From the NCBI GenBank assembly GCA_031387825.1, contig JANNDO010000038.1, positions 16,114-80,113 of the forward strand: 64,000 bases of DNA. The letters run 5' to 3'. The notes under the pieces are model-generated. The model worked only from the letters and a program-made list of their open reading frames with translations, was not told where the DNA came from and did no database searches. Positions 1 through 64,000 of the stretch are shown one piece after another (position 1 is the first letter of the stretch; each line of letters starts with the position of its first letter). The DNA comes from Chitinophagaceae bacterium. GTDB taxonomy: Bacteria > Bacteroidota > Bacteroidia > Chitinophagales > Chitinophagaceae. A program made the translations under genes and the position numbers.

Positions 1-317
1 TGGAATTGGTGCTTGGGCCTTTCCAGGGCCCGGTGGCCTGCACAAGAATTAAAAAAGGAAGAGGTGTTTGCGGAACCGCCTGGCAAAAAGCAGCAACACT
101 TATTGTTGATGATGTTGAAAAATTTCCCGGACATATTGCCTGCAGCAGTTTATCCAGGTCAGAAATTGTAGTACCCATCATCTGTAACAATGAGGTCCTT
201 GGCGTACTGGATGTGGACAGTGAATTATTGGCTGAGTTTGACGAAACAGATAAAAAATATTTGGAGGAGATTGTAGCAGCGATACCCCTGTCTCCGCCGG
301 CTGGCAGAGAACTTTGA
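1..317 (+). CDS. msrC: GAF-domain protein, free methionine-R-sulfoxide reductase family (5' partial)
   Basis: Frame is open from the window edge. Motifs LGPFQGPVAC, GVCGTAW, PGHIAC and SEIVVP are typical of fRMsr/YebR. Confidence 0.85.
   Translation, partial: ELVLGPFQGPVACTRIKKGRGVCGTAWQKAATLIVDDVEKFPGHIACSSLSRSEIVVPIICNNEVLGVLDVDSELLAEFDETDKKYLEEIVAAIPLSPPAGREL
281..314 (+). repeat. REP-like palindromic element, copy 1, inside the GAF gene 3' end
   Basis: Core TCCGCCGGCTGGCAGA at 293-308 matches the copies at 405-420 (reverse strand) and 24882-24897. Confidence 0.7.
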
Positions 318-380
318 TTGTTACTTTAAAAATAATTTCCAACCTGTTTTAAAATAAAAAGTGATTTGATGAAAAGAGCT

Positions 381-1034
381 TTATCCTTTTTTACTCTTAG
401 TTCCTCTGCCAGCTGGCGGAGGCGGAGGGGGTGTATTATCCTTCCATCCCCACAAATACCTGCAGGCATAGGTTCTGTAAGGGCTCCACTTTTTTGAAAC
501 AGCCAGCATTTTCTCTTTCATTGCTTTTTTATCTGTTGCATCTACTTTATAGATTTTGCAAATTGCCTGTTGAATACCCAGGTCATCTACTGCAAAAACA
601 TCTTCTCTTCCTAAAGTAAACATCAATATCATTTCCACAGTCCATTGACCCACACCTTTTATCTGCGTTAGATATTTTATTACCTCATCATTGCTCATTT
701 TGTATAATCCGTCATCGGTTAGCTTTTCTTCAATAAAAAACCTGGAGACATTCAGCACATAGTTTGCTTTTGCATTACTGAGGCCGATACCCCGCAATGT
801 TACGAATGCGGTTTCTGAAATTTGTTTGGCGGTTGGTACTTTACCTGCATACAGGTCTATAAACCGATGGTGAAAAACATCGGCCACTTTAGTACTCAGT
901 TGCTGACTCATGATGGAGTAGCAGAGATGCAGGTATACGTTTTTTGTTTTTCGTAATATAATGGGTTCCTGCAGCTCAAGGATTTTTTTTAATTTTTTGT
1001 CTTTGGACAAATGGGCAATATGCTGCATCTGCAA
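381..1034 (-). CDS. DNA-3-methyladenine glycosylase II (AlkA / HhH-GPD family)
   Basis: SQQLSTK motif, HhH motif LTQIKGVGQWTVEM, DDLG, and WSPYRTYA. Confidence 0.9.
   Translation of the reverse strand: MQMQHIAHLSKDKKLKKILELQEPIILRKTKNVYLHLCYSIMSQQLSTKVADVFHHRFIDLYAGKVPTAKQISETAFVTLRGIGLSNAKANYVLNVSRFFIEEKLTDDGLYKMSNDEVIKYLTQIKGVGQWTVEMILMFTLGREDVFAVDDLGIQQAICKIYKVDATDKKAMKEKMLAVSKKWSPYRTYACRYLWGWKDNTPPPPPPAGRGTKSKKG
399..433 (-). repeat. REP-like palindromic element, copy 2, inside the AlkA-family gene 3' end
   Basis: Minus strand reads ACACCCCCTCCGCCTCCGCCAGCTGGCAGAGGAACT. It is inverted relative to copy 1. Confidence 0.7.
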
Positions 1035-1147
1035 TTAATTTGAATCAAATTTCTGGATATTTTCTTGTCTAATTAAAAACAAAAACGGTGAACTTTAAAT
1101 TAAAGTTCACCGCTTGTGCAGTAATTATAGGTTTTTCTTTAAAAATA

Positions 1148-2113
1148 TCAGGGTATCAATACTCTGTCTATCACATGTACTACTCCATTGCGGCTCATAA
1201 TATTTGTGGCAACTATATTCGAAAGATTGGTACCATTGCCATTGCCTTTAATAGTTGGGCCTCCTCCGGTACCATTTGTTAAATTAACAGTGGTGTTGCC
1301 GCCCGCCAGCATAGTAACGTTTCCATTAGCCAGATCAGACGAGAAAGCCCTTCCGCCCACTACATGATACCTTAAGACCGCCAGCAAGGTGGCTACCGGT
1401 ATATTGTTGATGTCGTTGAGACTCAATGCTGACAGCAGTTGTGTAAAAGCTGCATTGGTTGGTGCAAAAACAGTAATGGTTGCCGTACTTAATGTATTGA
1501 TCAGGTTTGGGTCACCTCCGGGTGCATTATTTGCCCTAACTATAGCTTTTACCAGCGAGTCAAGTCCAGAGCCTGCAGCTTGTGCTGTAGCTACAATGTT
1601 TCCCGAAGGTTTATTTAAGGCTTTTGATAAACGGTGTATTACTCCATTATCAGCAGTAATATCTGCCTGGGCAACTTTTATCCCATTCACGTAAATTCCA
1701 GATGCATTACTCGTTACAAATACAGAGTCTCCGCCTGCAGTAATCACTTTTGCATTCGGGCCGGCTGGAACCGATGTTGCAAGGATCTTTGAGCCTATTG
1801 TGTGATATAGCAACAGGTCACTTAATTGTGCTGTAGATAAAGCTGCTACTGTGGCTGATGTTATTCCTGCATTTGCAAAAGCTGTATTATCAGGTGCAAA
1901 AACAGTAAAAGGCCCAGTTCCGCTTAGTGTTGCTGATAATCCGGCTTTTACAACAGCTTCTTTTAATACGCTGTAGCTTGAGTTTTTTACCACTACATCA
2001 GTAATAGTGTTAGTAACAACAGGTGTTGGGTCTGAATCCTTTTTACAGGAAGCTAAACTGATCAATGAGCCAGTTAAGGCCAGAAATAAGATGTTTTTCG
2101 ATGATGTTTTCAT
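1148..2113 (-). CDS. Fasciclin (two FAS1 domains) lipoprotein
   Basis: Lipobox LASC. Two TVFAPxNxAF (H1) motifs and two NGVxHxI (H2) motifs. Confidence 0.9.
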   Translation of the reverse strand: MKTSSKNILFLALTGSLISLASCKKDSDPTPVVTNTITDVVVKNSSYSVLKEAVVKAGLSATLSGTGPFTVFAPDNTAFANAGITSATVAALSTAQLSDLLLYHTIGSKILATSVPAGPNAKVITAGGDSVFVTSNASGIYVNGIKVAQADITADNGVIHRLSKALNKPSGNIVATAQAAGSGLDSLVKAIVRANNAPGGDPNLINTLSTATITVFAPTNAAFTQLLSALSLNDINNIPVATLLAVLRYHVVGGRAFSSDLANGNVTMLAGGNTTVNLTNGTGGGPTIKGNGNGTNLSNIVATNIMSRNGVVHVIDRVLIP

Positions 2114-2218
2114 TTGTTTAATGTTTTTTGTATAATCTTAAACAGGGTAAAAATAATTTTGTTCACTTATTTTCTAATAATTTTTATTTCAAAATGTTTG
2201 TTTAAGTTTTTAATAAAA

Positions 2219-2244
2219 AAAGCTGTTCAATATTGAACAGCTTT
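2219..2244 (-). terminator. Intrinsic terminator of cysS
   Basis: Perfect 26-bp palindrome AAAGCTGTTCAATATTGAACAGCTTT followed by a T-run on the minus strand. Confidence 0.8.
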
Positions 2245-2267
2245 GCATTTCTATATTCTTAATTTTT

Positions 2268-3758
2268 TCAAAATATTTCCCACTTCATCTCTCCGCCTTT
2301 TTCATCTTTAAGGTTAATCCCTATTGTCGTCAATTGTTTTCTTATTTTATCACTGGTTGCAAAATCTCTTTTTGTTTTAGCTTCCTTTCTTATATCTATT
2401 AACAGGTCCATCACGCCTTTCAGCTTTTCATCATTTATTGAAATGTTTTTTAACCCAAATACATTTTCGAGATAAGCCATGAATTTTTCCTGCAACAATA
2501 CTAAAGTTGCCGGTGAAATTGCATCTGCTTTTATCAACCCGTCTTTTATTGAATTAATGATTGGCACAAGTTCAAACATATTACCTAAAACTTTTGCCGT
2601 ATTAAAGTCATCATTCATGAACTCATCAAATTCATTTACCAGCTTATTCACTTTACCATCCAGTTCAGGGTCACTTGCTTCTCCCTTGTTACTTGCAGCT
2701 TGCAGCTTCTTCAACACTTCATATGCATCCCACAACCTCTTCAATCCTTTTTCCGATGCCTGTAATGCTTCATTACTAAAATCAAGCGTACTCCGGTAAT
2801 GTGTCTGCAGCATAAAAAATCTTACCGTCATTGGTGCATAGGCTTTCTCAAGCAAAGGGTGATTGCCGGTAAATAATTCTTCCGGTAAAAATCCATTACC
2901 CAGCGATTTACTCATTCTTGTTCCGTTCACAGTAAGCATGTTGGTATGCATCCAATACCTGGCCGGGCTGGTGTGGTAGCATGCCTGGCTTTGTGCAATC
3001 TCATTGGTATGGTGTGTGGCAGCAAGGTCCATTCCGCCACCGTGTATATCAAATTGCTTTCCTAAATATTTTTCACTCATGGCCGAGCATTCAATATGCC
3101 ATCCCGGGAAACCCATGCCCCATGGGCTTGGCCATTGCATTAAATGTTCGGGTTTGGCTTTTATCCATAACGCAAAATCAAGCCTCCCTCTTTTTTCATC
3201 CTGTCCGCCAAGCTCTCTTGTTCCTTCCAGCAAGTCATCCATCTTTCGGTTGGTAAGAATGCCATAAGGCTGCTCCTTATTATATTTTTCTACGTCAAAA
3301 TAAATAGTGCCGCTAACTTCATAAGCATAACCATTAGATAATATTTGCTGAGTCATTTCTATCTGCTCTGCAATATGCCCGGTAGCTGTTGGTTCAATAG
3401 ATGGTGGCAGATTGTTCAGCAACTGCATCACGTGCCGGAATCCCAATGTGTATTTCTGAACAATTTCCATAGGTTCCACCTGTTGCAGCCTCGCTATTTT
3501 ACTGAACTTATCATCTCCTTCATCACGATCGCCTTCCAGGTGGCCGGCATCGGTTATGTTACGAACGTAGCGGACCTTATAACCCAGGTAAACCAGGTAA
3601 CGGTAAATAATATCAAAAGAGATGAACGTACGGCAGTTGCCCAGGTGTACATCGCTGTACACTGTTGGGCCACACACATACATACCCACATGGTCGGGCG
3701 TAAGCGGCGTAAATATTTCTTTCTCTCTTGAAAGTGTATTATAAATTTTTAATGGCAT
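2268..3758 (-). CDS. cysS: Cysteine--tRNA ligase
   Basis: MYVCGPTVY, HLGN (HIGH), WHIECSAMS and RMSKS (KMSKS) motifs. Confidence 0.98.
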   Translation of the reverse strand: MPLKIYNTLSREKEIFTPLTPDHVGMYVCGPTVYSDVHLGNCRTFISFDIIYRYLVYLGYKVRYVRNITDAGHLEGDRDEGDDKFSKIARLQQVEPMEIVQKYTLGFRHVMQLLNNLPPSIEPTATGHIAEQIEMTQQILSNGYAYEVSGTIYFDVEKYNKEQPYGILTNRKMDDLLEGTRELGGQDEKRGRLDFALWIKAKPEHLMQWPSPWGMGFPGWHIECSAMSEKYLGKQFDIHGGGMDLAATHHTNEIAQSQACYHTSPARYWMHTNMLTVNGTRMSKSLGNGFLPEELFTGNHPLLEKAYAPMTVRFFMLQTHYRSTLDFSNEALQASEKGLKRLWDAYEVLKKLQAASNKGEASDPELDGKVNKLVNEFDEFMNDDFNTAKVLGNMFELVPIINSIKDGLIKADAISPATLVLLQEKFMAYLENVFGLKNISINDEKLKGVMDLLIDIRKEAKTKRDFATSDKIRKQLTTIGINLKDEKGGEMKWEIF

Positions 3759-3800
3759 ATTTTTTATTTTGTACCCGGCTTCAGATTATTAATTAAACAT

Positions 3801-3856
3801 CCTTGCGTCGCACTCTTGGGCTGAGCGAAGTCGAAGCATCAGCTATAAGCAACGAT
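3801..3856. repeat. REP-like hairpin element in the cysS 5' region
   Basis: Stem-loop GCTGAGC-GAAGTCGAA-GCATCAGC at 3820-3843. The CTGAGCGAAGTCGAAG core resembles dispersed Bacteroidota repeats (from recollection). Only one copy in this window. Confidence 0.45.
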
Positions 3857-3880
3857 TAAAACGTAAATGTAAATTTTTTA

Positions 3881-3888
3881 CAAAGATA
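3881..3888 (-). promoter_or_regulatory. Bacteroidota -7 promoter element (TATCTTTG) for cysS
   Basis: CAAAGATA on the + strand equals TAnnTTTG on the minus strand. Confidence 0.5.
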
Positions 3889-3958
3889 TTAAGCTATGCC
3901 GCAAGGGCAACAGAAAACATGGTATGATTTGAACTTTGTCATGAAGAGTGCTAAGGTA

Positions 3959-5089
3959 TTACTTTTTGCCCAATTCTATATCTGCAATGATGGGAAAATG
4001 GTCGCTCAGTTTTTTAGGGATGCGTAAAAACTGCAGTACCTCAAATTTATTATCAACAAAAATATTATCGATCCGCAAAACAGGCGAAATGCCGGTAAAG
4101 GTCCTGCCTAAGCCGGCACCTTTTTCTACAAATACATTTTTCATTCCCTTACCGATAGTATGATAAGCATAGCTGTTGGGCACATCATTAAAGTCGCCGG
4201 TGATGATAACCGGGTATGGGCTTTTATCCATTTCGGCCCTTATCCTGTCAGCCTGGATCTGTCTTTTTAAAAAACCTCGTTTAAACTTCCCGATTATGTT
4301 TTTTGATTCCTTGATCGTATTCTCTTTTTCAACTGTTGGCTTCTCAATATATTTCAAATTGGCCCGGCTGAATCTTAAAGATTGTAAATGCACATTAAAT
4401 ACCCGGATCGTATCGGCTCCTTTTACAATATCCACATATTGAAAAATTGAATTGTAGTCGTTAGGATAGAAGGAAATTGTTTTTTTATTGATGATGGGAT
4501 ATTTAGAAAAGACAATGATCCCAAAATGGGCATAGCCCCAAAAATCTTCTTTTACATTGTAAGAATAAAAATAATCGGGAAATTTAAGCTTTTCCAAAAA
4601 CTCATTAATATGCCCGTGATTTTTTATGGTGCTGTCCTCTGCCACCATTTCCTGGAAACAGGCAATATCGGGTTGGTAATTATTGATAATGTCAAACATC
4701 TGGTTCTTTTCCTGCGGATGTTTTTTATTATTAAGCACATTAAACTGTGCCACATTCCAGGTCATTACCCGTAAGGTTTCTTCCTTTTTGTTTTTATCAA
4801 AAGAGCTTGAAAGTCTGAGGGGTAAAATATTTTTGACAGGTATATAAGCAAGCCCTATAGCAATGAGTGAAATCAGCGACCAGCGGGGTTTTACAAATAA
4901 CCAGAAAATAATAAAGAGAACCAGCAGCAGTAAAAAATAAAAAGCAGATAAGGTAAGAAAACCAATAGGCCAGAAATATTGAGGATTAAACCAATAGCCA
5001 TAACAACCCAATAAAAAAACTAATGCCAAAAAAATATTGGTAAGGATGAAAAATTTTTTAGTCAGCCTGCGGAAAAAGTTTTTGGACAT
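3959..5089 (-). CDS. Endonuclease/exonuclease/phosphatase family membrane protein
   Basis: N-terminal TM helices. Motifs MTWNV, CFQE, NVHLQS, GDFND, RIDNIF and SDHFP. Confidence 0.9.
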   Translation of the reverse strand: MSKNFFRRLTKKFFILTNIFLALVFLLGCYGYWFNPQYFWPIGFLTLSAFYFLLLLVLFIIFWLFVKPRWSLISLIAIGLAYIPVKNILPLRLSSSFDKNKKEETLRVMTWNVAQFNVLNNKKHPQEKNQMFDIINNYQPDIACFQEMVAEDSTIKNHGHINEFLEKLKFPDYFYSYNVKEDFWGYAHFGIIVFSKYPIINKKTISFYPNDYNSIFQYVDIVKGADTIRVFNVHLQSLRFSRANLKYIEKPTVEKENTIKESKNIIGKFKRGFLKRQIQADRIRAEMDKSPYPVIITGDFNDVPNSYAYHTIGKGMKNVFVEKGAGLGRTFTGISPVLRIDNIFVDNKFEVLQFLRIPKKLSDHFPIIADIELGKK

Positions 5090-5157
5090 GCTATAAAGAT
5101 ACGATTTGAAATAAATGCCTGCTGTTAAATTGATGAGTGGTCAACTTGTTAAACGGT

Positions 5158-6090
5158 TCATTCTTCGCTTGCTCTTTTAAGAATGATCTTCTCTTCTTCA
5201 GTAAGATACTGGTAACCTTTTTGATTGATCTTGTCGAGTATCTCATCGATCCGCTGTTCAGTAACATTGGAGGTTTTGCTGAAAGGCTTTCTGTTACCCG
5301 TATTATAAAAAACTTTTTCTTTGGCTGAGTAGCCATTCTTCTTTCTGTCAGGATTAAAAAGATTGATAAACCAGCTATATAAACTATTCATCCAGGTACT
5401 GCCATCTATTTTGCGACGCAACAAAAGCACAAATAAAAACCCGGCTATTGCTCCGCCAATATGTGCAATAGCAAGCGCTGCATTTTGTGAAGCTATCCCT
5501 GCAAGGTCAATCACAATATAAAAAACGGTAAGCACCCAGATCGGAATTCCTCCCCTGATATGCCTGAAAAACCGATAGTCAGGCGCAATGATGGTAGCGG
5601 CAACTGCTACAGCCATAACCGCTGCGTTGGCGCCCAGTAAACCGGCTGTCTCTATCACTGCCTTGTTTGCAGGAATTAAATAACCGGCCAAAATAAAGAA
5701 CAATGCTCCGGCAAGCCCCCCATATAAATAAACAGGAATCAGTTTTTTATTGCCGGTTAAGTTCTGAAGAATAGATCCAAAAGCCCATAGCCATAACATA
5801 TTGCTTATGGCCCTGAATAATATCACATCGCTGAACATATAGGAAAGAACAGCCCAGGGCCTTTGGCTTAGTTTGGTAAGACTGGCCGGCAACTGAAACC
5901 AGTTTACTACCTGTGTATAAAAAACATTTTGTGATTGCTCATTAACTGAGAGGCCAACTTTTACGGTGAGTAATATCAAATAGAAAATTACATTGAGTAC
6001 AAAGAGCCACATCAATGCATTACCCGGTTGCCCAAGGGTAAACCGTTGTTTTTTTATTCTATATTCCCGGTAGCGGTCTGCTTCACCCAT
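5158..6090 (-). CDS. Rhomboid family intramembrane protein with C-terminal DUF6576-like tail
   Basis: SNMLWLWAFG and AHIGG motifs. Tail IDEILDKINQKGYQYLTEEEK. The catalytic GxS appears as GAN, so it may be inactive. Confidence 0.85.
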   Translation of the reverse strand: MGEADRYREYRIKKQRFTLGQPGNALMWLFVLNVIFYLILLTVKVGLSVNEQSQNVFYTQVVNWFQLPASLTKLSQRPWAVLSYMFSDVILFRAISNMLWLWAFGSILQNLTGNKKLIPVYLYGGLAGALFFILAGYLIPANKAVIETAGLLGANAAVMAVAVAATIIAPDYRFFRHIRGGIPIWVLTVFYIVIDLAGIASQNAALAIAHIGGAIAGFLFVLLLRRKIDGSTWMNSLYSWFINLFNPDRKKNGYSAKEKVFYNTGNRKPFSKTSNVTEQRIDEILDKINQKGYQYLTEEEKIILKRASEE

Positions 6091-6149
6091 AATAATAAAA
6101 GGCTTTACAAGGCAAAATTACAAACAGTTAAAACAAAGATGTGTTAGTA

Positions 6150-6764
6150 TTAATAGAAAGTTTTTTTATTGGTCTTATTCCACATCAACACCAAAATAAA
6201 GCCCATGGCCAACCCTCCAAGGTGAGCAAAGTGTGCAATATTGCTTCCTGCAGAATATACGCCTCCAAAAAGATCAAACGCAGCCATGATGGCAACTGCG
6301 TATTTTGCTTTTACCGGAACAGGTATTGGAAATATGATCAATTGTGTATTTGGAAAAAGATACGCAAACGCAGCAAACAATCCCATGATAGCGCCTGAAG
6401 CACCGACAGCAGGAGCATTTTGTAAAACCAATTGTGCAACTGCCGCAGCTAATCCGCAGGCAAAGTAAAAAATAAAAAAACGTTTTGGGCCCCAAACCCT
6501 TTCCAGCATGCTTCCAAACATCCACAGCACAAACATGTTAAAGAAAAGATGGAAGAATCCACCATGTGCAAACATGTGTGTAACTAACTGGTATGGTTTA
6601 AAGGAAGGATCATTGTAAGGGAAAAGGGCAATCTTTCTTGTGATCTCTTCATTGGGGCCATCAAAAAATGCCTGGATGAAAAACACCAGTGCATTAATGA
6701 TTATTAAGTTCAATACTACCGGTGTGGTTTGTTGAAACCTGTTTCCGTAATTATTAAATGCCAT
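6150..6764 (-). CDS. Rhomboid family intramembrane serine protease
   Basis: HMFAHGG, HLFFNM, catalytic GASG and AHLGG. Confidence 0.93.
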   Translation of the reverse strand: MAFNNYGNRFQQTTPVVLNLIIINALVFFIQAFFDGPNEEITRKIALFPYNDPSFKPYQLVTHMFAHGGFFHLFFNMFVLWMFGSMLERVWGPKRFFIFYFACGLAAAVAQLVLQNAPAVGASGAIMGLFAAFAYLFPNTQLIIFPIPVPVKAKYAVAIMAAFDLFGGVYSAGSNIAHFAHLGGLAMGFILVLMWNKTNKKTFY

Positions 6765-6788
6765 TCTGCAAATTTAGTGGTTAAATGC

Positions 6789-8192
6789 TTATTTCAGTTT
6801 CAACAGCACCACACATTCAATATGATGGGTATGTGGGAACATATCAACCGGTTGAATTCTTTCTACTGTATATTTTTCACTGAGCAACGCTATATCTCTT
6901 GCCTGTGTTGCCGTATTGCAACTTACATAAACAATTTTTGGTGCTGCCATCTCCAAAAGTTTAATGACCAGTTTTTCATGCATACCGGCCCGTGGTGGGT
7001 CAGTTATGATCACATCCGGCCTTCCATGAGCAGCAAAAAATTCATCATTGCATATCTTAATTACATCCCCGGCAAAGAATTCGGCATGGTTAATATTGTT
7101 CAGTGACGCATTTTCTTTTGCGTCGGCAATGGCTTCTTCTATTACCTCAACACCAATTATTTTTTTTGCTCCCTTGCTTACAAAAATGCCAATACTGCCG
7201 GTTCCGCAATAGAGATCATACACAATTTCTTTTCCGGTAAGCCCTGCAAAATCTCTTGTTATACTATATAGCTTCTCTGCCTGTTTTGTATTGGTTTGAA
7301 AAAATGATTTGGCTGATATCTTAAATTGAAACTCACCCAGTTTTTCTATTGCATGGCCTTTACCAAAATATACTTGTGGAGTAAGATCATAAATACTGTC
7401 ATTCCATTTAGGATTAATGGTAAACAGCAATGTGGTTATGGCCGGAACTTTTGCAAGCAAATGGTCAAACAGTTTTTTCCGGTCTTCTTCCGCATCATAA
7501 TTCAGGCAGATATTGACCATCAGTTCACCGGTTGTGCAAAGCCGTATAATTATATTCCGGAGCCATCCTGTATGTTCCCGTATATCGTAAAAAGAAAAAT
7601 TATTTTCCAACGCAAATAAGCGAATGGTGTTTCTTACCTGGTTATTCACGTCATCCATCAGGTAACATTCCTGTATATCGATCACCTTATCAAAAATTCT
7701 CGATACATGAAAGCCTAAACCGCTTTCCTGGATAGGGCTTTCTGAAGCTATCTCCTCCGGTAATAAATACCGTTTATTGCTGAAAGTAAATTCTAATTTA
7801 TTGCGGTAATGAATCGTTTCGGCTCCGCCAATGATTGGTGATATTTCGGGTAAGTCTGTTTTACCAATACGCCGCAGGTTTTGTTCCACTTCCTGCTGCT
7901 TGTAAGCTAATTGTTTTTCATAAGGTAACATCTGCCATTTGCACCCACCACAAATACCAAAATGTTTACAAAACGGGCTAACCCTTTCTTTAGCGTATTC
8001 TTTAATGTGTACAACCCTGCCTTCGGCCCAGTCTTTTTTATTTTTTGTAAGTAATACATCAGCCACGTCGCCCGGTACAGCCCCCGATATAAATATCACT
8101 TTGCCGTCCTGTTTTGCCAGGGCCTTACCTTCAGCTGCATAGCCGGTGATCAACAGGTTCTCCAGTATTATCTTCTTATTTTTTTTTCTCAC
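6789..8192 (-). CDS. rlmD: 23S rRNA (uracil-1939-C5)-methyltransferase
   Basis: TRAM domain, CGGCKWQ, SFFQTN, DLYCGTG, TDPPRAG, YVSCN and VDMFPHT. Confidence 0.95.
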   Translation of the reverse strand: MRKKNKKIILENLLITGYAAEGKALAKQDGKVIFISGAVPGDVADVLLTKNKKDWAEGRVVHIKEYAKERVSPFCKHFGICGGCKWQMLPYEKQLAYKQQEVEQNLRRIGKTDLPEISPIIGGAETIHYRNKLEFTFSNKRYLLPEEIASESPIQESGLGFHVSRIFDKVIDIQECYLMDDVNNQVRNTIRLFALENNFSFYDIREHTGWLRNIIIRLCTTGELMVNICLNYDAEEDRKKLFDHLLAKVPAITTLLFTINPKWNDSIYDLTPQVYFGKGHAIEKLGEFQFKISAKSFFQTNTKQAEKLYSITRDFAGLTGKEIVYDLYCGTGSIGIFVSKGAKKIIGVEVIEEAIADAKENASLNNINHAEFFAGDVIKICNDEFFAAHGRPDVIITDPPRAGMHEKLVIKLLEMAAPKIVYVSCNTATQARDIALLSEKYTVERIQPVDMFPHTHHIECVVLLKLK

Positions 8193-8320
8193 AGCAGCAA
8201 AAATACCGTTTAAATCATCAAGTATATTTTGTTAACGATTTGTAATTGTTACACCGGGTAAATAAAGCCGGCTGAAGATTAACCAACGATTTTAAATACA
8301 TTTGCTAACCAAAAAATACA

Positions 8321-9763
8321 ATGAAAAAATACTTTGTTTTCTTTTTTGCAGCAATTGCCTTTAGCCCGGTTTTCAGCCAGGGCTACCAGATTAACCTTCA
8401 GGCTCCGGCTTTTAAAAGCGGTATTACCTACCTGACCTATTACATGGGCACTAACTTTAATATTGCCGACTCGGCCGCCATAAGCAGTAAAGGAACGGCC
8501 GTTTTTAAAGGTGCCACAAAACTCCCTTCGGGTATCTATGCTATTTTCCTGCCCGGTAAACGTTTACGGGTTGAGTTTTTAATGGATAAACAGCAGGTTA
8601 TATCTGTGGTTGTTGATACTACCGACATGATCAATAAAACCATTGTAACCGGATCGAAAGACAATATCCTGTATGCACAGTATCAAAAATTCACTGCAGT
8701 AAAAGGTAAACAATTAGAGCAGGAGCGTATAGCTTATGCAAATTCGTTAAACATTATGGACTCAACGCTTCATGCAAATAATTATAATACCTACAATAAA
8801 CAATTGACTGAATATCGTGAAGGAATCATAAAAAGCCAACCCTCCTCCATGATGGCTGCATTATTAAACGCTATGAAAGAGCCGTTTTATCCTGCGGCCG
8901 TTGCGGTTACAAAACAGGATTCCATCAATAATTATAATGAATACAAAAATCATTACTGGGATGGAATAACTTTTATGGATGACCGGATAATCCGGACTCC
9001 GTTTTTTTTAAAAAAACTGGAGCGCTATTACCGGGAAGTTATTTCGCCTTCGGCAGATAGTATCATAAAAGATGCAGATTATAAATTATTGCTGGCAAGA
9101 TCAGCACCGGAGATGTATAAGTTTTTGCTGAACTGGCTTACTGATGAATTTATAACTCCTAAATACATGGGGCAGGATGCTGTATTTGTTCATCTTTTTG
9201 AAAAGTACCACAGTAAAGGTTTAAGTAAATGGCTGAATGAAAAACAGATGGAGAGCATCAGCCGGAGAGCCTATATGCTCATGGCAAATTTAATTGGTGA
9301 TAAGGGTGCCGACCTGGATATGATTGATGTTAATGATAAACCGTCTCCATTATATAACTTAAGTGCCGATTACACTGTCATTTGTTTTTGGGACCCCAAT
9401 TGCGGGCATTGCAAGGAAGAGGTGCCCAGGCTTGATTCCATATACCGTGCCCGATGGAAGGGCCACAATGTAAAAATCTATGCAGTACTTACACCTGAAG
9501 GAAAAGAAAATGTAAAACCGGAATGGTTAAGTTTTATCAAGGACCATAATCTTTCGGACTGGACACATGTTTACAAAACCAAAGAAATGGAAGCTGCAGA
9601 CCTGGCTGCACAAAAACCAAGCTTTCGTCAATTATATGATATTACCATGACCCCCACCTTATATTTGCTTGATAAGGATAAGCGTATTATCGGCAAAAAA
9701 CTCACCTTGCTTCAATTAAACGACCTGCTGCAGGTGAAATGGAGTAAAAACCCTTCGAATTAA
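8321..9763 (+). CDS. Secreted DUF5106 + TlpA/redoxin-like protein
   Basis: Signal peptide, HYWD motif, and thioredoxin-fold motif WDPNCGHC. Confidence 0.8.
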   Translation: MKKYFVFFFAAIAFSPVFSQGYQINLQAPAFKSGITYLTYYMGTNFNIADSAAISSKGTAVFKGATKLPSGIYAIFLPGKRLRVEFLMDKQQVISVVVDTTDMINKTIVTGSKDNILYAQYQKFTAVKGKQLEQERIAYANSLNIMDSTLHANNYNTYNKQLTEYREGIIKSQPSSMMAALLNAMKEPFYPAAVAVTKQDSINNYNEYKNHYWDGITFMDDRIIRTPFFLKKLERYYREVISPSADSIIKDADYKLLLARSAPEMYKFLLNWLTDEFITPKYMGQDAVFVHLFEKYHSKGLSKWLNEKQMESISRRAYMLMANLIGDKGADLDMIDVNDKPSPLYNLSADYTVICFWDPNCGHCKEEVPRLDSIYRARWKGHNVKIYAVLTPEGKENVKPEWLSFIKDHNLSDWTHVYKTKEMEAADLAAQKPSFRQLYDITMTPTLYLLDKDKRIIGKKLTLLQLNDLLQVKWSKNPSN

Positions 9764-9778
9764 AAAACATATCAACTG

Positions 9779-11716
9779 ATGAAAAAATTTTATTTCCTTT
9801 TTGTTTTTGTCTTTTGTACTTCTGTTATATTCTCACAAACTTTATTTACCTACGGAAATTCATCAGTAGATAAGGGTGAATTCATCAGGGCCTACAACAA
9901 AAACAAAACTCCCGTTACCGATAAAGAAAAAGCGCTGAGGGAATATCTTGACCTGTATGTAAAATTTAAACTAAAAGTAAATGCTGCGCTTGAATTGCGC
10001 CTGGATACTTTGCCCCAGCTCCAGTATGATGCACAAAGCTTTCGCAGCCAGATAGAAGAGAGTTATTTAAATAATGAGAAAGAGGTTAATAACCTGCTTG
10101 CCGAAGCCTTTAACCGCAGCCAAAAAGACCTGCACGTTTTACATTTCTTTATTGCCGGCGATATAACATTAAACCCCGGAGACAGCGTGAAGGCCTATAA
10201 AGCAATTTCTTCTTTATATTCATCCCTGGCCGCTGGTAAAACTGATTATGAAAAGCTAACAGAGGCAGAGCCTGTTAAGGCCAAACAATCAGATATTGGT
10301 TTTATTACTGTATTTTCCCTGCCTTACGAATACGAAAATCTAATTTACAATTTAGGTGTTGGCCAGGTAAGCAAACCTTACAGGTCTAAAAAAGGCTGGC
10401 ATGTATTTAAGGTAGTTGAAGAAAGAAAAGCGGTTGGCAAGTGGAAAATTGCCCAGATATTACTGGCCACTCCTCCTGAGCAACAGGCTGATGATAAAAA
10501 GTTATTGGAAAAAAAGGTTGATTCCATTTACGGGTTACTGCAAAAGGGGGCAGACTTTGCAATTTTAGCAAGGCAATTCAGTGACGATAAAATAACTTAT
10601 GGTACAGGTGGTGAGCTTCAGGAATTTGGTTCAGGTAAATTTGAGCCTTCATTTGAAAAAGAAGTTTTTAAATTAACCCGTGATGGTGAAATAAGCGCCC
10701 CTTTCTTAACCCAATATGGATATCATATTGTAAAGAGATTATCGCAAACCCCGGTATCAACAGATAAAAATGATAATTCCTTATTGTTTGAACTGAAACA
10801 AAAAGTGCAGCAGGACTCAAGAATAAATAATGCCAAAGAATTATTTGCAAAGGAAGTTCTAAAGCAAATAAATTTTAAAAAGACGGGTTCTGTTTCAGAC
10901 GCTGACCTGTTCCGTTATGCTGATAGCGTTACTGCAAACCCTTCTTCCGAAACCGGTGATCTTGCTATTTACCCGATAAGCAATAAGATTATTTACAGTT
11001 TTGCCAAAACAAAAATAACGGGTAAAGACTGGTTGGGTTTTATCAGGAACTATAAGGGTAATCCTGAGATTTACCAGGGAGAAAGCAATGCTGCGTTATC
11101 AGAAAAATTCATTTCCGGGGCAAGTATTGATTATTATAAAAAACATTTGGAAGATTATAATGCCGATTTCCGGTACCAGATGGAAGAATTTAAAGACGGC
11201 AATGTGCTTTTTGAAATAATGGAAAGAAATATCTGGGGGAAGGCGGCCAATGATACCGCCGGTTTATTAAAGCATTATACCGAAAATAAAAATAAATACC
11301 TGTGGGCATCAAGTGCCAACATCATTCTTTTTAACTGTTCAAATAAAACGATAGCAGATGCATCAAGAAATGCTTTGGTTACCGGAAAAGACTGGAAAAA
11401 AATCGCTGAAGAAGCTAATAATACCTTACAGGCCGATTCCGGAAGATTTGAGCTTTCGCAAATTCCGGTTTCTATTAACCCAAAATCACCAAATGGATTT
11501 ATAACTGAGGTTATCGTTAACCCGGCAGATGGAACAGCAAGTTTTGCAAAAGTTGTAAAGCAGTACGACGCCGGTTTGCAACGGAATTTTGATGAAGCAA
11601 AAGGGCTTGTTATAAATGATTATCAAAATATCCTGGAAGAGAGGTGGATAGCCGATTTAAAAAAGAAATATCCGGTTAAAGTAAATGAAGAGGTATTCCG
11701 GTCTTTATTAAAATAA
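9779..11716 (+). CDS. Periplasmic parvulin-type peptidyl-prolyl isomerase
   Basis: Signal peptide and rotamase motifs FAILARQFSDD, GGEL and TQYGYHIVK. Confidence 0.88.
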   Translation: MKKFYFLFVFVFCTSVIFSQTLFTYGNSSVDKGEFIRAYNKNKTPVTDKEKALREYLDLYVKFKLKVNAALELRLDTLPQLQYDAQSFRSQIEESYLNNEKEVNNLLAEAFNRSQKDLHVLHFFIAGDITLNPGDSVKAYKAISSLYSSLAAGKTDYEKLTEAEPVKAKQSDIGFITVFSLPYEYENLIYNLGVGQVSKPYRSKKGWHVFKVVEERKAVGKWKIAQILLATPPEQQADDKKLLEKKVDSIYGLLQKGADFAILARQFSDDKITYGTGGELQEFGSGKFEPSFEKEVFKLTRDGEISAPFLTQYGYHIVKRLSQTPVSTDKNDNSLLFELKQKVQQDSRINNAKELFAKEVLKQINFKKTGSVSDADLFRYADSVTANPSSETGDLAIYPISNKIIYSFAKTKITGKDWLGFIRNYKGNPEIYQGESNAALSEKFISGASIDYYKKHLEDYNADFRYQMEEFKDGNVLFEIMERNIWGKAANDTAGLLKHYTENKNKYLWASSANIILFNCSNKTIADASRNALVTGKDWKKIAEEANNTLQADSGRFELSQIPVSINPKSPNGFITEVIVNPADGTASFAKVVKQYDAGLQRNFDEAKGLVINDYQNILEERWIADLKKKYPVKVNEEVFRSLLK

Positions 11717-11732
11717 TTACTTTAACAATAGC

Positions 11733-11770
11733 ATTCAAAAGCCCGCGGTAAATACTGCGGGCTTTTGAAT
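11733..11770. terminator. Bidirectional terminator between convergent genes
   Basis: ATTCAAAAGCCCGC ... GCGGGCTTTTGAAT forms a 14-bp inverted repeat. Confidence 0.85.
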
Positions 11771-12724
11771 CTAAATAATTTTCTTTACCACATTCCCTAC
11801 AATCCTTGGCCGGCCCAGTGTGTAATAATGCAATATAGGTACACCAAATTTTTTTAACTCCTGCGATTGATAAAGCAACCACTCTGTTCCAACCTGCTCC
11901 ACAGCTTCTTCTGTTTTGCAATTGATAATTTCCTTACTTAATTCCTTGGGAATATCAATATGAAAGACCTTGGGCAACATGGTTAATTGGTTTGTGCTGT
12001 AAATGGGTTTTAACCCGGGGATAATTGGCACTGTTATTCCAAATTCCCGGCATGCCTTTACAAAAGCATAAAACTTTTCATTGTCAAAAAACATTTGTGT
12101 TACAATATACTCAGCACCCATATCCATTTTCATTTTTAAGTAGTGCAGGTCGCTTTCCATATTTGGTGCTTCAAAATGTTTCTCCGGGTAGCCGGCAACA
12201 CCAATACAAAATTTTGTTTTGCTTGTGTTTTTCAGGTCTTCTTCAAGATAAATGCCTGAATTCAGGTCTACCACCTGCTTTAAAAGCTCACTTGCATATT
12301 TGTGACCCCCTGGTTCAGGCAGGAAGGCGTTCTCATTTTTAGCAGCATCTCCACGCAGCACCAACACATTGTCAATACCAAGATAATGGAGGTTTATCAG
12401 TGCGTCTTCTGTTTCATTAATACCAAAGCCTCCGCAAATTAAATGTGGTACCGTGTCCACGCTGTATTTATTCATGATGGAGGCGCAAATACTTTCGGTA
12501 CCCGGCCGTTTACGAACTATGACTTTTTGAAAGCTGCCATCAGCATTTTTTTTAAATACGTGTTCGCTTCGGTGATAAGTTACATTTATATAGGCAGGCT
12601 TGTATTCCATCAGGGGATCAAGGTGTTGGTATAAAGACTGTATCCCCTTTCCTTTTAGTGGAGGTAAAATTTCGAAAGAGATTAGGGTATCTTTTGCCTG
12701 GGCTATGTGGTCTGTAACTTTCAT
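11771..12724 (-). CDS. metF: 5,10-methylenetetrahydrofolate reductase
   Basis: SFEILPP, VPHLICGG, LVLRGD, GVAGYPEKH and VTQMFFD. Confidence 0.95.
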   Translation of the reverse strand: MKVTDHIAQAKDTLISFEILPPLKGKGIQSLYQHLDPLMEYKPAYINVTYHRSEHVFKKNADGSFQKVIVRKRPGTESICASIMNKYSVDTVPHLICGGFGINETEDALINLHYLGIDNVLVLRGDAAKNENAFLPEPGGHKYASELLKQVVDLNSGIYLEEDLKNTSKTKFCIGVAGYPEKHFEAPNMESDLHYLKMKMDMGAEYIVTQMFFDNEKFYAFVKACREFGITVPIIPGLKPIYSTNQLTMLPKVFHIDIPKELSKEIINCKTEEAVEQVGTEWLLYQSQELKKFGVPILHYYTLGRPRIVGNVVKKII

Positions 12725-12842
12725 TTACTTAAGAATATCTGCAAACATAGTTAAGAAGCAATAAAGCACAAACTGCAGTTAAATAAATTATGTATAAAGT
12801 ATGTTTAAAGGTTTGTATTATTTTTGTAATAAACACAGTCTT

Positions 12843-13604
12843 TTGAATTTAACCATACAAACCAAAGACCTTGTAAAAGTTTACGGCAGCCGTACGGTTG
12901 TAAACAAGGTTTCATTTAACGTGAAGCAGGGAGAGATCGTTGGTTTATTAGGCCCAAACGGTGCTGGTAAAACCACTTCTTTTTACCAGGTAGTAGGGTT
13001 GGTAAAACCAGATGAGGGAGAAGTGTTCTTAAATGATATCAACATTACCAAATTACCGATGTACAAAAGGGCCCAGATGGGTATTGGTTACCTGCCCCAG
13101 GAAGCCAGTGTGTTCCGTAAACTGAGCGTAGAAGATAATATATTGGCTGTTTTAGAAATGACAAAACTCGGAAAGCAGCAACAAAAAGAAAAGCTGGAAA
13201 CCCTGCTTAATGAATTTAATTTACAACTGGTAAGAAAAAATAATGGTGATACATTGAGTGGGGGAGAAAGAAGAAGAACAGAAATTGCCCGGGCCTTAGC
13301 TGTTGACCCAAAATTCATTTTACTGGATGAACCCTTTGCCGGGGTTGACCCAATTGCTGTTGAAGACATTCAGGCTATTGTAGCTAAACTAAAATTCAGG
13401 AATATCGGTATTTTAATTACTGATCATAATGTAAACGAAACATTATCTATTTGCGACAGGGCTTACCTGTTGATAGATGGAAAAATATTTACCCACGGCA
13501 CAGCCGAAGAGTTGGCCAATGATGAACAGGTACGCCGTTTATACCTGGGTAAAAACTTTGAATTAAAGCGCAAGGATTATTTACATGATGAAGCTGCCCG
13601 ATAA
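12843..13604 (+). CDS. lptB: LPS export ABC transporter ATP-binding protein
   Basis: [29 protein letters not shown] and [11 protein letters not shown] 12843 is preferred as start because a TATTTTTG promoter element lies at 12819-12826, downstream of the ORF-track ATG at 12801. Confidence 0.95.
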
Positions 13605-13625
13605 TTTATTTATCTTGGCAGAGAA

Positions 13626-15146
13626 ATGAAACTCCTCTCCCCCGCCATATCTAAATTAGCCCGTATGCGCCTGTGGCGTATTGAGAACTGGAGCAGCCAT
13701 CCCGAAGCTGCACAGCGTGAAGTTTTACAGGATTTAGTTACGGCAGCGCAATACACTGAGTTTGGCAGAAAATATAATTTCTCAAAATTATTTACTCTTA
13801 AAGAGTTTAAAAAAAATATTCCCATTCATGAGTATGATGATATAAAGCCATACATCCTGCGGATGATGAATGGGGAAGAAAATATTTTATGGAATACCCC
13901 GGTTTCCTGGTTTGCAAAATCTTCGGGTACCACATCCGATAAAAGTAAATTCATACCGATCAGCGAAGAAAGTTTACAGGATAATCATTTTAAGGCAAGC
14001 AAAGACCTGTTAAGTAATTATTACAAAAATTTTCCTTCCAGCGACCTGTTAACAGGTAAAGGGTTAGTGGTTGGTGGTTCACACCAGATCAGCAAAGTAA
14101 ACGAAGATATACAATACGGCGACCTGAGTGCTGTGCTCATGCAAAACTCCCCATTTTGGGGCCAATGGATTCGTACTCCTGAACTTAGTGTTGCGTTGTT
14201 AGATGAATGGGAAGATAAAATTGAAAAACTGGCACAGGTTACAGCCGGAGAAAATGTTACGTCTCTTGCAGGTGTTCCCACCTGGACACTGCTTTTATTA
14301 AAACGAATTTTAGAAATAAAAGGCAAGGCAACCATAAAGGAAGTATGGCCTAACCTGGAACTCTATATCAATGGTGGTGTTTCTTTTGTGCCTTATAAAG
14401 AACAGTTTGATAAAATCATCGGGGGCAAAATAAATTACCTGGAAATTTATAATGCCAGCGAAGGGTTTGTTGCGGCACAGGTTAGTCCGGATGATGATGG
14501 TATGCTGTTATTTACAGAACATGGTATTTTTTATGAGTTTATGCCGGTGGAAGAATATGGAAACAAGAACCCAGTAACAGTTGGGTTAAAAGATGTGGTT
14601 ATTGGAAAGAATTATGCATTAGTGATGAGTACAACCGGTGGCCTGTGGCGCTATTTAATTGGCGACACTATCCAGTTTACCAATCTTAATCCATATAATA
14701 TAAAAATAAGCGGCAGGTTGAAACATTATATGAATGCTTTTGGGGAAGAAGTGATTGTTGACAACAGTGATAAAGCAATTGCCTTTGCAGCTGAAAAAAC
14801 AAATGCTGTGGTCAATGATTACACAGCTGCTCCCGTTTTTTTTAGCGAAAACAGTAATGGCGCACATGAATGGCTGGTTGAATTTGGAAAAGAGCCCGAT
14901 GATTTTGGTAACTTTATTGCTGAACTGGATAATTGCCTGAAAAATATTAATAGCGACTATGAAGCCAAGCGCCATAAAAGTATTGCCCTGCGGCTTCCCA
15001 TTGTTCATAAGCTGCCTGTAGGAACATTTACAGAATGGTTGCGCAGTAAAGGCCGGCTTGGGGGCCAGCATAAAGTTCCCCGGCTGAGTAATGAAAGAGC
15101 TATGCTGGAAGAGATACTTACAATAAAAAATTTAATCGTTATTTAA
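13626..15146 (+). CDS. GH3 (auxin-responsive promoter) family acyl-adenylate/amido synthetase-like protein
   Basis: KSSGTT, YNASEG, LWRYLIGD and C-terminal QHKVPRL. Confidence 0.88.
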   Translation: MKLLSPAISKLARMRLWRIENWSSHPEAAQREVLQDLVTAAQYTEFGRKYNFSKLFTLKEFKKNIPIHEYDDIKPYILRMMNGEENILWNTPVSWFAKSSGTTSDKSKFIPISEESLQDNHFKASKDLLSNYYKNFPSSDLLTGKGLVVGGSHQISKVNEDIQYGDLSAVLMQNSPFWGQWIRTPELSVALLDEWEDKIEKLAQVTAGENVTSLAGVPTWTLLLLKRILEIKGKATIKEVWPNLELYINGGVSFVPYKEQFDKIIGGKINYLEIYNASEGFVAAQVSPDDDGMLLFTEHGIFYEFMPVEEYGNKNPVTVGLKDVVIGKNYALVMSTTGGLWRYLIGDTIQFTNLNPYNIKISGRLKHYMNAFGEEVIVDNSDKAIAFAAEKTNAVVNDYTAAPVFFSENSNGAHEWLVEFGKEPDDFGNFIAELDNCLKNINSDYEAKRHKSIALRLPIVHKLPVGTFTEWLRSKGRLGGQHKVPRLSNERAMLEEILTIKNLIVI

Positions 15147-15183
15147 TTTCCAGGTCTTATCTGAAAAAAGAAAAATTAAAAAT

Positions 15184-15939
15184 ATGAAATTATTAGCCGG
15201 AAAAAATGCAATTATAACGGGTGCGGCTCGGGGCATAGGAGAAGGTATTGCTATTAAATTTGCCGAACATGGCTGTAATGTGGCATTTACTTATATAAGC
15301 AACGGCAGTGCAGAAAAAGCAAAGGCACTGGAAGAGAAATTAACTGCCATGGGCGTAAAAGCAAAAGCTTATCAAAGTAATGCCGGCGATTTTGCTGCCT
15401 GTGAAAGCCTGGTAAATGATGCGATGAAGGAATTTGGCACAATAGACATTTGTGTAAATAATGCCGGCATTTCAAAAGATAATTTATTGCTTCGCATGAC
15501 ACCCGAACAATGGGACGATGTGATGCAGATAAATTTAAAAAGTGTTTTTAACATGACCAAACAGGTGATACGCCCCATGATGAAAGCAAGGAGTGGCAGC
15601 ATCATTAATATGAGCAGCGTTATCGGTGAAATGGGAAATGCCGGCCAAAGCAGCTATGCAGCCAGTAAAGCAGGCATCATTGGTTTTACAAAAAGTATAG
15701 CAAAGGAATTGGGAAGCCGTAATATCCGTTGCAATGCTGTGGCCCCAGGGTTTGTGGAAACCGATATGACCAGTTATTTAAAAGAAGGCGAAGGCGCTGA
15801 AAAGTATAAGGCCGATATTCCTCTGGGAAGGTTTGCCAGTACGGAAGATATTGCCAATGTTTGCCTGTTTTTGGCAAGCAACCTCGGCTGCTATGTTACC
15901 GGGCAAACCATAAGTGTTTGTGGAGGCCTGAATATATAA
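15184..15939 (+). CDS. fabG: 3-oxoacyl-[ACP] reductase
   Basis: TGAARGIG, NNAGI, YAASKAG and NAVAPGF (SDR family). Confidence 0.9.
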   Translation: MKLLAGKNAIITGAARGIGEGIAIKFAEHGCNVAFTYISNGSAEKAKALEEKLTAMGVKAKAYQSNAGDFAACESLVNDAMKEFGTIDICVNNAGISKDNLLLRMTPEQWDDVMQINLKSVFNMTKQVIRPMMKARSGSIINMSSVIGEMGNAGQSSYAASKAGIIGFTKSIAKELGSRNIRCNAVAPGFVETDMTSYLKEGEGAEKYKADIPLGRFASTEDIANVCLFLASNLGCYVTGQTISVCGGLNI

Positions 15940-16038
15940 ATCTTATTTTTCCCTCAACAGGCATGGCCAAATGTCAAATAAAAGTAAATTTTTCAACAGG
16001 TATTTGTATTACAGGATTCATTGTTTACTTTTGCGGCA

Positions 16039-16347
16039 TTGAAAAAAACTGTTTCCATACTATTCATTATCATTTTCATGCTGCAGGCTTTGCCTGTAAT
16101 GTATTGGGCATATGGGTTTGATAATGGCAATATCTCTGTTGAATTGATAGATGATATGGACAATAGCGAAAAAGATAATAAAAAAGAAGAGGGGAAAGAC
16201 AGTAAAGAGAAGAATATTGCCGCAAAACATTATTACAATAAACTGGTGCCCGTCATGACTGCAAGGCTTACATTACTTCCTTCCGGAAACGCGGTCATTT
16301 TGCACCATGCCGATATCAACACACCCCCTCCTGATATTAACGCCTAA
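16039..16347 (+). CDS. Small hypothetical protein upstream of sulP: one hydrophobic helix, acidic/lysine tract, C-terminal TPPPD
   Basis: Open frame. TTG 16039 lies 5 nt after a TACTTTTG promoter element (16026-16033); the ORF track starts at 16021. Confidence 0.65.
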   Translation: MKKTVSILFIIIFMLQALPVMYWAYGFDNGNISVELIDDMDNSEKDNKKEEGKDSKEKNIAAKHYYNKLVPVMTARLTLLPSGNAVILHHADINTPPPDINA

Positions 16348-16473
16348 CAAAGCTCTCTTTTTTCAGGATCCCTGTAAATAATTTCTTAGTGAAACATCAT
16401 TATGATGCGCTTAAACAGCGAGGATGCTGTTGAGGATATTTCTCAGGTCATCAAAATCAATTAAAATTATTTT

Positions 16474-18027
16474 ATGAATAAAAGTTTTTTCGCCAACTGG
16501 CGGCAGGACCTGCCTGCAAGTATTGTGGTGTTTTTTGTAGCAGTTCCTTTGTGCCTTGGTATTGCGCTGGCTTCGGGCGCACCATTATTTGCCGGTATCA
16601 TTGCCGGAATAGTTGGTGGTATTATTGTTGGAATTGCCAGCGGTTCGCCACTTGGTGTTAGCGGCCCTGCTGCCGGCCTGGCAGTAATTGTATTAACTTC
16701 AATTGCTTCACTGGGATCCTGGCCTGCTTTTTTACTGGCAGTTGTAATTGCCGGAATTATTCAACTTGCACTTGGCTTTGTCAAAGCTGGTTTTATTGCG
16801 TATTTCTTTCCTTCTTCAGTAATTAATGGAATGCTTACGGGTATTGGGTTGCTCATTATCTTAAAGCAAATTCCCCATGCATTAGGCTGGGATAAAGATG
16901 CCGTAGGTGATGATGCTTTTTTACAGGCAGACGGGCAGAATACATTTTCTGAAATAGCAAAAGCGCTGGATTTTATTACTCCCGGAGCTGTATTGATTGC
17001 TGCTATTTCATTAGCCATCCTGATTTTATGGGATACCGTATTGACAAAAAAACATAAAATATTTCAGTTGATACAGGGCCCGATTGTGGTTGTAATTCTT
17101 GGCATCATAATGAATTATTTGTTTAAGGCTGGAACACTGAATTTTAGTTTAGCGGAAGACCAGGTTGTAAGGCTTCCGGTTGCAAAGAATTTAACGGAGT
17201 TTTTCAGCCAGTTCACTTTTCCGGATTTTTCAGCAATAACAAATTTCGAGGTATGGAAGATTGCTATTGTATTAGCCATTGTTGCCAGCCTGGAAACGTT
17301 GTTATGTGTTGAAGCTACCGACAAAATGGACCCTAATAAAAGAATTACACCAACCAACAGGGAATTAAAAGCTCAGGGTATAGGAAATATTGTTTCAGGA
17401 TTGATCGGCGGATTGCCAATAACACAGGTTATTGTTCGAAGTACTGCCAATATTTCTTTTGGCGGTAAAACAAAATTATCGGCTATACTTCACGGGGTGT
17501 TTTTATTGATCAGCGCTATTACCATTGCCGGCTTGTTGAATATGATCCCACTGGCCAGTTTAGCCGCCATTTTACTAATGGTTGGTTATAAATTGGCGAA
17601 ACCGGTTCTTTTCAAACAGATGTATAAACTGGGCTGGGAGCAGTTTATCCCCTTTATGGCAACAGTTGTTGGCATATTGGCAACAGATTTACTGAAAGGG
17701 ATTACCATTGGTATTCTCTTTGGTATTTTTTACACGCTGCGCCACAGTTACCGCAATTCACATTACATGAAAGAAACGGTAACAACTGAAGAAGGGCATG
17801 AAGTACATCATCTTGTTTTAGCAGAAGAGGTCTCGTTTTTTAATAAGGCCAGTGTGATAAAAGAGCTGGAAGAAATTCCTGCCAATTCGAAAGTAATTAT
17901 AGATTGCTCAAGATCAAAAGCAATTGCACATGATGTACTTGAGCTGATAAAGAACTATGAGATTAATGCAAAGACCAAAAATATTACAGTTGAAAAAATA
18001 AATTTTATTGAACCTGTTTTTTTATAA
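16474..18027 (+). CDS. SulP/SLC26 family anion (probably bicarbonate) transporter with STAS-like tail
   Basis: VPLCLGIALASG, VSGPAAG, LETLLC, ELKAQGIGN and SFFNK. Confidence 0.92.
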   Translation: MNKSFFANWRQDLPASIVVFFVAVPLCLGIALASGAPLFAGIIAGIVGGIIVGIASGSPLGVSGPAAGLAVIVLTSIASLGSWPAFLLAVVIAGIIQLALGFVKAGFIAYFFPSSVINGMLTGIGLLIILKQIPHALGWDKDAVGDDAFLQADGQNTFSEIAKALDFITPGAVLIAAISLAILILWDTVLTKKHKIFQLIQGPIVVVILGIIMNYLFKAGTLNFSLAEDQVVRLPVAKNLTEFFSQFTFPDFSAITNFEVWKIAIVLAIVASLETLLCVEATDKMDPNKRITPTNRELKAQGIGNIVSGLIGGLPITQVIVRSTANISFGGKTKLSAILHGVFLLISAITIAGLLNMIPLASLAAILLMVGYKLAKPVLFKQMYKLGWEQFIPFMATVVGILATDLLKGITIGILFGIFYTLRHSYRNSHYMKETVTTEEGHEVHHLVLAEEVSFFNKASVIKELEEIPANSKVIIDCSRSKAIAHDVLELIKNYEINAKTKNITVEKINFIEPVFL

Positions 18028-18046
18028 AAAAAATAAACTAATTAAA

Positions 18047-18688
18047 ATGAAAACATTAACTAAAGAAATGCAGAATGCCATTACGCCGGCTATGGCTATG
18101 GATATTTTAAAAAAAGGGAACGACAGGTTTGTAAATAACCTTAAAGCAAACCGAAACCTGTTACAACAGGCAAATGAAACATCCGATGGGCAGCATCCAT
18201 TTGCGGTAATATTAAGTTGCATTGATTCCAGAACTTCAGCAGAATTAATTTTCGATCAGGGCCTAGGAGATATTTTCAGTGTTCGTATTGCAGGCAATAT
18301 CATCAATGAAGATATTTTAGGCAGTATGGAGTTTGGCTGTAAGGTGGCCGGCGCAAAAATTATTATAGTACTCGGCCATACCAAATGTGGCGCTGTAAAA
18401 GGAGCCTGCGACCATGTTGAAATGGGAAATCTTACTGCCTTACTTTCAAAAATACAACCAGCGGTTTATGATGAGAAGACAGAAACTCAGAACCGCAGCT
18501 CGGGTAATAATGAATTTGTAGAAAAAGTATCAACCATTAATGTAAAAAGAACAGTACAGGCCATTATGGAACGTAGCCCTATATTAAAAGAAATGATTGA
18601 AAGTGGTGCGATAGGTATTGCCGGTGGCACCCATGATATTTCAACAGGGATGGTGCATTTTTATGACGACGTTTCGCGTATTCAATAG
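18047..18688 (+). CDS. Beta-class carbonic anhydrase (SulP-linked type)
   Basis: Zn ligand motifs LSCIDSR and GHTKCGA, plus RIAGN. ATG 18047 preferred over the ORF-track start 18008. Confidence 0.92.
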   Translation: MKTLTKEMQNAITPAMAMDILKKGNDRFVNNLKANRNLLQQANETSDGQHPFAVILSCIDSRTSAELIFDQGLGDIFSVRIAGNIINEDILGSMEFGCKVAGAKIIIVLGHTKCGAVKGACDHVEMGNLTALLSKIQPAVYDEKTETQNRSSGNNEFVEKVSTINVKRTVQAIMERSPILKEMIESGAIGIAGGTHDISTGMVHFYDDVSRIQ

Positions 18689-18741
18689 GTTCAAAGTCGT
18701 TTTTTGTTAGATACTAAATTAACTATTAAAGAACAAAATTT

Positions 18742-19074
18742 ATGAAAATAGACATTCAATCACCCGGATTTACACCCAAACAGGGTCTGTTAAATTTTGT
18801 ACATAAAGAAGTGGGTAAAGTAGATGGTTTATATGAAGAAATCATTAGTCTGGAAGTTTGTTTGAGCCTCGACAATTCATCTACCAATGAGAATAAAAAC
18901 TGCCGGCTAAGGTTGGTCATTCCGGGGAATGACCTGCTTTCTTTTGCTGAATCTGAAACATTTGAAGAAGCAACAAAGCTTTCTATTGATATACTTAAAA
19001 GGCAAATAGAAAAAATCAAAACAAAAAGAAGACGACGGTATGGAATTAAGTCAATCAACCGGGATACGCTATAG
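18742..19074 (+). CDS. HPF/RaiA (ribosomal protein S30AE) family protein
   Basis: NENK, LVIPGNDL, and TFEEA...LKRQIEK match the short-HPF pattern. Confidence 0.8.
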   Translation: MKIDIQSPGFTPKQGLLNFVHKEVGKVDGLYEEIISLEVCLSLDNSSTNENKNCRLRLVIPGNDLLSFAESETFEEATKLSIDILKRQIEKIKTKRRRRYGIKSINRDTL

Positions 19075-19129
19075 TTTTTTAACTAAGCCTTCCTGGTTTT
19101 ATGAAATGCGTTTTCAATTTATGCTCGAT

Positions 19130-19918
19130 ATGGGTATTTTTAAAAAAGGCTTTGTGCTATTTGTTATTGCCGCAATAAGTTTCAATAGAACAACTGCTCA
19201 AAACACCCGGATCAGTGATAGAAATACAATTGGCTGGTTCTCTAATTTTACAACATTGAAATTCAATAAAAAATGGAGTGGCCACCTGGAGTACCAGTGG
19301 CGAAGAGAAAATATAATCAAAGATTGGCAACAAAGCCTGTTTCGGATCGGGGTCAATTACCAGGTGCATAATAAGATTATCCTGCGATTGGGATATGCCT
19401 GGGTAGAAACTTTCCCTTATGGTGATATTCCATTACAGGCTGCAGGTAAAAGATTTCCGGAACACAGGCTTTTCCAGATGGCTACTCTTGCTGATAACGG
19501 AAACAGGATAGAAATGAGCCACCGGTTCGTGCTGGAGCAAAGGTGGATTGGCAGGTATACCAATGCGGTATTAGCAAAGCCGGATGACTTTTTATTTTTA
19601 AACCGGGCCAGGTATATGTATCGTATACAAATGGCAATCGGTAAAAAGAAGATAGAAGATAAAACGCCTTATGCAGCCATCTATGATGAAATATTTATTG
19701 GTTTTGGAAAAAATGTAAATGAAAATGTTTTTGACCAGAACCGGCTGGGTTTGTTATTGGGTTACCGGTTTAATAAAAACTTCAGGGTGGAGGGTGGTTT
19801 TTTTCAGCAAATTGTTCTTCTGGGCAGGGAAGTTAATAACCGCAATGTTTTTCAGTACAATAACGGAATTATATTAAATGGTCTTTTTAACTTTGATCTG
19901 AGCAAAAAAACAAATTAA
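19130..19918 (+). CDS. DUF2490 family outer-membrane beta-barrel protein
   Basis: Signal peptide from ATG 19130 (start uncertain; ORF is open from 19040). Motifs EHRLFQ, HRFVLEQRW, RARY, DEIF and FDQNR, with alternating aromatic strands. Confidence 0.85.
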   Translation: MGIFKKGFVLFVIAAISFNRTTAQNTRISDRNTIGWFSNFTTLKFNKKWSGHLEYQWRRENIIKDWQQSLFRIGVNYQVHNKIILRLGYAWVETFPYGDIPLQAAGKRFPEHRLFQMATLADNGNRIEMSHRFVLEQRWIGRYTNAVLAKPDDFLFLNRARYMYRIQMAIGKKKIEDKTPYAAIYDEIFIGFGKNVNENVFDQNRLGLLLGYRFNKNFRVEGGFFQQIVLLGREVNNRNVFQYNNGIILNGLFNFDLSKKTN

Positions 19919-20676
19919 TGGATTATCAGATCATAGTTTCACTATTAACGCTGATTGCCTTAGAAATAATTTTAGGGATAGACAATGTAATATTCATATC
20001 TATTTTAGCAAATAAGCTACCGCTGCATCAGCAAAAAAAAGCAAGGCTCTATGGTTTAATGCTGGCCATGCTGCTCCGGCTGGTTTTATTAGCGGTTGTA
20101 TCATTAATCATGAAGCTGGATAATGATCTGTTCCGTATCCTTAACAGGGGGATATCAGTTAAAGACCTGATATTGATATTGGGAGGATTATTTTTATTGT
20201 ATAAAAGTGCCTCAGAAATTTATCATAAAATGGAAGGTGAAGAGGGAAACCAAAGCAAAAAAATTAAAGCAGTTACTTTTAGCCAGGTAATTATTCAGAT
20301 ATTGATAATGGACCTTGTTTTTTCTATTGATTCTATTATTACCGCCATAGGAATGGTTAAGGAGGTGTGGATCATGTATGTGGCCATTATTGTTACGGTT
20401 TTACTAATGCTGGTTGCTGCAGAACCTATCAGCCATTTTGTAAATAAACATCCTGCTTTTAAAATGCTGGCCCTTTCCTTTTTATTGCTGATCGGCTTTG
20501 CGTTGATAAGCGAAGGTTTTGGAGTGGAAATTCCAAAAGGATATATTTATTTTTCAATGGCATTCTCCATGCTGGTCAGTATTTTCCAGGTTCGGATGAA
20601 CAGAAATAATAAACCCGTGGTCACACACGAACACTATATTGAAGGGGAAGAAAATTTACCAAAGGATGCTTTGTAA
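19918..20676 (+). CDS. TerC family membrane protein
   Basis: LEIILGIDN, DLVFSIDSIITA and IPKGYIYF. Start overlaps the previous stop (TAATG). Confidence 0.92.
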   Translation: MDYQIIVSLLTLIALEIILGIDNVIFISILANKLPLHQQKKARLYGLMLAMLLRLVLLAVVSLIMKLDNDLFRILNRGISVKDLILILGGLFLLYKSASEIYHKMEGEEGNQSKKIKAVTFSQVIIQILIMDLVFSIDSIITAIGMVKEVWIMYVAIIVTVLLMLVAAEPISHFVNKHPAFKMLALSFLLLIGFALISEGFGVEIPKGYIYFSMAFSMLVSIFQVRMNRNNKPVVTHEHYIEGEENLPKDAL

Positions 20677-20683
20677 CAAATAA

Positions 20684-20705
20684 ACCGGAAAATGTGTTTT
20701 CCGGT
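20684..20705. terminator. Hairpin after terC (probable terminator)
   Basis: ACCGGAAAA-TGTG-TTTTCCGGT. The downstream U-tract is weak. Confidence 0.5.
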
Positions 20706-20773
20706 ATTATAAAAGAATGCCTGTATCTTTTACTTTTTATTCTTGCCTGCAGCCCATACATTTGTTCTCAGAT

Positions 20774-21406
20774 ATGAAACCTTTTGAAAAAATATTACAG
20801 GATAATAAAGACTGGGCTGCACTAATGCTGTTGGAAGACCCCCATTACTTTAAGCGCCTGGTGGAAATACAAAGCCCCGAAGTATTATGGATCGGCTGCA
20901 GCGACAGCAGGGTGCCTGCAGATAAAATTACAGGAACCGACCCGGGTGAGATTTTTGTACACCGGAATGTAGCCAATTTAGTAGTGCACACAGATCTAAA
21001 TTTATTAAGCGTATTACAATATGCGGTGGAAGTATTAAAGGTAAAACATGTGATCGTGTGTGGCCACCACAACTGCGGTGGTATCAGGGCTGCATTAAAG
21101 AATCAAAGCCTTGGGCTGATTGATAAATGGTTATGGAATATTAAAAACGTGTATAACCAGTATAAAGAGGAGATCAATACGCTTGACAGCGAAGATGACA
21201 GGGTAGACCTGTTAACCGAACTAAATGTAAAAGAACAGGTGTTGAATTTAGCCAAAACCTCTATTATACAAAAAGCCTGGAAAAACAGAAATGGCCCCGA
21301 TTTACATGGCTGGGTCTATGATCTTAGAGATGGTATTATAAACCCGGTTTATGATATGCCGTCTGGTAGTAAAATTGATGATATTTTCGAGTACGATAAT
21401 CTCTAA
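20774..21406 (+). CDS. can: Beta-class carbonic anhydrase, Can/YadF type
   Basis: WIGCSDSRVP, HRNVAN and GHHNCGG. Own promoter element TACATTTG at 20757-20764 favours ATG 20774. Confidence 0.92.
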   Translation: MKPFEKILQDNKDWAALMLLEDPHYFKRLVEIQSPEVLWIGCSDSRVPADKITGTDPGEIFVHRNVANLVVHTDLNLLSVLQYAVEVLKVKHVIVCGHHNCGGIRAALKNQSLGLIDKWLWNIKNVYNQYKEEINTLDSEDDRVDLLTELNVKEQVLNLAKTSIIQKAWKNRNGPDLHGWVYDLRDGIINPVYDMPSGSKIDDIFEYDNL

Positions 21407-21433
21407 TAAATCTTGATCTCAAAAGCTTTCAGA

Positions 21434-22198
21434 TTAAACTTTTGCCTTAAACTTATTTATGGCATGGCGGGTAAATTCGCTTAACACTAATTTACCACTT
21501 ATTGCGGCCCTTTCTTTTAATAGTTCATCCCAATGTTCTGTCCCTTTCCAGAATACTTTTTTCATTTCAGCCATGGCAACAGGATTGGAGTGTGCCAGTG
21601 TATTGGCTAAATTATAAACCGCTTCATCCATATTTTCAACACTATCATGTATCTCTGCAAAAAGGCCTTTGCGTTTTGCCCAATCAGTACTTCGCCAATT
21701 GGTTGCATCTATTGCTAATGTGCTGAATGCGGCTGTTCCTATTTTTCTTTCTACCGCCGGGCCAACCACAAAGGGCCCGATCCCTACTGCCAGTTCACTT
21801 AATTTTATTTCTGCTTTGCTGCTGGCAATAGCATAATCAACTGCCGCAGCAAGACCAACCCCACCACCGACACACCTGCCCTGGATGCGGCCAATAATAA
21901 ATTTTGGGCATTTACGCATGGCATTGATGATATTGGCAAAACCGCTAAAAAATTTTAGCCCTTCGTTTTCATTTTTGATAGAAGCCAATTCATCAAAGCT
22001 TGCACCTGAACAAAAAGTTTTTTCACCCCCGCTTTTTAATATGATCACCCGGGTATCATCATGCGTTCCGGCAAAATGAATTTCACGTGCAAGCTCTTCC
22101 AGTATCTTTCCCGGCAGCGAATTGCTTTGGGGATGAAAAAATTCGATGGTGTTGATGCCATGTTCGATATGGCTTTTTACATATTCTCCTGAGTTCAT
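21434..22198 (-). CDS. Enoyl-CoA hydratase/isomerase family protein
   Basis: FCSGASF, GRCVGGGVG and LSELAVGIGP (crotonase fold). Confidence 0.9.
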   Translation of the reverse strand: MNSGEYVKSHIEHGINTIEFFHPQSNSLPGKILEELAREIHFAGTHDDTRVIILKSGGEKTFCSGASFDELASIKNENEGLKFFSGFANIINAMRKCPKFIIGRIQGRCVGGGVGLAAAVDYAIASSKAEIKLSELAVGIGPFVVGPAVERKIGTAAFSTLAIDATNWRSTDWAKRKGLFAEIHDSVENMDEAVYNLANTLAHSNPVAMAEMKKVFWKGTEHWDELLKERAAISGKLVLSEFTRHAINKFKAKV

Positions 22199-22231
22199 AA
22201 AAATAAATTTCAGTTATAAATTTATTACAAA

Positions 22232-24304
22232 TTAAATATTGGTTTTTGCAACCATGGTTAAAATAGTCGCTATGCCGGTTATTTCATCCGTTTCATCGAT
22301 CATTTCTACCAGCCACTTTACAATTCCTTTGTCAATATCGTCTCCCCGCTTGAAATCTTCCGGATTTTCAACAATCCGTTTATCATTAAGCAGTTTTTCT
22401 TTACAGGTAAAGCGGATGTGTATTTCGGCACCGGGGTAAACTGGTTTGGTAAACCGCATTTCATCAATCCCGTAATTTAGCAGCACCGGATTTTTTTCAT
22501 AACTATCTACAAACAAACCGGCAGCAATGCTCATGATAAAATATCCATGCGCCACTTGCTGCTCAAACATGGTACCTTTAAAATCTGTTGTTTTAATATG
22601 TGCATAAAAATGATCGCCGCTGAGGTCAGCAAATTTATCAATGTCTTCCGAAGCAATACTTCTTTTTTCTGTAATAATCTGATCGCCGATCTGTAACTCT
22701 TCAAAATACTTTTTGAACGGGTGTTTGCCGGGTTCTTTTCCTGCAGCATATTGTTGATAAACATTTGTGATCGCTGTAATGGTTGTTGGTGAGCCTTGCA
22801 AAGCAGTACGTTGTAAATAATGTTTTACGCCACGTAAGCCGCCCATTTCTTCGCCTCCTCCTGCTCTTCCCGGGCCTCCGTGAATTAATAGAGGTAATGG
22901 TGATCCATGTCCCGTACTTTCTTTTGCACATTCATTATTTAGTACCAGCATTCTTCCATGATGCGTTGATGCGCCAATTACATATTGTTTTGCAATTTTA
23001 TGGTCAGCTGTAACAATGGTGGAGCATAAACTTCCCTTACCCAGTTTGCTTAAAGCTATGGCTTCATAAATATTTTTATAGGGCATGATGGTACTTACCG
23101 GGCCAAATGCCTCCACTTCATGAGCTTCTTTTGCAGCAAATGGATTTTCATTCATTAATAATACCGGCGATATGAACGCTCCTTTTTCAGCGTCAGCATC
23201 TACCACATTAACGCTGTCTAATGAGCCATAAATTATTTGTGAAGAAGCTAATAGTTTTTGTACCTGCTCTCTGACTTCGTTCCGTTGTGTTAGTCCTGCA
23301 AGGCATCCCATTCTCACTTTTTCATTTAATGGGTTACCAATAGTTGTTTGCGAAAGGGATGTTGCTATGGCTTTCCATACTTCTTCCATTTTGTTTTCGG
23401 GCACAAATATCCTGCGGATGCCGGTACAGCGTTGGCCTGCTTTCAACGTCATTTCTTTCCTTACTTCTTTTATAAAAATATCCCACTCCGGTATACCGGG
23501 CGTAACGTCTTCTCCAAGCACAATACAGTTCAGTGAATCGGCTTCCATATTAAACGGCACGTTCTCTTTTAAAATATTAGGATTGGATTTTAATAATAAT
23601 CCTGTTGCTGCAGATCCGGTAAATGTTACTACATCCTGTGAGTTTACATGATCTAACAGGTTGCCTGCGCTGCCACATATTAATTGTAGTGCTCCTTCGG
23701 GCAGAATTTTACTTGCAATTATTTCTTTCACCACCGCTTCCGTCAAATAGCTGGTAACTGTTGCCGGCTTTACAACACAGGGCATACCCGCAAGGAGGTT
23801 CACTGCAATTTTTTCAAGCATTCCCCATACAGGAAAATTAAATGCATTGATATGTACGGCAACTCCCTCTTTGGGCACAAGGATATGTGTACCCATAAAA
23901 GTATTGTTCTTGCTTAGGTTGTGGCTTTCTCCATCAATGCAAAAAACTTCATCAGGAAATTTTCTGCGCAATGATGCATTCGCAAATAAATTACCAATCC
24001 CCCCTTCTATATCTACCCAGCTATCTGCCTTTGTTGCCCCTGTTTGATAACTGACCCGGTAAAACTTATCTAAGTGATTACGCAAATGCATCGCCAGTGC
24101 TTTCAGCATATTGCCCCTTGCATGAAATGTCATTTTTCGTAAAGCGGGGTTACCAACTGATCGTCCGTATTCAAGTAATTGTTTAAAATCAAGTCCGTTG
24201 GTTGTGGCTGATCCAATTTGTTCTCCCGTTACCGCATTAAAAAGTTGTTGCCCTTCTCCGTCACCGGTTATCCATTTGCCTCCGATATAATTTTCAAGTT
24301 TCAT
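22232..24304 (-). CDS. paaZ: Bifunctional aldehyde dehydrogenase / MaoC oxepin-CoA hydrolase
   Basis: HINAFNFPVWG, FTGSA, MEADSLN, KAGQRCT and EAFGP, plus a C-terminal MaoC domain with SGDHFYAH. Confidence 0.93.
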   Translation of the reverse strand: MKLENYIGGKWITGDGEGQQLFNAVTGEQIGSATTNGLDFKQLLEYGRSVGNPALRKMTFHARGNMLKALAMHLRNHLDKFYRVSYQTGATKADSWVDIEGGIGNLFANASLRRKFPDEVFCIDGESHNLSKNNTFMGTHILVPKEGVAVHINAFNFPVWGMLEKIAVNLLAGMPCVVKPATVTSYLTEAVVKEIIASKILPEGALQLICGSAGNLLDHVNSQDVVTFTGSAATGLLLKSNPNILKENVPFNMEADSLNCIVLGEDVTPGIPEWDIFIKEVRKEMTLKAGQRCTGIRRIFVPENKMEEVWKAIATSLSQTTIGNPLNEKVRMGCLAGLTQRNEVREQVQKLLASSQIIYGSLDSVNVVDADAEKGAFISPVLLMNENPFAAKEAHEVEAFGPVSTIMPYKNIYEAIALSKLGKGSLCSTIVTADHKIAKQYVIGASTHHGRMLVLNNECAKESTGHGSPLPLLIHGGPGRAGGGEEMGGLRGVKHYLQRTALQGSPTTITAITNVYQQYAAGKEPGKHPFKKYFEELQIGDQIITEKRSIASEDIDKFADLSGDHFYAHIKTTDFKGTMFEQQVAHGYFIMSIAAGLFVDSYEKNPVLLNYGIDEMRFTKPVYPGAEIHIRFTCKEKLLNDKRIVENPEDFKRGDDIDKGIVKWLVEMIDETDEITGIATILTMVAKTNI

Positions 24305-24375
24305 TCTTCCACTGATTTGTTTGCTAAGTTAGATTAAAAACAAAAGAGGCTTTATACCCCTTACTCATAATTATT

Positions 24376-24843
24376 TTACATCAGCCCAAACTGGCGCAGG
24401 TGATGTGTTACATGTTTATAATGCAATAAAACCCATTCTTCAAAATTCAGTTCTCCAAAAACCGGGTGTACTGTTTTTTTAAGCGGGTCATTTTTAAAAT
24501 ACGCTTCAAAAAAAGCAATAGATTTTGAGAGGTTTTCTACCGCTTCTTCCATTGTAGCATATCTTAATGGCAATGGGTCGTCACCAATTACATTTGTTGG
24601 CGCCTTTGTATTTTCCCTGAATTCCTTATCACTCAAAAGGAACTCTTTATATTTTGGTAAGTGTTCCCGGGGGGTGACAAGGTCGAATTTTATCTTTTCG
24701 GTAGATACATAAAAGAACGCAGCTACATGCTCCACCATTTGCTGGCCATTCATTTTGCCCCATTTACCCATTGCAGCCGGCAATAAGTTTTTAATCAGCG
24801 GGATGTATTCTTTTGTAAGAAAATCAAGTTTAACCTGGTTCAT
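24376..24843 (-). CDS. DinB/DUF1569-like protein
   Basis: WGKM...QMVEH, HPVFG and HxxHHLRQFG. ATG 24843 preferred over the ORF-track start 24882. Confidence 0.8.
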   Translation of the reverse strand: MNQVKLDFLTKEYIPLIKNLLPAAMGKWGKMNGQQMVEHVAAFFYVSTEKIKFDLVTPREHLPKYKEFLLSDKEFRENTKAPTNVIGDDPLPLRYATMEEAVENLSKSIAFFEAYFKNDPLKKTVHPVFGELNFEEWVLLHYKHVTHHLRQFGLM

Positions 24844-24872
24844 ACTTTCAATTTTGCCACACAATGTAAAAC

Positions 24873-24903
24873 AAAAAAGCATCCGCCGGCTGACAGATGC
24901 TTT
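24873..24903 (-). terminator. Intrinsic terminator of adk containing a third copy of the palindromic repeat
   Basis: AAAGCATC/GATGCTTT stem with a T6 run on the minus strand. Inner core TCCGCCGGCTGACAGA. Confidence 0.8.
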
Positions 24904-24927
24904 GTTGTTATATTACTCGTTAAATAA

Positions 24928-25503
24928 TTATGCTCTCTTATCAATTTCGTTACACAACCTGCTAAATATTTCATCTACTGTTCCTTCTCCTTTTATTATT
25001 ACTACTTTGTCAAATTTTTTATAATAATCGGCTACTACTTCTGTCTTGGTACGGTATTCCAGTATTCTTGCCTTGATCACATTTTCGTTGTTATCATCAC
25101 TTCTTCCACTGGTTTCCCCCCTTTTTAATAATCTTTTTATAAGCTCCTCTTCGCTTACATCCAAAGCCAGCATAACGGCAATGGGGGCATTTTTTAATTT
25201 TAATAATTTGTCCAGCGCTTTTGCCTGTGCCGCTGTTCTTGGAAAACCATCAAATAAAAACCCTTTGGCACCCGGGTTATCGTCAAGTGCAGAACTTATC
25301 ATTCCAATTACCACTTCATCCGGCACCAATTGGCCCTTATCCATAAAATTCTGTGCTTCTTTACCAAGTGGGGTTTGCCGGCTTATTTCATTACGCAATA
25401 AATCACCTGTACTAAGGTGTTTTAGACCGTACTTTGCAATTAGTTTTTCGCTTTGCGTTCCTTTGCCGCTGCCGGGAGGGCCAAATAATATCAGGTTAAA
25501 CAT
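24928..25503 (-). CDS. adk: Adenylate kinase (short LID)
   Basis: GPPGSGKGTQ, HLSTGDLLR, DGFPRT and GRSDDN. Confidence 0.97.
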   Translation of the reverse strand: MFNLILFGPPGSGKGTQSEKLIAKYGLKHLSTGDLLRNEISRQTPLGKEAQNFMDKGQLVPDEVVIGMISSALDDNPGAKGFLFDGFPRTAAQAKALDKLLKLKNAPIAVMLALDVSEEELIKRLLKRGETSGRSDDNNENVIKARILEYRTKTEVVADYYKKFDKVVIIKGEGTVDEIFSRLCNEIDKRA

Positions 25504-25649
25504 ATTTACTTACTATCCGTATGAAGATAGCAAATATAACAATCGAACTTTAATTATTCATTAACATACTGATTAATCTGTTGAGAATCTTAAAATCCCG
25601 CCTTTGTGTACATTAAGAACTATTTATAACGAAATTTGTTGAATTATAT

Positions 25650-26222
25650 ATGAAGCCGCTATTTTACAGTACAGTACTTTTTGCATTGATATTATCCGGT
25701 TGTGCCGATTCCTCTGTAAACCAAAATAAAAAAACTCTTATGGACAGCAGTAAAAAAGATAACCCGGTTTATTCCACCGCCGATTCCGGAAAAGTAAATA
25801 TTGGCAATGAAGAATGGAAAAAAATATTGCCTGCAGATGTTTATAATATTGCCCGTGAAAAAGGAACGGAAAGGGCGTTTACCGGAAAATACTGGGATCA
25901 TAAGGAAGGAGGAACTTATTATTGCGCCGCCTGCGGCAACCCGTTGTTCAACAGCAATGGTAAATTTGAAAGCAACTGCGGCTGGCCAAGTTTTTTTGAA
26001 CCTATCAGCAAAGGAAGCATAATTTATGCCCCGGATAATACATATGGTATGAAACGTACCGAGGTAATGTGTGGCAGGTGTAAAGCTCATTTGGGGCATG
26101 TTTTTGAAGATGGGCCGCCACCAACAGGCTTGCGCTACTGTATTAACTCCGTGATCCTTAATTTTGAGAAAGCAAAAGATGCCGCCAGGAGTTTTGAAGA
26201 AAAAAATGATGTAAAAAAATAA
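25650..26222 (+). CDS. msrB: Peptide methionine-R-sulfoxide reductase, lipoprotein form
   Basis: Lipobox LSGC. CAAC, CGWPSF, CGRC, HLGHVF and RYCINS. Confidence 0.95.
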   Translation: MKPLFYSTVLFALILSGCADSSVNQNKKTLMDSSKKDNPVYSTADSGKVNIGNEEWKKILPADVYNIAREKGTERAFTGKYWDHKEGGTYYCAACGNPLFNSNGKFESNCGWPSFFEPISKGSIIYAPDNTYGMKRTEVMCGRCKAHLGHVFEDGPPPTGLRYCINSVILNFEKAKDAARSFEEKNDVKK

Positions 26223-26301
26223 CACCCCTTCTGCCGTCTGTATATTTCATTTGCATCATCGCATTTTTTTTTGCACCTTCATTGTTCAATTCTTCTCAAC
26301 A

Positions 26302-29300
26302 ATGAAAAAACTAATTGCTGCTTTAATAAGCCTCGTGCTTATTTTTTCTTTTAATGCAACGCATGCACAAAAGCTCTCTCTTTCACAGTTTAAAAATTTA
26401 AAACCCCGCAATATCGGCCCGGCAGGCATGAGTGGCCGTATCACGACGATTGATGCCGTGGTTTCCAATCCCAATATCTTTTATGTTGGTGCTGCAAGCG
26501 GCGGTGTATGGAAAACCGAAAATAGTGGCCATTCCTGGAAGCCCGTTTTTGATGACCAGCCAATACAAAATATTGGAGCCATTGCCATTCAGCAATCCAA
26601 TCCTTCGGTTGTTTGGGTAGGTACCGGAGAGGGTAATCCAAGAAATTCGCTTAACCTGGGTGGAGGTATTTATAAAAGCCTGGATGCCGGAAAAAGCTGG
26701 AAAAAAATGGGCCTCGATAAAACCATTTGCATTCACCGGGTAGTTATTGACCCAGTAAATCCCAATACGGTTTATGCAGCAGCAATAGGAAACCCGTATG
26801 CAGAACATCCTGACCGTGGTGTTTTTAAAACAACAGATGGCGGAGAAACATGGAATAAAATTTTATATACCAATGATACAACCGGCTGTGCTGATTTAAT
26901 AATGGATCCATCAAACCCGAATAAATTGATTGCCGCCATGTGGCAGTTCAGAAGAACACCATGGAATTTAAAAAGCGGTGGTAAAGGAAGCGGCTTGTTT
27001 ATAACTGTTGATGGCGGTAAAAACTGGAAGCAGTTAACAAAAGATGATGGAATGCCTGAAGGGCAACTCGGAAGGATCGGGGTTGCTTTCAGCCGCAGCA
27101 TGCCCACAAGAGTTTATGCAAAAGTGGAAGCAACAAAAAACGGTTTGTATAAAAGTGATGATGGTGGTTTTAAATGGACACTGGTAAACAGTAATGCTTC
27201 AGAAATAACTGACCGTCCTTTTTATTACCAGGAAATTTATGTAGATCCTAAAAATGAAAACCGGATCTATGATGTTCACTCAACTATTACTTTCAGCGAG
27301 GATGGAGGTAAATCATTTTCAACTATGATCCCTTATTCCGGTATTCATCCAGATCACCATGCCTGGTGGATAAATCCCGAAGACCCAAACCATATCATTG
27401 AAGGTAACGACGGGGGTATTGGCATTTCAAGAGACCGTGGCAAAACCTGGGTATTTGATGAAAAGATTCCGGTGGGTCAGTTCTATCATGTAAATGTTGA
27501 TAATGAACTACCCTACAATGTAATGGGTGGTATGCAGGATAACGGAAGCTGGCTTGGCCCGGCATATACCTGGACAAACGGTGGTATCAGAAATTATTAC
27601 TGGAGCAATGTGGGTGGTGGCGATGGTTTTGATGTAGTGTCTGATCCCGAAGATGCCGGTTGGGTATATAGTATGAGCCAGGGAGGAAGCGTAGGAAGAA
27701 GAAACTGGAAAACCGGTGAGGGATGGTTCATCAGGCCGCCGGCGCTTGATCCTAATATAAAATTGCGCTTTAACTGGAACTCGGCCATAGCGCTTGATCC
27801 CTTTGATACAAAAACCGTTTACTATGGCAGCCAGTATTTACATAAGAGTACCGATAAAGGTGTAAGCTGGGATATCATATCTCCTGATCTTACATCAAAT
27901 GATACAGTAAAAATTGCTGCCTATCAAAATACGGGTGGATTAACATTGGATATTACCGGCGCAGAAACACACTGCAGTATTCTTGCCATTGAACCATCAA
28001 AAAAAGAAAAGGGAACCATTTGGGTAAGTACAGATGATGGCAATGTGCAGCTGACAAGAGATGGAGGTAAAACCTGGACAGACTTTTATGGAAAAATTTC
28101 CGGAATGCCGGTTGGCTGCTGGATACCACAGGTAAAAGCATCGGTATTTAACGCCGGAGAAGTTTTTGTTGTTGCCAACGATTACCGCCGAGGTGATATG
28201 AAGCCTTATATTTTCCGTACCACAGATTATGGAAAAACCTGGACAAGAATGATTGATGAAAATAAAGTGAAGGGATATGCATTATGTGTGCTGCAGGATC
28301 CGGCGGAGCCCAATTTAATTTTTGTTGGAACAGAAAACGGGCTTTGGATAAGTTTGGATAATGGAAATTCTTTTGAGCAGTTTAAAAATGATTACCCTTC
28401 TGTTTCCACATATGATTTTGCAATTCAGGAACGTGAAGCTGACCTGGTGATTGCAACATTTGGCCGTGCATTATGGGTGTTGGATGATATAAGACCCTTA
28501 AGAAAAGCGGCAGCAAATAAAGGAATCAGGTTTACAAGCCCTGTTACTGTTTTTACCGCACCCGATGCTTACCAGGCACAATATAAAGCAGCAACAGGAT
28601 ATGAATGGAGCACTTATGGATTGTATGATGCAGAAAACAAAAGGCGTGGTGCTGCAGTTTCTTTTTTTATCAATAAACCAAAGCAGGATACCGCAGCAAA
28701 ACAACCGCCTGCTACTGCGCCTGTCGAACAAACCGCTCCGGTTGCAGGACAACAGGGCGGCGGAAACCGTGGCGGACGTGGTGGGTCCGGGCAGGGTGGC
28801 CAGGGCGGTGGCAGAAGAACTGACAGTGCAATGGTAAGAATATATAACTCCAACAATGAATTAATAAGAACATTGCGCTGGGCAGTTGATACCGGTTTCA
28901 ACAAAATGTATTGGGGTATGGAAGAAAAGGGGTTTCGTCAACCCGGTTCAACAAAACCTTTGCCTGGTGCACAGGAACCCGGTGGCTCACAGGTATTACC
29001 CGGTACCTATAAGCTGGTTATGACTTATGCAAGAACTTCCGATTCAACTTTTATAACCATAAAAGATGATCCAAGGTTGGGTAACCGTAATGATATAAAG
29101 TTAGCACAACGTAAAATGTATGACAGGTTAAGAAAATCTTCAGATAAATTAACAACAGGAATGGATCAGCTTACAGAAAGTGAAGAAGTGTTAACCAAAA
29201 TGCAATCGCAGTTAAAGGGCCTTGAAGGAAAAGAGCTTGACTCTTTGAGGAAAACAACAACAAAACTTCAGGATGAAATAAAAAACATTCGTGAATTGAT

Positions 29301-29571
29301 TTCCGGAAAAACAAGCGATAAGCAGGGTATATCAAGAAGTCCGTTCGAAATAACTGTAATGACGGCTTTGCAAACAGCACAGCAATCTATAGGCAGTAAA
29401 ATGGTGGCCCCCGGCCCGCAGGTGGTGATATTGGTAGAGAATGCAGAAAAGGCGATAAAGGATATCCTTGAAAAAATAAATAATTTCTATAGCAATAAAT
29501 GGACTGCTTACAGGCAGCAGGTGGAAGGAACAAAAGTAAATTTGTTTAAGGAGTATAAAGCAATAGAATAA
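26302..29571 (+). CDS. Secreted BNR/Asp-box repeat (VPS10/sortilin-like) beta-propeller protein
   Basis: Signal peptide MKKLIAAL, IGPAGMSGR, many SxDxGxxW Asp-boxes, and C-terminal helical region. ATG 26302 preferred. Confidence 0.88.
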   Translation: MKKLIAALISLVLIFSFNATHAQKLSLSQFKNLKPRNIGPAGMSGRITTIDAVVSNPNIFYVGAASGGVWKTENSGHSWKPVFDDQPIQNIGAIAIQQSNPSVVWVGTGEGNPRNSLNLGGGIYKSLDAGKSWKKMGLDKTICIHRVVIDPVNPNTVYAAAIGNPYAEHPDRGVFKTTDGGETWNKILYTNDTTGCADLIMDPSNPNKLIAAMWQFRRTPWNLKSGGKGSGLFITVDGGKNWKQLTKDDGMPEGQLGRIGVAFSRSMPTRVYAKVEATKNGLYKSDDGGFKWTLVNSNASEITDRPFYYQEIYVDPKNENRIYDVHSTITFSEDGGKSFSTMIPYSGIHPDHHAWWINPEDPNHIIEGNDGGIGISRDRGKTWVFDEKIPVGQFYHVNVDNELPYNVMGGMQDNGSWLGPAYTWTNGGIRNYYWSNVGGGDGFDVVSDPEDAGWVYSMSQGGSVGRRNWKTGEGWFIRPPALDPNIKLRFNWNSAIALDPFDTKTVYYGSQYLHKSTDKGVSWDIISPDLTSNDTVKIAAYQNTGGLTLDITGAETHCSILAIEPSKKEKGTIWVSTDDGNVQLTRDGGKTWTDFYGKISGMPVGCWIPQVKASVFNAGEVFVVANDYRRGDMKPYIFRTTDYGKTWTRMIDENKVKGYALCVLQDPAEPNLIFVGTENGLWISLDNGNSFEQFKNDYPSVSTYDFAIQEREADLVIATFGRALWVLDDIRPLRKAAANKGIRFTSPVTVFTAPDAYQAQYKAATGYEWSTYGLYDAENKRRGAAVSFFINKPKQDTAAKQPPATAPVEQTAPVAGQQGGGNRGGRGGSGQGGQGGGRRTDSAMVRIYNSNNELIRTLRWAVDTGFNKMYWGMEEKGFRQPGSTKPLPGAQEPGGSQVLPGTYKLVMTYARTSDSTFITIKDDPRLGNRNDIKLAQRKMYDRLRKSSDKLTTGMDQLTESEEVLTKMQSQLKGLEGKELDSLRKTTTKLQDEIKNIRELISGKTSDKQGISRSPFEITVMTALQTAQQSIGSKMVAPGPQVVILVENAEKAIKDILEKINNFYSNKWTAYRQQVEGTKVNLFKEYKAIE

Positions 29572-29596
29572 ACTGAATTGGCTTAAGTATTTTTTG

Positions 29597-29628
29597 AAAG
29601 CAGCTTTGATTTGGCTGCTTTTTGTTTT
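29597..29628 (+). terminator. Intrinsic terminator
   Basis: AAAGCAGC ... GCTGCTTT followed by TTGTTTT. Confidence 0.75.
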
Positions 29629-29694
29629 ACATTTATACATCCGTTCCTCTTTGAACATGCAGCCTCGTCTTATACTTTATTAAATTAGTTAAGG

Positions 29695-32600
29695 ATGTAT
29701 AAAATTTTCACCCTCGCTGCAGCAATAGCAATTATGCCGCTTTCGCAAAATTTCTATCCTGTTTATTTTAATGCCGACAATACATTCAGTAAGAAGGCTT
29801 ATGTATTCCCTTTCAAAAATACTGTTACCACTAAATTTTGGGAGCCCGAAAAAAAATCAACCGAAGCCTGGAGCCAAAACTGGATGGGGCAGGCGCAGGA
29901 AAATATCCGCAAAAGCGAATACCAGTTTAAATGGGAAGAAAAATATAAAGCGTATTGCACACCAAACCGAAAAAATAACCTTCGTTTTTTTTATAATGAT
30001 AAAGGGTTTACTGTTGAACCAAGAACAACAAAAATTCCTCTTGGCGAATTTGATCCGCTGCAAAGGCCCGATGAAATAAAATATAAAAACCTCACCAGCT
30101 GGAAAGTAAAATTTAATCTTGATAAGAAACAGTTGAGCAAAGGAATCTGGCAGGTTGCAGATAATAAAGCTGAGTTCATTACAGATAAAATAACTGTTCA
30201 GTATCTAAACAACGATGAAGGCATGCGGCAGAATTTTATTGTACACTCTCCTTTATCAAAAAGCAATTCACTCAAAATAAATTTCAGCATAAAAACAAAA
30301 CTGAGAACTTATTTACACGACAACCAATTAAAGTTCTTCCATAAAAAGACAAATGTTTTAAATTATGAGCAGTTAAAGGTTTGGGATGCTGATGGAAGAC
30401 AATTGGAAGCATCATTTAAAAAAAATAAAAGAAATAAATTTTATATCCAGGTAAACACAAAAGATGCAGTTTATCCAATTACGGTTGACCCCTTAAGCAC
30501 AACACCCAACAGTATACTTGATGATTGCGACCAGTCCGATGCCAATTTTGGAATTAGCGTGGCATCAGCAGGAGACGTAAATGGCGATGGTTACAGCGAT
30601 GTTATTATTGGTGCTTATAGTTTTGACGATGGGTTCCTGGATGAAGGAAAAGCTTTTGTTTATCATGGTTCTGCTTCGGGGTTATCTGCTACTCCAAACA
30701 GTACACCTGATGATGCTGACCAGGAGGATGCCCGTTTCGGATGTTATGTGTCTTCTGCCGGAGATGTAAACGGCGATGGATACAGTGATGTGATCATTGG
30801 TTCTTTCACTTATGATGATGGATTTTTAGATGAAGGCATGGCTTTTGTTTATCATGGTTCTGCTGCCGGTTTATCTGCCACACCCAACAGCACACCCGAT
30901 GATGCTGACCAGGAAAATGCTTTTTTGGGGATCACCGTTGCTTCTGCAGGAGATGTGAACGGTGATGGATACAGCGATGTGATCATTGGCGCTTTTGGAT
31001 ATGATGATGGATTTTTAGAAGAAGGGCGGGCCTATGTTTATCATGGCTCGGCCTCGGGTCTATCTCTCACGCCCAACAGCACGCCCGATGATGCCGATCA
31101 AGGTACTGTTTTCTTCGGATGTAGCGTAGCCAGTGCCGGGGATGTGAACGGAGATGGATACAGTGATGTGATAATTGGCGCTAATGCATACGACGATGGG
31201 CCGAACACCGATGAGGGCCGGGCATTTGTTTATTATGGTTCTGTTATTGGAATATCAACCTTTCCTGATAAGATACTTGATGATACCAACCAGGCTTTTG
31301 CCGGGTTTGGTAATAGTGTATCTTCTGCCGGTGATGTGAACGGCGATGGTTATAGTGATGTGGTCATTGGGGCATGGGCTTATGACGATGGTGGAAACAA
31401 TGACGAAGGATGCGCTTTTGTTTATCATGGCTCAGCCACAGGCTTATCTTCCACATTCAACAGTAAACTCGATGATGCTGACCAGGTTGATGCCCGTTTC
31501 GGATGTAGTGTATCTTCTGCAGGCGATGTAAATGGAGATGGGTATGCTGATGTGATCATTGGCGCATGGACCTATGACGATGCTGCAAATACTAATGAGG
31601 GCCGTGCTTTTGTTTATCATGGCTCCGCCGCAGGTTTATCAGCCACGCCAAATAACACACCCGATGATGCTGAACAGGCCTTTGCACAATTTGGTGCAAG
31701 TGTAGCTTCTGCCGGAGATGTGAATGGTGATGGATATAGTGATGTGATAATTGGGGCAAACGGGTATGACGATGCTGGCAATACAGATGAAGGGCGGGCT
31801 TATGTTTACCACGGCTCTGCTGCAGGTTTATCTGCTACACCCAACAACACACCCGATGATGCCGACCTTGCCGATGTTAATTTTGGATATTCTGTTGCCT
31901 CTGCAGGAGATGTTAATGCTGATGGGTATAGCGATGTAATTATTGGTGCACCGCAATATGATGAGGGTGCGAATGCCAATGTGGGAAGAGTTTATGTATA
32001 TCATGGCTCCACAACTGGTCTTGCGGCCACACCAAACAGTACACTGGATGAAATTGACCAGGCATTGGCCTATTTTGGCTGGAGCGTAGCTTCGGCAGGT
32101 GATGTAAATGGTGATGGGTTCAGCGATGTAATTGTGGGTGCTTCACAATATGATGAAGGAGCGTTTATTAATGAAGGAAGAGCGTTTATATATCATGGCT
32201 CTGTAACCGGGTTATCATCAACAGCAAACAGTACACCCGATGATGCCGATCAGGCCGGGGCTCATTTTGGAATTTCTGTAGCTTCTGCCGGCGATGTAAA
32301 TGGTGATGGATACAGCGATGTGATCATTGGGGCTTATTTATTTAATGATGGATTTTCAGATGAGGGGGCGGCGTTTGTGTATCATGGTTCTTCAGCTGGT
32401 TTATCGGCCACACCAAACAGTATGCCTGATGATGCTGACCAGTTAAATGCCAATTTTGGATTTTCGGTTGCTTCTGCCGGCGATGTAAATGGTGATGGGT
32501 ATAGTGATGTGATTATTGGTGCAAGTAGTTATGATGATGTTTTTGCAAATGAGGGAAGATCTTTTGTTTACTACGGTTCTGCAACCGGAGTTTCGGCCGT

Positions 32601-34104
32601 GCCAACCAGTGTGCTGGATAATGCTAACCAGTTAAATGCTAATTTTGGATTTTCGGTTGCAGGTGCCGGCGATGTAAATGGTGATGGGTATGGTGATGTG
32701 ATCATTGGAGCAAATGGTTACGATGATGTTTTTGCAAATGAAGGAAGGGCGTTTGTTTATCATGGCTCTGCTGCTGGTTTGCCTGCCACACCTAACACTA
32801 CACTTGATGAAGCGAACCAGTTAAATGCTATTTTTGGCCATTCGGTTGCAGGTGCCGGCGATGTAAATGGTGATGGGTATAGCGATGTAATTATCGGGGC
32901 TTATCAATATGACGATGCGTTTGTAAATGAAGGCCGGGCTTATATTTATCATGGCTCGACTTCCGGATTATCTGGTATTCCTAATAGTGTTCCCGATGAT
33001 GCAGACCAGGCCAATGCGTTTTTTGGTGTTTCGGTTGCAGGTGCCGGCGATATAAACGGCGATGGATACAGCGATGTGATCATTGGGGCTTATGGCTATA
33101 TCGATATGGGTAATGTGGGTGAGGGAAGAGCGTTTGTATATAATGGCAATGACTCGACCTCAAACCAGCGCAACAACCTGCGACTATACAATTCCGATCT
33201 TACCACCCCCATCAGCAGCAGCAATTTTATTTTCGGCAACTTTGGCGCCGGACTTTTTGCAAAATCTTTTTTAGGCAAGGTAAAAGGAAAAATGGTTTGG
33301 GAAACAAGGCTTAATTACAATGCCTACAGTGGCACACCTATTACCAACAGTACTTTGTTTACTGCCCAACAAAGTACTTACACTGATCTTGGGTTAGCCG
33401 GCGTTGAATTAAAAGATCTTATTGGCAAACTTTTGGGCAGCGGTAGGTACACCAAACTCAGGGCAAGAGTAAAATACGATCCGGTTACTGCCATCACCGG
33501 CCAGGTATATGGCCCATGGCGTAATGTGTCGGCAATAATTGATGGTAATAGTCTTGGTGCTTTGCCGGTTGAATTAATTTCTTTTAAAGCAGCCTGGTTA
33601 CAAAAAGGTAAAACGGCTCAACTGAATTTTACAACCGATAAAGAAAATGGCATCTGTTGCTTTACTATTGAAAAGAGTAACGATAGTTTTAATTTTTATC
33701 CGATTGGTACACTGCCTGCAAAAAATACTTCGGGTATTCAGGCATACAGTTTTATTGACAACGCTGCCACAAATAAAAAACAATTCTACCGTTTAAAAAT
33801 AAAAGGAGACAATGGCAAGGTTGAGTACAGCAATATTCAGCAACTGCAGAATAATGGAACAATAGAAATTCTGGCCTTCCCCAATCCAACAACAACTGTT
33901 TTGCAATTGCAGCTCAATGGTGCGTATGATAAAATGAATGTACAAATCGTTAATACTACAGGGCAAATTGTAAAACAATTCACTAATCTTTCTACTACCA
34001 ATCAAACTATAACAATACCTGTACATAATTTGCCTTCTGGCCAATACTGGCTACGGTTGCAAAGCGGCGCAAAAAAACAGGTGTTGCAATTTTTGAAGCA
34101 ATAA
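29695..34104 (+). CDS. Integrin-alpha-like FG-GAP repeat protein (14 repeats) with type A T9SS C-terminal domain
   Basis: 14 copies of AGD(V/I)NxDG(Y/F)xDV at about 63-aa period. LPVELISF, and FPNP...G.YWLRL CTD pattern. Confidence 0.92.
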   Translation: MYKIFTLAAAIAIMPLSQNFYPVYFNADNTFSKKAYVFPFKNTVTTKFWEPEKKSTEAWSQNWMGQAQENIRKSEYQFKWEEKYKAYCTPNRKNNLRFFYNDKGFTVEPRTTKIPLGEFDPLQRPDEIKYKNLTSWKVKFNLDKKQLSKGIWQVADNKAEFITDKITVQYLNNDEGMRQNFIVHSPLSKSNSLKINFSIKTKLRTYLHDNQLKFFHKKTNVLNYEQLKVWDADGRQLEASFKKNKRNKFYIQVNTKDAVYPITVDPLSTTPNSILDDCDQSDANFGISVASAGDVNGDGYSDVIIGAYSFDDGFLDEGKAFVYHGSASGLSATPNSTPDDADQEDARFGCYVSSAGDVNGDGYSDVIIGSFTYDDGFLDEGMAFVYHGSAAGLSATPNSTPDDADQENAFLGITVASAGDVNGDGYSDVIIGAFGYDDGFLEEGRAYVYHGSASGLSLTPNSTPDDADQGTVFFGCSVASAGDVNGDGYSDVIIGANAYDDGPNTDEGRAFVYYGSVIGISTFPDKILDDTNQAFAGFGNSVSSAGDVNGDGYSDVVIGAWAYDDGGNNDEGCAFVYHGSATGLSSTFNSKLDDADQVDARFGCSVSSAGDVNGDGYADVIIGAWTYDDAANTNEGRAFVYHGSAAGLSATPNNTPDDAEQAFAQFGASVASAGDVNGDGYSDVIIGANGYDDAGNTDEGRAYVYHGSAAGLSATPNNTPDDADLADVNFGYSVASAGDVNADGYSDVIIGAPQYDEGANANVGRVYVYHGSTTGLAATPNSTLDEIDQALAYFGWSVASAGDVNGDGFSDVIVGASQYDEGAFINEGRAFIYHGSVTGLSSTANSTPDDADQAGAHFGISVASAGDVNGDGYSDVIIGAYLFNDGFSDEGAAFVYHGSSAGLSATPNSMPDDADQLNANFGFSVASAGDVNGDGYSDVIIGASSYDDVFANEGRSFVYYGSATGVSAVPTSVLDNANQLNANFGFSVAGAGDVNGDGYGDVIIGANGYDDVFANEGRAFVYHGSAAGLPATPNTTLDEANQLNAIFGHSVAGAGDVNGDGYSDVIIGAYQYDDAFVNEGRAYIYHGSTSGLSGIPNSVPDDADQANAFFGVSVAGAGDINGDGYSDVIIGAYGYIDMGNVGEGRAFVYNGNDSTSNQRNNLRLYNSDLTTPISSSNFIFGNFGAGLFAKSFLGKVKGKMVWETRLNYNAYSGTPITNSTLFTAQQSTYTDLGLAGVELKDLIGKLLGSGRYTKLRARVKYDPVTAITGQVYGPWRNVSAIIDGNSLGALPVELISFKAAWLQKGKTAQLNFTTDKENGICCFTIEKSNDSFNFYPIGTLPAKNTSGIQAYSFIDNAATNKKQFYRLKIKGDNGKVEYSNIQQLQNNGTIEILAFPNPTTTVLQLQLNGAYDKMNVQIVNTTGQIVKQFTNLSTTNQTITIPVHNLPSGQYWLRLQSGAKKQVLQFLKQ
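30541..33100 (+). repeat. Intragenic tandem repeat array, 189-nt period
   Basis: For example a 40-nt identical block at 32652-32691 and 32841-32880. Confidence 0.85.
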
Positions 34105-34128
34105 AGGTTTTTTGCATTAGAAGACTCT

Positions 34129-34184
34129 ACCCCCTCTCCTTTGGAGGAGCCTGTCCCGGTTCATCGGAAGGTTAGGGCGAGGCC
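34129..34184. repeat. Composite REP-like element
   Basis: CCCCTCTCCTTTGGAG ... GGTTAGGGCGAGG with an internal insert GAGCCTGTCCCGGTTCATCGGAA. GC-rich patch in an AT-rich spacer. Confidence 0.5.
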
Positions 34185-34252
34185 AATATCCTTTTTTTAT
34201 TCTTTGTCAAACACGCTATAAATTTTACTTTTGCCCCTTAATTTTCCTGTTT

Positions 34253-35518
34253 ATGAGTAAACTTAAACTGAGCCACCTGGCTGAGACCCTTCAGGCATCA
34301 GAAATTGTACGCCTGGGTGCCACCATAAAAGAAAAGATAAAACAGGGAGAAAAAATATATAACTATACAATCGGTGATTTTGATTCTTCTATTTTTCCTA
34401 TCCCTGCCGGACTGGAACAGGAAATTGATGCTGCTTATAAAGGAGGGTATACCACATATCCCGCTGCAGAAGGCAACCTTGACCTGAGAGAAGCTGTTTC
34501 TTCATTTATTGCTGCCAGGGAAGGATTACTTTATGCAGCAAACGAAATTTTAATTTCTGCGGGCGGCCGTCCTTTGATTTATGCTTTATACCGTTCAGTT
34601 GTTGATAAAGGCGATAAAGTAATTTACCCGGCGCCCAGCTGGAACAACAACCACTATGTTCATTTTACTGATGGTGAGCATGTGATGATTGAAGCAAAAA
34701 AAGAGAACAACTTTATGATCTCGGCTTCGCAAATTGCAGCACATATAAAAGGGGCAACTTTAATTTCTATTTGCTCCCCCCTAAATCCTACAGGAACAAC
34801 ATTTAGTAAAGCAGAGCTGGAAGCTATTTGTGATCTGGTGTTAGAAGAAAATAAGAGCCGTAGCGATGATGAAAAAAAACTATACCTGATGTACGACCAG
34901 ATATATTGGATGCTTACTTTCGGCGATACTGTGCATTATAATCCGGTATCGTTAAGACCCGAAATGAAGAAGTATACAATTTTTGTAGATGGTATCAGTA
35001 AGTCATTTGCTGCAACCGGGGTACGTGTTGGCTGGTCTATGGGCCCTGCCGAGGTGCTGGTTAAAATGCGTTCAATAAACAGTCACGTGGGTGCCTGGGC
35101 GCCTATGGCTGAACAAAAAGCGGTTGCAAATTATTTATTAAAGTCTGATGATATTGATAAATATCTTGTACGCTTCAAAGCAGAGATAAATGAACGTTTG
35201 CAAAAAATATTTGCCGGGTTTCAGCAAATGAAGAAAGAGGGGCTCCATGTTGATGCCGTTGCTCCACAGGCCGCCATTTATCTTACTATACAAATTGATT
35301 ATGCCGGTAAAAAAACAGCTGATGGAAAAATATTAGAAACCCAGGCAGATGTTACTTCCTATATTTTAAACGAGGCAAGATTGGCTGTTGTTCCTTTTTA
35401 TGCTTTTGGAGCAGGCCCTGAGAGTAGCTGGTATAGATTAAGTGTTGGCACCTGCAAAAAAGAAGAAATTGATGAGATGCTAAGGGCGCTTAAAACAGCA
35501 TTGCTGAAATTAAATTGA
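34253..35518 (+). CDS. PLP-dependent class I/II aminotransferase (aspartate aminotransferase-like)
   Basis: SPLNPTG, YDQIY and DGISKSFAATGVRVGW (PLP lysine). Confidence 0.92.
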   Translation: MSKLKLSHLAETLQASEIVRLGATIKEKIKQGEKIYNYTIGDFDSSIFPIPAGLEQEIDAAYKGGYTTYPAAEGNLDLREAVSSFIAAREGLLYAANEILISAGGRPLIYALYRSVVDKGDKVIYPAPSWNNNHYVHFTDGEHVMIEAKKENNFMISASQIAAHIKGATLISICSPLNPTGTTFSKAELEAICDLVLEENKSRSDDEKKLYLMYDQIYWMLTFGDTVHYNPVSLRPEMKKYTIFVDGISKSFAATGVRVGWSMGPAEVLVKMRSINSHVGAWAPMAEQKAVANYLLKSDDIDKYLVRFKAEINERLQKIFAGFQQMKKEGLHVDAVAPQAAIYLTIQIDYAGKKTADGKILETQADVTSYILNEARLAVVPFYAFGAGPESSWYRLSVGTCKKEEIDEMLRALKTALLKLN

Positions 35519-35520
35519 TC

Positions 35521-35769
35521 TTAATTTTTACAATTCAAAAAAACAAAAGGCTTTAATTCTCTCTGGCGGATAAGATTGCGTAGCTGGGTGTTTTTATTAA
35601 TGACCTTGTATTTATTCAGGTCTATTATTTCGTGGGCGATAATTAAACTTTCTATTCCTTCTATTGCATACAACAATTGATGAAGTTGCTCCACTTCATA
35701 TTCTATTGCTTTTTGAGTCATTAACTCATGATTGAACAAAACCAGTAAATCACGGTTTGGATTGTTCAT
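35521..35769 (-). CDS. Hypothetical 82-aa protein
   Basis: Clean ORF with A-rich initiation region, 24 nt downstream of a small lipoprotein gene. Confidence 0.7.
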   Translation of the reverse strand: MNNPNRDLLVLFNHELMTQKAIEYEVEQLHQLLYAIEGIESLIIAHEIIDLNKYKVINKNTQLRNLIRQRELKPFVFLNCKN

Positions 35770-35793
35770 AGTATTTGGGTGCTTTGTTTGTGC

Positions 35794-35925
35794 TTACTTA
35801 TATCCTATCATTCCTTGTTTATTTGGGCATCCGCACTGTCCTTTCTTTGAGGAAGAACATCCCGTTATAGCAATCATGCCTGCCACAAGTAAAAGTAGAA
35901 ATGTTGTTTTAATTCGATTTTGCAT
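35794..35925 (-). CDS. Small 43-aa lipoprotein (not in ORF track): MQNRIKTTFLLLLVAGMIAITG-CSSSKKGQCGCPNKQGMIGYK
   Basis: Translated by hand. Basic N-region, hydrophobic core, ITGC lipobox, and a TAAATTGC promoter-like element just upstream. Confidence 0.75.
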   Translation of the reverse strand: MQNRIKTTFLLLLVAGMIAITGCSSSKKGQCGCPNKQGMIGYK

Positions 35926-35979
35926 ATCTATAGATTAGCAATTTAAACTATTTTCACAAACTTTTATTGCATTATTTGA

Positions 35980-37101
35980 ATGAAAAGCATAAAATTTAAC
36001 AGGCCCCTTCATAAGCCCCGTATTTTGGTGGCCCCCCTTGATTGGGGCCTTGGGCATGCAACCCGTTCCATTCCAATTATTAACAGGTTATTAAAACAAG
36101 ATTGTGAAGTAATTATTGCCGCAGAAGGCCCTTGCAGGCTATTACTGGAAAAAGAGTTTCCCGGCCTGTTTTTTTTGAATCTAAGGGGTTATCGTATGCA
36201 ATATAGCCGCCAAAAATTCTGGATGCCGGTAAAATTACTTATTCAGCTTCCGAAAATTTTTCTGAGTATTTATACAGAACATTCCTGGTTGAAAAAGATG
36301 ATAAAAGAATATTCTTTTGATGCAGTTATTTCCGACAATCGTTTGGGTTTGTACCATTCGTTTGTTCCCTGTATATATATCACTCATCAACTGAAGATAA
36401 AAACCGGTAACCGGTTTACTGAATGGGTTGCTCAAAAATTACATCACCGGTTCATCAACAAATACAATGAATGTTGGGTACCTGATACCGCTGGAGAAAT
36501 TAATCTTGCAGGAGAACTTTCTCATCCTGTAGCATTACCACAGGCGCCGGTAAAATACATCGGTCCTTTGTCCAGGCTTGAAAAAAGCAAGCTTGAAATA
36601 AAATATGACCTCCTGGTTATTTTATCCGGCCCGGAGCCTCAACGTTCTGTTTTTGAAAAAATGCTTTTATATGACCTTGAAAAATACACCGGAAGAATTT
36701 TATTGGTAAGGGGGCTTCCGTCAGATACAACATTATTAAAAACTTCTTCCTCTCTTGAAATACAAAACCATTTGCCTGCTGCTGAATTAAATCATGCTAT
36801 CCTTCAATCAAAAATAATTATCAGCAGGTGTGGTTATACCACAATAATGGATCTTAATAAGCTACAAAAAGAAGCAATATTGGTTCCCACGCCGGGGCAG
36901 ACAGAACAGGAATATCTTGCAGATTATTTACTAAAACAAAAATTCTTCTTCTGTGTAAGTCAAAAGGATTTTTCTTTGTCTGCTACTTTAAAAAAAGCAG
37001 AAGGTTTTTCTTTTAGCAAACCGGCTTTTCCTCAAAATGGTTATGAAGCAGTAATAGATAATTTTGTTTTAAATTCCTTGTTGGCCGGAAAATATCCTTA
37101 A
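35980..37101 (+). CDS. GT-B fold glycosyltransferase (GT28 C-terminal domain family)
   Basis: LDWGLGHATR, ISDNR, LSGPEPQR, RCGYTT and PTPGQTEQEYLA. Confidence 0.88.
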   Translation: MKSIKFNRPLHKPRILVAPLDWGLGHATRSIPIINRLLKQDCEVIIAAEGPCRLLLEKEFPGLFFLNLRGYRMQYSRQKFWMPVKLLIQLPKIFLSIYTEHSWLKKMIKEYSFDAVISDNRLGLYHSFVPCIYITHQLKIKTGNRFTEWVAQKLHHRFINKYNECWVPDTAGEINLAGELSHPVALPQAPVKYIGPLSRLEKSKLEIKYDLLVILSGPEPQRSVFEKMLLYDLEKYTGRILLVRGLPSDTTLLKTSSSLEIQNHLPAAELNHAILQSKIIISRCGYTTIMDLNKLQKEAILVPTPGQTEQEYLADYLLKQKFFFCVSQKDFSLSATLKKAEGFSFSKPAFPQNGYEAVIDNFVLNSLLAGKYP

Positions 37102-39041
37102 TGATTCAGGAATTTATAGCCACTTCTTATTTTTTGCAGATCAAGCAGCGGTGAATAGCTTGTAGCATACCACTCGTCGCTTTTTCTTAAACTTTCTTCC
37201 GGTAGCTCATTTAGCAGGGTGGGTAAAGCCGTGCTTGTTATAACCCCATGCCTGATCAGGGGTAAATCATTCAGGGCCGAGGTGTAACCTACCCATGTTT
37301 TTTTTCCGAGCAATACAGTAAAAATATTTATATAAAAACGAAAAGGATTCTTTTGCAATATCAGGTGCAGGGGAAAGCTGATAATAAATAAAAGCGCAAC
37401 AACAATGTCAAGCAATCTTTTATTACGGCGATTTGCAGGCTTTGCAATACTATAGTTTTTTTCTACCGCAACATAATCGCCACTAACATTTTTACTATCG
37501 CTGCCTACAATACTGCTGCTTCCCGATGCATGAAATTTATTTCTTATTCCCGGCGGCAGTCCTTTAATTGTGCTGATTATTTCTTTGAAGCTTAGTCCGT
37601 TCTCACAAAATATTATTTCTTTAACCCTGTATTTCCTGATCAGTGTTGGCAGCTGACTGATATCACCCAGCATTGATGTTTTGTTTGTTTCATAAATATC
37701 AACCCGCCCTAAAACCCTTTCGGGCATACCGGCTTTTTGCATTAGGTTCGTAATAGCCATAAAATCTTTTTCGCCGGCTACCACTATTGTTTGGCGGCGC
37801 TCCTCATTTTCATCTCCCGTTTCCAGCAAGCGCCATTTAATAAAAAGTTGCCGCATTATATTCATCATTATAAATGCCAGAACTATTCCAAATACCAATA
37901 TACCCCTGGAAAACCTGACCGTTTCCGGTAACAATGCATATCCGCTTAATAAAACCAGTGCCGCAACTATGGTAGACCTTACAAGCTGCGATTGTTTATA
38001 GCCTTTATCATACAATCCTGAATAGAATGATGCAAATAAAAAAATAGCTGTAAATACAGGAAAAGCTATGAATAAAATATTGGGGGAATAATTCAGCTCC
38101 TGCCGTACATAATTACTCCATAAATATTTTATGCACCAAAATGCAGTTAAAATAATTCCAGCATCAATCAAAGGCAACCCAACTTTTTTCATTAGGTTTC
38201 CCAGTGCCGAAAATCCGGCCCTGGTTATAATTGCTGCCTGTATAAAAAAAATGAAGACGCCGGCACTGCTTCCGCTATAATGTTTTTTTACAAACAGGTT
38301 CATGGCCTGGTAAAACAACCTTACATAATTCAGGCTCCCCCTTTTTGTACTTTCTCCTTTAAAATGAATGATGCTGCTTTTAGCAAAATAATAATTTTTG
38401 TATCCTGCTTTTTGTATTCTGAAACTAAGATCAACGTCTTCGCCATACATAAAAAACCGTTCATCAAAATTTCCAATTTCTTTTAAAATCCTATCTGGCA
38501 CCATCATAAAGGCTCCTGCTAATACATCTACTTCGTGATTCTCATTTTCCGGCAAATGGCCTAAATGATACTTTGCGAACGTTCCTGACCCCTGAAAGAG
38601 TGTTGCAAGCCCGGATAGTTTGTATAAAGAAGTTAATGGAGAAGGAAATGATCTTTTGCTTTCTTTTAAAAATTTACCGCTGCCATCGATCATTTGTATT
38701 CCCAACGCTCCGGCATTTGTATGTGATTGCAAAAATGAAATACTTTTTTCAAAACAATCTTCGGGAACAATGGTGTCGGGGTTTAAAAACAGGATGAATT
38801 CGCCTTTTGTGTTTTCAAGTGGCAGGTTATTTGCTTTTGCAAAGCCAACATTCTCTGTATTCCAGATAAATTTAACTGTCGGGAATTTTGACAAAAACAG
38901 TTCTTTACTTCCATCTGAGGAGTTGTTATCTACTACTATTATTTCCGCATCAATATTAACACATGCCTTTATAACAGAACACAGGCATTGTTCTAAAAAG
39001 TGTTTTACGTTATAGTTTACTATTATTACCGAAAGTTGCAA
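37098..39041 (-). CDS. GT2 glycosyltransferase with membrane and sugar-transferase-like C-terminal region
   Basis: IIVNYN, VVDNNS, GFAKANN, LNPDT, FFMYGEDVD and HFKGES, followed by four TM helices. Confidence 0.9.
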   Translation of the reverse strand: MQLSVIIVNYNVKHFLEQCLCSVIKACVNIDAEIIVVDNNSSDGSKELFLSKFPTVKFIWNTENVGFAKANNLPLENTKGEFILFLNPDTIVPEDCFEKSISFLQSHTNAGALGIQMIDGSGKFLKESKRSFPSPLTSLYKLSGLATLFQGSGTFAKYHLGHLPENENHEVDVLAGAFMMVPDRILKEIGNFDERFFMYGEDVDLSFRIQKAGYKNYYFAKSSIIHFKGESTKRGSLNYVRLFYQAMNLFVKKHYSGSSAGVFIFFIQAAIITRAGFSALGNLMKKVGLPLIDAGIILTAFWCIKYLWSNYVRQELNYSPNILFIAFPVFTAIFLFASFYSGLYDKGYKQSQLVRSTIVAALVLLSGYALLPETVRFSRGILVFGIVLAFIMMNIMRQLFIKWRLLETGDENEERRQTIVVAGEKDFMAITNLMQKAGMPERVLGRVDIYETNKTSMLGDISQLPTLIRKYRVKEIIFCENGLSFKEIISTIKGLPPGIRNKFHASGSSSIVGSDSKNVSGDYVAVEKNYSIAKPANRRNKRLLDIVVALLFIISFPLHLILQKNPFRFYINIFTVLLGKKTWVGYTSALNDLPLIRHGVITSTALPTLLNELPEESLRKSDEWYATSYSPLLDLQKIRSGYKFLNH

Positions 39042-39088
39042 ATCATCTACGTTACTTCCTGCGAAATACGAGTTTTTATTTCATTAAA

Positions 39089-40510
39089 TCAAAAATTGCT
39101 GGCCGGTAATTGTATGCTTTGCGGATGATTAATAATATTGAGTGGGTCATACTTCTTTTTTACCTGTTGCAGCCGGTTGTAATTGTTTCCATAATATGCA
39201 ATTTGCCAGTTTGCAAAATTTATATCAGGATAATTTCTATACTGCGCTGTTATTCCATTTTTTGAAAACAGGTTTTGAATGGCAGCAAATTTTTCCATCC
39301 GCTGGTTGGCCTGTGCCGGTGTTTCCCAATAAGCCTGCAACTCGGAAAAATAGGTATATGCCCGGTGTGGAAATGCTGAAGCAGCTTCGTTTTCGTTATT
39401 TATAATATTTCCTCCAAGGGTATTTACCTGGTAGATCATTCCGGGTGTTGATTGTGTTGCTGTAATTACTTTTTCAATAAAAGATTCTATCTCTGGAAAA
39501 TTTTTATATAACCCTGCAGAAGCATTTTTAAAATACAGCGGATCTTTTCTACCATAAAAAACCTTTAATGCTTTGGTAATGGGTTGTGGGGTTGTTTTTG
39601 TCGTTTTTCCGGAAATAGCAGATAGTTTATAAATTGCCTCTTGTACAGCAGCGTTAGGTTTATCGGTATTGGTTAATAAAATATAAACTGTTTTTCCGTT
39701 AAGTACATAAGCAGAAAAACAGGAGGCCGGCAGCAATGCTGTAGCCGTAAACCATTCTTTTAGAATTGCTGTTGCTTTGGCAGCATTAGTTTTATAAGTT
39801 TTAAAGCGATGGCTTTGCAATGTAGCCGGCGCTTTGTGTGTTTTAAATTTCAATTCTGTAATCACACCAAAATTTCCGTTACCGCCTCCCTTGCATGCCC
39901 ATAACAATTCTTTATCTGTTGCCGAATTTATGCTTCGTCCTATACCGTCTACCATAGTTACTTCCTGCAGGCTGTCACATGTTAATCCAAAATTTCTCGC
40001 CAGCAATCCATAACCTCCGCCCAACACAAGGCCGCCTATTCCAACGCCTGCACAGGAGCCTCCTGGTATTATTCTTCCTTTGGGTAATAGCTCATCATAT
40101 ATTGAAGACAGGGTGCAGCCAGGGCCAACAGATACAATCTCTTTATCCAGCCAGCTGATTTTATTCAATAACGAAAGATTGATCACCATTCCATTATCAT
40201 TGGCAGAAAACCCTTCCATACAATGTCCGCCACTTTTTATTGCTACCGGTAATTTATTTGTATTAGCATATAATATTGCTTCGGCTACGCCGGCTGCATT
40301 TTTACAAAGCGCTATTACCAGGGGGAACTTATCTATCCGTTTGTTGAAGCCCCTTCTAAGGCTTTCGTACTGTTGCTCACTTTTTCTGAAGTAGTCAACA
40401 TTTATCGTTTGTTCTACCTGATAATATTTTGAAACTTTTTTTGCATATACCCCAAGTGGTGCAAGCAGCGCCAATTTTAAAAACTCTTTTCGTTGTATGT
40501 TTTTTGTCAT
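39089..40510 (-). CDS. FAD-binding oxidoreductase, berberine-bridge-enzyme family
   Basis: KSGGH, GGSC, GGGNGNFG, YRNY and KKKYDPLN. Tat-like N-terminus. Confidence 0.9.
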   Translation of the reverse strand: MTKNIQRKEFLKLALLAPLGVYAKKVSKYYQVEQTINVDYFRKSEQQYESLRRGFNKRIDKFPLVIALCKNAAGVAEAILYANTNKLPVAIKSGGHCMEGFSANDNGMVINLSLLNKISWLDKEIVSVGPGCTLSSIYDELLPKGRIIPGGSCAGVGIGGLVLGGGYGLLARNFGLTCDSLQEVTMVDGIGRSINSATDKELLWACKGGGNGNFGVITELKFKTHKAPATLQSHRFKTYKTNAAKATAILKEWFTATALLPASCFSAYVLNGKTVYILLTNTDKPNAAVQEAIYKLSAISGKTTKTTPQPITKALKVFYGRKDPLYFKNASAGLYKNFPEIESFIEKVITATQSTPGMIYQVNTLGGNIINNENEAASAFPHRAYTYFSELQAYWETPAQANQRMEKFAAIQNLFSKNGITAQYRNYPDINFANWQIAYYGNNYNRLQQVKKKYDPLNIINHPQSIQLPASNF

Positions 40511-40583
40511 ACTGTAATTTATTGCTAAATCATCATTTTGTTATACAGATTTTATAAGCCATGGTTTGTTTTATCTTTGCGCC

Positions 40584-41369
40584 ATGTTAAAAACCACACT
40601 TTTAAATGCAGTTGAGGCCGGCGCTAAAGAATTAAGGCGATACTTTAATAACGATGATCTAAAGATCAGTAATAAAGAAGGTATTAATAACTGGGTTACC
40701 GAAGCTGATCATGCTTCTGAAAAAGCAATCATTGATGTTATTAAAGCCGATTTTCCGGCTCACTTCATTTTGAGTGAAGAAGCAGGTGAAATTATAACTG
40801 ACAGTGATGTAAAATGGATAATTGACCCCATTGATGGTACTATTAATTTTGCCAGCGGTATCCCTCTTTGTGCAGTAAGTATAGGTGTTGAAAAAAAAGG
40901 AGAGATGATCCTTGGAGCGGTGTATAATCCTTTTATTAACGAGTTGTTTTTTGCACAAAAAGGTTTTGGAGCAACTTTAAATGATAAAAAAATAAGTGTC
41001 AGCAAAAAAAAGGAAGTGTTGCATAGCTGTTTAGTTACGGGCTTTCCTTACACTTATCTTGATATGGAGAATGGCCCATTGCAGGTGTTTGAGCGTTTTG
41101 TACGAAAGGGGATACCGGTGCGCAGGCTGGGCAGCGCTGCCATAGATCTTTGCTGGGTTGCTGCCGGAAGGTTTGAAGGTTTTTTTGAACACAGCCTGAG
41201 CCCATGGGATACGGCGGCCGGTTATTTGATTGTTGAGGAGGCCGGGGGAAAAGTAACCGACATGAATGGTGATAAATATTCTCCTTATCAAAAAAAGTTA
41301 GTGGCCACAAACGGGTTGATACATGATGAGTTGATAGAAGTAATTCATAACAGAAAACAATTAGGCTAA
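40584..41369 (+). CDS. suhB: Inositol monophosphatase family protein
   Basis: WIIDPIDGTINF, RRLGSAAIDL and WDTAAG. ATG 40584 follows TATCTTTG. Confidence 0.92.
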   Translation: MLKTTLLNAVEAGAKELRRYFNNDDLKISNKEGINNWVTEADHASEKAIIDVIKADFPAHFILSEEAGEIITDSDVKWIIDPIDGTINFASGIPLCAVSIGVEKKGEMILGAVYNPFINELFFAQKGFGATLNDKKISVSKKKEVLHSCLVTGFPYTYLDMENGPLQVFERFVRKGIPVRRLGSAAIDLCWVAAGRFEGFFEHSLSPWDTAAGYLIVEEAGGKVTDMNGDKYSPYQKKLVATNGLIHDELIEVIHNRKQLG

Positions 41370-41377
41370 AACAAAAC

Positions 41378-42403
41378 ATGGAAGAAAGAACAGAAATATC
41401 ATCTCTTGGTGAATTTGGTTTAATAGACCATCTCACAAAAAATAATGAAATAAAAAACGCTTCCACCGTTTTGGGTGTAGGCGATGATGCTGCGGTAATT
41501 GATCATTTCGGCAGACAAACGGTTATCAGTACAGACCTGCTGGTTGAAGGAATTCATTTTGACCTGATGTACACGCCTTTGAAACATTTAGGCTATAAGT
41601 CAGTGATCGTAAATATCAGCGACATATATGCCATGAATGCCACACCAACACAAATTTTATTGAGTATTGCTATAAGTAATAAGTTTAGCGTGGAAGCGTT
41701 AGATGAGTTTTACGAAGGTGTTTATGCCGCCTGCGAAAAATATAATGTTGATCTTGTTGGTGGTGATACAACCTCATCACAACGGGGCTTTGTTATCAGC
41801 ATTACGGCTGTTGGAGAAGTGGCACCCGATAGTTATGTTAAAAGAGATGGCGCAAAAGTTAATGACCTGGTTTGTGTAAGTGGCGATTTGGGTGGAGCCT
41901 TTTTAGGATTAACCATTTTGGAAAGAGAGAAAAAGATATTTGAAGAAACCGGTGCTCAGCCTGACCTGGAAAACAGGGTATATATTGTTGGCCGTTTATT
42001 AAAACCAGAGGCAAGAAAAGATGTGATTGAATATTTTGCCGAACGTGAAATTATACCATCCAGCATGATGGACATCAGTGATGGATTAAGCAGTGAAATG
42101 CTACACATTTGCAAACAAAGCAATGTGGGCTGTGTTTTGTATGAAGACAAGCTTCCCATTAATGAGGACAGTAAAGACTTTGCTTATAAACTGGAATTGG
42201 ACCCCACAGCCTGTGCTTTAAGTGGTGGTGAAGATTATGAGTTACTTTTTACTGTTGCACAGGCAGACTATGAAAAAATAAATGCAAACAACGGCCTGAG
42301 TGTTATTGGTTATATAACAGATGCTGCTGAGGGGAAAAGGATCATTACCCGTGGCGGAAACAAACATGACCTGGTGGCCCAGGGATGGAATCATTTGAAA
42401 TGA
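41378..42403 (+). CDS. thiL: Thiamine-monophosphate kinase
   Basis: GEFGLI, GVGDDAA, SDIYAMNA, GGDT, DISDGL and GGEDYELLFT. Confidence 0.96.
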   Translation: MEERTEISSLGEFGLIDHLTKNNEIKNASTVLGVGDDAAVIDHFGRQTVISTDLLVEGIHFDLMYTPLKHLGYKSVIVNISDIYAMNATPTQILLSIAISNKFSVEALDEFYEGVYAACEKYNVDLVGGDTTSSQRGFVISITAVGEVAPDSYVKRDGAKVNDLVCVSGDLGGAFLGLTILEREKKIFEETGAQPDLENRVYIVGRLLKPEARKDVIEYFAEREIIPSSMMDISDGLSSEMLHICKQSNVGCVLYEDKLPINEDSKDFAYKLELDPTACALSGGEDYELLFTVAQADYEKINANNGLSVIGYITDAAEGKRIITRGGNKHDLVAQGWNHLK

Positions 42404-42457
42404 CCCCGGTTTAAATAAATTTTGTTGGGGTTGTTTTTTTCAATCACAAGAGATATA

Positions 42458-43951
42458 ATGAAAATTATTAAAAATATTTTTATCTTTTTAATTCCCCTGT
42501 TTTTATCTTCATGCGCCACAACCATCAAAAACTACAATCCCGGTAAAAAATATTCATCCCAACAATTACAGGAAGATTATTCCCTGTTGAGAAATATCCT
42601 GGAAAAAAAACATCCCTCGCTTTACTGGTATACCGTCAAAGACAGTATGGATATATATTTTGATAAATACTACAGCGATATAAAAGACAGCATGACCGAA
42701 CAGCAGTTTGGCTGGAAGATCATTGCACCGCTTACAGATAAAATACATTGTGGTCATACCAGCTTCGCCATGAGTAAAAAATATAACAACTGGGCAGCGG
42801 GTAAAAGATTTCCTTCTTTCCCTTTATTTATGAAGCTGTGGAATGATACGATGGTTGTTACAAATAATTTAAACAGGAAAGATTCGATCTTAAAAAGAGG
42901 GGCGTTAATTACTTCTGTAAACGGATTAAACAGTACGGGCCTTAAACAAACAATGTTTGGCTATATGACAGAAGATGGTAACGCCAATAATGTAAACTAT
43001 ATCCGGCTTAGTGGCAACTTTCCTTATTATCACCGGAATATTTTTGGCATCAGTAAAAATTATGCTGTAAAATATATTGACAGCCTTGGTATTGAACGGG
43101 CCGTTGATATTCCTGTTTTTGAACAACGTAAAGACAGCAGCCAAAGAACAAGGCCGGTTGAGCCTGTACAAAGAGATAAATCTGTGTCACGTCAAAAACG
43201 ATTGCTTGATATGCGGTCGCTTGCAATTGATACTGCTAACAACACCGCCATAATCACATTAAATACTTTTTCATCAGGGGGGCTTCGTAAATTTTTCAGG
43301 CAATCATTCAGGTATATCAGAAAAACAGGTATCGCTAATGTTGTTCTTGATCTGCGGAGTAATGGCGGTGGAAGAATAAACCTCTCTACCTTATTGACAA
43401 AATATGTGAGCAGAACAACTATTAAAGTAGCTGATACTTCTTTTGCGGTCACAAAATCATTGAGGCCTTTTACAAAATATATTAATAGCGGTTTTATCAA
43501 TAATCTTGGTCTCTTTTTTCTAACTAAAAAAAATAAAGATGGCCTCTATCATTTTGGGCACTGGGAAAGAAAATTATATAAACCCAAAAATAAAAATCAC
43601 TTTTCGGGCAATGTTTATGTGCTTATAAATGGATCTACTTTTTCTGCTTCTGCAATTTTTTGTAACGCAATAAAAGGTCAACCTGGAATTACACTGGTTG
43701 GCGAGGAGGCCGGTGGTGGCTGGTATGGTAATAATGGAATTTTAATTCCGGACATTACATTGCCCAATACCCGGCTCCGTGTAAGGCTTCCGTTGTTCCG
43801 GTTAGTACAATATAAACATGTGGCAAAAGATGGTCGTGGTGTTCCCCCTGATATTTTTATCGGTACAAGTTATGATGCTTTGTTAAAAGGGGTTGATAAA
43901 AAAATGCAGGTGGTTATGGGGATGATCAGCGAAAAAAGAAAAAGGAATTAG
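42458..43951 (+). CDS. S41 family peptidase lipoprotein
   Basis: Lipobox LSSC, DLRSNGGG, TFSASA and GEEAGG. ATG 42458 preferred. Confidence 0.88.
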   Translation: MKIIKNIFIFLIPLFLSSCATTIKNYNPGKKYSSQQLQEDYSLLRNILEKKHPSLYWYTVKDSMDIYFDKYYSDIKDSMTEQQFGWKIIAPLTDKIHCGHTSFAMSKKYNNWAAGKRFPSFPLFMKLWNDTMVVTNNLNRKDSILKRGALITSVNGLNSTGLKQTMFGYMTEDGNANNVNYIRLSGNFPYYHRNIFGISKNYAVKYIDSLGIERAVDIPVFEQRKDSSQRTRPVEPVQRDKSVSRQKRLLDMRSLAIDTANNTAIITLNTFSSGGLRKFFRQSFRYIRKTGIANVVLDLRSNGGGRINLSTLLTKYVSRTTIKVADTSFAVTKSLRPFTKYINSGFINNLGLFFLTKKNKDGLYHFGHWERKLYKPKNKNHFSGNVYVLINGSTFSASAIFCNAIKGQPGITLVGEEAGGGWYGNNGILIPDITLPNTRLRVRLPLFRLVQYKHVAKDGRGVPPDIFIGTSYDALLKGVDKKMQVVMGMISEKRKRN

Positions 43952-43952
43952 G

Positions 43953-44741
43953 CTACTGTATGTTAAAATGATCTGCATCTTTCCAAAACGGAAATTTTTC
44001 TCTTACCTCTGCCAGTTTTTCTTTTTGTAATGTGATAGTAAAAACATCTTCGTCATCGGCCATATGATAAAGCACTTGTCCCAGCGGATCTATTATTAGA
44101 CTGTTGCCGCTATGATAAACATTATTTCCATCGTTGCCCACACGATTCACACCAACAACATAACACTGATTTTCTATTGCCCTTGCACATAATAATGTTT
44201 TCCATGCATGGCTGCGCCTTTCGGGCCAATTGGCAACATAGATCAATACATCATACTCGGGGCCTTCCTCTTTTATTTGTTGTCTTGCCCAAACCGGGAA
44301 TCTCAAATCGTAGCAGACCTGTAAATTTATTTTCCATCCTTTTGCAGACGCTATCAGCCTTTTGTTTCCCGGGCTATAATATTTGTCTTCTTCGCCATAA
44401 GCAAACAGGTGTCGTTTATCATATTGACCATACTGCCCATTGGGCAGCATCCATATCAGGCGATTAAAATAATTTCCTTCCTCTTCAATGATTATACTTC
44501 CTGTGAGTATGATCCCGTTCTCCCTGCTTACCCTTTCCATCCATTGCATTGTTTCTCCTTCCATTGTCTCTGCTAACAGCACGGGCTTCATACTAAACCC
44601 CGTGCTGAACATTTCCGGCAAAACAACTATTTCGGTTTTATCTTCAATGCCTGTAATTTTTTGTTCCAGCATGTGCAGGTTGGCTGTTTTTTCTTCCCAG
44701 CCTAAATTACTTTGTATGGTAGTAATGGAAAGGGTTGACAT
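43953..44741 (-). CDS. yafV: Carbon-nitrogen hydrolase (omega-amidase, YafV-like)
   Basis: Catalytic triad motifs LPEMF, YDKRHLF and VCYDLRFP, plus ARAIENQ. Confidence 0.88.
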   Translation of the reverse strand: MSTLSITTIQSNLGWEEKTANLHMLEQKITGIEDKTEIVVLPEMFSTGFSMKPVLLAETMEGETMQWMERVSRENGIILTGSIIIEEEGNYFNRLIWMLPNGQYGQYDKRHLFAYGEEDKYYSPGNKRLIASAKGWKINLQVCYDLRFPVWARQQIKEEGPEYDVLIYVANWPERRSHAWKTLLCARAIENQCYVVGVNRVGNDGNNVYHSGNSLIIDPLGQVLYHMADDEDVFTITLQKEKLAEVREKFPFWKDADHFNIQ

Positions 44742-44942
44742 GAGGTTTAATTATATGCTAATTTACGAATTGAATATATACCATGTTTTTGTTTTATTTT
44801 TCATTAAAAAACAAAAGCTTAATTTTACACTCCACTCCTTAATTAAGATACGCTTGTTGCAAGCCAATGTGGTAAATAAATATTTTCCTGCTGATTCAGA
44901 AAATGCAACGTCTTTGCCAGCCTTATTATAAAAATCCATTTA

Positions 44943-46208
44943 ATGGCATTTAAAAAATTAGATTTAATTGACCCTATCCTGAAAGCATTGGTTGCGGAGG
45001 GGTATTCAACCCCAACGCCCATACAAGCCCAGTCGATTCCATTAATTTTAGAAAGAAGGGATCTGCTTGGCTGTGCCCAAACCGGCACTGGTAAAACGGC
45101 CGCTTTTGCAATTCCTATTTTACAAATATTATATCAGCAGAAACAGGAAGAGCGTGGCCCCAGAAATATTAAAGTATTAATATTAACTCCTACAAGGGAG
45201 CTTGCTATACAGATAGACGAAAGTTTTGCGGCCTATGGAAAATATACCGGGCTTACCCATACCGTAATCTTTGGAGGGGTGTCCCAACAACAGCAAACCA
45301 ATATTTTGCGAAGAGGTATAGATATATTGGTTGCTACCCCGGGCCGTTTACTGGATCTGATAAGCCAGGGTTTTATTGATCTTAAATATCTTAAAATTTT
45401 CGTGTTGGATGAAGCGGATCGTATGCTGGACATGGGTTTCATACACGATGTAAAAAGAATCATTACCAAACTTCCTGCAAAAAGGCAAACGCTGTTTTTC
45501 TCTGCCACCATGCCTCAGGAAATTCAAAAGCTGGCCAATGTATTATTGACCAACCCGGCCAAGGTTGAAGTTACTCCTGCGGCATCTACAGTTGATGCGA
45601 TTGAACAAAATCTTTTTTATGTAGATAAACAAAATAAGCCTAACCTGCTTTTACATTTATTAAAAGACGAGGTAATTCTTACGGCCCTGGTATTTACACG
45701 TACTAAACATGGCGCAGATAAGGTTGTAAAATTTTTACACCGGGCTAATATAACGGCTGCCGCCATTCATGGAAACAAATCACAAAATGCCCGTCAAAAT
45801 GCATTGGGTAATTTTAAAACAGGAAAAACCCGTGTGTTGGTGGCAACAGATATTGCTGCCAGGGGAATTGATATTGACGATCTGTCGCATGTAATAAATT
45901 ATGAGCTTCCAAATGTTCCAGAAACATATGTACACCGTATTGGGCGTACGGGCAGAGCTGGCAATACCGGTATTGCCTTTTCATTTTGCGACGCAGACGA
46001 AAGAACAGAGTTAAAAGATATTCAAAAGCTGATCTGTAAAAATATTCCGGTAGTTAATGAACATCCTTTTCCATTAAGCGCTGCGTCTTTTGCGGCACCA
46101 ATAGCGGCTCCACAAAAACCAAATCAAAAACGCTTCAGGGGTTTTGGCTCTGCTGATAAAGGAAAGAACAGGAATTTTAATAGCAGGCGCCAGGCCCATA
46201 AAAATTAA
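44943..46208 (+). CDS. rhlE: DEAD-box RNA helicase (RhlE-like)
   Basis: AQTGTGKT, PTRELA, LDEADRMLD, SAT and HRIGRTGR. Confidence 0.92.
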   Translation: MAFKKLDLIDPILKALVAEGYSTPTPIQAQSIPLILERRDLLGCAQTGTGKTAAFAIPILQILYQQKQEERGPRNIKVLILTPTRELAIQIDESFAAYGKYTGLTHTVIFGGVSQQQQTNILRRGIDILVATPGRLLDLISQGFIDLKYLKIFVLDEADRMLDMGFIHDVKRIITKLPAKRQTLFFSATMPQEIQKLANVLLTNPAKVEVTPAASTVDAIEQNLFYVDKQNKPNLLLHLLKDEVILTALVFTRTKHGADKVVKFLHRANITAAAIHGNKSQNARQNALGNFKTGKTRVLVATDIAARGIDIDDLSHVINYELPNVPETYVHRIGRTGRAGNTGIAFSFCDADERTELKDIQKLICKNIPVVNEHPFPLSAASFAAPIAAPQKPNQKRFRGFGSADKGKNRNFNSRRQAHKN

Positions 46209-46275
46209 AATACCCAATGGCCGCAATATTTTCATTATTTAATATTGGTACTTTACACCCCTAAACTATTTAAAT

Positions 46276-46779
46276 ATGAAAAAAATCTTTTTGAGTCTTT
46301 GTACAGTGGTTTTAGCAACAATTTTTTTATCCTCCTGTAACAATGAGGTGGCTAAAACTGAAGCGCCTGCATTTAGCCTTGACAGCGCCAAGGCTGCCAT
46401 TGCTGCCAGCAACAAAATTTTTGGCGAATGCTTTGCAACCGGGGATTCCACAAAATTTACCAGTTGTTATACCAGCGATGGTTGTATCAATCCTTCCAAT
46501 ATGCCAAGAATGTGTGGCCCACAGGCTATTACAGCGTTCTTTAATGGCGGGTATAAAATGGGGGTTCGCAATATTAAGCTTACTACCGAAGAGGTAATGG
46601 GTGGAAAAGATGCGGTTGTGGAAGTTGGTAAATATGAAATGTTTGTTGGCGATAATATTTCTGTTGAAAAGGGTAAGTTTATTGTTATCTGGAAAGAAGA
46701 AAACGGAAAATGGAAAATGCACAGGGATATCTGGAATTCTGATAATCCTGCTCCGCCGCCGCCTCCGGCAGCAAAGTAG
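46276..46779 (+). CDS. DUF4440/SnoaL-like lipoprotein
   Basis: Lipobox LSSC and GKFIVIWKEENGKWKMHRDIWN. Confidence 0.85.
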   Translation: MKKIFLSLCTVVLATIFLSSCNNEVAKTEAPAFSLDSAKAAIAASNKIFGECFATGDSTKFTSCYTSDGCINPSNMPRMCGPQAITAFFNGGYKMGVRNIKLTTEEVMGGKDAVVEVGKYEMFVGDNISVEKGKFIVIWKEENGKWKMHRDIWNSDNPAPPPPPAAK

Positions 46780-46902
46780 AAAATAATTTTCTTTGTATAC
46801 GCCGAAGCTTTGCTTCGGTTTTTTATTTCTTTTTTTCTGGAGAAAAATGTTATTTTCATTTAGTCTTATTTTGTCCTTCAGCAGGTTTTAAATTGTTAAT
46901 GT

Positions 46903-47994
46903 ATGGCAACCCGTAATTATTTCTCTTACCTTTTAAATCCGCTGGAGTTATTGCGAACAAAAAAGGTATTACAGGTAAACCCAACGATTGCTTCGTCAAG
47001 GATAGAGCCTGATGAAATAAAACTGGTTGTTCATGATTACACCGCAGCGCAATATGATTTTAAAGAGTTGAAAAGTGCTCCGGATTGTTTTCCTTATATA
47101 GATTCTCCTTCAGTTTCCTGGATTAATGTAGATGGCTTAAGAAAAAAAGATGTTGAGTTGATCTGCAATCATTATGGCATCCATAATTTAATTATAGAAG
47201 ATATTTTAAGTTTTGGCCAGCGGCCTAAAATGGACGAAATAGACGGGCTTTTGTTTTGTGTATTAAACATGCTGTACTTCAATGAAAAAGATTCGGCTGT
47301 TGAAACAGAGCAGATCAGTATTGTGCTGGGCAAAAACTTTGTGATCAGTTTCCAGGAAGATGCGGCCAGAGATGTTTTTAATCCATTAAGGGACCGGCTA
47401 AAGGTTAACAACACAAAGGTCCGGCAAAACGGCGCTGATTTTTTGTTTTACTCTCTTATAGATATGATCGTTGATAATTACTTTGTGGTGATGGAAAAGC
47501 TGGGAGAAAAAATTGAAGGGCTGGAGGAGGATATTGTACGCAACCCCAACACCCGTAGCCTGGCTAAAATAAATATGCTTCGTAAGGAGATCATCATACT
47601 GAAAAGAAGTGTTTCTCCTGTCAGGGAACTGGTCAATGGTATTTTACGCAGCGATAGTGATTTGATCAATGAGCGTACGGAAAAATATTTTAAAGATATT
47701 TATGATCATATCTTACAGGCAAATGACCTGGCTGAGAACTACCGGGATATGATGATGAACCTGCACGACCTGTATCTAAGTAACGTGAATTTAAAAATGA
47801 ATGAAGTGATGAAGGTAATGGCGGTGGTAACCTGTTTGCTTGCGCCGGCAACGGTAATCGGTGGTATATTCGGAATGAATTTTGAAATCATACCCCTGCT
47901 TCATAATAAATGGGGGTTTTTTATTTCGGTGGGGTTAATGCTGTTTATTCCGCTGGCAATGATTAGAATGTTTAAGAAGCGGGGTTGGTTTTAA
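46903..47994 (+). CDS. corA: Magnesium/cobalt transporter
   Basis: QRPKMDE, DFLFYSLID, MNEVMK and GMNF signature. Confidence 0.96.
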   Translation: MATRNYFSYLLNPLELLRTKKVLQVNPTIASSRIEPDEIKLVVHDYTAAQYDFKELKSAPDCFPYIDSPSVSWINVDGLRKKDVELICNHYGIHNLIIEDILSFGQRPKMDEIDGLLFCVLNMLYFNEKDSAVETEQISIVLGKNFVISFQEDAARDVFNPLRDRLKVNNTKVRQNGADFLFYSLIDMIVDNYFVVMEKLGEKIEGLEEDIVRNPNTRSLAKINMLRKEIIILKRSVSPVRELVNGILRSDSDLINERTEKYFKDIYDHILQANDLAENYRDMMMNLHDLYLSNVNLKMNEVMKVMAVVTCLLAPATVIGGIFGMNFEIIPLLHNKWGFFISVGLMLFIPLAMIRMFKKRGWF

Positions 47995-48512
47995 ACCTCT
48001 GTTGTTTTCGGTTTCTTATAAATTGGTACTGTACTACAGGGCTCTCCATACATTATACTTTTTGCCACAGGTCTTAGCAGGCCTGTGATAGCTACATATG
48101 CTGTTTCGGAAATCGGTACCTCGCCACAACCTTTTATTACCACCTTTTTGTCCGTATAATCGGCCGTGTTTATTTTAAAAATATTTTTTAAAAAAAGAGC
48201 TTTATGTAAAAATTCTTTATCTCCAAAAACAACTTCGTTGGCTATGGGTTCCAGGTAGCTTGCCGCAAGCATATAGGCCCACATAGGAATAACAGCGTCT
48301 GCAGAACAGGTAAGCGCTATATTTTTTCCTTTATAGATAGAAAGGTCCAGAGTCTTCATTGTTTCCCTGAATTCTTTTTCTTTCAGTATCAATCCCATGA
48401 ACAAGTGGTCTTTCATATCAAATACCGCAGTCTCTTCTTTTGGGTAATATTCCTCCAGGTCAAGTGTAATCAGGCCGCTTTCAGATACTTTATTTACAAT
48501 CATTCCATCCAT
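47991..48512 (-). CDS. DUF2480 family protein
   Basis: IVNKVSESGLITLDL, CSADAVIPMWA, KGCG and SIMYGEPCSTVP. Confidence 0.9.
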   Translation of the reverse strand: MDGMIVNKVSESGLITLDLEEYYPKEETAVFDMKDHLFMGLILKEKEFRETMKTLDLSIYKGKNIALTCSADAVIPMWAYMLAASYLEPIANEVVFGDKEFLHKALFLKNIFKINTADYTDKKVVIKGCGEVPISETAYVAITGLLRPVAKSIMYGEPCSTVPIYKKPKTTEV

Positions 48513-48524
48513 GCGGCAAAGATA

Positions 48525-48558
48525 AACAAAACGGCTGCCACTTAAGCGGCAGCCGTTT
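48525..48558 (-). terminator. Intrinsic terminator of ppiD
   Basis: AAACGGCTGCC-ACTTAAGC-GGCAGCCGTTT with a T-rich tail on the minus strand. Confidence 0.85.
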
Positions 48559-48578
48559 CCTAATCCGGTAAAATATTA

Positions 48579-50714
48579 TTAATAGAACTTACTTCTGTTA
48601 TCTTTTATGCTGGCTTTTTTACGTATTCCCTCAAACCAGTTTGAAGTAACCTGGCCACGTAACATGCTTATTTGCTGAGTTCTAAATTGTGTTGTTTCTT
48701 CTGCAGTATTTGCTGCCTTGCCTGCTATACTGTTTAATTTAAAAACATATACGCCGGTTTTTCCTGCAATAGGTTCTGAAACCTTATTCATGTTGGCCTT
48801 ATTAATGCTTGCTCCAATTAATTTTGGTTCGAACCCAATGCCCTTAATTTCCTGCGCCTTGAATGTTAGAGATGAGTCCTGGCCTGCGGTTAAAACTTCT
48901 TTACTATAAACAGCGGCTGCGCTCTCTAATGTCGTTTTGCCGTTTAGTTTTTTTATTATTTCTGCAGCTTTCTTTTCATCCCTGATCACACCCTCGGCCA
49001 TTGGTCTTGCAGTAGCTGCGTCCTGCGTTCCCTCTTCCTGTATTTTATCTACAACGGCTACCACAAATTGATCTCCTATACTGTAAGGGTCGCTAACCTC
49101 TCCTTTCTTTGCGTCAAATATCCAGCGCACCAGTTGTCTTGCTTCCTGCAATTGTCCAACCTGGGCATCGTTTTCTTTTATTAAGCCGGGGTTAGTTATC
49201 TTTTGTATTCCGTTTTTCTTTAAATAAGCATCAAAGTTTTTTGGGTCTTTTTCTGCAGAAAGTTTTGTGGCTTCAAGACTGGCTTTATTGATTGTCTCCT
49301 CGCTGGCCAGTATTTCTTTAGCCATGAAGCCAATTTTATATGCCGGGCTCTGTCCTTTTTGTTTCAACACTTCAATTATATGATATCCGAATTGTGTTTT
49401 TACAATATCTCTCGACCCTTCTGGTTTTGTAAATACAAATTCATTAAATTCGGGAACCATTTGTCCGTAATAAATACTGGGGTATTCACCTCCCTTGTCT
49501 TTACTACCCTCATCTGTTGAGAATTGTTTTACCATAGTGCCAAAATCAGCACCGGCTTTAATTGCATTGAAAATACTATCTGCCTGCTTTTTTGCAATGC
49601 TATCTTCTAAAATTGGTTGGCCGTTTTGCGGGTTAACAGTACCAATTAGTATATGTCTGGCTTTTACACTGTCTGGCAAAGTTTTGCTTCCCAGTGTTTT
49701 TGCAAGTACATAATTTCCCTGGTCTACATAAGGGCCATATACTGTTCCTGCAGGAAATTTTACAATAGTATCAATTGCTATGCTTTTTATTTTTGATTTG
49801 GGTAAGTAGTTGGTATCAAAGTCAATGGCAGAAGTATTTCTGGCTAAAAAGGTTTTTACATTGGTTTCATTAATAAATTCTGCTTTTAATGATTCGATTA
49901 CAGCTTTTGTTCTTGTACTGTCAGCTGCATTTGGTAATTGGCTGAAAGCAACATAAGAAATCATTCGTCCTTCTTCCTGCTTAAACAGGTCTTTATTCTT
50001 TTTAACATATTTTTCAATCTCTGCATCGCTTACTTTAATAGTACTGTCTGCAATAATATTATAAGGAATGGCAACATAGCTTATATTGGCAAAGTTTTTA
50101 TTTTCCATAATATCTTTTTCCTCCATCCAGGCCGGGTAATAGGCACTGGCGTTTAAAAGAGCCAGATATTTTGTAGATACGCTTGCAATTTTTTGTGGGT
50201 CAATTACTTGTGCATCAATCATATCTCTTTGTTCGCCTTTCATTTTCTTGATATTACTAATAGCCTGGCTTACTTTACTCATATCAAGCATTCCGGTTGC
50301 GGGGTCTACCATTTGCTTATCCTGCATTAGTGGGTTAGATGGATCATTACTTGTTAAAACAGCATTAAGCTCTTTTGAAGTAAAATCAATTCCCAGTTTA
50401 GCCGCTTCATCATAAAATATTCTTTCTACCGTCATTTGGTTCCAGACCTGGTCACGTATCTGTCCAGAACGGGATGTACTCACCTTTGATCCGGATTGTT
50501 GTTCTTCCTGAGTCTCAATAACTTTTACCTTCTTATTAAACTCATCCAGCTCAATAGTTTTTCCGTTTACTTTACCAATACTGCCAGATGCGGAACTAAA
50601 CATGTTATTACTACCCTGTTTGGCATCCATCAGTATAAAACCTATTAAGCTCAATGATATTACCACAATTACGATTGCAGCTCCTTTTTCACGAATTCCC
50701 TGAATAATTTGCAT
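48579..50714 (-). CDS. ppiD: Membrane-anchored periplasmic chaperone/PPIase
   Basis: N-terminal MQIIQGIR plus TM anchor, SurA-like N domain, and parvulin domain (ARHILI, KTQFGYHII). Confidence 0.88.
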   Translation of the reverse strand: MQIIQGIREKGAAIVIVVISLSLIGFILMDAKQGSNNMFSSASGSIGKVNGKTIELDEFNKKVKVIETQEEQQSGSKVSTSRSGQIRDQVWNQMTVERIFYDEAAKLGIDFTSKELNAVLTSNDPSNPLMQDKQMVDPATGMLDMSKVSQAISNIKKMKGEQRDMIDAQVIDPQKIASVSTKYLALLNASAYYPAWMEEKDIMENKNFANISYVAIPYNIIADSTIKVSDAEIEKYVKKNKDLFKQEEGRMISYVAFSQLPNAADSTRTKAVIESLKAEFINETNVKTFLARNTSAIDFDTNYLPKSKIKSIAIDTIVKFPAGTVYGPYVDQGNYVLAKTLGSKTLPDSVKARHILIGTVNPQNGQPILEDSIAKKQADSIFNAIKAGADFGTMVKQFSTDEGSKDKGGEYPSIYYGQMVPEFNEFVFTKPEGSRDIVKTQFGYHIIEVLKQKGQSPAYKIGFMAKEILASEETINKASLEATKLSAEKDPKNFDAYLKKNGIQKITNPGLIKENDAQVGQLQEARQLVRWIFDAKKGEVSDPYSIGDQFVVAVVDKIQEEGTQDAATARPMAEGVIRDEKKAAEIIKKLNGKTTLESAAAVYSKEVLTAGQDSSLTFKAQEIKGIGFEPKLIGASINKANMNKVSEPIAGKTGVYVFKLNSIAGKAANTAEETTQFRTQQISMLRGQVTSNWFEGIRKKASIKDNRSKFY

Positions 50715-50740
50715 ACTTGTTATTTAATTAAAATGGAGGG

Positions 50741-50748
50741 CAAAAATA
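50741..50748 (-). promoter_or_regulatory. -7 promoter element (TATTTTTG) for ppiD
   Basis: CAAAAATA on the + strand, 26 nt from the start codon. Confidence 0.6.
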
Positions 50749-50749
50749 G

Positions 50750-51292
50750 GGTAAAATTAGATAGATTAGGTTATTTAAGGTTATTAAACCCATTAAAATA
50801 GCTATTAATCAGTCAAAACGGGGCTTATTGGGCTTTTATTAGAATACACAAAAAAGAATTCTTTTTTCCTGGTTTTGGGTTTTACACATAATCTTGTTGG
50901 TAAACCCATATTACTGTTGGTAATCACATAATTTAAGCCTAAAAAATATGCGAAAAATGAGTAAATATTTAAGAAAGACCTGATCAATTATTTTTTGTGG
51001 TACAAACTTATTGTTTATACAATAAGTATTAACAGGGCTTAATTAATAATATTAAATTTTTCTTTCCCCATAAACAATTATTAACCGGTGTGTATAAAGA
51101 TAAACTAATGGGGTAAACAGGTTACTTATAGCAGCTGCTTAACTCATCTATTTAAATGTTAATTTACTGTGGATGAGTGTTAATAAATTAAAGGTTTTAA
51201 TTTTGTAACAAGTTTATCAATTATTCTATCCACAAATTAACAGCCCTAGTAGTAATAGATGATTATATAAATAAATAGTATTAATACATATT
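50750..51292. other. Putative chromosomal replication origin (oriC)
   Basis: AT-rich 578-bp gap. Perfect TTWTNCACA boxes at 50880-50888 (+) and 51089-51097 (-). One-mismatch boxes at 51168-51176 (-), 51178-51186 (-) and 51226-51234 (+). Box-box-GCCC-trio-AT-rich module at 51226-51292. parS and mnmG nearby. Confidence 0.8.
51226..51292 (+). promoter_or_regulatory. Basal unwinding system-like module (tandem DnaA boxes, GC clamp, DnaA-trios, AT-rich DUE)
   Basis: CTATCCACA AATTAACA GCCC TAGTAGTAATAGATGAT TATATAAATAAAT. Confidence 0.72.
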
Positions 51293-52297
51293 ATGGTAGA
51301 TATTAACACTGCAAAATCAACAATTAAAACCAGGGGTTTTCTGGATGTCAGTATTGACCCTAACCTTGATTTGTTTGCAGAGATAGAGTCGTTGAAAAAG
51401 GAAAAGAACGCAATCATTCTGGCACATTATTACCAGGAGCCGGATATACAGGATGTTGCTGATTATATAGGTGATAGTTTAGGTCTTGCACAAAAGGCAG
51501 AGAAAACAATTGCGGATATGATTATTTTTGCCGGAGTTCATTTTATGGCTGAAACTGCAAAGATCCTTAACCCATCTAAAAAAGTATTATTACCTGATTT
51601 AAATGCTGGTTGTTCATTAAGTGATTCGGCACCCCCACCATTATTTAAGTTATTTAAGGAAAAACATCCTGGCCATATAGTTGTAACCTATATTAATTGT
51701 TCTGCCGGTATTAAGGCACTAAGTGATATAATCTGTACTTCTTCTAATGCTCAAAAAATCGTTGAAAGCTTACCGGCAGACCAGCCAATAATTTTCGCTC
51801 CAGATAAGAACCTTGGGGCTTATATTAATAAGCAGACGGGTAGAAATATGGTATTATGGAATGGTGCCTGCATGGTTCATGAAATATTTAGTATGGAGAA
51901 AATTTTAAAATTAAAAATACGTCATCCAAAAGCTAAAGTAATTGCTCATCCGGAATGTGAAGCTCAGGTTTTAACTCTTGCTGATTTTATCGGTAGCACA
52001 ACCGGTTTATTGAATTATACCCAGAAAAGTGAAGCTCAGGAATTTATTGTTGCAACCGAAACGGGTATTTTACACCAAATGCAAAAATATAATCCATATA
52101 AAATTTTTATACCTGCACCCCCTAATAATAATTGTGCATGCAATGATTGCCCACATATGAAATTAAACACCCTTGAAAAATTATATTTGTGCTTAAAGTA
52201 TGAACTACCGGAAATTGAGATGGACGAATCACTACTGAAGGCAGCAAAGAAGCCAATAGATACGATGTTAAAAATAAGTGCTCAATATGGATTATAA
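51293..52297 (+). CDS. nadA: Quinolinate synthase
   Basis: [38 protein letters not shown] and CPHMKLNT. Confidence 0.97.
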
Positions 52298-52460
52298 TAT
52301 TATAAAAAAATAATAGAGCGTGGTTTAATAATCTGTCAAATTTTTGTAGATAAGGAGTTGACTTAAATTTTCTACCATAGATTGGTACTCCTTAAAGTAT
52401 GATTACTGTAAAAAGGAAAAGTTGGTATTAGTGCAGAAGAATTACTGAAAAAAAGGAAAT

Positions 52461-52492
52461 TTTGTAGTTTCTAATAATCAAAACTACATTCG
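52461..52492 (+). promoter_or_regulatory. chrA promoter (TTTG-N20-TACATTCG) overlapped by an 8-bp inverted repeat
   Basis: TGTAGTTT (52463-52470) and AAACTACA (52481-52488) with a 10-nt spacer. Confidence 0.5.
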
Positions 52493-52521
52493 TAAGAAAT
52501 AAATAATTACAAACTCTCTAT

Positions 52522-53775
52522 GTGATGAATCTGTTGCGGCATATCCCTTTCTTAAAAGCTGTGTTCGTGCATAGTATTTCCGCATTTGGAGGACCACAAG
52601 GACACACAGGAATGGTTTTAAAGACCTTTGTAGAGCGTAGAAGGGATCTTACAAAAGAAGAGCTGATGGAATATATTTCTTTTTGCCAGCTTTTACCGGG
52701 TGCTTCATCAACTCAAACACTAACTCTTATTGGATATAAACGGGGAGGAGTAAAGTTAGCAGTTCTTACTCTTGTTATTTGGATATTACCAGCGTGTACA
52801 TTAATGGGGGGGTTATCTTTTATTGTAGGTAGTATTGAAAAAGAAGATATTCAGACAAGCCTGTTTCAGTTTATTCAACCAATGGCAATTGGCTTTTTAG
52901 TATATGCTGCAGTTAACGCATTTCATATAAGCGTTAAAAACCAAATCACAAGAATTATTATGTTCATTGCGTTGGTTGGCACATATTTATTTTTTAAAAC
53001 CCCCTGGATAATTCCGATATTAATTATATCTGGAGGTGTTGTAACAAATTTCAGCAATAAACGTATTCCGGAAAAAGAGATTATAAAACCAAAACAAATT
53101 CGATGGACAAACATCTGGCTTTTTGTACTGATTTTTGCAATAGCAGGAATATTAAGCGAAACGGCGAGAAAACAAAACTGGGAGAACAAAAAGAGGTATA
53201 ATTTATTTGAAAATTTTTATCGTTTCGGAAGTTTTGTTTTTGGAGGAGGAGACGTTTTAATTCCTTTAATGCTTGACCAGTATGTTGTAAGGCCCACATC
53301 AGAAAAAGTTGTAAAGAAAAACGCTGATGTATTAAAATTAGACAGAGAAGAACTATTAACAGGAGCTGGAATAGTAAGGGCAATCCCGGGCCCGGTTTTT
53401 TCAATTGCATCATTTATGGGGGGAATAGTATTAAAAAAAGAGGGTACAAGGGGCCAGCTGTTGGGTTGTATAATTGGCTCTATTGCTATATTTCTTCCTA
53501 GTGCACTTCTAGTACTCTTTTTTTTTCCGGTCTGGCAACAACTAAAAAAATTTGTAATTGTATATAGGTCACTTGAAGGAATTAATGCTGCAGTAGTCGG
53601 AATCATGATAGCAGCAACTCTTTATTTGTTAAAAGACGTTTCTATTGTTTCTTTTAATATAATTAGCCTGGTAAATATCAGTGTTATAGCCGGTACATTT
53701 TTAGCTCTTCAATTTTCAAAAACCCCCCCCCCACTTATTGTTCTGTTTTGTTTACTAATTGGCTGGATTTTTTAA
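52522..53775 (+). CDS. chrA: Chromate ion transporter (CHR family, long chain)
   Basis: AFGGP, QLLPG, FVFGGG and AIPGP repeated in two halves. Confidence 0.9.
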
Positions 53776-54348
53776 TCAGGTGCGGTAATATCCCCATTTT
53801 TCAATCTCTTCTTTAACAGAGTCAGGCACAAAAAAGCGAATTGACTTTCCGTGTTTAATAAACTCACGTATAAGTGTAGAAGAAATTTGAAGTAACGGGC
53901 CGTTAATTATGTTAATTTTGGCACCGAACGTTTCTTCTATATCAAACCCCGGTCTCTTATAAATATAAAAGAGATGATTTTTTACAATAGTTTCATAATT
54001 CTTCCATTTATTAAGATTCCTAAAACCATCACTCCCCATTATAATAGAAAATTCGTGCTCTGGAAATTTTTCTTTTAAATAAGATAAACTATCAACAGTA
54101 TATGATGGTTTGGGTAGGCTAAACTCAACATTACTAGCCTTTAAATTCTTCTCACCATCTATAGCGGTCTTTATCATATGTAACCTATGATACATATTCA
54201 ACAAATTTGTTGATTTTTTGAATGGGTTTTGTGGAGAAACAACAAACCAGACCTGGTTCAAATCAGAAGACATTAAGGAATAATTTGCAACAATTAGGTG
54301 TCCAACATGGACAGGGTTAAAGGAACCAAAATAAAGTCCAATTTTCAT
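53776..54348 (-). CDS. nadD: Nicotinate-nucleotide adenylyltransferase
   Basis: GSFNPVHVGH, SPQNPFK, PSYT, IMGSD and ISST. Confidence 0.95.
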   Translation of the reverse strand: MKIGLYFGSFNPVHVGHLIVANYSLMSSDLNQVWFVVSPQNPFKKSTNLLNMYHRLHMIKTAIDGEKNLKASNVEFSLPKPSYTVDSLSYLKEKFPEHEFSIIMGSDGFRNLNKWKNYETIVKNHLFYIYKRPGFDIEETFGAKINIINGPLLQISSTLIREFIKHGKSIRFFVPDSVKEEIEKWGYYRT

Positions 54349-54378
54349 AAAGAGTTAAAAATCAAAGTAATAAAAAAG

Positions 54379-54615
54379 TTAGACAACCAGCACCTCTTCT
54401 ACCCATATCATTTCCGCCTCATCTAAACGAAGGCTTAACCGATATCCAGCTATGGTTATTGAGATTGGATCCCCCAGGGGAGCAACTTGATCTACTCTTA
54501 CTATTTCACCAGGAATACACCCCATTTCCATAAGTTTCAAAAAGAGATCATTAGTTTCAAATTCTTTTATAACCGCATTAGACCCTGCGGCCATTTCAGA
54601 TAATTTTTTTTTCAT
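54379..54615 (-). CDS. feoA: FeoA family protein
   Basis: KLMEMGCIPG, APLGDP and SLRLDEA. Confidence 0.92.
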   Translation of the reverse strand: MKKKLSEMAAGSNAVIKEFETNDLFLKLMEMGCIPGEIVRVDQVAPLGDPISITIAGYRLSLRLDEAEMIWVEEVLVV

Positions 54616-54705
54616 TTATTTTATCAAATCATTTCAACCATAATTAAATTATTACAAATGTATCAAATCAATATTGTTGTATAATTTCGATATTAGAAAA
54701 TCCCA

Positions 54706-55131
54706 ATGCAAAAAATACAGTTTATTAATCATAAAAGAAATCCGGACCTTAGAAATAAAAAGCTCCTAAAGGTTTTTATTCTCGAATTATTTGCAAAGGA
54801 GAGAAAAAAAATAAAAAAAATAACATATATATTTTGCTCTGATAAACAAATTATTAATATTAATAAAATCTTTTTAAAACATAATTATTATACTGATATT
54901 ATTAGTTTTGATTTATCGCAACTGCCAGAGGAGACAGAAGCAGAAATTTATATAAGCATAGACAGGGTAAAGGATAACGCTTCAAAAGAAGGGGTGTCTT
55001 TTAATGAAGAGCTACATAGGGTGATTTTTCACGGAGCCCTTCATTTTTGTGGTTATAATGACAAAAAAAGAGAAGAGGCAAAGGAAATGAGAAAAAAAGA
55101 AAACCAATATCTTAATAAGTATTTTGAATAA
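54706..55131 (+). CDS. ybeY: rRNA maturation endoribonuclease YbeY
   Basis: YTDIISF, EIYIS and zinc motif HGALHFCGYND. Confidence 0.93.
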   Translation: MQKIQFINHKRNPDLRNKKLLKVFILELFAKERKKIKKITYIFCSDKQIININKIFLKHNYYTDIISFDLSQLPEETEAEIYISIDRVKDNASKEGVSFNEELHRVIFHGALHFCGYNDKKREEAKEMRKKENQYLNKYFE

Positions 55132-55171
55132 AGCTTTTACTTTATGCCAGTTTTGGATAATAAAATTGCTT

Positions 55172-55187
55172 GGTTTCACGTGGAACA
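55172..55187. promoter_or_regulatory. parS centromere-like site
   Basis: GGTTTCACGTGGAACA matches TGTTTCACGTGNAACA at 15/16 positions. Intergenic, just before mnmG. Confidence 0.82.
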
Positions 55188-55246
55188 AATAACCTCTAAA
55201 CCAGATTAAAACTACAAAAAACGATCACTTATCTTTGCTGATTAGA

Positions 55247-57115
55247 ATGTTTCCAAAATACGACATAATAGTAGTGGGCGCCGGCCATGCCGGATGTGAA
55301 TCAGCCGCCGCCGCTGCAAACCTTGGCAGTAAGGTTTTATTGATAACCATGAATTTACAAACGATTGCTCAAATGAGCTGTAACCCAGCTATGGGGGGTA
55401 TTGCCAAGGGGCAAATTGTTCGTGAGATAGACGCAATGGGTGGATATAGCGGGGTGGTTACCGATAAAAGCATGATTCAATTCAGGATGCTGAATAGATC
55501 AAAAGGGCCAGCCATGTGGAGTCCAAGAGCCCAAAGCGACAGAATGTTATTTTCAACCACATGGAGAGAAATGCTTGAGAACACAAAAAACATAGATTTT
55601 TATCAGGATACTGTAACCGGGATATTAGTAAGTGATAAAAAAATAACTGGGGTTTGCACAGGATTAGGGCATAAAATAATGGCAAAATCAGTTATTTTAA
55701 CCAATGGAACTTTTCTTAATGGAGTAATTCATATTGGAGAAAAAAATTTTGGTGGTGGAAGAATGGCAGAAAAACCGTCAATTGGAATTACCGAACAACT
55801 TGTTACTTTAGGGTTTGAATCTGACAGACTAAAAACTGGAACTCCTCCAAGAGTTGATGGCAGGAGCCTTGATTATTCAAAAATGGAAGAACAAAAAGGA
55901 GATGATGAAATTGTAGGGTTTAGCTATTTAAGCCTTAATCTGATTAGGCCAGAGCTGCAAAAAAGTTGTTGGATTACTTATACAAACGAAAAAGCACATA
56001 ACCTTTTAAAAACGGGTTTTGAGAAAAGCCCAATGTACCAAGGAAGAATTCAGGGGACTGGCCCAAGATATTGCCCAAGCATAGAAGATAAAATAAACCG
56101 CTTTTCACAACGGGATAGACATCAATTATTTGTAGAGCCAGAGGGACACAATACTATTGAAATATACGTCAACGGATTCTCCACTTCATTGCCAGAAAAT
56201 GTTCAATATCAATCACTTAGATTAATTCCTGGGTTTGAAAATTGTAAAATGTTCAGGCCAGGATACGCAATAGAATATGATTATTTTCCACCGACACAAC
56301 TTAAACTTAGCCTCGAAACTAAACTAATAGAGAACTTGTTTTTTGCGGGCCAAATAAATGGAACAACCGGTTATGAAGAAGCCGCATGTCAAGGGTTGAT
56401 GGCCGGAATAAACGCCCATCAGAAAGTTAGGGAGCAAAATCCTTTTATTTTAAAACGAAGTGAAGCTTACATTGGTGTTCTAATTGATGATTTGATAAAT
56501 AAAGGCACGGATGAGCCCTACCGTATGTTTACAAGTCGGGCAGAATTCAGGACTTTATTGAGACAGGATAATGCAGATCTGCGGCTTACCGAAAAAGCTT
56601 ATCTATTAGGCCTTGCTTCTCAAGAAAGAATGGATACAGTAAAAACCAAAAGAGAAAATGTCGAAAATATAAAAAAGACACTATCTGTATTAAGTATAGA
56701 GCCTGAAGAATCCTCCCAATATTTAGAGAGCATTCAATCATCAACATTACTTGCCAAACAAAAAGCATCTCAAATTTTATTGAGACCAATGGTTGGAATA
56801 AAAGAAATGATAGAAAATATCCCAAAAGTAAAAGAAACCCTTAGGGATTATGACAATGAAACCCTTGAACAAGCAGAAATACAAATTAAGTACGATACTT
56901 ATATTGAAAAAGAAAAAGAACTGGTTTCAAAAATGAGTCAGCTCGAAGACTTAATAATACCTGATAATTTTAATTATGAAAAATTGGTTTCGCTTAGTAA
57001 CGAAGCCCGGCAGAAGTTTACAAAAATAAAACCAGGAACATTAGGACAAGCATCAAGAATTTCGGGAGTTAATCCAAGTGATGTTCAAATTCTAATGGTT
57101 TTTATGGGAAGATAA
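55247..57115 (+). CDS. mnmG: tRNA uridine-5-carboxymethylaminomethyl(34) synthesis enzyme (GidA)
   Basis: GAGHAGCE, MSCNPAMGG, GPRYCPSIEDK and AGQINGTTGYEEAA. ATG 55247 follows TATCTTTG (55230-55237). Confidence 0.98.
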   Translation: MFPKYDIIVVGAGHAGCESAAAAANLGSKVLLITMNLQTIAQMSCNPAMGGIAKGQIVREIDAMGGYSGVVTDKSMIQFRMLNRSKGPAMWSPRAQSDRMLFSTTWREMLENTKNIDFYQDTVTGILVSDKKITGVCTGLGHKIMAKSVILTNGTFLNGVIHIGEKNFGGGRMAEKPSIGITEQLVTLGFESDRLKTGTPPRVDGRSLDYSKMEEQKGDDEIVGFSYLSLNLIRPELQKSCWITYTNEKAHNLLKTGFEKSPMYQGRIQGTGPRYCPSIEDKINRFSQRDRHQLFVEPEGHNTIEIYVNGFSTSLPENVQYQSLRLIPGFENCKMFRPGYAIEYDYFPPTQLKLSLETKLIENLFFAGQINGTTGYEEAACQGLMAGINAHQKVREQNPFILKRSEAYIGVLIDDLINKGTDEPYRMFTSRAEFRTLLRQDNADLRLTEKAYLLGLASQERMDTVKTKRENVENIKKTLSVLSIEPEESSQYLESIQSSTLLAKQKASQILLRPMVGIKEMIENIPKVKETLRDYDNETLEQAEIQIKYDTYIEKEKELVSKMSQLEDLIIPDNFNYEKLVSLSNEARQKFTKIKPGTLGQASRISGVNPSDVQILMVFMGR

Positions 57116-57127
57116 AATACGAATATT

Positions 57128-57643
57128 ATGAGCCTGAATTTTTTAACAGATACCCCCAAAGAGTTAATATTTGAAACTGTTGCAGAGCACCTGCATCTTA
57201 AAAATTTAAAAATTAATAAGCAGGATAACACGAGGCCCTGGGGCGGATTTTTTGTAATAGATGAAGCAGAGGCAGAAAAATTTATACAATTTTACTTCCC
57301 ACTCCTCACCCAGGAAGAGTTAAATATTTCAGGCAAACTAAGCCCCAAAATATTAGTGGTAGCGCCAAATAAAAGATTAAGCTGGCAGTATCATCATCGA
57401 CGTGCAGAAATCTGGAAATTAATTGGAGGAACTGCAGGAGTTGTAACTAGCGATACTGATGAAGAAAAAGAGACCAGATATTTAGGTATTGGAGATATTG
57501 TTCAACTTAAACAAGGGGAGAGACACAGACTGATTGGCTTAGAAAGCTGGGGAATAATTGCAGAGATCTGGCGCCATACTGATGCTAAAAGCCCCAGTGA
57601 TGAAGATGACATAGTAAGGGTTCAGGATGATTTTGGAAGGTAA
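57128..57643 (+). CDS. Cupin protein, mannose-6-phosphate isomerase type II C-terminal-like
   Basis: RPWGGF, RLSWQYHHRRAEIW, GERHRL and DIVRVQDDFGR. Confidence 0.85.
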   Translation: MSLNFLTDTPKELIFETVAEHLHLKNLKINKQDNTRPWGGFFVIDEAEAEKFIQFYFPLLTQEELNISGKLSPKILVVAPNKRLSWQYHHRRAEIWKLIGGTAGVVTSDTDEEKETRYLGIGDIVQLKQGERHRLIGLESWGIIAEIWRHTDAKSPSDEDDIVRVQDDFGR

Positions 57644-57650
57644 AATTATT

Positions 57651-60143
57651 CTACAGACGAAGGGGAGCCTTTTTATTTACAGCATCAGAATCTTTGAGCG
57701 TTTCCAAAACCATCCTTACTTCACCATAACTGATATCTTTTGGTAAATTATCAATTAATGTTTTATGGCTCAGGGAACCGTGTTTGGAAACAGCCCCTTT
57801 GACTAATTCCTGTTTTTCTTTACTTACCAATTCGTTGATATTAATTTCACCGACCCCTACAAAATATGCAAGGTGACCCTCAATGGTACTGGTTGCTAAA
57901 TTTCTTTCTTTCGCAATAGCAGCAGTATCTTTTCCCTCTTTATATAAATTTAAAGAAATTGTTTTAGTATCAAGTTTTGTTTCAGAAATTTTCGGCGCTC
58001 TCTCTTTTTTGGGCATATATAATTTTGCGCCCATGTTGCTTTCCAGATTATACCTTTCACAAAAACTTTCAACAGCCTCAAGTATTTCCTCTCCATATTT
58101 TTCGGCCTTAGCTTTTCCAAAACCGCTGATTTGCATTAAATCTTTTTTGGTCAGCGGCAGGTAAGTACAAATTTCCTGTATCGTAGCCTGATTTGCAACC
58201 ATATAAATCGGTTGACCGGTGTCAGCACAAATTGTATTTCGCCAACGCCTTAGCGTATCATATAATTCAGCATTTGACAAACCAGCTTGAACCTCCTTCG
58301 TCTCACTTGCATAACAGTTAATATTATACCGGGGCTGAACATATTTTAATTTATGCTGTAAAAATCCAGTAATAGAAAAAGGCTGTTTACAAAATTGCAT
58401 ATAGAAATTACAAATATACAGAGCCAAACCAAAGTCATTTAGTTTCTCATTAATTGGAGTAGCCGTTTCCTTATGCTCTGTTATTAATGGGTGATTTCTT
58501 AATTCTTTAATGTAACCATCTAATTTTGGAACAAAATGATTGGAAGCGTCAGAGATTCTTTTTTGCAGCAGTGCGTTATTTTCTATGACCGCCCCTCCTT
58601 TCATTAGCTCTGCAACCAGTCCGATGAATTTTAAGCCAACAGGTTTATCCGTAGCTAAGCGTTGTTTAAAATTTTCAATCCAGTCAACAGCCCCAGCATT
58701 TAATTTTTCTTTATGTTGTTTTATCTGAAAACCTAATTGCTCAACGACTACTGTTATTTCGGCAAAAGAAAATATTTCTTCCAACAGTTGTTGTGTAAAT
58801 AATTGCCTTGCCCCGGCAAACCGATCTTCTAAAGAGCCTTTATAAGAAAGCGATTGTTGACCTTTAATTACATTTTCATTACTGTATATGGCCGCCGAAG
58901 GGATCTTACTCAATAAAACTATACCCCCTAAGCTTGTACAACGGCTTAATGCTACATACACTTGCCCGCTGCTAAATGCAGCGCCGGCATCAATCATTAC
59001 TTTTTCAAAAGTCAAACCCTGGCTTTTGTGTATAGTAATGGCCCACGCAAGTCTTAGGGGATATTGTGTAAAGGTGCCTAGCGTTTCCTGTTCAATCTTT
59101 CCATCAGCACGGTTTAGTGTGTAACGGCTGTTTTCCCAGGTGTCCAACCCTACCTCAATATCGATGCCATCACTTTCCACAATTATTTTTGCTTTTTCTA
59201 GAGATTTTATCACTCCGATTTTACCATTGTAATATCGTTTTTGAATCATATCACTTTTTAAAAACATCACTTGAGCCCCCTCTTTTAGAGACAACTCAAA
59301 ATCTACCGGGTACATATTTTCCGGAAAATCATTTTCAATTTCAGCCTTGTAAGTAAACGTAGCCTTGTCAATTTTATATAGTTGCTGTTGGTTAATCAGG
59401 TCGGCCTGGTTATTGTGAGAGGTAAGTGTAATATATTTTTCATCTGGCGATGGGCTAAACCCGGGGTCAAAGCGTAAATGCAAATCTTCAAAATCATCTG
59501 ATTCCATATGGTTGTTACGAACCTTGTTAAGCAACCGTACAAAACTTTCTTCTTTCTGGCGGTAAATTTTATTTAGCTCTATTAGTAATGGCGATTGCTC
59601 TTTAATAGCCAGGCTGTCAAAGAAGAAAGGGGATGCATAATATTCACTTAATATATTCCATTCATGGTTTTGCACCACAGGAGGTAGCTGGTGCAGATCG
59701 CCAATGCATAATAATTGAACGCCGCCAAAAGGTAAATGATAATTTCTCCTGGCGTGTTTTAAAATAGTATCAATAGCGTCCATCACATCGCACCGCACCA
59801 TGCTTATTTCATCAATTACCAATAATTCCATTTTACGTAGTATCTGCAGCCGTTGTTTATTATACCTGATTTTCGCAAGCAACTCATCTTTATTATTTTT
59901 TGTAGGAAGAAAAGGATGAAAGGGTAATTGAAATAAGCTATGCAGCGTAACGCCTCCGGCATTTATTGCAGCCACACCCGTTGGAGCAGCCACTATAATA
60001 TTTTTTGTAGAATTATCTTTCAGGTATTTCAAAAAAGTAGTCTTGCCTGTACCTGCTTTTCCTGTAAGAAAAAGGTTTTCGTTTGTTTCAGTAACAAAGC
60101 GATAAGCCAGGTCAAAGAGTTCATTTCTTTCTATTGTTTGCAT
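57651..60143 (-). CDS. PIF1/RecD-like SF1B helicase with HRDC and C-terminal helix-turn-helix domains
   Basis: GKAGTGKTT, APTGVAA, IDEISM, GDLHQLPP, TIHKSQGLT and YVALSR. HRDC region (LRRWR...GFGKAK) and HTH (IAKERNL..STIEGH). Confidence 0.9.
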   Translation of the reverse strand: MQTIERNELFDLAYRFVTETNENLFLTGKAGTGKTTFLKYLKDNSTKNIIVAAPTGVAAINAGGVTLHSLFQLPFHPFLPTKNNKDELLAKIRYNKQRLQILRKMELLVIDEISMVRCDVMDAIDTILKHARRNYHLPFGGVQLLCIGDLHQLPPVVQNHEWNILSEYYASPFFFDSLAIKEQSPLLIELNKIYRQKEESFVRLLNKVRNNHMESDDFEDLHLRFDPGFSPSPDEKYITLTSHNNQADLINQQQLYKIDKATFTYKAEIENDFPENMYPVDFELSLKEGAQVMFLKSDMIQKRYYNGKIGVIKSLEKAKIIVESDGIDIEVGLDTWENSRYTLNRADGKIEQETLGTFTQYPLRLAWAITIHKSQGLTFEKVMIDAGAAFSSGQVYVALSRCTSLGGIVLLSKIPSAAIYSNENVIKGQQSLSYKGSLEDRFAGARQLFTQQLLEEIFSFAEITVVVEQLGFQIKQHKEKLNAGAVDWIENFKQRLATDKPVGLKFIGLVAELMKGGAVIENNALLQKRISDASNHFVPKLDGYIKELRNHPLITEHKETATPINEKLNDFGLALYICNFYMQFCKQPFSITGFLQHKLKYVQPRYNINCYASETKEVQAGLSNAELYDTLRRWRNTICADTGQPIYMVANQATIQEICTYLPLTKKDLMQISGFGKAKAEKYGEEILEAVESFCERYNLESNMGAKLYMPKKERAPKISETKLDTKTISLNLYKEGKDTAAIAKERNLATSTIEGHLAYFVGVGEININELVSKEKQELVKGAVSKHGSLSHKTLIDNLPKDISYGEVRMVLETLKDSDAVNKKAPLRL

Positions 60144-60163
60144 TGTAATAAAGATAAGAGGAT

Positions 60164-60204
60164 AAAAAGAAAAGGGCGCTGATTAAATTGATTAATCAAC
60201 GCCC
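60164..60204 (-). terminator. Intrinsic terminator of ssb
   Basis: 13-bp stem GGGCG(C/T)TGATTAA with one G-U pair, followed by TTTTCTTTT on the minus strand. Confidence 0.8.
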
Positions 60205-60212
60205 GGTAAAAA

Positions 60213-60560
60213 TTAAGCTGTTGGTTTTTCACCACCCATCAGCAGTAACTCATTTACCTGAACTTCGGTAATGTATTTTTTATTGCCGTCTTTATCATTA
60301 TAACTGCGGTTTATGAGCTTGCCCTCAATGGCAACTTCTTTACCCTTAGTTAAATACTTTTCAGCAATATCTGCAACCTTACCCCAGGCCACCAAATTGT
60401 GCCAGGTTGTTTCGGTTACTTTTTCACCCTTAGCGTTACGATAGCTTTCATTTGTTGCTACACTAAAGCGGGCAAGTTTTTTACCAGATTCAGTAGTTTT
60501 TACTTCTGGTGCGTTTCCTAAATGTCCAATTAACTGAACTTTGTTTTTTAATGCGTACAT
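60213..60560 (-). CDS. ssb: Short single-stranded DNA-binding protein lacking the acidic tail
   Basis: NKVQLIGHLG, FSVATNE, TTWH and GKEVAIEGKL. Ends ...GGEKPTA. Confidence 0.92.
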   Translation of the reverse strand: MYALKNKVQLIGHLGNAPEVKTTESGKKLARFSVATNESYRNAKGEKVTETTWHNLVAWGKVADIAEKYLTKGKEVAIEGKLINRSYNDKDGNKKYITEVQVNELLLMGGEKPTA

Positions 60561-60771
60561 AGTTTTAAGTTTTGTGTCTTGCCTGAGGCTAGACGGTTTT
60601 TAATTTATTTCAACCAACCGGTAAGACGTCATTTCCGATTGACAACACAAAGATGCGGCGGCAAAAAAGCGGTAGTCGGAGATTATACTTTTACTTACCT
60701 TTATAAGCGTATGTAAACGGGTATATCGGAAAAAAAGAAAACATAATATTTACCAAACTCAATCCTGTACT

Positions 60772-61146
60772 ATGTTAAAGCAAAAAGAAGAAAAAATCTG
60801 CCTGCTTTGCAATAAGGTGCTTAAAGGACGAAGCGATAAGAAATTTTGCGACGATTATTGCCGGGCGGCCTATAATAATGATCTAAAAAGCGCTTCAAAT
60901 AACTTTATCAGGAATGTAAATAACGCGTTGGGTAAAAACAGGCGAATACTTGAAAACCTTCTTCGCGATAACGAGGCAACCGCAAAAGCAAACAGAGATA
61001 AGCTTATTGAAAAAGGGTTTCAATTTAAATACCTGACAAATATCCATAAAACAAAAAACGGTCACACATACTATTACTGTTATGAATATGGCTATCTACC
61101 CCTGGAGAATAATTGGTTTTTGATTGTTAAAAGAAACGAAGAATAA
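60772..61146 (+). CDS. Hypothetical zinc-ribbon protein (DUF2116-like)
   Basis: CLLC...GRSDKKFCDDYCR motif and YYYCYEYGY. Confidence 0.8.
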   Translation: MLKQKEEKICLLCNKVLKGRSDKKFCDDYCRAAYNNDLKSASNNFIRNVNNALGKNRRILENLLRDNEATAKANRDKLIEKGFQFKYLTNIHKTKNGHTYYYCYEYGYLPLENNWFLIVKRNEE

Positions 61147-61235
61147 AATTTGATTCATGCCGCAAGCAACAATTAAATCATATTTCCTATCTGAGATTAT
61201 GCAAAAATTATAAAGTATTTTTACTGGCTTAATTA

Positions 61236-63182
61236 ATGAATTTGCGATTGTTTTTAAATAGACCTGCCCGAATTATTATTTCATTTGTGTTCATATTTTG
61301 CATTTCGCAAAAAATAAATGCACAATGCGGCACCCCTATTTCCACATTTCCTTATAACGAAGGGTTTGAAACCACCAATGGCGGCTGGACAGCAGGTGGC
61401 GCATTATCTGACTGGATATGGGGCACACCGGCAAAAACAATAATTAACAGCGCAGCCAACGGAACAAAATGCTGGATCGTAGGTGGTTTAACCGGAGGTA
61501 GTTACAATGATGCCGAAGCATCCTGGTTGCTAAGCCCGTGCTTTGATTTTACGAGTCTTCAATATCCATACTTATCATTCAATGTCTTTTGGGAAATGGA
61601 AAGAAGGTTTGATGGCGCAGGATTTCAATACTCAACTAACCTGGGTGTAACCTGGACAAATGTTGGAACCGTATCGGACCCGGTAAATTGTTTAAACGAG
61701 AATTGGTTTAATTTTTCTCCAATTACTTATTTAAATACGCTTGCCACAGTAAGAGACGGTTGGTCGGGAAATATTCAACCGACTTCAGGTAGTTGCCAGG
61801 GCGGTGGCGGAAGCACAAGGTGGGTAAGCGCCAAACATACTATGCCCAACCTGGCAGGTATGCCAAACGTGATTTTCAGATTTATTTTTGGGGCAGGCAC
61901 CCAATGTAATGCTTACGAAGGTTTTGCCGTTGATGATATCTTGATTTCAGAAGCGCCACCCAACAATGCAGCGTTTACTTATTCCTGTATCAATAATACA
62001 ACAGTAAATTTTTCAAACAATTCAGCTCTTTGTCCTGCAACAGCCTGGGATTTTGGAGATCCTTCATCGGGAACAAACAATACATCAACCCTGGCCAACC
62101 CTGCCCATGTTTTTTCTGCACCCGGAACTTATACCATTACATTAAATGCGACCGGTCCGGCAAATGCGCCATCATCAACATCACAAATAGTAAATATTCT
62201 GGGCTTAACAACATCAGTTATTTCTAACAATAATTGTTTTGGAGATAATAATGGGTCTGCTTCCGTTAATGTTATTCCTGTTTCAGCCGCACCCTTTTTT
62301 TATTCATGGAACACAACGCCAACACAAACAACAGCAACAGCAACAGCCCTTGCAGGAGGAACATATACAGTTACCGTAAGTGCGCTGAATAGCTGCACCA
62401 CTACCGCTACAGCTATAATAACAGAACCTGTAGCATTAACACATGGCGTAAATATTATTCAACCCGGGTGTGCAGTTACAACAGGCTCGGCAACCATAAC
62501 AGAGAGTGGTGGCACAGCCCCTTATACCTATTCCTGGTTTCCTTCAGGCGGTATTGGCCCTACAGCTAGCGGGCTTTCGCCGGGAAATTATATAGTAACT
62601 GTTACAGACAGTAAATTATGTAAAGAAGACATCAATATAATTATTGCAACTGCTACAGCACCTAATATTAATATTGTAAATAGCAAAGACGTAAGCTGTT
62701 TTGGACTAAGCGACGGCAATGCTACAGTACGGGTTACCGGAGGCAACCCCCCATATAACTATAGTTGGAATACAATACCTGTACAAAACACAGCAACAGC
62801 AACAAATCTTCCGGCAGGAAATTATTCAGTAACAGTTACAGACAATAATGGATGTTCTGCAGGAACATCAGTTCAGATTACTCAACCACTAAATGGTTTT
62901 TGTGGCGAAGTGTATTTTCCTAATTCATTTACGCCAAACGGAGATACAAAGAATGACGATTTTGGACCACTTGGAAATATTACTGCAATCAGCAATTATC
63001 ACTTACAGGTTTATAACCGGTATGGAGAAATAGTGTTCAGCAGCAGAGACCCGTTTGAAAAATGGAATGGTTTTTATAAATCAAAACTAAACAGCCCGGG
63101 TAGCTTTGTTTGGTTTGTTGCTTACACGTACAAGGGCCGGCTCAAACGATCAGAACAGGGAACGGTTACTATAATAAGATAA
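61236..63182 (+). CDS. Secreted protein with PKD and SprB-like repeats and a type B T9SS (gliding-motility-associated) C-terminal domain
   Basis: Signal peptide, WDFGD PKD motif, GGTAPYTYSW/PPYNYSW repeats, and FPNSFTPNGD..ND...YNRYG CTD. Confidence 0.9.
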   Translation: MNLRLFLNRPARIIISFVFIFCISQKINAQCGTPISTFPYNEGFETTNGGWTAGGALSDWIWGTPAKTIINSAANGTKCWIVGGLTGGSYNDAEASWLLSPCFDFTSLQYPYLSFNVFWEMERRFDGAGFQYSTNLGVTWTNVGTVSDPVNCLNENWFNFSPITYLNTLATVRDGWSGNIQPTSGSCQGGGGSTRWVSAKHTMPNLAGMPNVIFRFIFGAGTQCNAYEGFAVDDILISEAPPNNAAFTYSCINNTTVNFSNNSALCPATAWDFGDPSSGTNNTSTLANPAHVFSAPGTYTITLNATGPANAPSSTSQIVNILGLTTSVISNNNCFGDNNGSASVNVIPVSAAPFFYSWNTTPTQTTATATALAGGTYTVTVSALNSCTTTATAIITEPVALTHGVNIIQPGCAVTTGSATITESGGTAPYTYSWFPSGGIGPTASGLSPGNYIVTVTDSKLCKEDINIIIATATAPNINIVNSKDVSCFGLSDGNATVRVTGGNPPYNYSWNTIPVQNTATATNLPAGNYSVTVTDNNGCSAGTSVQITQPLNGFCGEVYFPNSFTPNGDTKNDDFGPLGNITAISNYHLQVYNRYGEIVFSSRDPFEKWNGFYKSKLNSPGSFVWFVAYTYKGRLKRSEQGTVTIIR

Positions 63183-63188
63183 ATTAAA

Positions 63189-64000
63189 CTATTGTATTGA
63201 AAATTCTGCTGTCTTATTTTTTGGAAAAACCACAAAACTCTTGGGTTCTTTTATCTTTTCCTTTGGAAAATCTTCAGCCTGCAATTCAATCCTCCGGGTA
63301 ATATCACTCAAAGAAGAAAGACGTTGTAATGTATAAGGAATAGTATCAAGCCCTGATGCAAATTTTAAGATATAACTGTAGATAGCAAACAGGCTTCCGG
63401 CCATAATGGTTGTGCTGTGAAGGTTCTTGGATATTATTAAAGAAACCGCAATTACAACAAGTACCATAATTTCCATGAAGCCAAAATTCCAGGCTTCTTT
63501 ATCTGAAATACGAACCTGCCACTTGCGTAAATTATTATAATGATGACGAATGGTTGTGTTATCTCCGTTCGAGATAATGTCTACCTGCTTTTCCAGCTCA
63601 TCATTTTTATGTTTATTAAGCTGTTTCATTTTTTTTCCGTAGAAAAAACTTATGATTACAACCGGGGCTAAAATTACAAGACAAATGCCAACAACAGTTT
63701 TATCATAAAAAAACAATAAAATCAACGAACCTAAAATATTGTACGCTGCTTCAATAACGTATACAAGGTCGTGTTCTAAAAAATCAACAAACTCCCTGGC
63801 TAGCGTAGAATGAGCACTTAATTTAGATACTTCAATTTTATTATACCTGCGGCTCAAAAATTTTATAACCAGTGAATTGTAAATAGCCGAATAAGTACGG
63901 GTATCATACATATGACGGATAGTTCCAACTACTAAATAAATAAGATGAACTATGGTTAAAACAATTAATCCCCTGTAACTTCCCTTTATAAGATCGTTAA
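63189..64000 (-). CDS. ABC transporter six-transmembrane-domain-only protein (5' partial)
   Basis: Frame is open to the window edge. DTRTYS...REFVDFLE and multiple TM helices. No ATPase motifs before the stop. Confidence 0.78.
   Translation of the reverse strand, partial: NDLIKGSYRGLIVLTIVHLIYLVVGTIRHMYDTRTYSAIYNSLVIKFLSRRYNKIEVSKLSAHSTLAREFVDFLEHDLVYVIEAAYNILGSLILLFFYDKTVVGICLVILAPVVIISFFYGKKMKQLNKHKNDELEKQVDIISNGDNTTIRHHYNNLRKWQVRISDKEAWNFGFMEIMVLVVIAVSLIISKNLHSTTIMAGSLFAIYSYILKFASGLDTIPYTLQRLSSLSDITRRIELQAEDFPKEKIKEPKSFVVFPKNKTAEFSIQ

Follow-up and report, generated by a model that had tools for sequence, protein, structure and literature searches.

Our results point to a replication origin at the place where T and A exchange dominance at silent sites in the window, the 64,000-nucleotide stretch analysed here, which lies on the 96-kb contig C33 of a flavobacterium-like, 3.75-Mb genome in 44 unordered contigs. 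It is probable that the flip is the origin itself, likely situated in the spacer between ppiD and nadA, and that it combines an ordinary G/C polarity, with a G-rich leading strand, and a local zone of A/T asymmetry. Within that zone, silent fourfold sites are rich in A on the strand running 5' to 3' outward from the origin, and rich in T on its complement. Tentatively, the zone may be read as the footprint of a strand-specific A:T↔T:A mutational bias stemming from the first replication after initiation.

The asymmetry was measured as TA4, (T-A)/(T+A) at fourfold sites, and is given as strand skew, that is, for the + strand after correction for gene direction; in the cumulative T-A curve the genome-wide coding-strand mean is subtracted and values are signed by gene strand. 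A first-pass annotation of this DNA had reported hand tallies at fourfold codons, every one of which was reproduced. Left of the flip, T exceeds A in the + strand genes (FG-GAP, T236/A183; rhlE, T59/A46; corA, T38/A25, together with G46/C18) and A exceeds T in the minus-strand genes (paaZ-like, T60/A115; ppiD, T75/A116). Right of it, A exceeds T in chrA (T59/A78), mnmG (T69/A91) and the SprB/T9SS gene (T81/A149), and the PIF1-like helicase shows T112/A78 and G67/C47; nadA (T49/A40) is the exception, as noted at the time.

The T/A polarity switch that had been placed near 51 kb is likewise confirmed. The cumulative T-A curve rises from 4.9 kb before the window, reaches the anticipated maximum at 51-52 kb, after nadA, and declines from there to the end of the contig. 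For T/A at third positions, the best change point is window 51795 (+0.067 to -0.072), matched by 0 of 200 permutations, and TA4 strand skew on the contig is +0.133 left of nadA and -0.153 right of it. In a genome-wide maximal-segment scan, the two segments that meet between window 52297 and 52522 rank first (C33:11203-68410, z +7.5) and second (C33:68635-82945, z -6.5). The left-arm skew peaks in the last 20 kb before the flip (TA4 +0.19), and TA4 for window coordinates 52522-66832 is -0.22 (z -6.5).

By synteny, the right arm extends into C21:63754-46514, reversed, and C21:46514-63754 is the third strongest T/A segment in the genome (z 5.4). The zone ends, at about 11 kb on C33 and about 46.5 kb on C21, appear fairly definite. 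The A/T bias is local. It covers about 45-60 kb on either side, whereas over the genome as a whole the replication component of TA4 is indistinguishable from 0, at -0.0065 (95% CI -0.017 to 0.003), and no long-range T/A strand correlation was found in the rest of the genome, outside C33. The other high-TA4 segments identified (on C15, C31 and C4) are ribosomal-protein or RNA-polymerase operons.

Features of the window around the T/A flip (window coordinates)
Feature	Coordinates	Strand	Remarks
Left arm of A/T zone	1..52297	.	+ strand (lagging-strand sequence) T-rich at silent sites; starts about 4.9 kb before window (C33:11203)
DEAD-box helicase (rhlE-like)	44943..46208	+	T>A
corA	46903..47994	+	T>A; outlying G46/C18
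ppiD-like PPIase/SurA-N protein	48579..50714	-	Coding strand A-rich
Interval of T/A polarity flip	50715..52521	.	ppiD-nadA spacer, nadA, nadA-chrA spacer; cumulative maximum, change point, segment boundary
Probable oriC	50715..51292	.	578-bp spacer, 26% G+C, between divergent ppiD and nadA; three DnaA boxes, one mismatch each
Conserved module of about 170 bp	51120..51292	+	Alignment of this genome, G001, G013 and G017
nadA (quinolinate synthase)	51293..52297	+	
Right arm of A/T zone	52522..64000	.	+ strand (leading-strand sequence) A-rich; runs past window to contig end
chrA chromate transporter	52522..53775	+	A>T
parS-like palindrome GGTTTCACGTGGAACA	55172..55187	.	In ybeY-mnmG spacer; 14/16 to TGTTTCACGTGAAACA; joint best genome match
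mnmG (gidA)	55235..57115	+	A>T
PIF1-like helicase with HRDC and HTH_40 domains	57651..60143	-	T>A and G>C
SprB-repeat/PKD protein with CHU_C type IX secretion signal	61236..63182	+	A>T

Regarding other genes of the window, an identity as rpoBC was rejected for two + strand genes of 3.3 kb and 4.4 kb at 26-34 kb, whose products Pfam identifies as Sortilin/BNR and FG-GAP T9SS proteins. The rpoBC genes are located on C31; at 26-34 kb their orientation would be head-on relative to an origin at 51 kb.

The polarity of the G/C skew is normal in this genome, because all 19 marker housekeeping genes, and 26 of the 34 tRNA genes scored, lie on the G-rich strand. The same strand carries dnaA, on a contig other than C33, and 53.5% of all genes, and the GC4 replication component genome-wide is +0.069. 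A codon log-odds classifier trained on the G-rich-strand label recovered the contig-level label in 96% of 25-gene chunks; across C33, per 10 genes, it gave -3, 0, -7, 0, -8, +11, -9 and -7. Taken by itself, C33 has too weak a G/C signal for an origin to be placed. Strand skew in GC4 is -0.029 left of the flip and -0.016 right of it, with no significant change point, cumulative G-C has a shallow local minimum at 42-45 kb without a significant switch, and the 25 kb right of mnmG are slightly C-rich, not G-rich. The G/C switch that had been suggested at the locus is thus not confirmed on C33, corA and the PIF1-like helicase being single-gene outliers. Skewed octamers were discarded as a marker of fork direction, since the G-rich words obtained were marginal (GGCAGGGG, 72:21) and occurred too sparsely to be useful on a contig of 96 kb.

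In the related genome G001, cumulative GC4 on contig C17 has its minimum at 74 kb, beside ppiD (76-78 kb), followed by a 225-kb rise. Cumulative G-C is likewise minimal at the ppiD-nadA locus in G014 and G007; G017 has its G/C minimum about 90 kb from it. For the genome under study we used a provisional scaffold, C24-C33-C21rev-C27-C25, in which the C33-C21 join comes from collinearity with G001 and the C24-C33 join from one gene each in G016; contig end overlaps provided no partner for C33. Along this scaffold GC4 passes from about -0.09 on the left, through about 0 between -80 and +40 kb, to values of +0.03 to +0.11 on the right, and raw cumulative G-C forms a V-shaped minimum between -80 and +48 kb. 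In these three relatives (G001, G014 and G007) and on the provisional scaffold, the cumulative G-C maximum foreseen at the locus is a minimum instead. Consequently, GC-skew tools would call an origin here, not a terminus, and, the G/C skew being normal, they would not swap the two as had been predicted.

These observations bear on the notion that the locus is a replication terminus where T-rich leading strands converge, the DnaA boxes, the parS-like site and mnmG being coincidental. The T/A polarity does fit the E. coli-type rule for a terminus, genes directed toward the locus slightly outnumber those directed away (27 vs 17 left, 14 vs 11 right), and the G/C signal on C33 is weak. We nevertheless regard a terminus as very unlikely: it needs a genome-wide reversed G/C skew, against the placement of housekeeping markers, tRNA genes and dnaA on the G-rich strand and against the G-C minima in G001, G014 and G007, and genome-wide there is no T-rich leading strand to converge. 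A dif site at the locus, a possibility raised earlier, was also sought: no match to the E. coli or B. subtilis dif cores was found on C33 at ≤4 mismatches, noting that Bacteroidota dif may differ, and a scan for palindromic arms gave nothing convincing. The proposal of a flip with inverted polarity at a putative origin thus stands in that the locus is probably an origin and that A/T runs counter to the E. coli-type rule in sign; the G/C polarity is normal, and a genome-wide reversal of skew relative to fork direction is contradicted by a positive GC4 on the housekeeping strand and a TA4 close to 0.

From these data we infer that the ppiD-nadA locus is a functional origin. DnaA boxes alone are weak evidence, because the box count of the spacer is equalled at at least 20 other places in the genome. 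The conserved module within the spacer consists, in order, of an inverted box TGTGGATGA, a box CTATCCACA, CAGCCC, TAGTAGTAATAGATGAT (DnaA-trio-like) and an AT-rich stretch up to the nadA ATG; it is nearly invariant in the alignment of the four species, and the remainder of the spacer is variable. The module could be the nadA promoter rather than an origin element; an Rfam search of the nadA leader and module returned no family match and no riboswitch. At the position of the parS-like palindrome, G013 has TGTTCCACGTGAAAAA and G001 has nothing; a ParB gene is located on C19.

The A/T zone recurs at the same locus in six of the eight congeners sampled. With left-arm z values of 4.3-6.1, the TA4 flip is strong in G012, G013 and G014; G001, G007 and G019 show it more weakly, and G016 and G017 keep the locus and lack the zone. 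In G001, G012, G013 and G014 the flip falls just past chrA, and chrA in G001 and G013 is T>A, unlike here. Without any positional process, genes with intrinsic preferences for T- or A-ending codons might have been arranged by strand by chance. In this regard, TA4 differs among genes by more than sampling would produce (sd 0.141, with 0.122 expected), the coding strand of highly expressed operons is rich in T, and ppiD and mnmG are A-rich in G017 as well. Such an arrangement is, however, highly improbable: the segments on either side of the flip are the two strongest in the genome, G014 shows the same flip with different flanking genes, and orthologues gain or lose the bias according to their location in or out of the zone. 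Specifically, 18 genes in the G014 zone have a coding TA4 of -0.177 and their orthologues, outside the zone here, +0.018, and genes of the zone studied here (-0.133/+0.164) give -0.031/+0.034 in their relocated G017 orthologues. The A/T bias tracks where a gene lies on the chromosome, not which gene it is.

The genus is heavily rearranged, including the longer-contig relatives G016 and G017, and inverted blocks in G013 take their T/A sign along, as would be expected if a recent inversion or a chimeric assembly had joined segments of opposite inherited skew. This origin of the flip is extremely improbable, as the 11-kb block across it (corA-DUF2480-ppiD|nadA-chrA-...-mnmG) is unbroken and in the same order in 8 related genomes, and a T/A replication skew that could supply such segments is lacking elsewhere in the genome. 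The misassembly or recent rearrangement that had been considered as a way of explaining the switch away is accordingly not seen.

The zone bias is an exchange between A and T only. Pooled over 7 genomes, A and T make up.305 and.257 of fourfold sites in leading genes, and.257 and.306 in lagging genes; twofold sites show no matching asymmetry (R.693 vs.695; Y.651 vs.668). The effect is concentrated at codon position 3 (z 8.4 and -5.1), with a weak effect of the same sign at position 1 and in spacers and the opposite sign at position 2. A spacer skew of only ±0.02, against about ±0.09 at fourfold sites (7 genomes pooled), is a poor fit to a mutation bias acting purely at the DNA level, and the cause may be linked to coding or transcription. 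Among k-mers within the zone, the most asymmetric words follow gene direction, with no special motif.

These features are relevant to whether an origin-centred zone is kept by selection rather than mutation, for instance through oriented A-rich words serving an organiser of the origin domain, or through a codon- or transcription-linked effect dependent on gene direction relative to the fork. The spacers with about one quarter of the fourfold-site effect, the opposite sign at codon position 2 and the fairly definite zone ends are in line with selection. We consider it unlikely, given that no specific skewed word stood out and that the effect is greatest at the least constrained sites. In addition, ParB-type domains in other bacteria span 10-20 kb, compared with 100 kb here.

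Under a mutational origin of the zone, its composition would be the equilibrium footprint of a substitution bias tied to the first stretch replicated after initiation, acting during that stretch or caused by it. Candidate causes would be an altered state of the replisome, exposure of the template for the leading strand, or a dNTP pool that differs early in the replication period. The usual transition-type (C→T) asymmetry dominates outside the zone and is nearly absent inside it. Possibly, in one lineage of this flavobacterial genus the first ~50 kb of each arm is under its own ongoing strand-specific substitution regime, an A:T↔T:A exchange that enriches the leading strand in A, in which the C→T asymmetry is suppressed. 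It is conceivable, to a similar degree, that this regime moves with the origin, not with the genes, and reflects a distinct post-initiation replisome or template state. The unusual strand-specific mutation or repair invoked in the first-pass annotation may thus apply to the origin-proximal zone, not to the whole genome. The PIF1-HRDC helicase and SSB beside the origin were rejected as the cause of the zone: their adjacency does not track it across genomes, given that in G014 the zone is present and the helicase lies on a different contig. A text search of the literature found no description of such an origin-proximal compositional footprint for bacterial chromosomes.

The expectation that the leading strand is normally T-rich fails for this phylum, which has no fixed sign: A and G are enriched together in 30 of 85 Bacteroidetes genomes (35%; Zhang and Gao 2017, PMC5291525). 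The genome studied here resembles the Bacteroidetes with a positive AT/GC disparity correlation in having A and G enriched on the leading strand. Unlike the ZCC index that captures this correlation, a measure of raw composition over whole chromosomes (PMC5291525), the A/T effect described here is local, with silent-site A/T about 0 genome-wide. With the Lobry-type GC/AT skew switch at oriC (PMC3269016, PMC3269012) it shares mirror-image arms, independence of gene direction, maximum strength at silent sites and a flip at the probable origin, and the G/C component of this genome is classical, of transition type. It differs in that the A/T component is confined to about 45-60 kb per arm instead of a whole replichore, has the sign opposite to the classical rule and involves A↔T only, with G/C skew nearly absent in the zone. 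According to PMC4070872 (citing Charneski 2011), the purine asymmetry of Firmicutes is chromosome-wide and PolC-linked, with ~75% of genes on the leading strand. The zone shares with it a leading strand with A>T and G>C; here, by contrast, A>T is only local and corrected for gene direction, and the gene-strand bias is 53.5%.

At mammalian replication origins (N-domains), the skew jumps and decays with distance, the decay being due to mixed fork direction between many origins. The zone has in common with them an abrupt sign change at the initiation site and an amplitude that falls with distance. A bacterial replichore has a single fork direction and, therefore, the decay here needs a cause other than the mammalian one.

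Taken together, our findings imply that the sign of the A/T skew is unusable for orienting replication in Bacteroidota. They further describe a conserved, position-dependent, origin-centred zone whose substitution signature differs from that of the rest of the replichore. If this signature is mutational, silent-site composition would record something specific to the first tens of kilobases replicated, possibly helicase-polymerase uncoupling, template exposure, early dNTP pools or polymerase usage. The zone would also serve as a compositional marker for origins that do not adjoin dnaA.

Silent-site composition reverses its strand sign within the window. Genes were called with a simple codon-scored ORF picker (3002 genes, covering 89% of the genome), fourfold-site bases were counted in each, the genome-wide coding-strand expectation was removed and the residual was signed by gene strand, so that a positive value denotes enrichment on the plus strand regardless of gene direction. 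The cumulative T-A residual rises steadily from window -4.9 kb, peaks after nadA (~52.3 kb) and declines to the contig end. Left of this flip, TA4, the (T-A)/(T+A) ratio at fourfold sites, is +0.112 in plus-strand and -0.153 in minus-strand genes, with a strand component of +0.133 once gene direction is corrected for; on the right, the corresponding figures are -0.149 and +0.157, with a component of -0.153. The third-position change point falls at window 51795 and was matched in 0 of 200 permutations. In a maximal-segment scan of every contig, with z values that allow for over-dispersion, the two arms take the top two places genome-wide (z +7.5 and -6.5), and the third-ranked segment, at the end of contig C21, prolongs the right arm by synteny. 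Codon position 3 is the main seat of the bias (z 8.4 and -5.1); position 1 and the spacers are weakly biased with the same sign, and position 2 is slightly opposite. The T/A switch described by the first-pass annotation is thereby borne out, all of its per-gene hand tallies being reproduced at fourfold sites. G/C shows no switch on this contig (C33), the components being -0.029 on the left and -0.016 on the right, and the corA and helicase G/C values are single-gene outliers. Additionally, fourfold-site G+C falls to 0.27 over a 5-kb stretch on the right side of the flip (window 51293-56000), vs 0.39 genome-wide. The probable origin thus lies in a minor AT-rich trough, and weaker dips occur at the corresponding place in three congeners (G001, G007 and G019).

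From the switch it had been inferred, provided that the origin evidence holds, that skew in this genome is reversed relative to fork direction. Our results contradict this idea. For the replication component at fourfold sites, 23 contigs of clear sign (2.76 Mb) give +0.069 for G/C (95% CI 0.058-0.080) and -0.0065 for T/A (CI -0.017 to 0.003). Independent criteria identify the G-rich strand as the leading one, since it bears 19/19 of the housekeeping markers identifiable by invariant motifs (among them rpoB, rpoC, tuf, fusA, rpsL, infB, two ATP-synthase subunits, groEL, two dnaK, recA, rplB, secY, gyrA, gyrB, rpsB and ftsZ), 26 of the 34 tRNA genes scored, 53.5% of all genes and dnaA, which lies on a separate contig, C1. 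Complete co-orientation of the markers, against 53.5% of all genes, reveals a very selective orientation constraint. A codon log-odds classifier gave 96% of held-out 25-gene chunks the strand label of their contig, a test that is partly circular because the training labels come from third-position G/C skew. Its signal on C33 is unusually weak (-3, 0, -7, 0, -8, +11, -9 and -7 per ten genes), and the origin therefore cannot be placed by G/C from this contig alone. Several contig ends share exact overlaps of 89-141 bp (C38/C41, C31/C23, C7/C37, C37/C19, C23/C2/C16 and C18/C8), and G/C strand signs are concordant across every clear-sign overlap join (C7/C37, C37/C19, C31/C23, C38/C41 and C18/C8).

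The relatives decide the question of polarity. In G001, a member of the same genus with an 84% identical MnmG, a 304-kb contig is collinear with C33, C21 reversed, C27 and C25. Its cumulative GC4, the G/C analogue of TA4, reaches a minimum at 74 kb, beside ppiD (76.2-78.3 kb) and nadA (78.9 kb), and then rises for 225 kb, the ordinary V of an origin; cumulative TA4 peaks at 84 kb. A G-C minimum at the ppiD-nadA locus is also found in G014 and G007. We ordered the contigs of the source genome as C24, C33, C21 reversed, C27 and C25, an arrangement backed by G001 from C33 to C25 and with a weak join to C24 (one gene each in G016). Along this scaffold, GC4 starts from about -0.09 on the left, stays near 0 between -80 and +40 kb and reaches +0.03 to +0.11 on the right, and TA4 goes from +0.02 to +0.07 far left to +0.10 to +0.19 near the locus, then to -0.16 and -0.15 past the flip and finally to +0.01 to -0.085. 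The raw cumulative G-C curve is V-shaped, with a broad minimum lying within -80 to +48 kb. Contrary to the earlier prediction, GC-skew tools would therefore not exchange origin and terminus: they would call an origin in this region, shifted somewhat by noise from gene direction. Rearrangement within the GTDB genus is heavy and has left conserved gene order in blocks of a few genes (G017:C12:222-622 kb and G016:C9:940-1140 kb compared with contigs of the source genome), and the G-C minimum of G017 lies ~90 kb off the conserved locus, next to the orthologues of genes in window 40566-43951.

The T/A bias is local. Among neighbouring genes outside C33 the T/A strand correlation is nearly nil, and the G/C correlation is long-range as expected. 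Of the eight related genomes sampled, three carry a strong zone at the same locus (G012, G013 and G014; left-arm z 4.3-6.1), three a weaker one (G001, G007 and G019) and two none (G016 and G017). The zone is present in G014 even though its flanking genes differ: 18 zone genes of that genome have a coding TA4 of -0.177, vs +0.018 in their orthologues located elsewhere in the source genome. Likewise, zone genes of the source genome stand at -0.133 (leading) and +0.164 (lagging), and their relocated orthologues in G017 at no more than -0.031 and +0.034. The bias hence tracks chromosomal position and not gene identity. Protein divergence among the compared species is 15-25%, at which silent sites are expected to have reached saturation, and in that case the process maintaining the bias must still be active.

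Regarding the nature of this process, site composition was pooled from seven genomes within 45 kb. Fourfold sites in the zone have A.305 and T.257 in leading genes and A.257 and T.306 in lagging genes, without a matching asymmetry at twofold sites (purine.693 vs.695, pyrimidine.651 vs.668). The genome background displays the classical transition pattern (Y sites.701 vs.679, R sites.679 vs.713) and no A/T difference. The zone is hence an asymmetry of A<->T exchange, in which the usual C->T asymmetry is almost absent. Spacers in the zone show a T/A effect of about +/-0.02 (z 2.8 and -2.4), far below that at fourfold sites, so that a coding- or transcription-linked cause, or selection, may still account for the bias. 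Markedly T-rich coding strands at fourfold sites occur in the str operon (C15:56-65 kb), rpoBC/rplKAJL/tuf (C31:7-40 kb) and the ribosomal-protein operons (C4:7-42 kb), stretches that are likewise among the top T/A segments genome-wide; the pattern resembles a codon preference tied to expression and distinct from the strand effect.

The spacer between the divergent ppiD and nadA genes is 578 bp long with 26% G+C and holds three one-mismatch DnaA boxes, a count unexceptional in this genome. Its last ~170 bp are nearly invariant in four species, and the remainder is not. In other bacteria, a DnaA box, a GC cluster, a DnaA-trio and an AT-rich stretch make up the unwinding module, and the conserved part of the spacer, with its DnaA-box-like word, CAGCCC, TAGTAGTAATAG and AT-rich run, resembles this arrangement. 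Alternatively, it may serve as the promoter of nadA; no matching family was found in Rfam. The parS-like site, which agrees with the canonical palindrome at 14 and not 15 of its 16 positions, has a counterpart at the equivalent place in G013 and none in G001.

Origin-related sequence features in the window
Feature	Window position	Location	Description
Conserved module	51120-51292	directly upstream of nadA start	inverted box, box CTATCCACA, CAGCCC, TAGTAGTAATAGATGAT, AT-rich run to nadA ATG
parS-like palindrome	55172-55187	upstream of mnmG	14/16 positions of canonical palindrome

The assembly (3.75 Mb, 44 contigs, 39% G+C), in which the window corresponds to C33:16114-80113, has a Flavobacteriia-like Bacteroidota gene set, with T9SS CHU_C/Por tails and SprB repeats. 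Gene names assigned earlier hold for the rhlE-like DEAD helicase, corA, DUF2480, ppiD (minus strand), nadA, chrA, ybeY and mnmG, as well as for the nadD-like cytidylyltransferase, the PIF1-like helicase with HRDC and the SSB gene (all three on the minus strand) and the SprB/PKD T9SS protein. The PIF1-family helicase (HRDC and HTH_40 domains) and then the SSB gene occupy window 57651-60560, at a distance of 6 kb from the probable origin; both genes adjoin mnmG in five congeners and sit elsewhere in three.

Joint enrichment of A and G has been reported for 35% of 85 Bacteroidetes genomes, a phylum that lacks the strong correlations between A/T and G/C skew found elsewhere and in which the sign of A/T skew relative to G/C skew is variable (PMC5291525); an A-rich leading strand is therefore not novel by itself. 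Literature text searches, a weak negative, returned no account of A/T skew in bacteria that is restricted to the neighbourhood of the origin. Taken together, the T/A observation of the first-pass annotation stands, its G/C observation and the reversed skew derived from them do not, and the ppiD-nadA locus is probably the origin, with normal G/C polarity, overlain by a conserved, position-dependent and origin-centred A/T zone.

Follow-up and report, generated by a model that had tools for sequence, protein, structure and literature searches.

The basal unwinding system of B. subtilis is said to consist of DnaA boxes 6 and 7, a set of trios, and an A/T-rich 27-mer (Richardson 2016/2019, Pelliciari 2021). 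That DnaA opens an origin through such a box-trio arrangement is already known, and the site that we describe here has an ortholog already predicted in cultured relatives. The B. subtilis unwinding region reads 3'-AATAGGTGT TTAGGTGT CCGG GATGATAATGAAGATGAT-5' (Pelliciari 2021, PMC8287927, supplement file 3), exactly as the first-pass annotation of our DNA had given it. By the criteria of that study (Pelliciari 2021, PMC8287927), a DnaA box, usually one of a tandem pair, lies no more than 16 bp from at least three trios (3'-NAN-5', with GAT preferred beside the box). Its supplement (PMC8287927) also lists the predicted modules of C. pinensis DSM 2588 (DoriC ORI93020100), CAAAAGTGT ATAAGTGT CGG GATTATCATCAC, and of N. 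koreensis GR20-10 (DoriC ORI95030423), AATAGGTGA TTAAGTGT CGG CATTATCATTAT, as well as a DoriC entry for Pedobacter heparinus that has a different sequence, at ~16 kb.

The window analyzed here is a 64,000-nucleotide stretch (C33:16114-80113) of a 44-contig, 3.75-Mb Chitinophagaceae assembly (G000). Its source is a freshwater-sediment metagenome, and run X1 carries 99% of the sampled words. On the top strand, the C. pinensis module reads GTTTTCACA-TATTCACA-GCC-CTAATAGTAGTG and aligns with CTATCCACA-AATTAACA-GCC-CTAGTAGTAATA of the window, as does the N. koreensis module, TTATCCACT-AATTCACA-GCC-GTAATAGTAATA. Judged by this alignment, the site in the window is the ortholog of the DoriC-predicted origins of both species. 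The modules of the two species match the sequence upstream of nadA in the congeneric loci L011, L018, L036, and L012, and from these congeners the DoriC origins would themselves be expected to adjoin nadA. Like the site in the window, they are unlinked to dnaA; they are computational predictions in cultured strains. The boxes of the window are more degenerate than theirs, with TTAACA in place of CCACA. In a literature search for a link between oriC and nadA in Bacteroidetes, we found no paper stating it.

Our analysis leads us to conclude that the gap between ppiD and nadA (50715-51292) is very probably the chromosomal oriC of this Chitinophagaceae bacterium, at which DnaA would bind, the DNA would be unwound, and the helicase would be loaded. 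The first-pass annotation had made the same call, and it is now supported by the conservation of the module, the match to the DoriC origins, a switch in strand polarity, and a peak in sequencing depth.

The ppiD-nadA gap and its unwinding module

The gap is 578 bp long and 74% A/T. The ortholog of ppiD occupies the equivalent place in G003. This 1.85-Mb contig belongs to a Chitinophagales metagenome-assembled genome, and its gene order is collinear with the contig of the window over the full 96 kb. To the right of nadA follow a chromate transporter, a nadD-like gene, ybeY, and mnmG (gidA), the last being a classic origin neighbor in E. coli-type origins. It had been noted that neither dnaA nor dnaN occurs within 50 kb to the left or 12 kb to the right. 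The first of these genes lies on a separate contig (C1). The second, dnaN, is not far off: it is found on the neighboring contig C21, where synteny puts it ~35 kb to the right, and in G003 the distance is 56 kb. No origin-like gap was found near dnaN, and the gap before that gene is 126 bp. Judged by the relatives of its NadA protein, the lineage is Chitinophagaceae and Ferruginibacter-like. The features of the region are as follows.

48579-50714, minus strand: ppiD-like periplasmic chaperone/prolyl isomerase gene, 711 aa (Pfam SurA_N_2, Rotamase_3, Rotamase_2); left border of the gap
50741-50748, minus strand: likely ppiD promoter from a motif scan; TATTTTTG fits the -7 motif TAnnTTTG and lies 27 nt upstream of the ppiD start codon
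50880-50923, mixed strands: distal DnaA-box group, TTTTACACA (plus, 50880), TTACCAACA (minus, 50895), and TTACCAACA (minus, 50915)
51012-51034, mixed strands: weak box pair from the TTATN[A/C]ACA scan, GTATAAACA (minus, 51012) and GTATTAACA (plus, 51026)
51078-51097, mixed strands: convergent box pair, TTATTAACC (plus, 51078) and TTATACACA (minus, 51089)
51157-51186, minus strand: three-box reverse array, TGTTAATTT / TGTGGATGA / TGTTAATAA, spaced by 11 and 10 bp and facing the unwinding module
51198-51205, plus strand: likely nadA promoter from a motif scan; TAATTTTG matches the -7 motif TAnnTTTG
51226-51242, plus strand: tandem DnaA boxes, CTATCCACA (51226-51234, one mismatch) abutting AATTAACA (51235-51242)
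51243-51245: GC spacer, GCC, giving 11 nt from the first box to the first trio
51246-51257, minus strand: four DnaA-trios, top strand CTA GTA GTA ATA, bottom strand 3'-GAT CAT CAT TAT-5', with a central A in each
51258-51292: predicted A/T-rich unwinding tract, 35 nt, 89% A/T, abutting the nadA ATG
51293-52297, plus strand: nadA, quinolinate synthase, 334 aa (Pfam NadA, E = 4.5e-123); right border of the gap and positional marker of the origin
55172-55187: parS-like palindrome, GGTTTCACGTGGAACA, matching 14 of 16 positions of TGTTTCACGTGAAACA, located between ybeY and mnmG at 3.9 kb to the right of the probable origin
55235-57115, plus strand: mnmG (gidA; Pfam GIDA, E = 4.8e-164), 4 kb from the gap

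Measured against the textbook consensus TTATCCACA, the gap holds three boxes with one mismatch (51089 minus, 51168 minus, and 51226 plus) and four more with two, which makes seven with at most two mismatches in 578 bp. None is perfect, and the five boxes with zero or one mismatch that had been counted before are thus reduced to three. By textbook boxes the gap ranks about ninth among 792 intergenic gaps (p = 0.013), and more than 35 other 600-bp windows of the genome carry at least three such boxes, so that the raw count is unexceptional. With the lineage motif TTATN[A/C]ACA, the gap contains 10 boxes and ranks first of the 792 (p = 2e-4), a ranking that is not fully independent, as the motif was partly drawn from relatives. 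The boxes of the distal group have two mismatches each to TTATCCACA and one each to the lineage motif. The reverse cluster that had been noted at 51157-51186 consists of three boxes at the spacing given above.

At the right end of the gap (51226-51292), the elements succeed one another in the order tandem boxes, GC spacer, and trios, followed by the 89% A/T tract, and both the order and the coordinates of the module agree with what had been read there at first. The two boxes, the spacer, and the bottom-strand trios have the box-trio layout that Pelliciari 2021 (PMC8287927) describes. The A/T tract comprises the 35-mers of highest A/T content in the gap and the least stable 40-mers in the 900 bp scanned (50601-51500). 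When the whole genome was searched for a box with at least four NTA trios within 16 bp, 11 matches were obtained, and only the one in the nadA gap is intergenic.

Conservation of the box array in relatives

Eighty nadA loci were retrieved from public genomes, of which the 32 closest (L002-L033) belong to Chitinophagaceae or Chitinophagales. All but one of these 32 loci, 31 in total, have a box-GC-trio module ahead of nadA, and in most Chitinophagaceae loci the trios start 46 to 57 nt before the nadA ATG. Among the retrieved loci, the module was not found in those of Saprospiraceae, Rhodothermales, or cyanobacteria. An alignment of nadA-upstream regions had been proposed as a check on the origin call, and this count, together with about 12 box positions that are conserved across the entire gap in an alignment of 14 ppiD-nadA gap sequences, came out in its favor.

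Several positions of this alignment hold a weak, TTAACA-type box in the window and the canonical GTGGATAA in relatives. Because the canonical box takes their place there, we regard these positions as DnaA boxes and not as A/T-rich words that arose by chance. In 13 relatives, TGTTAATAA or TGTGGATAA stands opposite the two reverse boxes of the distal group. The block of the weak pair, TTTATACC...TATTAACAGG, is kept, with its ACA invariant, and the convergent pair is kept as ATTAACCGGTGTTTATAA, taking the form ATCCACnnnnGTGGATAA in Puia and Niastella. The positions of the reverse array are retained in 13 of the 14 sequences, and its third box is GTTAATAA or GTGGATAA among relatives. Within the unwinding module, CCACA and ACA of the tandem boxes are invariant, as are trio positions 2 and 3 (T and A) in all 14 sequences, and the A/T tract is strongly conserved in close relatives.

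Conservation in the alignment is very strong over the final 45 nt that precede nadA. A structured nadA leader or riboswitch was considered for this region and rejected: Rfam gave no relevant family at E <= 1, and the predicted fold of -7.5 kcal/mol is no better than that of shuffled sequences (z = +0.74). An operator for NrtR was rejected as well, since the NrtR regulons of Bacteroidetes cover pentose genes and not nadA (PMC2330246).

Both likely promoters lie in conserved blocks of the same alignment. The ppiD element sits in GGCAAAAATAGGGTAAAA, and the nadA element sits in TTTTAATTTTG, between the reverse array and the tandem boxes, where Chitinophaga and other genera have TAACTTTG or TACATTTG in the equivalent spot. 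The consensus of the -7 promoter element in Bacteroidota is TAnnTTTG. From these matches, the two are likely to be divergent promoters inside the probable origin. Transcription of nadA would begin at about 51212, ~14 nt before the tandem boxes and ~80 nt before the ATG, and probably crosses the boxes, the trios, and the A/T tract.

The parS-like site (consensus palindrome TGTTNCACGTGAAACA) is at chance level in the genome itself, which has two such sites. Across 908 kb of nadA loci from relatives, 0.24 sites with at most two mismatches would be expected and 23 occur (~100-fold), nearly all of them in the interval from +3 to +6.5 kb, counted from the start of nadA.

Strand polarity and sequencing depth around nadA

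On the contigs of the assembly, raw GC skew is noisy and apparently runs from plus to minus across the site; in 400 kb of G003 the difference between left and right is not significant (p = 0.2), and in samples of Chitinophaga sp. E66 it is weak (p = 0.02). Since raw skew is too weak in Chitinophagaceae, we replaced it with the GC skew at codon third positions corrected for gene strand, in which a gene-strand term and a replication term are separated. The replication term keeps a single sign along whole contigs, with ~5% of 25-gene windows deviating.

In G003, all eight samples taken between -974 and -274 kb have a replication term that is zero or negative, six of the seven between +275 and +854 kb have a positive one, and the pattern is similar at closer range: along a contiguous 400 kb the term is negative in all six windows on the left and positive in all seven on the right. 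The local skew minimum lies 28 kb left of nadA, which places the switch 0 to 28 kb from that gene. A per-gene change-point analysis of G003 is imprecise, because a single block of strongly negative skew pulls its best split to 854 kb. The contigs of our own assembly were ordered on G003, with C8, C18, C36, C38/C41, and C24 on the left and C21, C27, C28, C25, C9, C14, C3/C20, and C12/C15 on the right; in the resulting scaffold the sign is negative for each contig on the left and positive for each on the right. Close to the gap, the stretch between about +6 and +40 kb does not fit this pattern, being negative, and the cumulative minimum lies at +44.6 kb and not at the gap. As ~5% of 25-gene windows elsewhere deviate alike, we tentatively treat this stretch as local noise. 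Near this minimum, C21:47690-47849 and C21:60225-60374 were tried as origins and rejected; both are short gaps with CACAAAG/CTTTGTG repeats.

The switch recurs in other genomes. In the complete genome of Chitinophaga sp. E66 it is found at nadA within ~30 kb, with dnaA 780 kb away; in Pedobacter frigiditerrae it falls between -10 and +10 kb of nadA, with dnaA 941 kb away; and in P. heparinus S10_4.1 it falls within 0 to 20 kb of nadA. Altogether, a minus-to-plus switch occurs 0 to 45 kb from nadA in five genomes from two orders. The early idea that nadA might serve as a positional marker of oriC holds in Chitinophagaceae and in Pedobacter (Sphingobacteriaceae).

Gene orientation was given little weight, as the results are mixed overall: the bias is significant in G003 and E66, and in our own scaffold the plus-strand fraction is 0.50 on the left and 0.53 on the right, without bias. 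The orientation of rRNA operons in relatives fits an origin at nadA and does not speak against one at dnaA.

Marker frequency had been named as a further check, and here metagenome run X1 was used. Logan contigs of the run were matched to seven loci, and the length-weighted word depth of the assembler was taken at each, with distances from nadA read from the gene order of G003.

C33 (nadA locus), 0 kb: 45.3x
C41, -474 kb: 41.2x
C9, +375 kb: 39.2x
C18, -874 kb: 37.3x
C15, +775 kb: 36.6x
C19 and C43, both unplaced and beyond the G003 contig: 35.4x and 33.8x

Depth is highest at the nadA locus and declines to the left and to the right the farther a locus lies from it (over contig pieces, Spearman rho = -0.62, p = 6e-4), and its slope extrapolates to a peak-to-trough ratio of ~1.5. 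With seven loci, one sample, and distances taken from the gene order of a relative, the peak is resolved to a few hundred kb. GC bias does not account for the trend, as C9 and C19 are below the nadA locus in GC content and in depth as well.

An origin weighed against other readings

By analogy with B. subtilis, ATP-DnaA would fill about 10 to 14 mostly low-affinity boxes of the TTATN[A/C]ACA type over 50880-51242, and the tandem boxes at 51226-51242 would set the direction in which a DnaA oligomer extends along the bottom strand, over its four trios (3'-GAT CAT CAT TAT-5'). This oligomer would melt the A/T tract next to the trios, 35 nt that reach up to the start codon of nadA, and the helicase might then load at the melted tract, leading to bidirectional replication. 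Segregation of the origin may be handled by ParB, acting from the parS-like site that lies 3.9 kb farther right.

The gap might instead be a DnaA-controlled regulatory region for the nadA and ppiD promoters, or a titrating site similar to datA or DARS, with the origin elsewhere within ~50 kb. Its TAnnTTTG promoter-like elements and the position of the tandem boxes just downstream of the inferred nadA start would suit such a role, and the skew minimum at +44.6 kb and dnaN at ~35 kb would suit an origin farther to the right. We nonetheless consider this unlikely, as no other gap in the neighborhood is long, A/T-rich, or box-rich, and those of C21 at 30 to 64 kb all measure 286 bp or less. Trios followed by an A/T tract are a signature of unwinding and not of titration, and the module is the sole intergenic one in the genome. 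In four relatives the polarity switch falls 0 to 30 kb from nadA, on either side of the gene, and a purely regulatory or titrating site would leave this switch, the depth peak, and the clustering of parS unexplained. Moreover, a gap can be a promoter region and an origin at once, and promoters inside origins are normal.

An origin that adjoins dnaA on contig C1, with the cluster at nadA being secondary, would correspond to the most common arrangement, and the pooled third-position skew of C1 is 0.000 to the left of dnaA and +0.052 to its right, where there are only 10 genes. We find this hardly credible: the gaps that flank dnaA contain no box with one mismatch or fewer, the one upstream being 141 bp long and the one downstream 59% A/T, C1 has no box-trio module, and in E66 and P. 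frigiditerrae, with dnaA so far from the switch, the sign of the skew stays unchanged up to that gene. A better origin beside dnaA, which the first-pass annotation had listed as a finding that would speak against its call, was looked for and not found in these gaps. Equally slim are the chances that the gap resembles an origin by accident, as an A/T-rich promoter region, or that it is a structured nadA leader RNA or the operator of an NAD regulator. The unexceptional number of textbook boxes and the very strong conservation of the last 45 nt before nadA could be read in this way, but box positions are kept across genera, relatives have canonical boxes there, and neither a polarity switch nor a depth peak nor parS clustering would be expected of a mere operator.

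With the gap taken as the chromosomal origin, it is tempting to speculate that origin and nadA are functionally interlocked, and not merely historical neighbors, such that the 5' leader of nadA would be the DNA of the unwinding element itself. We regard this as a rather doubtful extension. If true, it would explain why the unwinding element is fixed 46 to 57 nt from the nadA ATG across Chitinophagaceae and why the polarity switch lies at nadA in Pedobacter also. Initiation might then be coupled to the transcription of an NAD-synthesis gene, or DnaA might act as a repressor of nadA, and the DoriC call for Pedobacter heparinus (~16 kb) would be misplaced.

Placing the origin allows the contigs of this uncultured freshwater-sediment Chitinophagaceae genome to be ordered and oriented, and it permits estimates of growth rate from metagenomes by peak-to-trough ratios. 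For origin prediction in Bacteroidota, our findings suggest searching upstream of nadA with the relaxed box TTATN[A/C]ACA and not beside dnaA, and they indicate that strand-corrected third-position skew works in Chitinophagaceae where raw GC skew fails. The switch at nadA in two Pedobacter genomes, set against the differing DoriC entry of P. heparinus, suggests that some database origins of Sphingobacteriaceae may need revision.

Among the described origins, oriC of E. coli (gidA/mnmG-oriC-mioC) resembles the site in the window in its distance from dnaA, its proximity to mnmG, which is adjacent in E. coli and 4 kb off in the window, and its many low-affinity boxes. It is also flanked by promoters that transcribe into or away from the unwinding region, as the putative promoters of the window would do. 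In contrast, E. coli oriC relies on 13-mer unwinding repeats, sites for IHF and Fis, and control by GATC and SeqA, and it lacks a module of tandem boxes and trios in the form seen here.

The origin of B. subtilis differs in its setting, as it flanks dnaA and uses the Firmicutes proteins DnaD and DnaB. Its unwinding region is the closer counterpart. Boxes 6 and 7 of B. subtilis, TTATCCACA AATCCACA, abut and point in the same direction, as do the tandem boxes of the window, in which AATTAACA stands in the place of AATCCACA. The GC spacer is GCC in the window and GGCC in B. subtilis, and the distance from box to trio is 11 nt in the window, as in Niastella koreensis and Salinibacter ruber, compared with 12 nt in B. 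subtilis (Pelliciari 2021 table, PMC8287927). There are four clear trios in the window (GAT CAT CAT TAT) against six in B. subtilis. In both, the trios have a central A, the 3' end of the strand that carries them faces the boxes, the first trio is GAT, and an A/T tract follows.

Skew and gene content around the probable origin

From window position 57600 to 64000 and on through the end of contig C33 (+6 to +40 kb on the synteny scaffold), codon-third-position GC skew is negative, that is, of the left-replichore type, in a stretch that lies right of the origin, where the opposite sign is expected. The orthologous and collinear stretch of the Chitinophagales MAG contig G003 has positive codon-third-position GC skew, and neither a rearrangement nor a misassembly can be seen in this interval. 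Two large ORFs in the window have no ortholog at the syntenic G003 position:

57651-60143, minus strand, large ORF of 831 aa
29695-34104, plus strand, large ORF of 1470 aa

Both look like lineage-specific insertions, and the third-position skew of the longer one is strongly negative (-0.19).

Placement of dnaN and dnaA

By synteny, dnaN lies about 35 kb to the right of the origin (56 kb in G003), on a contig neighbouring C33 and apart from dnaA, which is on contig C1. The same neighbouring contig holds two short intergenic gaps with one kind of palindromic repeat, whose CACAAAG/CTTTGTG repeats raise the DnaA-box counts at both gaps and which may form a REP-like family.

G000:C21:56737-57939, dnaN, pointing toward the origin
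G000:C21:47690-47849, palindromic repeat element, CACAAAG...CACGAAGCACAC...CTTTGTG
G000:C21:60225-60374, the same kind of element

In the complete genome of Chitinophaga sp. E66, the dnaA match consists of two fragments and contains an in-frame TAG (G001:C1:108782-109266), reflecting either a sequencing error or a disrupted gene, and the 5.7-Mb Pedobacter heparinus S10_4.1 assembly contains two full-score DnaA AAA+ matches (G009:C4:5423-5908 and G009:C5:294403-294888), meaning either that dnaA is present twice or that the assembly holds a contaminant.

Metagenome contigs over the locus

With approximately 90% of the source freshwater-sediment metagenome run (X1) examined, contigs placed on the locus leave window positions 48250-51250 uncovered, although this run contains 99% of the words of positions 46001-56000; a contig spanning the uncovered interval likely falls within the remaining 10% or so. 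A contig from another run (X3), which is from a related strain, spans window positions 50682-51174 with five differences and keeps the box positions.

Module variant in Sphingobacteriaceae and the predicted Pedobacter origin

Three Sphingobacteriaceae loci (L064, L068, and L051) carry a modified form of the module, located 80-130 nt before nadA. Its two boxes stand in tandem (as in TTATCCCCA-TTTTCCACA or TTATACACA-GTATCCACA); after a short spacer come TAATAAACAATAG and then an A/T tract, and the NAT trio pattern holds for no more than the first two triplets. In one of these loci, P. heparinus S10_4.1 (L068, G009:C2), nadA lies at approximately 262 kb, and an origin-type polarity switch is found 0-20 kb from it. 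For P. heparinus DSM 2366, DoriC/Pelliciari lists a different sequence, at approximately 16 kb, and this database origin may be misplaced.
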